From Craspedostauros australis (taxonomy: Eukaryota): a stretch of DNA of 44,309 nt. This document shows, piece by piece, positions 1 through 44,309 of the stretch. A model generated the notes under the pieces. That model saw nothing but the letters and a program-made list of their open reading frames with translations. It made no database searches and was not told where the DNA came from. A program made the translations under genes and the position numbers. The stretch's first letter is position 1; each line of letters opens with the position of its first letter. The stretch covers positions 1-44,309 of the forward strand of contig JALAGF010004865.1 in assembly GCA_030167865.1 (NCBI GenBank). Direction: 5' to 3'.

Positions 1-3000
1 CTCGTACGATGATGCCGCCTTCGTGCGCTGCTTCCTCAGGTCCTTGTCCTCGGCCTCGAGCAGCAGGATGTTGTGAGGGAAGTTGGGACATCCCTTCTTG
101 GCCCATGTCTTGAGCAGCTTCACGCAGCTCCTTGCAGTGCTGATGTACTTGCGGTCCTTCGAGGTGCGTGCCATGGCGAAGCAGCACAGCGCCGCGTGGA
201 ACAGGAACTGGGGCAGAGAATACCCGCCAGTGATCTCCTTCACCCAACCCAAACAGGATGTAACAGCAATCGAAGCGCCGACCTCGTGGTCGCCGAAGAT
301 TGATGCAACGTACAGGGTGTACGCGCTCTGTATGGTGTTGGTGAGAGGAGCCAGCTCGTGGTCATCCGGATACGCATCTTTGTTGATGTCGTAGGCCTCT
401 CCGATCAGCTTGGTCGTGTGGCGTGACGAGCCGCGGAGGTTGAGGACGCATTGCCAGATGATGCATGTGATCTTGTGCTGGAGGCTGAGCTGGAAGTCGA
501 GCATGACGTTGGTGTAAACCATGAATTCGGAATCCAGTTTGGCCAAGGGCTTTCCAGTCTGGAAGGAGATGCTGAGGAATGAGCCCAATGCCCACATGGC
601 GGCTTCCATGTCGCCGCAGGCCATACCAAGCCGGTAGGCCTCCATCATCGGCTCAATAGCGTTCTCTAGCGGGTTCTTCCAGTGGTAGGTGTTGGCGTAG
701 AAGTTGAAGATTGTCCGGCTGTCGAAATCTCGGTTGTCCGTGGCGTTGAGCATGCTCATTCCGATCTCACCACATCGTTGGCCACCGTCAAAGTCTCCCG
801 TGGCAAAACCGACGATAATGCTGAGGAAGGCGAGCGCAGGGGCCGTGTTGGGCGTGATACCTCCGCTGATGCTACGCCGGAGGGTTTTGATCACAATCAG
901 CCCGACAATGTCTGGCTCCGTCAACACCGAGGCGGCCCCAAGCTTATCCAAAGTCTTCATCACAGCCATGCTGTGCTCATCCTCGGAGAGCGGCAGCTTG
1001 TCTTTCATATGAGTCTCGAGTGTCTTCACCATTCTGTTGGCTCCCATCAAGCCTCGGATGGTGTACCATGTACGTCCAGCCTTGGATTTGGGGAAGTTGC
1101 AGCCAAGCTCGGACAGCAGATTGACGTAGATGTCAACAGCAGTCATCCCGTCGTTGAAGTTTGTGGTGTTGACGAGGCAGATGTCAGCAAGAACGTGGTA
1201 GGCCTTCACCTTCTTGATCACCGGGCACTTCTGCTTGATGACGACCTCGCAGTAAGCCTGTGCTTGCGCGAAGCCGGATGTGACGAAGCAACTCTCAGCC
1301 GCGGACGAGTACAGCTCGATGCTCTGATCCAACGAGTTGCTCCAGTGCTCATGTGGCAGCAGATCGATGGCTGCCCTAAAGTACACAGAGGCCAGATGGA
1401 ATGCGGAAGACTTGACCGCATTCAATCCAGCACTGTAGTTGAGCATTGCGATCTTCATCCTGCGTTCCATCTTGTGATGGTTCGGCATGAGATCTGGTCG
1501 TGTGTTGAGAAGGTTGACCACGACGTAGATCTTCGTCTCCAGCTCATCGTCGTTGAGTCCGTACAGCAGCACCTCACCGACTCGGTACTTGAGCTCGGAG
1601 AGATCTTCTGGTGTCGGTGCCATCGAAAGCGCTGCTTCCTGGACCTTGTCATGGGTGAAGACGAATTTCTGCGATGGACCGTAGGTCTTGGACCCACGCC
1701 GGCTCTTACGACGATCCTTGTGAGTGGAGGATGATTCAGACTGCGATGGCTGATTCGTGATCTTTTGGATCAGACCCTCCCGGCAGCATTCGTCGAGCAT
1801 GGAGCGGATCTGAGGATCGCTCATGAAGGTCTTGGTTTCGAAGACCCTGCGGAAGAACCTCGAGTGGTCAGAATGGATGGTTAGTCCCTTCAACACTGTG
1901 CAGACATTGCCAAAGGAGAATGTCGCACCCAGACATGCCACGACGCAGAGGAATCGATGTGCGGTCGTCGCTTCCTGAAACTTGCTCCTCATGAGAGCGA
2001 AGATGTCATCAGCGGTGATTGTCGCGGAATCGACGCCGATCTTCTCGAGATCGCATGTCCACAGTGGTGGTGAGGACGAGGAGCTGTTGCGTCCGTACCG
2101 AATCAAGTTGCTTTTCACGAGCGACTCGAGGTACTGTTGCATGAAGAATACGTTGCCTCCCGTTCTGGCATGTACCAACTTGGCAAGCTGGCGGAGCTGA
2201 TCTTTCGGCATGCTATGGGCTGCAGCGTCATCATCATCCAAGTTGGGAGTGGATGAGGTGGAGACGGACGACACCGTGAGCACCCGTGCCAAGTACTCTT
2301 CGACCTGGTCTTCATCCAGATCGCGGACGGGAAGGTCGACGATGCGGATGGATCGTTCTCGCTTGGATTTCTCGAGCAGCTCCAGCGTTGCCTTGAGGGT
2401 CGGGTTCTCATCGAGCATGTTGCAGCGATAGGATCCGATGATGGTGAGGGATGTGTTGTCGCTGTCCAGCAGCCATGATTGGATCATGTTGAGGGATGCT
2501 TGATCGGCCCATTGCAGATCTTCGACGGCGATGACGACGGGGCAGTAGCTGCATAGTAGCTGCAGGAACCTGCGCATGACGTACTTGAGCCGGTCTGTGT
2601 GTTTCCTGTACTCCATGGCCATCCCGACGCCGAGTGTCGACACCGAGTCTGCAGAGGTAACGCTCGGTGCACAGGAATGGGTGGACTTTGAGGAGACATC
2701 CTTTGTTTGGCGCTCCTCAGGCTGGCTTTCCTTGGCGCGCAGGGCAGATGCAAGGGTGGGCATGACGTTTGAGAGTAGCTGCATCTCGGCCATAGTCAGA
2801 CCCTTGTGTAGGAGTGATCGAAGGCTCGACAGTGTCCTTGGATCGGTCGTGGAGGAGTGCACGTGCAGCTGTTTCTCCGGAAGCATGGCGATCTGCTTGC
2901 ACAGCCGCTGCATGGCCATCTGGAGGCCGGAGTACGGAATGCCGCCGAGCTTGTTGGAGAGCTCGCACTTTCCGAGGGCGAAGAAGCCAGGGAACGATGG

Positions 3001-3609
3001 ATCATGGTTTGCGCGGCTGTCAGTGCCAGGGCGGCTGTTCTGGTTCAGGTGCAAAGCCCGCGGCATTCTTCCTGATACAGCTCGCTTGAGATGATTGATG
3101 AGCGCCGACTTGCCACTGCCGGACTGTCCTGACACGAGCACCAACGTGCGCATCGCGCTCTGGATGACTTCGTACGTGGGGTTCGATGTGCTGTTGCTGC
3201 TTTCCACTGCGTTAACGTCAATGCTCGCGATTGCTTTCACATTCTCCACCGAACCGGTCATGGATACCCGGAATGGTGTTGAAGATTGGTGCTCTGGTGG
3301 GACGGAGGAGGAAGACGTTGACGATGATGTCGATGCTGATGATGCCGATGATGACACCGAAGCGCTCCTCCTCTTCGAGGCGTTGCTGCACATGGGCTGT
3401 CGCAAGTTCCTTGCACTTGTCAGTTTCATCGCCGTTGATGGATTCTCGATGGCATTTCGCAAGATCCTGAGCTCCGTCTGCCTCCCAACCAGGCCTACCT
3501 TGTCAAAGGCAAGCTTCATTATCGGATCGGCGTTGATCATCGAGTGACCCTTCGAAGGTCCATGAGACTCGATGTCGCCGGCGGCGTTCATCGCAACACC
3601 AAGATTCAT
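1..3609 (-). CDS. Large STAND-class P-loop ATPase (AAA_16 / COG3899-like NTPase plus helical TPR-like C-terminal region); 3' end lies outside the window
   Basis: Minus-strand frame open from ATG at 3609 (upstream in-frame stop at 3688-3690) to position 1, about 1203 codons. It is absent from the ORF track, most likely because no stop falls inside the window. Manual translation gives LVGRQTE, Walker A VLVSGQSGSGKSAL, FALGKCE..IPYSG, Walker B VVIAVEDLQWAD, IIGSYR, TGGNVFF, VACLGATF, FTHDKVQEAA and LNYSAGLNAVKSSAFHLASVYF, which is the motif order of COG3899-type ATPases. Confidence 0.85.
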   Translation of the reverse strand, partial: MNLGVAMNAAGDIESHGPSKGHSMINADPIMKLAFDKVGLVGRQTELRILRNAIENPSTAMKLTSARNLRQPMCSNASKRRSASVSSSASSASTSSSTSSSSVPPEHQSSTPFRVSMTGSVENVKAIASIDVNAVESSNSTSNPTYEVIQSAMRTLVLVSGQSGSGKSALINHLKRAVSGRMPRALHLNQNSRPGTDSRANHDPSFPGFFALGKCELSNKLGGIPYSGLQMAMQRLCKQIAMLPEKQLHVHSSTTDPRTLSSLRSLLHKGLTMAEMQLLSNVMPTLASALRAKESQPEERQTKDVSSKSTHSCAPSVTSADSVSTLGVGMAMEYRKHTDRLKYVMRRFLQLLCSYCPVVIAVEDLQWADQASLNMIQSWLLDSDNTSLTIIGSYRCNMLDENPTLKATLELLEKSKRERSIRIVDLPVRDLDEDQVEEYLARVLTVSSVSTSSTPNLDDDDAAAHSMPKDQLRQLAKLVHARTGGNVFFMQQYLESLVKSNLIRYGRNSSSSSPPLWTCDLEKIGVDSATITADDIFALMRSKFQEATTAHRFLCVVACLGATFSFGNVCTVLKGLTIHSDHSRFFRRVFETKTFMSDPQIRSMLDECCREGLIQKITNQPSQSESSSTHKDRRKSRRGSKTYGPSQKFVFTHDKVQEAALSMAPTPEDLSELKYRVGEVLLYGLNDDELETKIYVVVNLLNTRPDLMPNHHKMERRMKIAMLNYSAGLNAVKSSAFHLASVYFRAAIDLLPHEHWSNSLDQSIELYSSAAESCFVTSGFAQAQAYCEVVIKQKCPVIKKVKAYHVLADICLVNTTNFNDGMTAVDIYVNLLSELGCNFPKSKAGRTWYTIRGLMGANRMVKTLETHMKDKLPLSEDEHSMAVMKTLDKLGAASVLTEPDIVGLIVIKTLRRSISGGITPNTAPALAFLSIIVGFATGDFDGGQRCGEIGMSMLNATDNRDFDSRTIFNFYANTYHWKNPLENAIEPMMEAYRLGMACGDMEAAMWALGSFLSISFQTGKPLAKLDSEFMVYTNVMLDFQLSLQHKITCIIWQCVLNLRGSSRHTTKLIGEAYDINKDAYPDDHELAPLTNTIQSAYTLYVASIFGDHEVGASIAVTSCLGWVKEITGGYSLPQFLFHAALCCFAMARTSKDRKYISTARSCVKLLKTWAKKGCPNFPHNILLLEAEDKDLRKQRTKAASSYE

Positions 3610-5145
3610 GTTGTTGATGATGTGATTGCTGTTGCTGTTGCTGTTGCTGTTGTTGATGCTGATGCGGCTGGCGATTTCCACCTTGAGCTATTGTGTTTCG
3701 CAGTTTCTCTTTGTTTCGCGATAGTGGAGGTTGGAGATGAACTGTGTTGTTGTGGGATTGCGAGATTATGCGTTTGCCAGTTTGCGAGGGTTTGTGTCGA
3801 TGATTGTGATGATTGTGATGATGATCTGATGATTGCGGGTATTGTCCTACCTTGTTTCGTCCATAGATCGTCCTCGTACGATACTTTGCTCGAATACAGC
3901 ACGCGCTTCCTTGTTGGTTTCTCCTGGCGGCGTGTTTCTTACGTGGTTGGCTTTTATGGACATTGCAAGTGGAAGGATCCATTGACACAAAACCAATGCG
4001 TGAGGAGAACGGTCGCGTCTTGTTTCGACGGTCCATATTTCTGTCAGTGGGGGCAAAATGTCATACTCCTCCACTAGGGTCACGAGTTGTCAATTATGGA
4101 TGCTGTTTCACGCGCTAGCTGAACGCACCGCTCGCGCTTCCCTCGTGTTCTCCTCTTTTTGTCCGTAGTCCCTGATTGGTATGTCTGCGAAACCATCTGG
4201 TTTTTCTCCTCCCAAGTCCCTACCACTTTGTACTGGTACTCCGTACTCTACACAACGACAAACCCAATGACTGTTCTCAAACGTAACGGATCGCTGATTT
4301 GGTCATGGAACCATACGATTAGAATCGTAGTCACAATCTACCATGAGTATCATGATTCGCAGCATTCGCCACAACAAAACTTCCAGCCGAACCTTCTCGT
4401 ACCAACTTCCATCATCCGCCGATGTGACGACATCTTCTGTCTCCGCAACCTCCATGTCCAACTTCCGTGCGCGATTTGGGATGTTGATGATCTCGCAAAG
4501 CAATAGTATCGTCCAAATGAATAATGTGTCAGAAAGAAGCATGGCTTGTATAGTATTATTGTGGCCAAAGTGTGCAATAAATACTCTACGTGTCCACCTT
4601 GTGCCGTCGCAGCGTGGATTGACATCTAGATACCCAAGTCTCCTGGACCCTTCTGTTCGATCGACCTGTACTCGTAGAACCAGCGACACGACATCGGCGA
4701 ACTTCGTCACGGGCTGTGTTCCAAGACTCTGTCAGTAGTTCTCTGTGAGACATAATGGGAAGGAGCCTTTCTCTTCCTCCCTTTCTGTCCTTGGACGTGG
4801 CATGACCAAAACCTATCTAGTCGGCGTGCACAAAAACGAACTGTCAACAAAGTCCAACGAAAGTGGGAACAAGAGATCCATATCCTGCGGGTGACAGACA
4901 GATCTTATTCATGCTGTTTAGTGTGATTGAAACAACAATTTTTTCAGAAATTTGCCAACAAAACACCAAAATGAAAACAGAAACAACAACGACAACACAC
5001 TGGTGACGAATCGTAGAAGATCAAGAGAGATCAACGACAAGAACGACATCGAGATGGCCGAAGCGGTTGCCATGCCCACGCTCGTTGACACTCCCAATTG
5101 GAACATAGGCTATCAGCATCAGACAAAGGCTTCGCTACGAGAGCA

Positions 5146-6159
5146 ATGGCCGTGACGGTAGAAGACGCGATGAGAGGTGCCAACGATGGTGATCTTGCGA
5201 TCTTGCGGAGATGGATGGAGCAAGGCGCTGCTGATCTGAAAGAAGGAGGGCAGGCCTCCGAAGGCATCATTGATGCAGCGCCAACACAGGCGCACTCGTC
5301 ACAATACTCGTACACCACATCCAGCGACGACCTCAGGAATCTCCTCCAGCGCCTCTTGCGATGCGCCAGCCGAGGCGGCCATCTGGAGGTTGTCAAGTTC
5401 TTCGTCGAGGACTGCAACGTCCAAGTCAATAACAAGGAGCATACCAAATCCCCTCTGCACGCGGCATGCCAAGCTGGCCACCTGCACGTCGTGAAGTATC
5501 TGGTTCTCGATTGCGACGCGGATGTCGCAGCCCTGGATCGCACCCGCACGACGCCATTCGAAGAAGCCTGCGCAACAGGCAACCTGGAGATGGTCCAGTG
5601 CTTCCTCTCGTGCGGCAGGATCCACAAGCAAGACTTCCGCATTGGAAAGTCCACACCGTTGCACCATGCCTGTCGCACGGGGCATCTGCACATCGTGCAA
5701 TGCCTCCTGAAAACCTTCGAACTGGACATCAACATGCCCGAGCGCATCAGTAAATGGACCGCGCTGCACTTGGCGTGCATGCACAATCGATTGGACGTCG
5801 TGCGGTACCTCGCGTCATGCGACGGCATCGATCTCAATGCCCGTGGCAACATCAGCGCGACGCCGCTCTACATGGCCTGCAAGCACGAGAACCACGAGAT
5901 CGTGGACTTCCTGCTGTCTTGCGACAGCATCGATGCCAACCTGGCCAACAAGCGAAGCGAAACGCCTTTGTTTATTGCGTGCCGGCTCAACTATCCCGGC
6001 ATTCTGGCGAGTATCCTGGCGTCCGGCAAAGGGGATATTCACATCAAGGACTGCGATGATCGGTCTGCGATGAAGGTGGCGACATCGTTTCGGCTGACCG
6101 AGGTGTACGAACTCCTGGTCACCAGCCTCCCGCAAGGTTCCAGAAAGGCAATCTGGTAG
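5146..6159 (+). CDS. Ankyrin-repeat protein (~7-8 repeats)
   Basis: Repeated TPLH.AC..G.L.VV..L motifs (SPLHAACQAGHLHVVKYLV, TPLHHACRTGHLHIVQCLL, TALHLACMHNRLDVVRYLA, TPLYMACKHENHEIVDFLL, TPLFIACRL). First in-frame ATG is at 5146; the ORF track starts at TTG 5098. Confidence 0.9.
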   Translation: MAVTVEDAMRGANDGDLAILRRWMEQGAADLKEGGQASEGIIDAAPTQAHSSQYSYTTSSDDLRNLLQRLLRCASRGGHLEVVKFFVEDCNVQVNNKEHTKSPLHAACQAGHLHVVKYLVLDCDADVAALDRTRTTPFEEACATGNLEMVQCFLSCGRIHKQDFRIGKSTPLHHACRTGHLHIVQCLLKTFELDINMPERISKWTALHLACMHNRLDVVRYLASCDGIDLNARGNISATPLYMACKHENHEIVDFLLSCDSIDANLANKRSETPLFIACRLNYPGILASILASGKGDIHIKDCDDRSAMKVATSFRLTEVYELLVTSLPQGSRKAIW

Positions 6160-6326
6160 AGTACTTGTACGTAGACATATCTCATGTCACATCATACACG
6201 GCTATGTTCCTGCGCTGAAAGAAAATACAGTCCTAGGGTCGCCACGAACGATGGAGTGAGCAACAACCAGAATGTTCCCCCCTGCATGTCAGGTCAGATG
6301 AGAAGAGGCCACAATCCCATCGCACG

Positions 6327-6560
6327 ATGGGTACGACGGCGCATGCAATCACCACGGAAGCAGAGCCAGATAGGTCCATCTGCTCTACTGACACCTTCGA
6401 CAAAACGGCGTCGCACTACGCTTGCAGAAATGGGCATCTGGAGGTCATTGCACACCTCATCGAGAACGGTTCCATCAGCAGCTTGGATGTGCACTGCTGC
6501 GGCGGATGCGGGGATATGCGTATGGTCAAGTGCAACCACGCGCCAACGGTGGAAGGCTGA
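6327..6560 (+). pseudogene. Decayed ankyrin-repeat fragment
   Basis: One ankyrin repeat (DTFDKTASHYACRNGHLEVIAHLIE) sits in a 77-codon ORF just downstream of the intact ankyrin gene, with no long frame around it. Confidence 0.5.
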
Positions 6561-7202
6561 GCGATCTGTATGCCACATTGAAATCAACGGCGTTGGGTTT
6601 TGCCTGCCGTTATGGAGGTGGTGGTCAATCTGATGTCTCACGCATACGATGGCAGTGAGGACCTGCGCACGAGCAGGGCCTTGCAATACGCGTTTCACAC
6701 GACGGGGTGCTATGGAATCTCTGCTGACACATCGACGATGGCAGACCGTTGCATGGCTCCCGTTTGGGGCTTGCCGATGGCCCGAACATGGCAGACCAAT
6801 TGGAATGCCAGATTCGGGATTAGCTTTGTGATGATTGAGGGAATCGTGGTGCAGTTGTCACCAGCACCAGCACAATACACAAAATACGAGCTCGTAATCG
6901 GATGATGTTAACCGCAAATGAAAAGGTCATGGGAATACCAATGGAGTTAGACGCTTGAAATGTATTATGGTAGATTTACTATTGCACTGAAATAGTCCGA
7001 AGGGGATCGAGTTCGGCAGAGTTGAATGTCTCAAGCCATGACATCCATACTCATTGCGTATGATGCTAGTGACGCGACGCGAGAAGATTGCACTGTGTCA
7101 TGCACCAACACCGAGATGGACGGAATCCACACCACCAACGGCACGGTCCCGTTGTTTCGAATTGGCCAAGAGCGTGATGGGCCTCCTCGTCTCGTCTCTT
7201 TT

Positions 7203-8213
7203 CTATTCTTCACTATCTTCGTCCTCATCATCGTCCTCGTCGTCATCTTCGTCCTCTTCGTCGTCCGCACTCTCTTCCGCCGGCGTCGGCGCTGGTGTTG
7301 GCTTTGACTTCTTTTGCTTGGTTGGCGAAGGCGTCGCTACCGGTGCGGCCCCCTTGGCGTTTTTGCCGTCCAGCGGCGCCTTGGTCATTTTCGGTGCCGC
7401 CTCCACCTTCTTGAGGGTCTTGATCTTGTCCTTCGACACCGTGACTTCGTAATCGTCGCCTGTCTTCTCTTTGAGTTGCGCCTCGATGACTTCCTTGAGC
7501 ACAGCTGCGGCCGTTTCATGTATATCATCTTCCTCTTTGTTGACGATGGTCTCCACCTCGTCTCGCAGCTCCACCTCAATCATGTTCTCTTCGGCCTTGA
7601 TGTCATCGAAGGACATATCGGGCTTCCCCTCCTCGCCGTCTGCGGTGTCGGATTCGATTTCTGCTTTGAGCTTGTCCATCTCGTCGCTCTTGGCCTTGTC
7701 TGCCTTTTGCTTGATGTCGTCCTTGACTCTGGACTCGAGCGTCTCGACGCATTTCTCGGCAATCTTCGCAATTTCCCCTTCCTCGAGAATGTCCGGGTGG
7801 TGCTTCTTGCCAAAGATCCTGTTGACCTGTTTCGTCATCCAATCGTTTTCCGTTTTCAATTTTTTCTCAAGGATGGTGTTCATCTCATCCACCTTGGCGC
7901 CCTCCACTTCCCCGAGCTTGTCCTCTTCAGACTTGACAATTTCGTTGACGCTCTTGCCATCGATCTTATCCTCTTCGTCACCTTCGGATTTGGTGTCCTC
8001 CACGACGTTGATGGTTTCCACCTTCGTGTGCTGCGTGATCTGTCCCGAACGCGGCGCCTGCGATGACGAGCTGCCGCCGCTGCTGCTGCTCAGCGCGAGG
8101 ACGAAGAAGATGGCGATGCCTGCGGCGGCGAAGTAGGCGAATTTGTTGCGGCCGCCAGCACCATCGGCGGCGTTTTTGCCGGAGCTGTTCGAAGGCGATG
8201 TTGAATGTAACAT
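7203..8213 (-). CDS. Type II membrane/anchored protein with E/K-rich coiled-coil region, P/T/K linker and poly-D/E C-terminus; function unknown
   Basis: 344-codon ORF with likely ATG at 8213 (aaaATG). Hydrophobic segment FAYFAAAGIAIFFVLAL follows basic residues, then a charged helical region and the tail DDEEDEDDDEDDDEDEDSEE. Confidence 0.75.
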   Translation of the reverse strand: MLHSTSPSNSSGKNAADGAGGRNKFAYFAAAGIAIFFVLALSSSSGGSSSSQAPRSGQITQHTKVETINVVEDTKSEGDEEDKIDGKSVNEIVKSEEDKLGEVEGAKVDEMNTILEKKLKTENDWMTKQVNRIFGKKHHPDILEEGEIAKIAEKCVETLESRVKDDIKQKADKAKSDEMDKLKAEIESDTADGEEGKPDMSFDDIKAEENMIEVELRDEVETIVNKEEDDIHETAAAVLKEVIEAQLKEKTGDDYEVTVSKDKIKTLKKVEAAPKMTKAPLDGKNAKGAAPVATPSPTKQKKSKPTPAPTPAEESADDEEDEDDDEDDDEDEDSEE

Positions 8214-9526
8214 TTTACAATATTGTTGTGTACACAAGACGAGTTAGAGCAAAGATGGGGGTGAAGGAAGCGACGAAAATGGCAGTTGAAGTCGATGTGA
8301 GAGTGTGTTTTAGCAGGGTAGAAAGCAGCAATGGTTGACGCACATGCAGTAGTTGTAGCTCGTAGAGCAGAGGCTGGTCAGCAGGCAACAACGAATTGCT
8401 GCAATAGCCACAGCTCAGTTCATCCACCCACCCATCGCTGGGTCCGTGTTCGCAGCGACGGAACGAATGCCGCCACGATTCGAATGACCGCCGTCTCCCT
8501 TGCTTTTCTCACATACCTTGCTCCTGAGACTGGTCTCATCTTGCTGCGCTATTCGGAATACGCGTTCCCGTTGCTTGATCTGCTCTGTTTGCTTGATTTC
8601 GTTACTTCCAACGACTTCTGTAGTCGCAAGAGTTGGAGTGGAGTGATGGTACGGACCGCCGGAGTATAGTATGGACAGGATTGGTATGGATGGGATTTGA
8701 TCATCGAATCTGGAGGCGCCAGAGATCCTCGCGGCAACGATGTTTGCATTTGGCGCGTTGTTCCATTGTCGTCGCGTTCTGTCGTGCTTCGCTGAATCCT
8801 CAAGGGTGCTGATTCGTGTCGTTGTCGTTATCGGTGACCGTGGATGACCGCCGAAACGAGCGCGAAAACGGAGCTCGTGCCAACGATCCGTTGGGTTCGC
8901 ACCAAGGACAGACGTCGACACAATTGAGTTGGGAAACAGCACGCGATGGGCAACACGAACGATGACAATGACAATGACAATGGCGCGAAGATCTGAACGC
9001 GTTGGTTGCACACAAACACAGTAGACGCAAAGACCAAACCAACACAACTGCGGACAGGAGGGACACAAAAGCAATCAATGCCGCAGGCGCACAATTGCTA
9101 GCACAAGTATTATATTCTACGAGCTACAGAGGACTTCCAGAGAGTGCATACCAAGACACTTTGGAGACACAGCCATCACCAAAGGCACATCAACAAAGCA
9201 AACGGCAACAGCGAGGACAACATTCACCATACAAAGCGATTGACGAGTCACACAGCAGAAAAGGAAAGAACTGTTGCTCCCCACGATTCAGAAAGCGCCA
9301 TCTGTCTGTCTGACAATCGCTGCAATCTCTCCGTTCCATTGCGCCCAATCTCGCATTGCATTGCATCACAACGCGATCGCCACTCTAGAGAGGAAGGACG
9401 AGACGGCTTGTTCATTCAGCACAGCACCACCACCGCATACAGATTCGACAAACACACACCGATTCAGCCGCTCCAAACGACGACTCTCCTCCGAACCTCC
9501 AGCTTGCCAACGCGAATACGAACAGC

Positions 9527-11742
9527 ATGAGTCGTAACCACATCTTTGGCAAGGTGTCTGCCACCGCATGGTTGGCCCTGCTTGCGTGCCTCTGCCTCAA
9601 CCCGGCCATCACAGCGCAGGCGCTGGGTGAGGTACATGTGCCGGTTGCATTGCAAGATCAAGTCTCGCGTCAACAGCCAGAGATGGTCGCGGATGTTGCC
9701 ATTGATCAAGTGGATGGATCCGTGCCAAACAATGACGAAGATAGGTTGCCATTCGACAGCATCGCAATAGAAGATGCAGGTGCGCGTGGCAAGGTGAATT
9801 CGTTGGGCAGGATTCTGGACTCGGAGGTGCTGCAAGCAGAACGAAGGCTGGCGGGAGGCAAAAAGCACGAGAATGCCCCCAGCGAGGAGGGCGGCAAGGA
9901 AAAAGAACAGGCGCCAACCGACGCACCGGAATCGACCGAACCCCCGACAGAGACTGCCGAACCAACAGAACCAGCAGGCGAATCAGAACCTACAGGGCAA
10001 CCGACGAAGCAAAAGACTGCCAAGGCTCCGAAACCTGCTCCTGCAGGGGATGCCGAACCAACAGAACCAGCAAACGAATCAGAACCTACAGGGCAACCGA
10101 CGAAGCAAAAGCCTACCGAGGCTCCGACATCTGCTCCCATCGACGTGTTCGGAGCCGGAGGTGGTACCCCTTCTGAGACGGAGCGCAAAGAAGAAGGTTC
10201 GCAGAGCAACTCTGACTCGGAGCCACCAGCATCAGTGCCGACTGGAATCAATGGGGGTGGACACACCCCCGACGACACCACGCCACCGCCGACGCCAGCA
10301 GGGAAGGAAGGAGTGGACACACCCTCACCGGCTCCCACAAACGCGACCGAAACGACAACGGAGCCACCAACAGTCAATGACACGACTTCAGATAACCAAT
10401 CAGCCGTCGACAGTGCAGGCGGGGGCGATAGTTCTGGTGACGGAAGCGGTGGCATGGTCAAATGGATCTTTTTTCTCATGCTTTTCGGCGGTGGTGCAGC
10501 GTACTACGTGAAAACACGCATGAATTTTGGCTCTCCGCCTGGTGCGGGCGGAGTTGGAACCGGCGGAAAGTATCGGAAAGTGTAAGTCAGGCCGTGGCGT
10601 GCGTGCGCGCGTCCATGCAATTGCGCATGCGTCTGTGTCTGTGAGAGTTTGTACATGCTTGTGCGAAGGTGTAAAGCAGATGAGCAACGCATGCGCCAAA
10701 CATGAATATTCCACTGTTGGTCCATTTGCTATTGCCGCTGCTGTTGTTTTTGTTGCTGTCGAAAGCGTTCCTTCACGAAAGTGCCGTCCGGCTCAGAGCA
10801 GTCCATCCGCACCCATTGTTTCATCGGCATCAACTTGGCAACATCAAAATCAAGCCAAGGAATTCCAATGCGCTCACACTCACTCTGCACGATCCTTCCT
10901 TTTCTGTGATGCGTCGCTCTGTATCGAACTAACCGCCATACAGTGCAACTCTGGATAAGGACACAAGCAGCGATAACGGCCTCGACGATGAATGGGGTTG
11001 GGATGATCCCAACAGCAACAGCCTCGTGGCCGGTGGAGGCAGCGGCCAGGTGGAGCTACCATCCCGATCCTCGCTCGACTTGAAGCAAAGATCGTTTGGG
11101 TCGCAGCATCAGCAGAAGCAAAACAATTTGTGGGACAGCAGTGGCCCAGCCACAACGACCTCGAACGCGCCGATATCCAAGCTCGCAAGTCCCAAATCCT
11201 CGGCAGCACCATCGTCCGCAACAAAGATGGGACTTTCGCTTGGACGGAGCGCTCCTGGCCACACTCCATCCTCATCTTTGCCCACGGCTGCAACACCTGC
11301 AGCACCGCCAATATCGTCCTTCGCATCGACGACGGCGGCCTGGGGCCGAGGCCAGGCAGTTACAAGCTTCGGTCAGATAAAGAAGGCCCCTCCCAAGGCC
11401 AAACCCGAGCCTCAGGATGACATCTTTGCCTCAATGGGACTTGCAGCCACCCCCACATTCTCGCACCCATCATCCAGCGGGAGCGGCGCCGCGAAACCCG
11501 CTGTTTCGAAGCCGATGGGTGGCGGACGATGGGCAGCGGCTGCTGCCACAGCCACAACAACAACCGCAGCGGCATCGACAATGTCTGGCATGTCACTGAA
11601 AGCAGCATCAGGATCGACAACAGCGGCCACATCCTCGCTCGCTGCCGCTGCCGGAACTGCAGATCTGAGCACCGACAACACCGGCGGCGATGACGATGAT
11701 TGGGGAGATGACGGAGATCTCGACGACCTTCTCGACCTGTAA
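9527..11742 (+). CDS. Spliced type I membrane protein (exons 9527-10581 and 10944-11742): signal peptide, RXL motifs, P/T/E-rich mucin-like ectodomain, TM helix, S/A-rich cytoplasmic tail with acidic-Trp motifs
   Basis: Donor GT|gtaagt at 10582, branch-like ctaac at 10929-10933, acceptor cag at 10941-10943. The phase-2 join reads YRKV-ATLDKDTSSDNGLDDEWGWDD, in frame with the 11026..11742 ORF. Signal WLALLACLCLNPAITAQA; TM MVKWIFFLMLFGGGAAYYV. Confidence 0.75.
9956..10111 (+). repeat. Intragenic 60-bp direct duplication (AEPTEPA.ESEPTGQPTKQK x2, 96-bp period)
   Basis: gccgaaccaacagaaccagca..cgaatcagaacctacagggcaaccgacgaagcaaaag at 9956 and 10052, with 2 mismatches. Confidence 0.9.
10582..10943 (+). 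other. Spliceosomal intron (362 nt, GT-AG)
   Basis: gtaagt donor, ctaac branch motif and cag acceptor; removal fuses two ORFs in frame. Confidence 0.7.
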
Positions 11743-12269
11743 AGCTACACCCCATCGTGCGGGCGAAACGATCAGACACTGGGCAAAAGTATCCGTGGAG
11801 CGTAGGATTCTGTTTCGAATAAATTTTAGATCCTGTTACCAGTGTAGGTGGAACCAAGCAAACTACGAGCAGGAACGATCAGAGCATTTAGTGCATGTTT
11901 CAAGTGGATTATTCCGAAGCGATGGATGCAAATGTATCTTCGCCTTACGACGCACGCGCTCGATGCGGCGATTTGAGCGATCCGACAGTCCCTCCCCAGT
12001 CCACACGATGCGACCGAGAAAGCAGAAGTGTACCCAGCACTTTCATCACAACCATTCTATGATAATATATAATATAGTACGTACATCCCAATCACTCTGG
12101 CCAACGTCACCGTGTACCAATGGAGCGCGTGCAAACATCTCAGTGTAGCTCGCACTCCAGTATGCTCGTAAAAGTATGAGTACGAATACGAGGACTCGAC
12201 GCACGTCATCCCGCTGAATGATCCACCGAAGCATATGTAACAAAATTGCCCTCTTCAACGATGGTGAGC

Positions 12270-13892
12270 TCAATCATCTCGTCCCATCGACACATCCATG
12301 AATCCATCCTCCACCCTCTCCATTGACTCCTTCTTGGGCACGTTCACCCTCCTCGCGAGGTTGCGGAACGCCATCGCGATCTTTGCGCAAGCGATTTTGT
12401 CGGAGACCTCGACCCACAAACCTTTGCCATCCTTCGTGCGTTCTAAAAATCGAGCGCCGGTATTGTGCAGATCTTGCAAGATTCCGGCGGATATCGCCGT
12501 CTTGCCCGTGCGATCCGATTGCGGCACTCTCTGGTATCGTTCAAAGTGACCCTCGATCATGTCAGCAAAGTGCATGTTGCCGGGGTAGCTCTGTCGCGCG
12601 GATCCACGCCCCATCAGGACGTCGTTCTCCATCGGCTGCGTGATGCCCTCCCCCCGTTCGAGCCGCGCCGTGCGATCCAACCAATCCTCCTGCATCTTCC
12701 TGGCCTCGTAGTCCCACAAATCATTGAAGCGACGTTGCAGCAGGTCTCGTTTGAGATTGCCGTTTTCGTCGAGCGGGAAGGTATCTTTTTGTATGCCGAA
12801 GGAATTGAGGATGTACTGGCATTCGAGATGAGATCCGGAATGGATCTTCGTCCGGCTGCGCACATCCTTCGGAGCCGCTTTGAGGAGGACGGAGAAGACC
12901 CGCTTCATGAGCGGGTGGCTGAAGCAGAAGTGCGCCCCCGTGACTCTGCCGGGCATCGAATCGAATGCGACGTTTCTGGATTCCCTGGCCAGCTCGCGCT
13001 GCAGGTTCGACAGCTTCGTATCGAGCGGATAGAGCACGGGAACGGAGCCGCGGCGTTGCGATTCTGTGCTCGCGCGTTCGAACGCCTGCATGCAGAGGTA
13101 CCAGAAGGACCTTGCCAAATTGCCATCCTCCTTCATGGTGTCCCCGCGGTACTTGAAGGCATTGACGATGAGGACGCGGCCCGTGATATCGCAGCAATCG
13201 GGAAAGACCTGGAAGCATCCCGTTTGGAGGACCGCCTGGTCCTGCGGCGTGAGATCCGTCCATCGCAGCGGCCTCGCGAGTTTGCCAAAGCCAAACACCT
13301 GCATCTTGTGCCGAAAGTGCTCCACGATGCGATTCGCCGCCTTGCGCGCATCGAAGAGCTCGCTGCGCAGGAACATGAGGCGGAAGGCCTTGTCGGTGAC
13401 GTAGGTCTGCGAGATGAGATGGGCGCGATTGTAGGCCTCCTTGGACTGTATCCTCTGTATCTGGTCCTCCATCTCTTTCAGCTTGGACTCGACGAACAGC
13501 GGCGAGGCTTCTTCGTCCACCAGCCGGCCCACGCCGTGCACGTCCTCGTAGACGGTGTCGCGCTCCTCGAACGTCATGTTGTTGAGGTCGTCCGACAGGA
13601 GCTGTTCTATCTCCGTGATCTCGTGCTGATGGCGCTTGCGCTGACCGTGCGTCCGCGGCGCCGTGCTGCAGCAGCTGGTGGGGAAGCATCCGCTGGCCGG
13701 CGATGATGTTTGCGAGACAGCCGGTACCACCGCGTTGCCAAGGCCCGTGCTGTCATCGTACATGTGCATGGGAGGGGTCATGCAGCACATCGGGCCGCCG
13801 CCACTTCCGCTGCTGCTGCTGAAGCTCGTGCAGGAGGACGCATCGTCCCTGTTGGTGGAGCGCTCGGGGCCATGGCCATGCTTGCGTTTCAT
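12270..13892 (-). CDS. Diatom-type protein with CRAL-TRIO-like central region and C-terminal DUF6824-type domain
   Basis: Central FRLMFLRSELFDARKAANRIVEHF. C-terminal PMENDVLMGRG..YPGNMHF..KTAIS..GARFL..WVEVSDKIACAKIAMAFRN matches the DUF6824 pattern as recalled, not by search. First ATG at 13892; the track starts at GTG 13958. Confidence 0.85.
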   Translation of the reverse strand: MKRKHGHGPERSTNRDDASSCTSFSSSSGSGGGPMCCMTPPMHMYDDSTGLGNAVVPAVSQTSSPASGCFPTSCCSTAPRTHGQRKRHQHEITEIEQLLSDDLNNMTFEERDTVYEDVHGVGRLVDEEASPLFVESKLKEMEDQIQRIQSKEAYNRAHLISQTYVTDKAFRLMFLRSELFDARKAANRIVEHFRHKMQVFGFGKLARPLRWTDLTPQDQAVLQTGCFQVFPDCCDITGRVLIVNAFKYRGDTMKEDGNLARSFWYLCMQAFERASTESQRRGSVPVLYPLDTKLSNLQRELARESRNVAFDSMPGRVTGAHFCFSHPLMKRVFSVLLKAAPKDVRSRTKIHSGSHLECQYILNSFGIQKDTFPLDENGNLKRDLLQRRFNDLWDYEARKMQEDWLDRTARLERGEGITQPMENDVLMGRGSARQSYPGNMHFADMIEGHFERYQRVPQSDRTGKTAISAGILQDLHNTGARFLERTKDGKGLWVEVSDKIACAKIAMAFRNLARRVNVPKKESMERVEDGFMDVSMGRDD

Positions 13893-14717
13893 TGTGTTGT
13901 TGGGACTAACGATGGCAGGGGGCGGTCGATTGGTGATGTGCGGCTTGTCTTTGGACACAACGGAGGAAGATGGTCGAGCAGGAGCTGTGATTGGAGCTAT
14001 GATCAGAGCTGGAGTTGGTGTTCAAATGGAAGTCTGGATGCGAATGGGATGAAGACAGAATGCCCTCTTCTTGGAAGATGGCGAAGTGCGGCATCGATCA
14101 TCGACGAATGGAGAGACAAGACGCGCGCCATGGATCAGGGCGCGGCGCGAACGACGCTGCAGAATCACGACACTGGAAACAGTCACCAACATCCACAGCG
14201 GCCGATGTCGTGGCAGATGTCGTGCGCCAAATGAAAGACAATTAATCACATCATACGCCCTCGATCAAATGATAAAAGACCGAAAACCATCACGGACAGC
14301 GCGTTCCGCAAATGTTGTTAGCACTCTTGGGTTGATACAGGATGGAACAACAACCCAAAGTGGCAATGGAGTGATACAAGCCACCGGTGCCACTATTCTG
14401 TATCATCGCCTTCACAACTACTCGTGCTCACGTACAAGCAGTGACGCACAAATCAACCGATAAATGACTCAGAAAGCCCTTTTGTGTTCGAATGATTCGT
14501 GGCACGATACGTGTATCATCTCCATGCAACTAAATGTGTATTAAGTCCATTTCCCTCGTCTCCTAGGAAGATGCCAACAATGACAGAATTCGTGTGTTGG
14601 AAGGCAACCCCATGCTCGATGCTGGAGAGCATGGCATTGTACCATACGTACGAACACGAACTACAATATTATGCATCCTTGTGCAGATAACACGCACTCG
14701 CACGTCGCCTGCATATC

Positions 14718-15806
14718 CTACTCATCGGCGTCGCGTTTGGGATGGGTTGGGGCGATGTAGTCAAAAGGAATGTCTGCGGAGATCTTGTCCCTGATGAAGT
14801 CTGGCGACCAGCTCAAGAATCGGAAAATAACCCTTGCGTCAAAGCCGATCCATTCAGCTGATGGCATGTTCTTGATGTCAGTCTCGACAAGCCTCTCGAG
14901 AACCTCAACGACCCTGTTGGCAGACTGGCTGTCATCGTCGGCGCCGAGATCGTAATTTTTGATTTCTTGTTGCGTCACATTTTCAATCCTCTTCAGATCG
15001 AACAGCTGTTTCACACTGTCTGGCGCGTTCTCTCGATTTGCGCTGACCCTCGCAAAGTAGTCAGGGATCATGTCTGTCCTCGCGCCACCAGGACGAAGCT
15101 TGACAACGCGGATATTCAACTTGCTCAGCTCGATGCGGAGAGCGTCGCTCCATCCTTCCATGGCATGCTTGCTGGCACAGTACGCCGAGTTTCTGGGCCA
15201 TACCACCTTGCCACACACAGAGCTCAGATTGAGGATCCGACCACCCTCCGACAGCGACTCGGATGTCTCGATCATGTGCGGTAGCAACGCCTTCGTCACG
15301 CGCAGGCAGCCGAAGAAGTTGACGTCCATGACGCGTTGAAACGATGAGATATCGCGGAACCAGACAAAATCGCCAGGATCGACGATGCCGGCGTTGTTCA
15401 CGATGGTGTGCAACACGACTTCGGGATTGGAAACCATGCCCGCCACGGCCTTCTCCAGGCTGGCGATGTCGGTATCCGAAGTGACATCGCACTTCATGGC
15501 AACGAGACGACCAGGAACCAGCTTGCCGAGTGCAATGGCGCTTTCTTGTTTCAACGTGAGCGCCAGGATGATGTACCTTGGGTTGTCGCTCAGTTGCTCG
15601 ACAAGCAACCGGCCGAAGCCACGGTCGCAACCCGAAACTACGATCAACCGCTTGCGCGTATCATTCGGGTCGATCTTGCCGCTTCTAGATCCTGCCTTCC
15701 CAAGGACAAGATGAGCGGCAATGACAGCCATACAAATAAATGCGATGGCGTTGGCCGTGCCGGCCTCCGTGAAAACGGGAGGAATCCAGGAAAGCGATGG
15801 GACCAT
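14718..15806 (-). CDS. Short-chain dehydrogenase/reductase, SDR9C-like (retinol/17beta-HSD/BDH1-type), N-terminal membrane anchor; paralog 1
   Basis: VVSGCDRGFG glycine motif, IVNNAG, VNFFG, NLSS, catalytic YCASK and LRPG. Likely ATG at 15806. Confidence 0.92.
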   Translation of the reverse strand: MVPSLSWIPPVFTEAGTANAIAFICMAVIAAHLVLGKAGSRSGKIDPNDTRKRLIVVSGCDRGFGRLLVEQLSDNPRYIILALTLKQESAIALGKLVPGRLVAMKCDVTSDTDIASLEKAVAGMVSNPEVVLHTIVNNAGIVDPGDFVWFRDISSFQRVMDVNFFGCLRVTKALLPHMIETSESLSEGGRILNLSSVCGKVVWPRNSAYCASKHAMEGWSDALRIELSKLNIRVVKLRPGGARTDMIPDYFARVSANRENAPDSVKQLFDLKRIENVTQQEIKNYDLGADDDSQSANRVVEVLERLVETDIKNMPSAEWIGFDARVIFRFLSWSPDFIRDKISADIPFDYIAPTHPKRDADE

Positions 15807-17627
15807 CGTGACTGGTATTATGTATTCTTGTTCGTTTGTTGCTTTTGTTGTCAGAGCATTATGAAGATAGCATGAAGCGTCGCATGTTGTATATGATCGC
15901 ATCAGTTGAAGCGAGATAAATGGTAGAAGTAGATGAAGTGAGACGAAATGGGTCACAATGAATGAAGCAGCAAGAGTTCACCACTTTGCTGGAGAAACGT
16001 CTGGCGGATAGCAATTGTACCCCGCCACACCAACTCCTTGCCAACTCCGCAATGATGTACCGTAATGCGCAAAGGACGCCCAACCACGAAGATAATCATG
16101 CTGGTACTCTGCTCACCTTTGCGATCGCTCTGTTGCTTCGATTTGTGAGAGAAAGAAGAGCACGCTCTCAGAGTTGCGCTCTCACTGTCTGTCTTTGGCA
16201 CGTGGGCGTAGTGAGGTTCTTGCGTTGTGTTGTGTTGCGTTGCATCGCAAGAGCCGCATCTCGGCACTGCAGTCTCAATGAAGTCCATCGACCATGCTGT
16301 GCTTCCGCTGCCTTGCACTGTACGAGCCGTGAAGGCTCCATCCGAAGTTCGGAAAGTCAACGGCAGGCGTGCATTCTTTCTTCCCTTTCATCCAAGTGAA
16401 GATTCTGCTGCCATCGTCAGCGCTCGTTTCATTGGTTCTGGTCTGGTGGTTTCGCGGAGGTCAGGGAGCTTTGGCCTCCTCGTTCACGAGTGGCCAAGCT
16501 TATTTGAGGTGGAAGAATGAGTCTTTGATGGACAGTTTTGGTGGCAAAAAATGATGCGTTTACCAGAATCATTGTCCGCGCCACCAAGAGAGGAGACTCG
16601 TCAAGGCGAGCAGATGCAAGTGTAACTGAACTGAGCTGGACGCCACACTTGTGTCCAACGCTGAAGGTCCGTAACGCGAGTACAGAACTTTGATCGGGAA
16701 AGAGTCATACGCTTGTCTTGTTTCGCACCAATCCTTTGGGCCGAATTCCTCCGCATTACCATCCTCCATCTTTTTCATCGTCTGATCTTGAGCTCTGTAC
16801 TGGCCCGCATAGTCGTAGCACATCGGTCGCGACCAATGACGATCTAATGCATGGACGCATGGGTATGCTGATCCTGGATGGAAACAGAGGATGTTGTCTT
16901 TGCCGCTTTCTTCTGCTGTGTGGTCAGCAATAGTTGCATTGGGGCGTCTCCGTCCACCCCATCTTTGTTGTTGTTGATGTGTGTTTGGTGAAATGAGTCC
17001 TGGATACGTTTGTTGTCGATTGAAACACGAGTGGTGTCATCATCGTCATCATCGTCTCCACAAAACACGAGAACTGCCTCCGACATCCACCGACGAAGTC
17101 ATCGTGGAGGATTCGTCACATTGTGGATCCGCCCATTGTGGTCGTTCGATGACATCCAACTGCCGAAGAACTGTATCGATCGGAGTAGTATCACGGTTGA
17201 CTCCCCCAAGACCATCACAGAGGGATGTGCCTACTCAGATTACACAAACAATGGTATCACATGAAGAGGCACAACTGCACAGCGTGGCCAAGTTGGGCAT
17301 CATCGAAAGTCGTATCGTGCGAGCGAGCGAGCGAGCTGGCCGGCTTCGGATCGTGATGTGGCTGTCCACGATCGTACCATGCCATGGTGGAACTGCGCAA
17401 GTCCATGAAGGCGTGTTGACTGACGACACGTTGCTTCATGATCAATGCACAGGATCATGGAACGGAGGACAGCAAACTTCAGCAGATGAGCTCACAATCG
17501 ACATCCAAGCTCAACTGATTTGGGACGACACACGCTACCAGCTCCACTCGTACGATTGGACCACCACCAACAACAATCAGCAACAGGGACGACCACCAAC
17601 AGCAACAACAGCGACAACAAGAAAAGG

Positions 17628-18911
17628 ATGACCCCCAACATGGATGCTGTCGCCAACACCAATACCAACAGCGATTCTGGTTCAGATTTCAAGACTTTCT
17701 GGAAACAGCTCCATGGAAAAGAGCTGTCACCGAAGATCGTGTTCAATGTGCAGCGCCTACTAGCGAAGCGGATCGACTGCTACAGTGTCACACCCAAGCG
17801 GATGGAATACTGGGACATGGCCATCGAAGCGGGATTCACTTTTGATGACTTGGAGTCGATGAAGCGGCAGCACAAGCACGTTGCATTATCACCTCATGTT
17901 CTACTGAGCAATTGGCTTCGCAGGGGCTGCGGGCGGATGAGCATTGGATCCCTGTATCTGGAATTCGGCACCATTGACCAATTCGGAGAAGAAGATAAGC
18001 GAGCGATTCGCTTCGTACTTCGATTGGCTGTCCAACACCCACCCGAGTCCACATCCGGCCGGGGTATCCGCTTGACTCAATGCTTCATGAAGATGAAACA
18101 GCTCCACGATATCCCTCTTGTGATGCATCATGTGCATTTGCATTCATGTGATCTTGTTGGTTGCGACACGCTCATGTTCAACATCTCCCAAAACTCGAAA
18201 TACGTTGAGTTTCGAAACTGTAAGCTTGCCGATGGGGGCGCTGATTTGTGCAGATGGCTGTCTCCAAACAATAGTCGCGTCACCGAAATATCATTTTTAC
18301 GCAACTGTATCAGTTGCGATAGCTTGGCAAAGCTATTCCAGTCAAACAAGCGCATCAACAAGCTCGACATCATGTTCTGTCGGGTCTACGACGGACAACA
18401 CATCGACCAGATCATCAAGGTCCTTTCAGATGCATCACACCTGAGGGAGCTCAGGGTTTACGACAATTGGGACAGGTCATCGCGACAAGGGCAGACGGCA
18501 AGGTTCGACACTTTGGTATCGCTTCTGGGAAACAATGGCTTGTCATCTCTCACATACTGTGACTTCTTGGATCCCGGCATGTTTGAGGTTCCGCCTGAGA
18601 CCCTCTCGGCACAAATGGAAGCACTTCAGCAAGCCTTGGAGGAGACTACCCAACTCACCTATCTCGACATTTATCCACTCCCGCCTGATGAACATGTCCA
18701 TTTGTACAATGCGCTTGTTGAACGTATCTTGAAGCGAAATCATTGCAACAAGGTGAGAGCGGTGCTGCATTCCCTTCAGACATGGTCGCGGCCACTGGCC
18801 CTGTTTGGGAAGATGCTGACGACAAGAAGCCGGCGTTGGGGTCCAATGGGTTCCACGAACGAGACTTTCCATCTTCTGTTGCAGTGCGGTGAGCTGTTGG
18901 AGCGGACATGA
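17628..18911 (+). CDS. RNI-like/degenerate LRR protein, paralog A1 (427 aa)
   Basis: ATG at 17628 is in a similar context to the other paralog starts. Periodic strands VHLHSC, YVEFRNC, VTEISF, INKLDI, LRELRV, LSSLTY and LTYLDI alternate with amphipathic helices (LAKLFQSN, LQQALEET). The fold assignment is an inference. Confidence 0.8.
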   Translation: MTPNMDAVANTNTNSDSGSDFKTFWKQLHGKELSPKIVFNVQRLLAKRIDCYSVTPKRMEYWDMAIEAGFTFDDLESMKRQHKHVALSPHVLLSNWLRRGCGRMSIGSLYLEFGTIDQFGEEDKRAIRFVLRLAVQHPPESTSGRGIRLTQCFMKMKQLHDIPLVMHHVHLHSCDLVGCDTLMFNISQNSKYVEFRNCKLADGGADLCRWLSPNNSRVTEISFLRNCISCDSLAKLFQSNKRINKLDIMFCRVYDGQHIDQIIKVLSDASHLRELRVYDNWDRSSRQGQTARFDTLVSLLGNNGLSSLTYCDFLDPGMFEVPPETLSAQMEALQQALEETTQLTYLDIYPLPPDEHVHLYNALVERILKRNHCNKVRAVLHSLQTWSRPLALFGKMLTTRSRRWGPMGSTNETFHLLLQCGELLERT

Positions 18912-19170
18912 GATGACAAGAGAGCGGATCGGCTCGTCCGAGCTGATGGTGCTTCTGCTTGCGGTGTGGAAAAGAAAGGCACATCGATGGTTGATGCGAT
19001 CCTGCATTGCCTTGGAGTACTCTGGTCGTAGAGTAATTAGAACGGCTTATGAAGACAGGATTGATACTCTGGTGCATGTGAGTGTATTGTTGTACGAGTG
19101 GGATGGAACAAGGGAGATGGTGGGTGATTGTGATTGCGTGTTGTGGTTGGTGAGAAGTATGGAATGTCTA

Positions 19171-20079
19171 TTAACAGCAAACGAAAGCGTCCACGGAACC
19201 TATCTGCGCCACATCACGATGAAGAAGGACACATCCCGGAACTTGGCCAACGGCCCCAAGGAGGTCTCCAGATATCTCAGCAGACCAATCAGCCTTGGCT
19301 GTGGTGGTCGTGATGTCCATGATGCTCGTGATGGTGGACCATCGCTTGTCCTTGTATTCTGTCTGCAGAATATCTTCGAGGCTGTTCTCGCCATTGCCTT
19401 GTTCATCGCACTGCATATAGTATTGCCGAATGACGTTGACCATACAGTTGGCATCTTGGATGGCCTGATTGGCGCCCTGTCCCAGGAATGGTGGCATGGC
19501 GTGCGCCGCATCACCGCAGACAGTCAGGATGGCGACCTTGTCTGCGCCGGTGCTTCCATTGCGGTTGCAGTTGCGATTTCCGTTGATGGCCCTCATCGCC
19601 TTGGTCCATCGCGCAAAGGGATTGTGGAAGTAGATCCCCAACTCGAAGAAAGAATCGGCATTGTCCATGAGTCGATCGATGATGAGCCTTGTGGTGTGTG
19701 TGGGGATCTTGGCATCGTCGATCTGCTGTCACATCTGTTGCTGGATGCGTTTGGCCTCGGATGATGCCTTCCAAGCGACGGTCTCGTCGTTGGTGTCGAT
19801 GGCGTCAGTTTTGCTGACGGTCTCGAAATTTGCGCCAAGGAGAGACCGGCGATGCCACCACCGATAACTGCGACCTTCCGTACTGGTTGGTGATTCTCAT
19901 TCCCATTCCCATTGCTGCTTCGCTTCTGCTGCTTCACTTCTGCGTTGGAGTGAAGATGACGGGGATGGTGATGACAGTGTCTTCGTTGTCACCACCATGC
20001 ACGCAATGTAGATGGCACCGATCATCCTCTTTTGATGCATCAACCACGTCATTGGTGTCATTGATGCCAATGCCGCCAT
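19171..20079 (-). pseudogene. FAD-dependent monooxygenase (salicylate hydroxylase/zeaxanthin epoxidase-like, class A flavin monooxygenase) pseudogene F1
   Basis: RKVAVIGGGIAGLSLA (GxGxxG) and VCGDAAHAMPPFLGQGANQAIQDA (GD fingerprint) lie in different frames only ~350 nt apart. Multiple frameshifts; central domain and C-terminal end are deleted. Confidence 0.85.
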
Positions 20080-20751
20080 TGCTGTGATTCCTCTGGTTGC
20101 GGCTGTCTCTGTGGTTGCGCAATCATTGAGTGAGGAATCAAGTCAACCAGCCGGCATTGTTCGAAGCCTCTCTCTCGAAGCAGAGAGGGAGAGACGGAGC
20201 ATTGGCATGCTCTGTGAATAGATACTTGATGGCAACGGTGATCATCATGTGAGCATTGCGGTTGTGACGATCTGCATCAGTATTCTACAGCGATGTCTGC
20301 AGCAGCACCACCACGGTCATCGTCATCGCCACAGATTTCGCAATGATTGAGTGAGGCGAGATGAGTCCTGGATACGTTTGTTGTGAATTGAAACACGAGT
20401 GGTGTCGCCATCGTCGCCATCATCGACCTCGCAACAAAACGTGAGAAACGCCTCTGATGTCCACTGAAGAAGTCATTGTGGTGGGTTCTTCACATCATGG
20501 AACTACCCATTACAGTCGTTCGATCACATCCAACTGCCGAAGTATGTATAGTATGTATTCATATGGCACAATGGTTGACTCCCCCAAGACCATCACAGAG
20601 GGATGTGCCTACTCAGATAACACAAACAATGGTATTGCATGAAGAGGCACAACTGCACAGCGTGGCCAAGTTGGGTATCATCAAAGGTCGTATCGTGCGA
20701 GCGGGCGAGCTAGGCAGCTTCGGATCATGATGTGAATATCCACGGTCGTAT

Positions 20752-20810
20752 CATACCATACCACACCATACCACAACGCACCACAACGCACCACACCACA
20801 CCATACACAG
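20752..20810 (+). repeat. Degenerate pentanucleotide (ACCAT/ACCAC) microsatellite in the upstream block, length-variable among units
   Basis: cataccataccacaccataccacaacgcaccacaacgcaccacaccacaccatac here; different versions at ~17376, ~25668, ~30458 and ~33961. Confidence 0.8.
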
Positions 20811-21035
20811 TGGTGGAACTGCGCAAGTCCATGAAGGCGTGTTGACTGACGACACGTTGCTTCGTGATGAATGTACAGGATCATGGAATGGAGGACAGCA
20901 AACTTGAGCAGATGAGCTCACAATCGCCATCCAAGCGCAACTGATTTGGGACCACATACTCTGCCTGCTCTGCTGCTGTGCAACCAACACTATCGACAGC
21001 CCCCACCATAAACAGCATCGACAACACATAGCAGG

Positions 21036-22406
21036 ATGGCTTTCAACATGCATGGTGACGCCAACACCAATACCAACAGCGATCATGATCCAGACTTCAA
21101 GACTTTCTGGAAACAACTCCATGGAAAAGAGCTGTCACCGAAGACCCCATTCAACACGCAGTGCCCACACGTAGAGCAGGTCGACTGCTACAGTGTCACA
21201 CCCAAGCGGATGGAATACTGGGACATGGCCATCGAAGCGGGATTCACCTTTGCTGACTTGGAATCGACGATGAAGCGGCACAAGTACGTCGCTTTCTCAC
21301 CTCATGTTCTACTGAGCGATTCGTTTCGCCAGGGCTACAAGCGGATGCGTATTGGACCCTTGACTCTGGACTTCAGCAGCCAAGACCAATTCGGAGAAGA
21401 AGACAAGCAAGCGATTCGCTTCTTACTTCGATTGGCTGTCGAACACCCACCCGAATCTTCATTCGACGAAGGCATCAGCTTGAATCAATGCTTCGTGAAG
21501 ATGAAGCAGCTCCACGATATCCCTCTTGTGACACATCGTGTGGATTTGTGTTATTGTGATCTTGTTTATTGCGACAAATTCATGCTCAACATCTCTCAAA
21601 ACTCGAAATGGGTTGTGTTATATAAGTGTCAGCTTGCCAATGGGGGCGCTGATTTGTGCAGATGGCTGTCTCCAAACAATTGCAGCGTCACCGAAGTATC
21701 CATTTTATTCACCCGTATCACTTGTGATAGCTTGGCAAAGCTATTTCAGTCAAACAAGCGCATCAACAAGCTCAACATCAGTTGGTTTTGGTTCTCCAAC
21801 GAAGAATCCTACTTTCGACAAGAAATCGATCAGATCATCCAACTGCTTTCAGATGCATCACACCTGAAGAAGCTCAAAGTTTCCAATCATTGGTTTGGGT
21901 CACCGCCGCAAGAGCAGGATACAAGGCTCGATGCATTGATATCGCTCCTGGGAAACAAGAGCTTGTCATGTCTCACCTTCTCTGCCAGTGGTGCTCCCAC
22001 CATGCCTGAGATTCCGCCTGAGATCCTCTCGGCACAAATGGAAGCACTTCAGCAAGCCTTGGAGCAGACTACCCAACTCACCTATCTCCACATTTCTCCA
22101 AGCCTGCCCAACAAACATGACCATTGGTACGATGCACTTGTTGAACGTACCTTGCGTCGAAATTATCGCACCAAGATGAGATCAATGCCGCGTTCCCTTC
22201 CAACATGGTCGCGACCACTGGCCCTGTTTGGGGAGGTGCTGATGAGAATAAGCAAACGTCAGAGTAGACTTGATCCAGTGGGTTCCACGAACGAGACTTT
22301 TCACATTCTGCTGCAGTGCAGTGACATGTTGAAACAGACATGGGACGATCGTCGTGCCGATCGGCAACGACCAGACACAACAGAAGAAATAGCGCCGCAG
22401 CGATAA
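21036..22406 (+). CDS. RNI-like/degenerate LRR protein, paralog A2 (456 aa)
   Basis: Intact ORF, collinear with A1 and A3-A5. Confidence 0.8.
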   Translation: MAFNMHGDANTNTNSDHDPDFKTFWKQLHGKELSPKTPFNTQCPHVEQVDCYSVTPKRMEYWDMAIEAGFTFADLESTMKRHKYVAFSPHVLLSDSFRQGYKRMRIGPLTLDFSSQDQFGEEDKQAIRFLLRLAVEHPPESSFDEGISLNQCFVKMKQLHDIPLVTHRVDLCYCDLVYCDKFMLNISQNSKWVVLYKCQLANGGADLCRWLSPNNCSVTEVSILFTRITCDSLAKLFQSNKRINKLNISWFWFSNEESYFRQEIDQIIQLLSDASHLKKLKVSNHWFGSPPQEQDTRLDALISLLGNKSLSCLTFSASGAPTMPEIPPEILSAQMEALQQALEQTTQLTYLHISPSLPNKHDHWYDALVERTLRRNYRTKMRSMPRSLPTWSRPLALFGEVLMRISKRQSRLDPVGSTNETFHILLQCSDMLKQTWDDRRADRQRPDTTEEIAPQR

Positions 22407-22821
22407 GATCATGGGCCTTCTGCCAGCGCAATGAAATTGGCAGCCAACTGGCCACACTCGTGAAAGCGACGGAGCTTCTGATTGGCGCTCGGTGTTCACA
22501 AAACAAAGAAAGGTGTGTCGATGATTGATGCGGTACTGTATCACCTTAAACAACTGTAGGACAACTACTCTCGTCTATCTCCACTGACTGCAAGCGAGTC
22601 GAATATGTCCATGCCCGTGCGCGTTCCTGAAAGACTACAAAACTGATGCATCTGCAATGACGAGAAACCACGCACCGTCAACACCAAACAAAGCAACGAG
22701 AGTCACGATGATACGATACTACTATTTGGGATACTCTATCTCCGGCGATCGGCATGCTTGACTTGCGGTCAACGAAAGTCAGAGGCGTCGGCAGCGAGAG
22801 TCGCAAAACAAAACTGATGTT

Positions 22822-24482
22822 TCAGCCAGCCAGCACGACGCCTGCTGCGATGCCACCACCCACGATAAGGACAGCCACGATGACGATGGGGACCATGTTG
22901 GTGCTTTTGTTCGATGCTGGTTCCTGCTGCAACGTCGGTGTGGTGGTGGTGGTGGTGGTGGTGGTCGTCTGTGCCTCAATGTCGACAGAATGCATGCTTG
23001 TGGTGTTGCCAGTGTCCTGCTCGACCACGTTGTTCAGATCGAGATGCTGGCTGGATCCCTTGGAGGGTCCGATGGATTCTTTTCGCGTGAGCTGCTTGAC
23101 TGGTGGATCTTGATTGATGGTTTGCTCCGGATCAGTTGTGGGCATCATGGGAGTGATGGATATTTCGATGGAGTTGGTGCGCGAGACGAGCTGGGTGGGC
23201 ATGTCCTCGTTGGTGTCGTTGGTCTCGTTGAGGAGGATGGCGGAATGAGTGGATTGGCTTTTGTCCAAAACCACTCCGGCTGAAGCGGAACTACCGCTCA
23301 TGAGGCGGTTGGCGGATGTGGAGATGTACGTTGACGCTGGGTCTTTGGCGGAAGCTGGATCCTCACCATCCATGTCCATGTCCATGTCCATGTCCATGTC
23401 CACATTGCTGTGGTTGGATTCCTTGGAAAGGGAGTTGGTGGAGTCCTGGTTGCCATGATTGCTGGTCGATGAATTGGAGGTGGCGGCCGTGCGCTGGGTG
23501 CCGTCATTTTTTGGCGGAGACCATGGAGGAGAAGATCCCGGAATCCCCATTGGAATGGGCACCGAATTCGCCTGGCTTGCGTTTGTTGCCAGTTCTGGTG
23601 GACGGTCGCTCCGTCTCGTCGCCCTCCTCGCCTTCGACGACAGACTCCAGTCCACCTTCCTGGCGGATGGAGGACATCCTCTTGGCGGCGGAGAAGCCGA
23701 AGGACGAGATCCCCGTTGGAGGAGGCGTTGGGGCTGCCTCTGGCCAGCTGGGGCGTCCTGGCTGTCCTGGACGGCGCGGTGGTGGTGGTGTTGGGAGATG
23801 TTCCGATCGCACGTGGAGGCTGGTAGGATGTGGAACGGAATTCGTCACGAAAGGAGTCGTCTCGCATGGAGTCGTCCTCGTCTGTGAACTCGTCGAAGCC
23901 TCCATCGGTCGTCTTGTCGGTCATCTTGTCGCCCGCCTCCTCATCGGAACACTGGCTCTCGATGTCGTCATCGTCATCATCGTCGATGATGTGGATGTCG
24001 TCATCTATCTGCTGCGTGTTGGCGCCGGCACCCGCGCTGACGTTGTGACTCTGGCTGTGACTCTGGCTGCGACTGCGGCTGTTGGCGTCGGCACCCTCAT
24101 CGTCGTCGCTGTTGTCGCTGTCAATGTCGTCGTCCAGGCCTTCGTCCAAGCCTTCGTCGAAGGGCTCCTCGTCGCTGTCCACCACCCTCGCACTGATGGA
24201 GTCAATCATGTCGGCGTCGAAGTCCTGCTGCGAGTGCATGGAGAACTCTGCCTCATTTTCATCGCTGTACACGGTCTGCTGCTTGCTGCCCAGGTCGTTC
24301 ATGTACTTGGAGGTGTAGGCGGAGCTGTAGCCGGTGGGCGATGATGCTGCCGATGACGACATGGAGCTTGGTGATGGCGCAGAGTTGCGGCCGTACTGGT
24401 GGCCGGTCTTGCGTTCAATGCCGGACGTGGAGGAGGACGACCGTGAAGCCTTGCTGGTGAATGGGAATCTGTTGTCTTCCAT
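22822..24482 (-). pseudogene. Frameshifted copy (T1) of acidic low-complexity tail-anchored protein
   Basis: Collinear with 27688-29313 but split across three ORFs (23298..24482, 23504..23905, 22822..23655) by two +1 insertions, at ~23709 (gagatccccg vs gagcccccg) and ~23507-23512 (T6 vs T5). Sequencing error is possible. Confidence 0.7.
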
Positions 24483-24854
24483 CGATTTGTGTTGCCTTCT
24501 GTTGCCTTGTATTGTGTTGTTTTGGGAATGATCTGCTCTCTTGCTTCGTTCAATCGTTCAATCGTTCAATCGCACAATGATCGATGGTCAATGTTGAATG
24601 TTGAATGTTGAATGGACGGCCTATTGCGACTAACGTAATTGCTGATGGCGCAGTATCCAGTATCCGATGTCCAATGTCCAATGTCGAGTGGTTCTACTCT
24701 CCCTCTCTGTGCAGGGATCATATTGAGGCAATGGGCTGATGCGATGCGATACAACACTGTGGTTGATGTTGATGATGGTCTCGTTGCTGCGATTGTTGCG
24801 CCTGCCAGAGGAAATGGCCGTCGGTGGTTCTCAATCCACGACGGAAGAAAAGTG

Positions 24855-24957
24855 TCGGGGATGATGATGACAGTGAGTCCGTTGCCACCAACATGCACGC
24901 GATGCAGATGGCGCCAATCATCCTCTTTTGATGCATCAACGATGTCATTGCTGCCAA
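24855..24957 (-). pseudogene. 5' remnant (signal-peptide-like N-terminus) of the FAD-monooxygenase gene
   Basis: MAAMTSLMHQKRMIGAICIACMLVATDSLSSSSP matches the N-terminus that is fused to KIAVIGGGIAG in F2 (32996..33271). Homology stops at ~24855. Confidence 0.7.
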
Positions 24958-25924
24958 TGCTGCCGTTGCTGTGATTCTTCTGGTTGTGGCTGTCTCTGTG
25001 GTTGGGCGATCAATGAGTTAGGAACCAAGTCAACCAGCCGGCATTGTTCGAAGTCTATCTCCAGAAACAGAGAGAAACGAGAGAGGGAATGTTGGTATCG
25101 TACTCTGAGGATAGACGCTTGATGGTGACAGTGATCATAATGTGAGTGTTGCGGTTGTGACGATCTGCGTCAGTATTCTGCAGCGATGTCTGCAGAAGCA
25201 CCACCACGGTCATCGTCATCGCCGCAGGGTTCGCAATGATTGAGTGAGGCGAGATGAGTCCTGGATACGTTTGTTGACGATTGAAACACGAGTGGTGTCA
25301 CCATCGTCATCAGCGTCACCATCCTCTCGACAAAACGTGAGAAACGCCTCCGATGTCCACCGATGAAGTCATCGCTGTGGATCCGTCACATCGTGGTGGA
25401 TTCTTCGCATTGCGGATCCGCCCATTGCGGTCGTTCGATGACATCCAACTGCCGAAGTACATAGAATAGTATGCATTCGTATGGCATAATGGTTGACTCC
25501 CCCAAGACCATCACAGAGGGATGTGCCTACTCATATTACACAAGCTATGGTATCACACGAAGAGGCGCAACCGCACAGCACGGCCAAGTTGGGCACCATC
25601 GAAAGTCGTATCGTGTGAGCGAGCGAGCCAGCTAGCTTCGGATCATGATGTGAACATCCACAGTCGTACCATACCACGCCACGCAACGCCATACACCTTG
25701 GTGGAACTGCGCAAGTCCATGAAGGCGTGTTGACTGATGGTAGATCCCTTCATGATGAATGCACAGGATCATGAAATGGAGGACAGCAAACTTGAGCAGA
25801 TGAGCTCATAATCGCCATCCAAGCGCAACTGATTTGGGACCACATACTCTGCCTGCTCTATCAGCTGTGCAACCAACACTATCGACAACCCCCACAATAA
25901 CCAGCATCGACAACACATAGCAAG

Positions 25925-27274
25925 ATGGCTTTCAACATGGATGGTGTCACCAACACCAATACCAACAGCCATCATGATCCAAACTTCAAGACTTTCTGGA
26001 AACAACTCCATGGAAAATGGTGGATCCCGAAGACCGTGTTCACTCCGTGGTATCCACGAGCAGAGCAGATCGATTGCTACAGTGTCACACCCAAGCGGAT
26101 GGAATACTGGGGCATGGCCATCGAAGCAGGATTCACCTTTGCTGACTTGGAATCGATGATGAAGCGGCACAAGCACATTGCTTTATCACCCCATGTTCTG
26201 CTGAGAAATTGGAATCACTGGGACTGCGGACTGATGAGTATTGGATCCCTGAAACTGGAATTCGGCAGCCATGACCAATTCGGAGAAGAAGACAAGCAAG
26301 TGGTTCGCTTCGTACTTCGATTGGCTGCCAAACACCCACCCAAAGCTTGGTTCGACCAATTAATCTACTTGCCTCAATGCTTCGTGAAGATGAAGCAGCT
26401 CCACGATATCCCTCTTGTGTCACGTCGTGTGGATTTGTATTTTTGTGATCTTGTTGATTGCGACAAGCTCATGTTCAACATCTCCCACAACTCAAAATAC
26501 GTTGAGTTTCGTTTATGTAAGCTCGCCAATGGGGGCGCTGATTTGTGCAGATGGCTGTCTCCAAACAGTTGCAGCATCACCGAAGTATCCTTCCCAAACT
26601 CCACTATCACTTGCGATGGCATGGCCAAGCTATTCCAGTCAACCAAGTGCATCAACAAACTCCACATCGACTTCGGTCTGGTCCACAGCGCCCGACGAAT
26701 CCACTCAAAACAAGAAATCGACCAGGTCATCCAACTCCTTTCAGATGCATCACACCTGAAGAAGCTCACGATTTCCAATGTTTGGAGCGGATCATCGGAA
26801 CCAGATCAGAATGCAAGGTTCGACACTTTGATATCGCTTCTGGGAAACAAGAGCTTGTCATCTCTCACATACTCGGACTTCTTGCATCCCGACAGGTTTG
26901 AGGTTCCGCCCGAGATCTCCTCGGCACAAATGGAAGCACTTGAGCAAGCCTTGGAGGAGACTACCCACCTCATCTATCTCGACATTTATCCACGCCTGCC
27001 TGGCGAACATGCCCATTGGTACGATGCGTTTGTCGAACCTATCTTGCGGCGAAATCATCGCAACAAGATGAGAGCAGTGTTGTGTTCCCTTCCGACATGG
27101 TCGCGACCACTGGCCCTGTTTGGGAAGATGCTGATGAGAACAAACAAACGTGGGGGTACAATGGGTCCAATGGGTTCCATGAACAAGACTTTTAACATCC
27201 TGCTACAGTGCAGTGAGATGTTGAAACAGACATGGGACGATCGTCGTGCCGATGAGCAACGGCAGAAGAAATAG
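25925..27274 (+). CDS. RNI-like/degenerate LRR protein, paralog A3 (449 aa)
   Basis: Intact ORF, collinear with the other paralogs. Confidence 0.8.
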   Translation: MAFNMDGVTNTNTNSHHDPNFKTFWKQLHGKWWIPKTVFTPWYPRAEQIDCYSVTPKRMEYWGMAIEAGFTFADLESMMKRHKHIALSPHVLLRNWNHWDCGLMSIGSLKLEFGSHDQFGEEDKQVVRFVLRLAAKHPPKAWFDQLIYLPQCFVKMKQLHDIPLVSRRVDLYFCDLVDCDKLMFNISHNSKYVEFRLCKLANGGADLCRWLSPNSCSITEVSFPNSTITCDGMAKLFQSTKCINKLHIDFGLVHSARRIHSKQEIDQVIQLLSDASHLKKLTISNVWSGSSEPDQNARFDTLISLLGNKSLSSLTYSDFLHPDRFEVPPEISSAQMEALEQALEETTHLIYLDIYPRLPGEHAHWYDAFVEPILRRNHRNKMRAVLCSLPTWSRPLALFGKMLMRTNKRGGTMGPMGSMNKTFNILLQCSEMLKQTWDDRRADEQRQKK

Positions 27275-27687
27275 CGCCGCAGTGATAAGATCATGGGTCT
27301 TCAATGAAATTGGGAGCCAACTGGCCACACTCGTGAAAGCGACGGAGCTTCTGATTGGTGTTCACAAAGCAAGGAAAGGTGTATCGATGATTGATGCGAT
27401 ACTGTATCACCTTAAACAACTGTAGGACAACTACTCTCATCCAACTCCACTGACTGCAAGCAAATCGAGTATGTCCATGCCAGTGCTCGTTCCTGCGAAG
27501 ACCACAAAACTGCAATGACGAGAAACGACATAGCGTCAACACCAAACAAAGCAGAGAGAGTCACGATGATACTATAATACGATACTACTATTTGGGATAC
27601 TCTATCTCCGACGATCGGCATGCTTGACTTGCGGTCAACGAAAGTCAGAGGCGTCAGCAGCGAGAGTCGCAAAACAAAACTGATGTT

Positions 27688-29313
27688 TCAGCCCACCAGC
27701 ACGACGCCTGCTGCGATGCCACCACCCACGATAAGGACAGCCACGATGACGATGGGGACCATGTTGGTGTTTTTGTTCGGTGCTGGTTCCTGCAACGTCG
27801 GCTTTGTGGTGGTGTTGGTGGTCGTCTGTGCCTCAATGTCGACAGAATGTATGCTTGTGGTGTTGCCGGTGTCCTGCTTGACCACGTTCTTCGAATCGAG
27901 ATGCTTGCTGGATCCCTTGGAGGGTCCGATGGATTCTTTTCGCGTGAGCTGCTTGACTGGTGGATCTTGATTGATGGTTTGCTCCGGATCAGTTGTGGGN
28001 ATCATGGGAGTGATGGATATTTCGATGGAGTTGGTGCGCGAGACGAGCTGGGTGGGCATGTCCTCNTTGGTGTCGTTGGTCTCGTTGAGGAGGATGGCGG
28101 AATGAGTGGATTGGCTTTTGTCCAAGACCACTCCGGCTGAAGCGGAACTGCCGCTCATGAGACGGTTGGCGGATGTGGAGATGTAGGTTGACGTTGGGTC
28201 TTTGGCGGAAGCTGGATCCTCACCATCCATGTCTGTGTCCATGTCCATGTCCATGTCCATGTCCACATTGCTGTGGTTGGATTCCTTGGAAAGGGAGTTG
28301 GTGGAGTCCTGGTTGCCATGATTGCTGGTCGATGAATTGGAGGTGGCGGCCGTGCGCTGGGTGCCGTCGTTTTTGGCGGAGACCATGGAGGAGAAGATCT
28401 CGGAATCCCTATTGGAATGGGCACCGAATTCGCCTGGCTTGCGTTTGTTGACAGTTCTGGTGGATGGTCGCTCCGTCTCGTCGCCCTCCTCGCCTTCGAC
28501 GACTGGCTCCAGTCCACCTTCCTGGCGGATGGAGGACATCCTCTTGGCGGCGGAGAAGCCGAAGGACGAGCCCCCGTTGGAGGAGGCGTTGGGGCTGCCT
28601 CTGGCCAGCTGGGGCGTCCTGGCTGTCCTGGACGGCGCGGTGGTGGTGGTGGTGGGAGATGTCCCGATCGGGCGTGGGCGCTGGTCGGATGTGGAACGGA
28701 ATTCGTCACGAAAGGAGTCGTCTCGCATGGAGTCGTCCTCGTCTGTGAACTCGTCGAAGCCTCCATCGGTCATCTTGTCGCCCGCCTCCTCATCAGAACA
28801 CTGGCTCTCGATGTCATCATCATCATCGTCGATGATGTGGATGTCGTCGTCTATCTGCTGCGTGTTGGCGCCGGCATCCGCGCTGACGTTGTGACTCTGG
28901 CTGTGGCTGCGACTGCGGCTGTTGGCGTCGGCACCCTCATCGTCGTCGCTGTTGTCGCTGTCAATGTCGTCGTCCAGGCCTTCGTCGAAGGGCTCCTCGT
29001 CGCTGTCCACCACCCTCCTCGCGCTGATGGAGTCCACCATTTCGGCGTCGAAGTCCTGCTGCGAGTGCATGGAGAACTCTGCCTCATTGTCATCGCCGTA
29101 CACGGTCTGCTGCTTGCCGCCCAGGTCGTCCATGTACTTGGAGGTGTAGGCGGAGGCGTAGCCGGTGGGCGATGATGCTGCCGATGACGACATGGAGCTT
29201 GGTGATGGCGCAGAGTTGCGGCCGTACTGGTGGCCGGTCTTGCGTCCAATGCCGGACGTGGAGGAGGACGACCGTGAAGCCTTGCTGGTGAACGGGAATC
29301 TGTTGTCTTCCAT
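27688..29313 (-). CDS. Acidic, S/D/T-rich disordered protein with a single C-terminal TM helix (tail-anchored), copy T2
   Basis: Open frame of ~541 codons from ATG 29313 (two N bases inside). Ends with MVPIVIVAVLIVGGGIAAGVVLVG-stop; no N-terminal signal peptide. Confidence 0.75.
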   Translation of the reverse strand: MEDNRFPFTSKASRSSSSTSGIGRKTGHQYGRNSAPSPSSMSSSAASSPTGYASAYTSKYMDDLGGKQQTVYGDDNEAEFSMHSQQDFDAEMVDSISARRVVDSDEEPFDEGLDDDIDSDNSDDDEGADANSRSRSHSQSHNVSADAGANTQQIDDDIHIIDDDDDDIESQCSDEEAGDKMTDGGFDEFTDEDDSMRDDSFRDEFRSTSDQRPRPIGTSPTTTTTAPSRTARTPQLARGSPNASSNGGSSFGFSAAKRMSSIRQEGGLEPVVEGEEGDETERPSTRTVNKRKPGEFGAHSNRDSEIFSSMVSAKNDGTQRTAATSNSSTSNHGNQDSTNSLSKESNHSNVDMDMDMDMDTDMDGEDPASAKDPTSTYISTSANRLMSGSSASAGVVLDKSQSTHSAILLNETNDTXEDMPTQLVSRTNSIEISITPMXPTTDPEQTINQDPPVKQLTRKESIGPSKGSSKHLDSKNVVKQDTGNTTSIHSVDIEAQTTTNTTTKPTLQEPAPNKNTNMVPIVIVAVLIVGGGIAAGVVLVG

Positions 29314-29689
29314 CGATTTGTGTTGTCTTCTGTTGTCTTGTGTTGGGTTGGGTTGTGTTGTTTTGGGAATGATCCGCTCTGTTGCTTCGTTCAATCCTCC
29401 AATCGTTCAATCGTTCAATCGTTCAATGATCGATGCTCAATGTTGAATGGACGGCCTATTGCGACTAACGTAATTGCTGATGGCGCAGTGTCCAGTATCC
29501 GATGTCCAATGTCCAATGTCGAGTGGTTCTACTCTCTCCCTCTCTCCAGTGATTATTGAGGCAATGGGGTGATGCGATGCGATACAACACTGTGGTTGAT
29601 GTTGATGATGGTCTCGTTGCTGCGATTGTTGAGCCTGTCAAAGGAAATGGCCGTCGGTGGTTCTCAATCCACGACAGAAGAAAAGTGTC

Positions 29690-29800
29690 GGGGATGGTGA
29701 TGACAGTGAGTCCGTTGCCACCAACATGCACGCGATGCAGATGGCACCAATCATCCTCTTTCGATGCATCAACGATGCTATTGCTGCCGTTGCTGCCACT
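29690..29800 (-). pseudogene. Second 5' remnant of the FAD-monooxygenase N-terminus
   Basis: gatgacagtgagtccgttgccaccaacatgcacgcgatgcagatggcaccaatcatcctc is homologous to ~19970, ~24866 and ~33180, and is truncated at the same point as the 24855 remnant. Confidence 0.65.
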
Positions 29801-30732
29801 GTTGTGATTCTTCTGGTTGTGGCTGTCTCTGTGGTTGGGCGATCAATGAGTGAGGAACCAAGTCAACCAGCCGGCATCGTTCGAAGTCTCTCTCCAGAAA
29901 CAGAGAGAAACAAGAGAGAGAGTGTTGGTATCGTACTCTGTGGATAGACACTTGATGGCAACGGTGATCATCATCTGAGCGTTGCGGTTGTGACGATCTG
30001 CATCAGTATTCTGCAGCGATGTCTGCAGCACCACCACCACCATCGTCATCGTCATCATCACAGAGTTCGCAATGATTGAGTGAGGCGAGATGAGTCCTGG
30101 ATACGTTGGTTGTCGATTGAAACACGAGTGGTGTCATCATCGCCATCATCCTCCCAACAAAACACGAGAATCACCTCTGATGTCCACCGAAGAAATCATC
30201 GTGGAGGATTCGTCACATTGCGGATCCGCCCATTGCGGTCGTTCGATGACATCCAACTGCCGAAGAACTGTATCGATCGGAGTGGTATCGCGGCTGACTC
30301 CCCCAAGATCATCACAGAAGGATGTACTCATATTACAAACTATGGTATCACATGAAGAGGGACAACTGCACAGCGTGGCCAAGTTGGGCACCATCGAAGG
30401 TCGTATCGTGCGAGCGAGCGAACGATCTTCGGATCGTGATGTGGCTGTCCACGATCGTACCATGCCATACCACACCGAACCATACCATACCATATCACAC
30501 CACACCATACGCCATGGTGAAACTGCGCAAGTCCATGAAGGCATGTTGGCTGACGGCACGTTGCTTCGTGATGAATGCACAGGATCATGAAATGGAAGAC
30601 AGCAAACTTGAGCAGATGAGCTCATAATCGCCATCCAAGCGCAACTGATTTGGGACCACATACTCTGCCTGCTCTACTCGTACGATTGTACCACCAACAA
30701 CAATCAGCAACGACAACGACGACAAGAAAAGG

Positions 30733-32130
30733 ATGAGCCGCACCATGTATGGTGATGCCAACACCAACACCAACAGCTACCATGATCCAGACTTCAAGAC
30801 TTTCTGGAAACAGCTCCATGGCAAAGAGCTGTCACCGAAGACCATGTTCAATGTGCAGAGTCATCCAAGACAGCAGATCCACTGCTACAGTGTCACACCC
30901 AAGCGGATGGAACACTGGGACATGGCCATGGAAGCAGGATTCACTTTTGATGACTTGAAATCGATGCAGCGGCGGCACGATCACGTTGCTTTATCACCTC
31001 GTGTTCTACTGAGCGGTTCGTTTCGCAGGGGCCGAGGGCGGATGTATATTGGATCCCTACATCTGGAATTCGGCACCATTGAACAATTCGGAGAAGAAGA
31101 CAAGCAAGTGATTCGCTTCGTACTTCGATTGGCTACCGAACACCCATCCAAATCTTCATCTGACGAAGGCATCCGCTTGACTCAATCCTTCGTGAAGATG
31201 AAGCAACTCCACGATATCCCTCTTGTGACACAATATGTGGAGTTGGATTCGTGTGATCTTGTTGATTGCGACAAGCTCATGTTCAACATCTCCCAGAACT
31301 CGAAATACGTTGAGTTTCGAAACTGTAAGCTCGCCGATGGGGGCGCTGATTTGTGCAGATGGCTGTCTCCAAACAATTGCAGAGTCACCGAAGTATCATT
31401 TTTATGCACCCGTATCACTTGTGATAGCTTGGCAAAGCTACTCCAGTCAAACAAGCGCATCAACAAGCTCAACATCAGTTTCTGTCGGGTCCACAACGAC
31501 CAACAATTCTCCTCACAACAAGAAATCGATCAGATCATCCAACTCCTTTCAAATACATCGCACCTGAAGGAGCTTTGGGTTTTCGGTATTTGGGAAGGGT
31601 CATCGCGACAAGAGCAGATGATGATATTCGACCCTTTGATATCGCTTCTGGGGAACAAGAACTTGTCATCTCTCACATACGAGATCGGTGGGAAGCCCAG
31701 CATGTTCGAGATTCCGCCCAAGATCCTCTCGGCACAAATGGAAGCACTTCAGCAAGCCTTGGAGGAGACTACCCAACTCACCTATCTCGACATTTATCCA
31801 CGCCTGCCTGACAAACATGCCCATTGGTACAATGCACTTGTTAAACGTATCTTCTGGCGAAATCATCGCAACAAGGTGAGAGCCGTGCTGGGTTCCCTTC
31901 CGACATGGTCGCGACCACTGGCCCTGTTTGGGGAGATGCTGACGAGAACAAGAAAACGTCGGGGTAGAATGAATGCAATGGGTAGAATGAATCGCAGGAG
32001 CGAGACTTTCCATCTCCTGTTGCAGGGCAGTGACATGTTGAAACAGGCGTGGGATGACAAAAGAGCGGGTCAGCTCGTCCAAGTTGATGGTGCTTCTGCC
32101 CGCATTGTGAAAAGAACGGTACATACATGA
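30733..32130 (+). CDS. RNI-like/degenerate LRR protein, paralog A4 (465 aa)
   Basis: Intact ORF, collinear with the other paralogs. Confidence 0.8.
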   Translation: MSRTMYGDANTNTNSYHDPDFKTFWKQLHGKELSPKTMFNVQSHPRQQIHCYSVTPKRMEHWDMAMEAGFTFDDLKSMQRRHDHVALSPRVLLSGSFRRGRGRMYIGSLHLEFGTIEQFGEEDKQVIRFVLRLATEHPSKSSSDEGIRLTQSFVKMKQLHDIPLVTQYVELDSCDLVDCDKLMFNISQNSKYVEFRNCKLADGGADLCRWLSPNNCRVTEVSFLCTRITCDSLAKLLQSNKRINKLNISFCRVHNDQQFSSQQEIDQIIQLLSNTSHLKELWVFGIWEGSSRQEQMMIFDPLISLLGNKNLSSLTYEIGGKPSMFEIPPKILSAQMEALQQALEETTQLTYLDIYPRLPDKHAHWYNALVKRIFWRNHRNKVRAVLGSLPTWSRPLALFGEMLTRTRKRRGRMNAMGRMNRRSETFHLLLQGSDMLKQAWDDKRAGQLVQVDGASARIVKRTVHT

Positions 32131-32407
32131 TTGATGCGATCCTGGATGGCCTTCGACAACTCTGGTCGTCGAGTAATTAGAACAGCGCATGGAGACGGGA
32201 TTGATACTCTGGTCCATGTGAGTGTGTTGTTGTACGAGTGAGATGGAACAAGGGAGATGGTTGGGTGATTGTAATTGCGTGCGGTAATTGGCGAGTAGAA
32301 GGGAATGTCTAGATTGTATGAGTATGGCTGGTCCATCAACAGCAAGCGAAAGCTGTCCACAGAACCTATCTGCATCACATCGCGATTTCACACCGCTCCG
32401 CACATTC

Positions 32408-33271
32408 TCATATTCTTAGAACAGCAGCATCCAGAACGGTCTTCTTCGCAACGCCTGTCTTGTCCATCATGAAGAAGGACACACCCCAGAACTTGGCCAA
32501 CGGTCCCAACGAGGCCTCCAGGCACCCCAGTAATCCAGCCTTGGCCGTGACACCTGTGATGTCCATGATGCTCGTGGTGGTAGGCCATCGCTTGTCCTTG
32601 TATTCTATCTGCAGGATGTCTTTGAGGCTGTTGCCACCATTGGCTTGTTCACCATGCTGCATGGTATGCTGCTGAATGGCGTTGGCCAGGCAGTAGGCGT
32701 CTTGGATGGCCTGATTGGTGCCCTGTCCAAGGAACAGAGGCATGGCGTGCGCCTCATCACCGCAGACAGTCAGGACGGCGACCTTTTCTGCGCTGGTGCT
32801 TCCATTGCGGTTGCGGTTGCGATTTGTGTTGGTGGCCACCATCGCCTTGGTCCATCACGCAAAGGGCTTGTGGAAGTAGATCTCCAACTCGAAGAAACGA
32901 TCGGCACTGTCGATGATAGGCCTTGTGGTGTGCATGGGGATCTTGGCATCGTCGATCTGCTGTCACATCTGTTGCTGGATACGCTCGGCCTCGGATCATG
33001 CCTTCCAAGCGACGTTGTTGTCGTTGGTGTCGTTATTGCTGTTGTTCTCGAAAGCATGCGCCAAGGAGAGACCGGCGATGCCACCACCGATGACTGCGAT
33101 CTTCCGCCTTGGTTGGTGATTCTCATTCCCGTTGCGACTGATGCTGCTGCTGCGTTGGAGTGAGGATGACGGGGATGATGATGACAGTGAGTCCGTTGCC
33201 ACCACCATGCACGCGATGCAGATGGCACCAATCATCCTCTTTTGATGCATCAACGATGCCATTGCTGCCAT
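32408..33271 (-). pseudogene. FAD-dependent monooxygenase pseudogene F2
   Basis: Signal-like N-terminus plus RKIAVIGGGIAGLSLA, followed by a stop. A separate frame reads VCGDEAHAMPLFLGQGTNQAIQDA...LDAAVLRI-stop. It shares the central deletion seen in F1. Confidence 0.85.
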
Positions 33272-34249
33272 TGCTGTGATTCTTCTGGTTGTGGCTGTCT
33301 CTGTGGTTGGGCGATCAATGAATGAGGAATCAAGTCAACCAGCCGGCATCGTTCGAAGTCTCTCAAGAAGCAGAGAGGGAGAGTATTGGTATGTTCTGTG
33401 GATGGACACTTGATGGTGACAGTGATCATCATGTGAGCGTTGCGGTTGTGACGATCTGTCTCAGTATTCTGCAGAGATGTCTGCAGCACCACCACCACCA
33501 TCGTCATCGTCATCATCACAGAGTTCGCAATGATTGAGCGAGGCGAGATGAGTCCTGGATACGTTTGTTGTCGATTGAAACGCGAATGGTGTCACCATCG
33601 TCATCGCCATCACCCTCTCGACAAAACGTGAGAAACGCCTCCGATGTCCACCAAAGAAGTCATCGTTGTGGATCTGTCACATCGTGGTGGATTCTTCGCA
33701 TCGTGGAGAATTCGTCACATTGCGGATCCACCCATTGCGGTCGTTCGATGACATCCAACTGCCGAAGAACTGTATCGATCGGAGTAGTATCACGGTTGAC
33801 TCCCCCAAGACCATCACAGAGGGATGTACTCATATTACAAACTATGGTATCACATGAAGAGGGACAACTGCACAGCGTGGCCAAGTTGGGCACCATCGAA
33901 GGTCGTATCATGTGAGCGAGCGAGCCAGCTTCGGATCGTGATGTGCCTGTCCACGGTCGTACCATACCATATCATACCATCGCACAGGATGTCATACACT
34001 GTGGTGGAACTGCGCAAGTCCATGCAGGCATGTTGACTGACGACACGTTGCTTCATGATGAATGCACAGGATCATGAAATGGAAGACAGCAAACTTGAGC
34101 AGATGAGCTCACAATCGCCATCCAAGCGCAACTGATTTGGGACGACACACTCTACCAGCACTACTCGTACGATTGTACCACCAATAACAACAATCACCAG
34201 CAGCACGGACAACAGCAACGACAGCAACGACAGCGACAACAAGAAAAGG

Positions 34250-35578
34250 ATGAACCGGAACATGGATGTTGTCACCAACACCAATACCAGCAGCGATCAT
34301 GATCCAGACTTCAAGACTTTCTGGAAACAACTCCATCGAAATGAGCTGCCACCGAAGACCATGTTCAATGTGCAGAGTCATCCAAGACAGCAGATCCACT
34401 GCTACAGTGTCACACCCAAGCGGATGGAACACTGGGACATGGCCGTCGAAGCAGGATTCACTTTTGATGACTTGAAATTGATGCAGCGGCGGCACGATCA
34501 CGTTGCTTTATCACCTCGTGTTCTACTGAGTGGTTCGTTTCGCAGGGGCCGAGGGCGGATGTATATTGGATCCCTACATCTGAACTTCGGCAGCAATGAC
34601 CAATTCGGAGAAGAAGACAAGCAAGTGATTCGCTTCGTACTTCGATTGGCTGCCAAACACCCATTTGAATCTTCATCCGACGAAGGCATCTACTTGACTC
34701 AATCCTTCATGAAGATGAAGCAGCTCCACGATATCCCTCTTGTGACACATCGTGTGAAGTTGTACTCATGTGATCTTGTTGATTGCGACAAACTCATGTT
34801 CAACATCTCACAAAACTCGAAGTGGGTTGCGTTTACTTCCTGTAAGCTCGCCAATGGAGGCGCTGATTTGTGCAGATGGCTGTCTCCAAACAATTGCAGC
34901 GTCACCGAAGTATCCTTTAAAATCACCCATATCACTCGCGATAGCTTGGCAAAGCTATTCCAGTCAAACAAGCGCATCAACAAGCTCGACATCACTTTTC
35001 ATGGTGACTACAACGGACAACGAACCTACTCACAAGAAGAAATCGACCAGATCATCAAACTCCTTTCGGATGCGTCACACCTGAAGAAGCTCAAAGTTTC
35101 CAATCATTGGTTTGAGTTATCGCGACAAGAGCTGGATACAAGGCTCGATGCATTGATATCGCTTCTGGGAAACAAGAGCTTGTCATCTCTCACATACTGG
35201 GACTTCTTGCATCCCGACTTGTCTGAGGTTCCGCCCGAGATCTCCTCGGCACAAATGGAAGCACTTCAGCAAGCCTTGGAGCAGACTACCCAACTCACCT
35301 ATCTCGACATTGATCCACGCCCGCCTGGCGAACATGCCCATTCGTACAATGCGCTTGTTGAACATAGCTTGCGGCGAAATCATCGCAACAAGGTGAGAGC
35401 AGTGCTGGGTTCCCTTCCAACATGGTCGCGGCCACTGGCCCTGTTTGGGGAGATGCTGATGAGAACAAGCAAACGTCGGTGTACAATGTATGCAATTGGT
35501 CTAATGGGCACAATGGATCCCATGAGCGAGACTTTCAACATTCTGCTGCAGGGCAGTGAGACGTTGAAACAGGCGTAG
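34250..35578 (+). CDS. RNI-like/degenerate LRR protein, paralog A5 (442 aa)
   Basis: Intact ORF, collinear with the other paralogs; a mosaic of A4-, A2- and A3-like segments. Confidence 0.8.
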   Translation: MNRNMDVVTNTNTSSDHDPDFKTFWKQLHRNELPPKTMFNVQSHPRQQIHCYSVTPKRMEHWDMAVEAGFTFDDLKLMQRRHDHVALSPRVLLSGSFRRGRGRMYIGSLHLNFGSNDQFGEEDKQVIRFVLRLAAKHPFESSSDEGIYLTQSFMKMKQLHDIPLVTHRVKLYSCDLVDCDKLMFNISQNSKWVAFTSCKLANGGADLCRWLSPNNCSVTEVSFKITHITRDSLAKLFQSNKRINKLDITFHGDYNGQRTYSQEEIDQIIKLLSDASHLKKLKVSNHWFELSRQELDTRLDALISLLGNKSLSSLTYWDFLHPDLSEVPPEISSAQMEALQQALEQTTQLTYLDIDPRPPGEHAHSYNALVEHSLRRNHRNKVRAVLGSLPTWSRPLALFGEMLMRTSKRRCTMYAIGLMGTMDPMSETFNILLQGSETLKQA

Positions 35579-35754
35579 GATGACAAGAGAGCGAATCAGC
35601 TTGCCGCACCAAAAGAAGATCTCATTTCCCACGATAAACCACGGCACAAGAAGCGGCATCGCCTTGATGAAACCAAGGCACTTCTGCGAGTGTGGCAGAA
35701 GTGATCGTAGACTGGTGGTACTTATCAATACAATGGTGCTTCAGCTTGACTGTT

Positions 35755-35757
<3 letters not shown>

Positions 35758-35788
<31 letters not shown>
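35758..35788 (+). repeat. (AG)~15 microsatellite
   Basis: Perfect dinucleotide run. Confidence 0.95.
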
Positions 35789-35792
<4 letters not shown>

Positions 35793-36488
35793 TATCGACG
35801 ATCGACAGAGGACAATTCATATCGTGGGACAGTACGCAGTCTTACTCCAATTAGTTTTAATGCGCTGGTACTATTGGTTGACGTGTATGGTGTACGGGGA
35901 GAGAGGATGTGGCGGGTCCATTGGTGCCTTCACAAATGCCACGCAGCATCAACCTTGGGAACTCCTCGGAGAGGTTGTGGTGAGGTTTCCCTCGTCGATT
36001 TTGGTGTCGCATCTGGGAGCTTGCCGCATGTCTACAGGCACTGGTAGGTGTGTGCAGTTGGAAGAGTGGGGTCAACTTTTGTCGATGCGTCATGGACCCA
36101 ACAGTGATTGCCGCTGTTGCTCAACATGATCAGCGGCATGATCAGCAGTGACGGAACCGGAAGGCATGAATGCTGCACAAAGGAGTATAATAGGATTGAG
36201 AGAATCTTCATTCTTCTGCTGATGACTCACGGCGTGGTTGTAATCATGATGATGACGACAGTGTAGATGACGACAATGTAGATGATGACGGGATCATAAG
36301 CTCATCATGCCATCCGCCCCCCGATAGGTGGTCGTTGCATACTCGTTCACATCGGTGGCAATCCCTCTTCGTGTATCATGTATTATACGATTGATCAGGT
36401 GAGAGCAGTCCGGCCGCGCCTCGACTGCACACCTAGCTCTGTGAGCGAGTCCATGTTCGGTGATGACCGAGCGTTGTCTGTCGTTCTT

Positions 36489-37559
36489 CTAAGTTTGCTT
36501 TGGATGGATTGGTGGGACGTAAAACGGCGTTCGCATGAAGATCTTGTCTTTGGAGGATTCCGGCAACCAGCTGATCAATCGGAAGACGGTGTTGGCGCCA
36601 GCGCCAACCCACTTTGACGCCGGCAACTTCTCGATGTCGGTCTCGATGAACTTTGCGAGGGTACCGACCACGATGCCTGCTGACTGGTTGCCAGTCATAT
36701 CTCTGGACTCATGCTCGGCCAGATTTGTATTCTTCCATTCTCTCACTTTCTCGGCATCGTACATGGCCTTCACGTCCTTCGGCGCATTCTCCAGATTGAA
36801 ATCTATCCTGTCGAAGTACTCACGCATCATATCAGTCTTGATGGCGCTTGGGCGGATCTTCACGACGCAAATATTCAAAGTGCTGAGCTCCATCCGAAGC
36901 GAGTCGCTCCATGCCTCCACTGCATACTTGCTCGCACTATACGTCGACATGTTTCCCCAGGAAAGTTTGCCAATGATCGAGCTGAGATTGAGGATGCGTG
37001 CACCCTCCGGCAGGGACATGGATGTATTGATCATGAGTGGCAGCAAGGCCTTCGTCACGCGAAGGCAGCCAAAGAAATTCACGTCCATGGTCTTCTTGTA
37101 GGAGGAGATATCACGGAACCAAACGAAATCACCAGGATCCAGGATGCCCGCATTGTTCACGATTGTGTGCAACACGATATTCGGGTCGACCACCATGGTT
37201 GCTGCTTTCTTTTCCATCCTGGCAATGTCAACATCGGACGTCACATCACACTTCATCGCGACGAGGCTCTCGGGCGCCAGCTTATTCAGCATAGTCGCGC
37301 TCTCCTCCTTCAATGTGAGCGCCAGGACCATATACCTTGGGTTCTGACTCAGCTTCTCCACCAGCACCCGTCCGAAGCCACGGTCGCATCCTGAAACGAC
37401 GACCAATCGTTTGCGTTCGTCATTTGGATCGGCCTTGGTCTTCCCAGATCTTGCCTTCCTGAGGAGAAGGTAAGCGGCAATAGCAGCCACCGAAGCCCCT
37501 GCGGCGATGCTAGTCGTGTCGGCCTTGATGGAGGTGGAAGAGATACGGGAAAGAAGCAT
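36489..37559 (-). CDS. SDR9C-like short-chain dehydrogenase, paralog 2
   Basis: VVSGCDRGFG, NNAG, NLSS and YSASK; N-terminal hydrophobic anchor; collinear with 14718-15806. Confidence 0.92.
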   Translation of the reverse strand: MLLSRISSTSIKADTTSIAAGASVAAIAAYLLLRKARSGKTKADPNDERKRLVVVSGCDRGFGRVLVEKLSQNPRYMVLALTLKEESATMLNKLAPESLVAMKCDVTSDVDIARMEKKAATMVVDPNIVLHTIVNNAGILDPGDFVWFRDISSYKKTMDVNFFGCLRVTKALLPLMINTSMSLPEGARILNLSSIIGKLSWGNMSTYSASKYAVEAWSDSLRMELSTLNICVVKIRPSAIKTDMMREYFDRIDFNLENAPKDVKAMYDAEKVREWKNTNLAEHESRDMTGNQSAGIVVGTLAKFIETDIEKLPASKWVGAGANTVFRLISWLPESSKDKIFMRTPFYVPPIHPKQT

Positions 37560-38445
37560 GGTCGTTGGTGCGTGTCCTTGTTCGTGTGCTCCTTCTTCTC
37601 ACACCTTGAGTGTCGCCGATCTGGTGATTTGTGAGGCGAGGAAAAGCAATTTCTGCGAGGATGCTGTTTCCCTCCTGGTCCTCGCTGCACAACGATCGTT
37701 GGGGCTCTGACATCCAAACATCCATGCCTTCCAGACTACATTACGCGTGCGAGGACATGCCACATGCTGCACAGAGTGAAGGCAGACGACGTCCAATGGA
37801 ACCATGTGCACATCGTGCTGATGTGACACGTCGCTGTTGTTGAAGTCACGGACAGAACGCAAAAGGCTCCTCTGTCTGGTTGAACTGCGCGCAGTCTGAT
37901 GGCATTTATCGATCACCCCTTTCCCAACACGACAAGACAACAGCGATGCTGGAGTATGAGCTGCTCTTTGTGCAGGATTGGCAAGGACGGGGCATTATCA
38001 CTTCTGTCATGGGAAGGAACAGAACATCGCCGCAACCAACCTGCCTGGATCTTTGCGCGATTCGCAGAAGTTGTGGAACACAGAGACGGTCCAACCTCTC
38101 CGACTGTCCACGCCATCGACGGCTGCCATCACGATTGTGCTGTTCCTTGAAGTTGCGAAGAGGATCCAAACGCATCAATTCTGGATTCCAAAATAGTTCT
38201 TAAATATAATTATTACCGTAACTTCCAATTGACGATGAGGACAGAAGTCGCTCTGGACCGTCCGGTACTTGGATTAGTCATGGATAAAACCGAAGGACAG
38301 ACCGCCAATCGAACTTCATGACGTTTCGAATTGAGTCCCGCGTAACCCTGTTCTGTCTTCAAGTAACAATTTGAATAATAATGGACGTTATATTGACGTT
38401 ACGCATGTCGGTCTTATTCCATGTTAGATAGCATGGCTGGCGTGT

Positions 38446-38560
38446 TTCAGAATGATTCAGAATCNNNNNNNNATTCAGAACGGATTCAGACTTTCAGAAC
38501 CGATTCAGAACGGAGTCAGAACTTCAGAACTTCTGACTTTTTCCATTCTGATTCTGAATC
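38446..38560. repeat. TTCAGAA/ATTCAGA-based minisatellite block 1 (spans N gap 38465-38472)
   Basis: attcagaacggattcagactttcagaaccgattcagaacggagtcagaacttcagaacttctga. Confidence 0.85.
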
Positions 38561-38975
38561 GAGAGTGTCTCCCCCAGTGATCGTCGCGGGGGCTTCGCTG
38601 CGACATCAACAACATGACCACGAGCCGAAGCATGTTGGCACCAAAAAAGATGTCGTAGCCGATGTGATGACGAAGGCTAACATGTTACTCTACTCAGTAT
38701 TCTGTTCTTTGGTGGAATGTTATCTTGTCAGCCATCGAAAATCGAAGAATACGTACTTGCAACCTGATGAGTGAAGAGTTGCAAGCATGCAGCAACAGAA
38801 ACAGAGACAATGGAGTAGCTATCGATTATTTGCGTGTGGGTGCTTGGAAGCAAACAACGAAGAAGCAGCTGTTGTGTTACCAAGTTGTCATGTTAGGAAG
38901 GCGTTAGTAGATGTTATGCGCCATGTTTCAAATAACGACAATCTTGTGCAGAACTTGACTTGCATCCGCGACAGC

Positions 38976-39096
38976 ATTCAGACTTTCAGAATGGATTCAG
39001 AACGGAGTCAGAACGGATTCAGAACTTCAGAAGTTCTGATTCAGAACTTCAGAAGTTCTGATTCTGAATTCAGAATGAGCAGTCTGATTCAGAACG
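38976..39096. repeat. TTCAGAA-based minisatellite block 2 with tandem palindromes
   Basis: Direct repeat of block 1. Contains tcagaacttc-a-gaagttctga twice (39019-39039 and 39041-39061). Confidence 0.85.
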
Positions 39097-39473
39097 GTGA
39101 CAGGAAGACACTCAAGTGTTCCGTGTTGGCTGGCCTGTCCTGCTCTCTAACCGTTACTAAATTGATACAACCGTTATATTTAGTCTCCAAGCATGTTTTG
39201 GAAGGATTGAAACGCGAACCCACGAAAATGATGTAGTACGAGTCTAATGAGTCAAATGAAACCGTCTTATTTATCCACGACTAATCCAAGTACCGGACGG
39301 TCCTGTTGCATTGCCAGCGCTCCTGCGTGTCGGTCTCTGTGGTCTTCATTGTCACTATATCCGTCCACGACACTATTCCCGCGCTAAGCATGCGCCAATG
39401 TTGGCATTGTTGTCAGCTTGCTCAACGAGAGTTGCGGAGAGACAAGCACAGTCGTCGTCGTCGTCGTTGCTTC

Positions 39474-40529
39474 TCATGTGCTGACAGATTTTGGATCATC
39501 CGGATGGGTCGGTGGGACGTAGAACGGTTCGCCCATGAAGAGCCTGTCCGTCACGAAGTCAGGCAGCCAGCTCAACACACGGATTACGGTCTTGGCGTCA
39601 CCACCTACCCATTCTGCTGTTGGCAATTCACTGATGTCAGCCTCAATGAATCTCTCCAGAGTGTCGACGGCGACGGTGGCTGGGAAGGCACCTCCCGACT
39701 TGTTGGGGTCCGAATGATCCAGCATTGCCTGCCACCATTTCTCGGCTCGCTTTAGATCGAACATGGCCCGCACGTCATCCGGCGCGTTCGTGAGGTTCGA
39801 TTTCATGCTCCGCACGAACTCGAGCGGCATGTCCGTCTTGATGGTGCCAGGACGAAGCTTCACCACGCGGATGTTGAACCTGCTCACTTCCAGCCGGAGA
39901 GAGTCACTCCACGCCTCCATGGCGGCCTTGCTTGCGCTGTATGCCGAGTTACCTCCCGTTGATACCTTGCCGCAAACCGAGCTGAGGTTGAGGATGCGGG
40001 CGCCTTCTGCCATCAACATGGATGTCTTGATCATGTGCGGTAGCAGAGCCTTCGTCAAACGAAGGCTGCCCAAGAAGTTGACGTTCATGGTCCACTCAAA
40101 CGACGAGATGTCGCGAAACCAAATGAAGTCACCAGGATTGGCGACTCCCGCATTGTTCACAATGGTGTGGAGAACGATGTCTGGATCTGCAACCATGTCC
40201 GCCACCTTCTTCTCCATGTTGGCAATGTCGCAGTCCGATGTCACATCGCACTTCATGGCAAGGAGACGGTCCCGAACCAACTTATTGAGTGCCGTGACAT
40301 TCTCTTCCTTCAAAGTTAGAGCAAGGATGATGTACCTTGGGTTGCTGCTGAGTTGCTCGACGAGTAGTCGTCCCAAGCCTCGGTCGCAACCTGAAACGAC
40401 CACTAAACGCTTCCGCTTGTCATTTGGATCAGTTTTGTTGCCTCGAGATCCTGGTTTCGCAAGCAGAAAACAGGTGACGATCGCAGCCAACGAAACCAAT
40501 GCCGTAGTGCGAGCCGCATTCGCATCCAT
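39474..40529 (-). CDS. SDR9C-like short-chain dehydrogenase, paralog 3
   Basis: VVSGCDRGLG, NNAG, NLSS and YSASK; N-terminal anchor ALVSLAAIVTCFLLA. Confidence 0.92.
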   Translation of the reverse strand: MDANAARTTALVSLAAIVTCFLLAKPGSRGNKTDPNDKRKRLVVVSGCDRGLGRLLVEQLSSNPRYIILALTLKEENVTALNKLVRDRLLAMKCDVTSDCDIANMEKKVADMVADPDIVLHTIVNNAGVANPGDFIWFRDISSFEWTMNVNFLGSLRLTKALLPHMIKTSMLMAEGARILNLSSVCGKVSTGGNSAYSASKAAMEAWSDSLRLEVSRFNIRVVKLRPGTIKTDMPLEFVRSMKSNLTNAPDDVRAMFDLKRAEKWWQAMLDHSDPNKSGGAFPATVAVDTLERFIEADISELPTAEWVGGDAKTVIRVLSWLPDFVTDRLFMGEPFYVPPTHPDDPKSVST

Positions 40530-41731
40530 GGAAATGGGAGGGATCTGGAAAGGAGACGTGGTTTGTCGCTGTGTGGCTTTGCTCTGGTCCGGTCTCCCGT
40601 TGTTTGATTGATTGAAATGTTCTCAACAGTTTCTTTTCCTTTCCCTTGGCAAGCTCCAGATGATACTCTATTGGTGCATGGATGCGATGTGATGTGATAG
40701 AAAGCAAGCCAAGGCGCGGAAGAGGGTGGTTCGATGGGATCAGTTGAAGTGAGACAAAAGGATGCAGAGTAAATCATGTTCGCAGCACAGCTCGGCGCAT
40801 CCATCGTCCCATTGTCTTCACAGTCGCTATCGTCCCCATCAAATGCATGTCTGTTCGTATCGAAGGCTTGCAATCCAGATCACGAGATCGTTGCGATCTA
40901 GCTGTAACTTGAACGAGGCAAACACCAATCCGTACTCACCGCCACGACTTCCCGAATCTTTGGATTTATGCCAGCAATAGGGTTTGCTCGTTCTGTTGCG
41001 CTCCACCGCTCACACCTGCAACATGGTCGCTCCCTCGACGCTCAATCTCTTTCGGCGCTGTCACCTGCACCGCTGCACCTTGTTGATGTTATGATACAGG
41101 ATCTGAAAGGAAATCTTCTCTCTCCTTTCCAAACCTCCGGATTGGAAAAGGCATCTACACCCAACGTCCCCGCTGCATCAATGGATGGCATCCCCATGCC
41201 AGGTATTGCGATGATGCACAGCAGATCGTAGAAACACGGATTGGCTGGGTTCAATACCTGTGTGGATGTCACATCAATCTCCCTTGGAGTGGGCACTCCA
41301 CAACTGGGTATTATAATAGCAGAAAAAGCTCTGTCCGCCAAGTCCTGGAGAGTTCCGCCATCCTGGACGCGAATAATGATGGTGGCGCCAACGAGTCCTG
41401 GATCGTCCTGCTATTCGTGACCAACACGCCACAAGTGTCACAAAGATACCTTTGTGCAATCGGGTTTCGCCAGACAGCCACGTCAACAACAAACAGCCAA
41501 ACAGCGACAACACATACCTCGTCGAGACACAGCCAAACATGCCATAAGCTGACAGACATCCACGAGGATACGCGTAGATCGTACCATTCCAGCACAATAC
41601 GAGTTCAGAGGAAGAGAGGGTGCTCGATCCATCTGTTTGATAGGTGCAAAAGCATCAAACCCCATTTCTACTGTTGTATTATGTACCATATCCCAACTTT
41701 TCTCCCCCGACCTGTGCCCTTGCTCCATCGT

Positions 41732-43443
41732 TCAAGCCATGCCGCTGTTGGCAACCACAATGTTCGATCGCCGCGCCATGTTGCGGAATCCCATGGCGAT
41801 CTTATCCGAGACCTCGACCCAATGCCCGTCCTCGGTGCGATTCAGGAACCTCGCTCCCAGGGAGTGCACCGTGGCCAGCAGGGTCTGTGACACCATCGTC
41901 TTTTCGGAACGGTCCGACACCGCCACGGCGGCATACGCCGATACGTGCTGCTCGAGCAGCTTGGTGAAGGCCTCGTTGCCAGGAAACGCCTGTCGCACGT
42001 GGCTGCGACCCAGCAAAATATCTTGCTGCCGCGGAACGGTGATCTGCGGTGCATCAGGATCCTCGCGAGCCTTGTGTCGCACTTCCTCCTCTCGATCGTG
42101 CTGTTCCTGCTCGTACGTCCACAGCATCTCGAGACGTTTCCGAAACAGCTTCTCTTTCAAACAGCCGTTGCGATCCAACGAAATGTGTCGGCCTGGATGC
42201 CAAACGACGACATGCTGTACTGACATTCAACGTGCGAACCGAAGTGGATCTTGGTGCGCGAGTAGACCTCCTTGGGCGCGGCCAAGATGAGCAGCGAGAA
42301 CATGCTCTTCATGAGGCCGTCGTCGAAGGCGAAGTGCGCGGCCGTGATGCGCATGGGGATGACGTCTATGACAATGTTCCTCGATTCTCGCGCCAGCTCC
42401 GTCTGGGCGTCGTCACGCGGCGTGTCGATGGGATAGACGATCGCCACGGATCCCTTGCGGTGCGCGTCGTCGTCGATGCGCTGCACGCAGGACATGACTG
42501 TGTACCAGAAGCAGCGCGCCAAGCATTGGTCGTTGGGAATCAGATTTTTGCGGTACTTGTAGATATTGACGTTGAGGCATCGGCCTGTGCTGTCCGTGCA
42601 GTCGGGGAACATCTGGAAGCATCCTGACGACAGCATCCTGCGATCGACGTCGTGCAGATCCGTCCATCGCACGGGGCGTGCCAAGCATCCCAATCCGAAT
42701 AGATTCAACTTGAATTCAAAGTGGCGCACGATGCGCTTCGCCGCCAGTTCGGCATCGAAGAGATCCGTCCGCAGGAACCAAATCAAGAGTTGCGGATGCA
42801 TGACGTAGGATTGCGACAAGAACAAGGCCTTGTTGTATGCACCCCTATCCTTGATGCTTTCCAATGCGGATTGCAGCTCTTTCAGTTTGTGCTCAATGAA
42901 TGCAGGCCGTTCATCGATGATGCGGCCGACACCATGCACCTCCTCGTAGATGATGTCGCGTTCCTTCAACGTCAATGACTTCAGCTGTTCGCAGATTTTG
43001 ATCTCGGCCTCGGTCAGATTCGTGGTTGCACCGCGTCCATTTTTGCGATTGTTTGTTGCCTGCTGTTGTGCGGACGACGAAGCAGCCGAATAGGGCACGC
43101 TGAGGCTGCGGTTTGTGTTCGCATGTAACATTTGCAAAGCGGATCCAGGTGATGGGAACATGAAGCACCGCGTTTCATGCTGGGGTCGTGCTGCAGGTGA
43201 GTTGCCTCCACCCCCGATGCACGGCGCATATCCAGCGCTGCTGCAGAGGCTGCCGCATCTGTCCTCGGTGTTGTGCATGGCTGGGGAAGATGACGACAAT
43301 GAAGAAGACGACGATGGCGACAGGATGCCGACACCATTGCGTGCGATTGCTTGCGATCGTGTCGCACGCGGCTGTGGCTTGTTGGCGCTTCGTTGCTGTC
43401 CGATGGGGGGTTGGCTGATGTGCTCTTGTCTCTGTCGTTTCAT
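41732..43443 (-). pseudogene. Frameshifted paralog of the CRAL-TRIO-like/DUF6824 gene
   Basis: ORFs 42157..43554 (ATG 43443) and 41732..42226 together align with 12270-13892. One missing base at ~42180 turns TFPLDRNGCLK (cf. TFPLDENGNLK) into TFRWIATAV-stop. It also lacks 5 aa in the DUF6824 helix (DKIAMGFRN vs DKIACAKIAMAFRN). Confidence 0.75.
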
Positions 43444-44309
43444 CCCTCGGATTGTGCTTTTTCTGTGTTTGATTTGTGGTTGGGTTGATTGGGTGATCAC
43501 CGTCAACACAGAGTACGTGTATGACGCTCGTAGCCAGTCCACAATGATGAGCAAGGCTCAGCTCAGCCGCAGAATGAAGCCGAGCTGAGAGCGACTTGTC
43601 TGGTTGGTGTTGTTGAACTTTGTGACTTCCCCAACGATGGTACTTGGATTGGTCAGAGTTGCCACCACCCTCTTCGATGGAGACATCAACCCGCCCACAA
43701 GAGGAAGGAAGAGGTGAAGAACCGGGTTTCTCTCACGTCACCCTCCAAAATTCGCCTGCTCCCTCCTTCGCCACACCGACCGTGTTTCGCCAACAACATC
43801 TGTTCGTGACAGGTCAACGCGAAGATTTCTGGTCGGTCTCGATTGCAAGAACGAAACCGCTGTTTTAGTCGTATGGGTCGAAGCAAACTCTCCTACTGGG
43901 AAAAGGCATGGAATTGGAAGTAAACAACGGATTATGAGCTCAAGGCACGAACCAATTACCTCTCATGTGGTCTCTACTCTGCTGCGTACGATTCAGCTGC
44001 AAGTGCCCAGTCTAACGCTCAAATAACCGGTAATAACGTCCGAATCTGCTTGGTCCCCTCGATATGCGGTGGCTCTGCTGCTCGTCAGATCGTCTCATCT
44101 CTTTGGTGCTCTCATCAATATGCATTCGTACGGTATGTACCTGCTGCATGTCCTCATGAATGGACACCACAGGGCGCTCATCCCATCCACTGAAGAGTTA
44201 CTCCCCAGCCGACCATCCGATGGGTACTGTCGCGCAGTCTCACAACTCAAAATAGAATGTGTTGTGATTGCTCTCGTCGTCTTGGACCTGATTGTGGCTT
44301 GGTCAACAT

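Follow-up and report, generated by a model that had tools for sequence, protein, structure and literature searches.

Comparison with described LRR systems

In NLR sensors the leucine-rich-repeat (LRR) domain typically evolves fast. Plant R-gene, RLP and PGIP clusters show diversifying selection at xxLxLxx positions; their proteins belong to the 24-residue plant-specific extracellular LRR type and have signal peptides, and the PGIPs are LRR-only. Ribonuclease inhibitor has RNase A ligands, which are vertebrate-specific, and it touches its ligand mostly with the C-terminal ends of its strands and with the strand-to-helix loops (Kobe and Deisenhofer). According to the relevant passages of PMC3341825, the LRR-ROCO and NB-ARC-TPR candidate receptors of Ectocarpus carry ROC-COR GTPase or NB-ARC domains, are clustered with high birth-and-death, appear to be under diversifying selection in their repeat domain and are diversified by one-repeat exon shuffling. 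In Seminavis robusta, as far as the passages of PMC7335047 go, LRR-containing proteins are named, alongside other families, as what tandem duplicates 'mainly consisted of', and the tandem expansions were largely species-specific and less constrained.

The locus described here is located in a window of 44,309 nucleotides from Craspedostauros australis, the whole stretch of DNA that was analysed. Five intronless genes (A1-A5) are arranged in tandem there and encode a previously undescribed LRR protein in a diatom; the protein is lineage-restricted, LRR-only and probably cytosolic. Similar to ribonuclease inhibitor and other LRR-only binders (Z 13.2-13.8), the probably cytosolic A proteins are essentially an RNI-type solenoid without enzymatic or signalling domain, and their selected sites have the same strand-end and loop location as the ligand contacts of ribonuclease inhibitor. 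Unlike that protein with its ~15 regular repeats of 28/29 residues, A4 is predicted to have eight irregular repeats at a spacing of 22-38 residues, and the A proteins possess extra N- and C-terminal regions and no detectable sequence similarity to it. The best structural matches of A4 are the LRR sensor domains of NLRs (NLRP9, NLRP3, NLRC4, NOD2 and NLRX1, Z 12-14.3). Like NLR proteins the A proteins are probably intracellular, whereas they are stand-alone LRRs: Pfam showed no NACHT/NB-ARC NTPase or effector domain in any of the five, in accordance with the earlier claim that an NTPase domain is lacking.

The array shares with the plant clusters its tandem arrangement, unequal crossing-over and inter-paralog sequence exchange, as well as a retained hydrophobic scaffold with a replacement excess at solvent-exposed strand positions. 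In contrast to the plant proteins, the A proteins have neither the plant-specific LRR type nor signal peptides, and the excess is displaced toward the strand end and the next loop. Compared with the Ectocarpus receptors as presented in those passages (PMC3341825), the A family is likewise a group of stramenopile repeat proteins proposed for recognition, but its genes are single-exon, lack an NTPase and diversify via point changes and inter-paralog exchange. The array also resembles the tandem LRR expansions already reported in benthic pennate diatoms and may be among the S. robusta families, which the passages of PMC7335047 do not specify; site-level selection analysis and structural mapping go beyond what those passages contain.

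As a whole, the locus is best explained as an array of diversified LRR binding modules, a reading that we consider probable. The scaffold is constant while the predicted binding surface outpaces neutral DNA, which is the pattern of recognition proteins, for example those encoded by plant resistance genes. Judged from the LRR register, the selected positions would run along the concave side of the solenoid as a stripe that contacts the ligand; the five paralogs, together with copies elsewhere in the organism, would thus be a repertoire of binding modules with differing specificities for variable protein ligands. The likeliest ligands would be partners that are non-self or evolve fast, for example viral, bacterial or parasite effectors or toxins. 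An A protein would sequester or inhibit its ligand, like ribonuclease inhibitor or PGIP, or alternatively pass it to a separate partner; no recognisable signalling or enzymatic domain and no partner were found for the A proteins. The immune-like receptor function that the first-pass annotation proposed, with its comparison to VLRs, would be one candidate role.

Organization of the array

The genes, repeat units and neighbouring sequences are as follows.

17628..18911, + strand: A1, LRR paralog, 427 aa (ORF and alignment)
21036..22406, + strand: A2, LRR paralog, 456 aa (ORF and alignment)
25925..27274, + strand: A3, LRR paralog, 449 aa (ORF and alignment)
30733..32130, + strand: A4, LRR paralog, 465 aa, the copy used for folding (ORF, structure prediction)
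34250..35578, + strand: A5, LRR paralog, 442 aa (ORF and alignment)
30084..32386, + strand: repeat-unit core of A4, ~650 nt of upstream flank plus CDS (self-BLAST)
19957..29685, no strand: two full-length tandem units of ~4.85 kb each, 19957-24852 and 24853-29685 (self-BLAST)
22822..24482, - strand: Y1, a copy of Y2 (96.6% identical), two overlapping ORFs (ORFs, alignment)
27688..29313, - strand: Y2, intact ORF of 541 aa with two N bases (ORF list)
19171..19668, - strand: FAD-dependent monooxygenase remnant in the short A1-A2 spacer (PF01494, only the C-terminal part matching)
32408..32842, - strand: FAD-monooxygenase remnant in the short A4-A5 spacer, paralogous to the one between A1 and A2

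The first-pass annotation had reported five intact paralogs, which holds: the plus-strand ORFs of 427-465 aa are in tandem and 65-77% identical (65-72% to A1, 66-77% to A4), and the peptide windows it quoted in six sets all match the translations exactly. With A4 as tblastn query exactly five copies were found within the window and no further remnant of the family. Two strings of 34 and 22 nt, described earlier as identical even at silent sites, occur five times apiece, once per copy, where shuffles (n=100) expect none. The scaffold codons V, L, C, D, L and V are nucleotide-identical across A1-A5 and alternate at single-codon spacing with variable codons in which 1-3 bases differ.

The repeat-unit core is common to all five copies, the other homologous blocks starting at 16987, 20355, 25248 and 33542. 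Between the two ~4.85-kb units, identity is 85-90% in the upstream part, 74-86% in the A CDS and 91-99% in the Y region. The array has grown by unequal crossing-over of units of ~3.4-4.9 kb. Y2 is a co-duplicated Ser/Thr/Asp-rich protein with a hydrophobic segment at the C-terminus, described as a Ser/Thr-rich membrane protein. The notion that the co-duplicated neighbours have decayed applies to Y1, which is split by two 1-nt insertions, but not to the intact Y2.

Predicted fold and possible functions

The solenoid and its hypervariable windows were located in A4 as follows.

31165..31806, + strand: LRR solenoid, residues 145-358 (predicted secondary structure, register)
31159-31185, 31225-31251, 31297-31323 and 31381-31407, + strand: hypervariable windows 1-4 (register and variability)
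31456-31482, 31561-31587, 31660-31686 and 31774-31800, + strand: hypervariable windows 5-8 (register and variability)

An AlphaFold2 model of A4, based on a 6-sequence alignment (pLDDT 72.6, pTM 0.73), gave the RNI-type LRR solenoid that had been proposed, with strand/helix alternation from residue 147 to 355 and pLDDT 86-94 for residues 150-250. It has eight strand-helix repeats with first core residues 147, 169, 193, 221, 246, 281, 314 and 352; each hypervariable window runs from two residues before to six after such a residue. Foldseek matched the model to 20 structures at E<=1e-3, every one of them an LRR protein; NLRP9, NLRX1, ribonuclease inhibitor, NLRP14, SKP2/FBXL17 and tropomodulin belong to this set. 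The nearest solved fold is the NLRP9 LRR (VIA Z 14.3, rmsd 3.8, 210 residues), followed by ribonuclease inhibitor (VIA Z 13.8). Pfam and PDB sequence searches gave no significant match, and the closest protein-atlas clusters are LRR_TMOD-LMOD / LRR_6 families, many from Bacillariophyta.

The region of ~130 aa set apart earlier as an unassigned N-terminal region does not appear to be separate: in A4 it is modelled with pLDDT 60-89 within the whole protein vs 40.9 alone, and in the A proteins it also bears positively selected strand sites. Since it is modelled with confidence only together with the solenoid and has these sites, it seems to extend or cap the LRR irregularly at its N-terminal end rather than to be a domain of its own. 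An A protein would comprise a solenoid of ~8 irregular repeats (~145-358), this N-terminal extension or cap, and a C-terminal region that is helical and bears a tail. A crude hydropathy check (highest 19-residue Kyte-Doolittle mean 1.05, hydrophilic N-termini) agrees with the annotated absence of signal peptides and transmembrane segments in A1-A5.

The same fold and evolutionary mode could serve a job other than sensing or inhibiting foreign molecules, which we regard as unlikely. Like F-box/LRR proteins, the A proteins might act as adaptors that recognise substrates, for instance for a ubiquitin ligase: the structural matches include SKP2, FBXL17 and TIR1 (Z 11.8-13.1), a number of the alignments with SKP2 begin at residue 14-30 of the A4 model, and repeats such as ...ITCDSLAKLLQSNKRINKLNISFC seem to resemble the cysteine-containing LRR subtype of FBXL proteins. 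However, no F-box or other adaptor domain was detected in any of the five proteins (Pfam, E<=10), and the N-terminal region does not fold by itself. They might also regulate endogenous fast-evolving partners, in mating, self/non-self recognition or as cytoskeletal or flagellar-type LRR proteins. Similar scores were obtained for axonemal, tropomodulin, CARMIL and RanGAP LRRs, and in the passages concerned Ka/Ks exceeds 1 for two LRR receptor-like kinases among the sex-regulated genes of Pseudo-nitzschia (PMC5485032). All RNI-type LRRs lie within ~2 Z units of one another, so the fold cannot tell these functions apart.

Selection on the A genes

Site models were fitted to the five sequences in three partitions with custom GY94-F3x4 code (not PAML/HyPhy). 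M0 gave ω 1.33 for A1-A5. M2a (lnL -4133.71) was favoured over M1a (lnL -4181.77) with 2ΔlnL 96.1 and 15.6% of sites at ω 7.6; M7/M8 and M8a/M8 gave 95.6 and 95.05. Removal of codons within 6 of a gap left 2ΔlnL 87.9. By region, 2ΔlnL was 84.0 for the LRR part (ω2 10.7, 17% of sites), 19.7 for the N-terminus and 0.68 for the C-terminus. Addition of three synonymous-rate classes gave 2ΔlnL 21.5 (p 2e-5), that of multi-nucleotide changes 54.4, and both together 21.0 (p 2.7e-5) with ~17% of sites at ω ~5. An ω<=1 null with three rate classes reached lnL -4134.99, near plain M2a; the raw signal is therefore mostly rate heterogeneity, and the residual evidence is the 2ΔlnL of 21. About 15-17% of the A codons evolve at ω ~5-8, and the site models, including the version with synonymous-rate and multi-nucleotide terms, agree with the ω above 1 expected from the first-pass annotation. 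At the a-priori xxLxLxx positions the Nei-Gojobori dN/dS is only 1.05 (bootstrap 0.68-1.70) because pS is raised there too (0.289 vs 0.163). The 40 classical x positions have pN 0.299 vs 0.147 elsewhere, a value matched by 0 of 20,000 random 40-codon sets.

The selected codons concentrate, in the predicted structure, at the C-terminal ends of the LRR β-strands and the following loops of successive repeats. Among 27 sites with M2a posterior above 0.9 (naive empirical Bayes, five taxa), 20 are in predicted strands or the 4 residues after them, which make up 127 of the 426 codons (odds ratio 7.8, p 1e-6); 12 coincide with x/loop positions set a priori, of which there are 56 (odds ratio 6.5, p 3e-5), and helices are depleted (4 sites among 177 codons). 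The variable sites thus cluster by strand as had been claimed, while their location on one surface is deduced from the LRR register. The selected sites were also compared in independent family members: P0001 has a residue novel to A1-A5 at 21/25 selected sites vs 146/380 others (p 8e-6), P0002 at 5/18 vs 20/202 and P0003 at 3/4 vs 15/97; for P0004 the difference (2/12 vs 11/81) is not significant.

Purifying selection maintains the reading frames as well as the hydrophobic/Cys scaffold. In neutral simulation a copy is expected to gain 4.2-5.2 stops, its P(open) being 0.005-0.014, whereas stops were seen at a single tail codon and none before residue ~425. At this Trp codon, TGG in A2-A4, A1 has TGA and A5 TAG, independent nonsense changes that end the two ORFs and remove the final ~20-25 residues, the DNA downstream being still alignable. 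The C-terminal tail would be dispensable, and the earlier statement that all five genes stay open needs this qualification for A1 and A5.

Several of these properties are also the look of relaxed constraint, in which tandem copies of recent origin, encoding a repeat protein that tolerates change, drift near-neutrally without ligand-driven diversification and the apparent ω>1 class arises from rate heterogeneity, recombination and the small number of sequences. Gene-wide counting dN/dS is 0.79-1.16, ~63-71% of codons belong to a class with ω ~0.8-1, the rate-heterogeneity null almost equals M2a, the counting dN/dS at x positions is near unity, and two copies have truncated tails. In the passages of PMC7335047, S. 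robusta tandem duplicates, LRR proteins prominent among them, are less constrained than dispersed ones. We nevertheless consider this explanation quite improbable. The likelihood-ratio statistic is still 21 (p ~3e-5) with synonymous-rate classes and multi-nucleotide changes both included; 12 of 12 null simulations gave a 2ΔlnL at or below 3.2; the fast sites are non-random, favouring strands and post-strand loops and avoiding helices; and neutrality would leave 4-5 stops in each copy. Furthermore, the p-distance is 0.13-0.195 for the whole CDS, against neutral yardsticks of 0.089-0.19 for the upstream non-coding flanks (which have many indels not multiples of 3) and a pS of 0.124 at the 204 amino-acid-invariant codons; within the A1/A4/A5 group and for A2/A3, divergence in the CDS exceeds that in its adjacent flank.

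Recombination, further copies and transcription

The copies have exchanged segments and their phylogeny is a mosaic. Informative 2|3 sites favour A4|A5 at nt 132-510 and 1261-1326; from nt 503 to 1170 they favour A2|A5, A1|A4 and A2|A4 instead. The best M0 topology varies by segment; the three partitions, with breakpoints placed by eye from the informative sites, gain 81 lnL units. Run X1, tentatively taken for RNA, covers A4 and A5. Its contigs on 7.9 kb number 562, and for 221 the identity is no more than 90-95%; in one contig a 5' part like A4 (to 31594) is linked with a 3' part like A5 (from 35211). These contigs point to many further copies and possible mosaics.

Such exchange, the X1 contigs, the elevated pS at hypervariable codons and the gain from a multi-nucleotide term (M2a lnL from -4133.71 to -4115.88) would also suit clustered multi-base differences produced by a mutational process, such as short conversion tracts templated by diverged paralogs from a wider pool, or hypermutation with local targets, instead of selection on point mutations, but this is very unlikely, as invariant and hypervariable codons alternate more finely than any conversion tract or hot-spot window, silent variation at amino-acid-invariant codons is unclustered (as few runs in 14,993 of 20,000 shuffles), ω>1 persists under multi-nucleotide and synonymous-rate terms, and joined contigs may be assembly chimeras.

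Transcription of the family is indirectly supported by run X1 and by two A-family fragments that are peptides of a diatom transcriptome project.

Organization of the array and exchange between the copies

The five LRR paralogs form a tandem array in 17628-35578, with the following ORFs:

17628-18911, + strand, A1
21036-22406, + strand, A2
25925-27274, + strand, A3
30733-32130, + strand, A4
34250-35578, + strand, A5

The encoded proteins have lengths of 427-465 amino acids and share 65-77% protein identity; they are the only tblastn matches to A4 across the window. The first-pass annotation's observation of this array is confirmed: the peptide windows it quoted for the five copies are correct, and each of its two nucleotide strings has five exact occurrences, one per copy. 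Start-to-start spacings from A1 to A5 are 3408, 4889, 4808 and 3517 nt. Two long tandem units each also hold a minus-strand Ser/Thr/Asp-rich gene, Y1 or Y2:

19957-24852, long unit with Y1
24853-29685, long unit with Y2

Identity between these units is 85-90% in the upstream part, 74-86% in the LRR coding sequence and 91-99% in the Y region, and the parts of a unit therefore have different histories, which makes the units mosaics.

The copies recombine. Among the parsimony-informative two-against-three splits, support for A4+A5 is restricted to alignment nt 132-510 and 1261-1326, while the splits supported at nt 503-1170 are A2+A5, A1+A4 and A2+A4. The best M0 topology is ((A2,A3),A1,(A4,A5)) for codons 1-170 and ((A1,A4),A3,(A2,A5)) for codons 171-420, and separate trees per segment gain 81 lnL units. 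A mobile element was considered and rejected, as inverted repeats of at least 40 nt are absent from 14000-38000 and Rfam gave no match in the window.

Maintenance of the reading frames

The genes are maintained by selection. When the 115-150 differences of each copy from the majority consensus were placed at random, 4.2-5.2 stop codons were expected per copy and the probability of an open frame was 0.005-0.014 per copy. The coding regions are collinear and in frame; in the 640 nt in front of the start codons, each pair of copies differs by 4-10 indels of arbitrary length. The earlier statement that all five copies are open holds for nearly the whole ORF, but not for one tail codon: the Trp codon TGG of A2-A4 has independently become TGA in A1 (18909-18911) and TAG in A5 (35576-35578), with the homologous tail (DDKRA...) persisting behind both stops. 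These two changes at one codon are the sole nonsense changes, so the tail is dispensable and the remaining ORF protected.

Predicted fold

The AlphaFold2 model of A4, built from a six-sequence alignment, has a mean pLDDT of 72.6 and a pTM of 0.73, with residues 150-250 at 86-94. It contains eight strand-helix units in residues 147-355, each of the strands 147-150, 168-172, 192-196, 220-224, 245-250, 280-286, 313-319 and 351-355 being followed by a helix. The solenoid of the RNI type postulated in the first-pass annotation is thus recovered in the prediction by AlphaFold2, Foldseek and VIA: all 20 Foldseek matches at E≤1e-3 are LRR proteins, including NLRP9, NLRX1, NLRP14, ribonuclease inhibitor, tropomodulin, FBXL17, NLRC4, NLRP3 and SDS22. 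VIA re-alignment to NLRP9 gave Z 14.3 and an rmsd of 3.8 over 210 residues (model residues 100-418), and to ribonuclease inhibitor Z 13.8. These repeated strand-helix units agree with the curved parallel-sheet solenoid that defines the RNI-like LRR superfamily, and the predicted fold of A4 is that of an RNI-type LRR. In the sequences, a periodic LxxLxLxx(N/C)xL-type motif recurs (e.g. V-x-L-x-x-C-D-L, V-x-F-x-x-C-K-L), with core positions that are invariant or conservative across all five copies. Many RNI-type LRRs, among them SKP2, RanGAP, CARMIL and axonemal LRRs, score within about 2 Z units, so the fold points to no single function.

The N-terminal 145 residues of A4 have block pLDDT values of 60-89 within the whole model and 40.9 when folded alone. 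They include LxL-type strands (e.g. I-G-S-L-x-L-x-F at 106-113), and we read this region as probably extending or capping the solenoid in an irregular manner. The C-terminal ca. 60 residues are modelled as helices of low confidence. This part of A4 contains a basic cluster at residues ~405-412 (window ~31945-31968) that is conserved at the homologous positions of the other copies (variants include RTRKRRGR, SKRRCT and NKRGGT); its resemblance to a nuclear-localisation-type patch is speculation. The proposed lack of a signal peptide and transmembrane segment agrees with the hydrophilic N-termini (mean Kyte-Doolittle value -0.8 to -1.3) and with the highest 19-residue Kyte-Doolittle mean, which is 1.05.

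A site class with ω above 1

Selection was modelled with our own GY94-F3x4 pruning likelihood on the five sequences, using three partitions with a separate tree for each. With M0, a free ω (1.33) was preferred over ω = 1 (2ΔlnL 6.6). M2a (lnL -4133.71) was favoured over M1a (-4181.77; 2ΔlnL 96.1) and placed 15.6% of the sites at ω 7.6, 71% at 1 and 13% at 0; comparison of M7 with M8 gave 95.6 and of M8a with M8 95.05. The M1a-M2a difference was 87.9 when codons within 6 of a gap were excluded, and data simulated under M1a gave at most 3.2 in 12 of 12 cases. By region, 2ΔlnL was 84.0 for the LRR part alone (ω2 10.7), 19.7 for the N-terminal and 0.68 for the C-terminal part.

Much of this raw signal is plain rate heterogeneity, since a null model with three rate classes and ω≤1 reaches lnL -4134.99, close to M2a. 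The M1a-M2a difference nevertheless stays at 2ΔlnL 21.5 (p 2e-5) with three synonymous-rate classes, at 54.4 with a multi-nucleotide term and at 21.0 (p 2.7e-5, ca. 17% of sites at ω ca. 5) with both. The proposed diversification is in this sense upheld: in our code and with five sequences, the likelihood ratio test for a site class with ω above 1 withstands recombination partitions, synonymous-rate variation and multi-nucleotide changes.

The counting results at the x positions, the variable residues of the xxLxLxx motif, cut against this result (see table). The high pS at hypervariable codons is attributed in part to silent counts that arise from replacement paths of several steps. The 204 codons with an invariant amino acid have a pS of 0.124, and non-coding DNA upstream of the genes shows p-distances of 0.089-0.19. 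Coding sequences differ more than their own upstream flanks in A4/A5 (p-distance 0.130 vs 0.089), A1/A4 (0.153 vs 0.098), A1/A5 (0.164 vs 0.099) and A2/A3 (0.180 vs 0.123).

Table. Nei-Gojobori counts by position class (95% bootstrap interval in brackets)
40 classical x positions: pN 0.299, pS 0.289, dN/dS 1.05 (0.68-1.70)
Two positions after the motif: pN 0.287, pS 0.136, dN/dS 2.42
x and following positions combined: dN/dS 1.21 (0.83-1.95)
16 core positions: pN 0.056, pS 0.065
Rest of the protein: pN 0.147, pS 0.163

Silent-site constraint or regional hypermutation was rejected as an explanation: silent variation at amino-acid-invariant codons is unclustered, and synonymous-rate classes add only 2ΔlnL 8.7 (4 parameters) to M2a with the multi-nucleotide term. 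The longest nucleotide-invariant codon run, 11 codons (a 34-nt block), was equalled in 169 of 20,000 column shuffles. Blocks that are identical even at silent sites therefore need no special nucleotide-level mechanism.

Placement of the selected sites

A posterior above 0.9 in M2a (naive empirical Bayes) was obtained for 27 of the 426 ungapped codons, here called selected sites. Twelve fall in the 56 strand/loop positions defined a priori (odds ratio 6.5, p 3e-5), and the 40 classical x positions account for seven (p 0.008). When strands are taken from the DSSP assignments of the model, they and the next four residues behind each of them (127 codons) contain 20 of the selected sites (odds ratio 7.8, p 1.2e-6), and the 177 helix codons only four. 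Most selected sites occupy the final residue of a strand or one of the next four positions, so that on the predicted structure we infer that they would line the concave face at its strand-to-helix edge. In the N-terminal region, sites 34, 45, 46, 105, 110 and 116 are also at or near predicted strands. In a codon display, scaffold codons that the five copies share base for base alternate with codons differing at up to three bases. The preference for W, Y, F, H and R noted earlier amounts to a modest enrichment at selected sites (41/135 vs 372/1995), which comes from R, H and Y and not from W.

Independent relatives offer a further comparison by the number of residues that are absent from all five copies. 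Such novel residues occupy 21/25 selected and 146/380 other sites in P0001, the full-length relative (p 8e-6), and in the fragments 5/18 and 20/202 (P0002, p 0.04) and 3/4 and 15/97 (P0003, p 0.02); for P0004 the counts, 2/12 and 11/81, do not differ significantly.

Sequence relatives and expression

The family has few relatives. A profile of the five copies gave five matches at E≤1e-3 among 1.84 billion representative proteins. P0001 (479 aa, 46% identical) is the single full-length relative and P0002-P0004 are fragments; a weak profile match (E 1.3e-10) falls on the repeats of an LRR protein of 2083 aa. A word-indexed protein search returned P0001 alone among proteins of similar length and P0002-P0004 among shorter ones, and most of the nearest protein-atlas clusters come from Bacillariophyta. 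In Pfam, the best match of the five proteins was LRR_R13L1-DRL21 at 14.9 bits (cut-off 27), two of the five having no match at E≤10, and P0001 reached 13.1 bits with LRR_4 (cut-off 27). A profile search of PDB chain sequences gave no match at E≤10, and metagenome scans with protein patterns and with a 23-nt conserved string gave none. A literature search on diatom LRRs and selection, which covered texts outside supplementary gene lists, returned no description of this family.

P0003 and P0004 are peptides from a marine-eukaryote transcriptome project, which places relatives of the family among transcribed genes. For the array itself, contigs of the sequencing run X1, presumed to be RNA, were placed on 28067-36000, the region of A4 and A5. 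It contributes 562 contigs, 140 at ≥99%, 201 at 95-99% and 221 at 90-95% identity, which suggests that many more family members may exist in that organism. Depth is highest on A4, A5 and ca. 500 nt upstream of each, a distribution compatible with transcripts; 29127-30186 and 33102-33631 are uncovered, and these gaps are uninformative.

Comparison with known LRR systems

In tandem duplication, sequence exchange and an excess of replacements on the presumed binding face, the five genes behave like LRR recognition or inhibitor families. They differ from each of the known systems in composition. NLR/STAND receptors carry a NACHT or NB-ARC NTPase, for which the five proteins have no Pfam match at E≤10; for N-terminal effector domains (TIR, CC, PYD, CARD) Pfam gave no match, and the model of the N-terminal 145 residues alone (pLDDT 40.9) is too poor for a structural comparison. 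ROCO proteins also have an NTPase that is lacking here. FBXL adaptors carry an F-box N-terminal to the LRR, whereas no F-box family is matched in Pfam at E≤10, and the structural match of A4 to SKP2 and FBXL17 (Z 12-13) is no better than to other LRRs. Ribonuclease inhibitor consists of ca. 15 alternating A/B repeats of 28/29 residues and binds RNase A-type enzymes; A4 has eight irregular repeats, with spacings of 22, 24, 28, 25, 35, 33 and 38 residues. Plant extracellular LRRs (RLP/PGIP) have a signal peptide and 24-residue repeats, unlike the irregular repeats without signal peptide found here. The lamprey VLR gene is incomplete in the germline and is completed from flanking LRR cassettes, whereas A1-A5 are complete germline ORFs, and tblastn with A4 found no partial LRR cassettes elsewhere in the window.

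In the benthic diatom Seminavis robusta, LRR families are reported to have expanded in tandem in a species-specific manner and to be under reduced constraint (PMC7335047), and for Pseudo-nitzschia, Ka/Ks values above 1 are reported in LRR receptor-like kinases (PMC5485032). Taken generally, this kind of evolution therefore has precedents in diatoms.

Within the limits of five sequences, our own code and counts at the x positions that leave dN/dS near 1, modelling supports the structure and the mode of evolution proposed in the first-pass interpretation; that the proteins could act as immune receptors is put forward as a hypothesis. Diatoms are hosts to viruses and to oomycete and chytrid parasites and are a target of algicidal bacteria, and we know of no pathogen-recognition receptor functionally defined in them. 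An improbable reading is that A1-A5 supply the variable sensing component of a two-part intracellular immune system of diatoms, in which dozens of recombining germline LRR binders would recognise effectors from viruses, from algicidal bacteria or from parasites and signal in trans via a separately encoded partner. A STAND-type NTPase is a conceivable partner, such as the product of an ORF that runs off the window edge:

1-3681, - strand, AAA_16 P-loop ORF of at least 1227 aa (E 2e-15)

This ORF lies ca. 14 kb from the LRR array and has a faint MalT-type TPR match (E 0.024, under the cut-off), and is possibly a STAND-type NTPase. With few relatives, a well-predicted scaffold and a replacement excess where LRR proteins contact ligands, the family is a concrete candidate set. 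If its role is non-immune, the array is still a compact natural example of a conserved scaffold with a diversifying surface and paralogs that exchange sequence, dynamics known in this lineage from family counts only.

Neighbouring genes

The remaining features of the window are:

5098-6159, + strand, ankyrin-repeat ORF upstream of the array (Ank_2, E 6e-43)
12270-13958, - strand, DUF6824-domain ORF upstream of the array (E 4e-19)
14718-15956, 36489-37559 and 39474-40529, - strand, three short-chain dehydrogenase paralogs on both sides of the array
16993-17631 and 30090-30590, + strand, upstream ORF of 212 and 166 aa, no Pfam match
19171-19668 and 32408-32842, - strand, FAD-dependent monooxygenase remnants in two short spacers
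22822-24482, - strand, Y1, split by two 1-nt insertions
27688-29313, - strand, Y2; like Y1 Ser/Thr/Asp-rich and mucin-like, with (DM)n repeats and a hydrophobic segment at the C-terminus

DUF6824 is a domain that we take to be associated with diatoms; together with the taxonomy of the nearest protein-atlas clusters, this is indirectly in line with a diatom source of the window. Y1 and Y2 are 96.6% identical, far above the likeness of the adjoining LRR genes, and their codon differences in the Y2 frame comprise 32 non-synonymous and 14 synonymous changes. The window contains 10 N bases (28000, 28066 and 38465-38472), two of them inside Y2; it is thus draft-quality sequence, and 1-nt frameshifts like the two of Y1 may therefore be errors.

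The upstream ORF lies in the flank common to all units and is open in units 1 and 4 only; in unit 1 its stop codon TGA and the start codon of A1 overlap as ATGA. Given the deep X1 contig cover of this flank in units 4 and 5, it may be a long 5' UTR. The two monooxygenase fragments are ca. 84% identical, and their match is confined to positions ~288-323 of the 349-position PF01494 model. The three dehydrogenase paralogs share 69-74% nucleotide identity, and their location around the array suggests an older segmental duplication.
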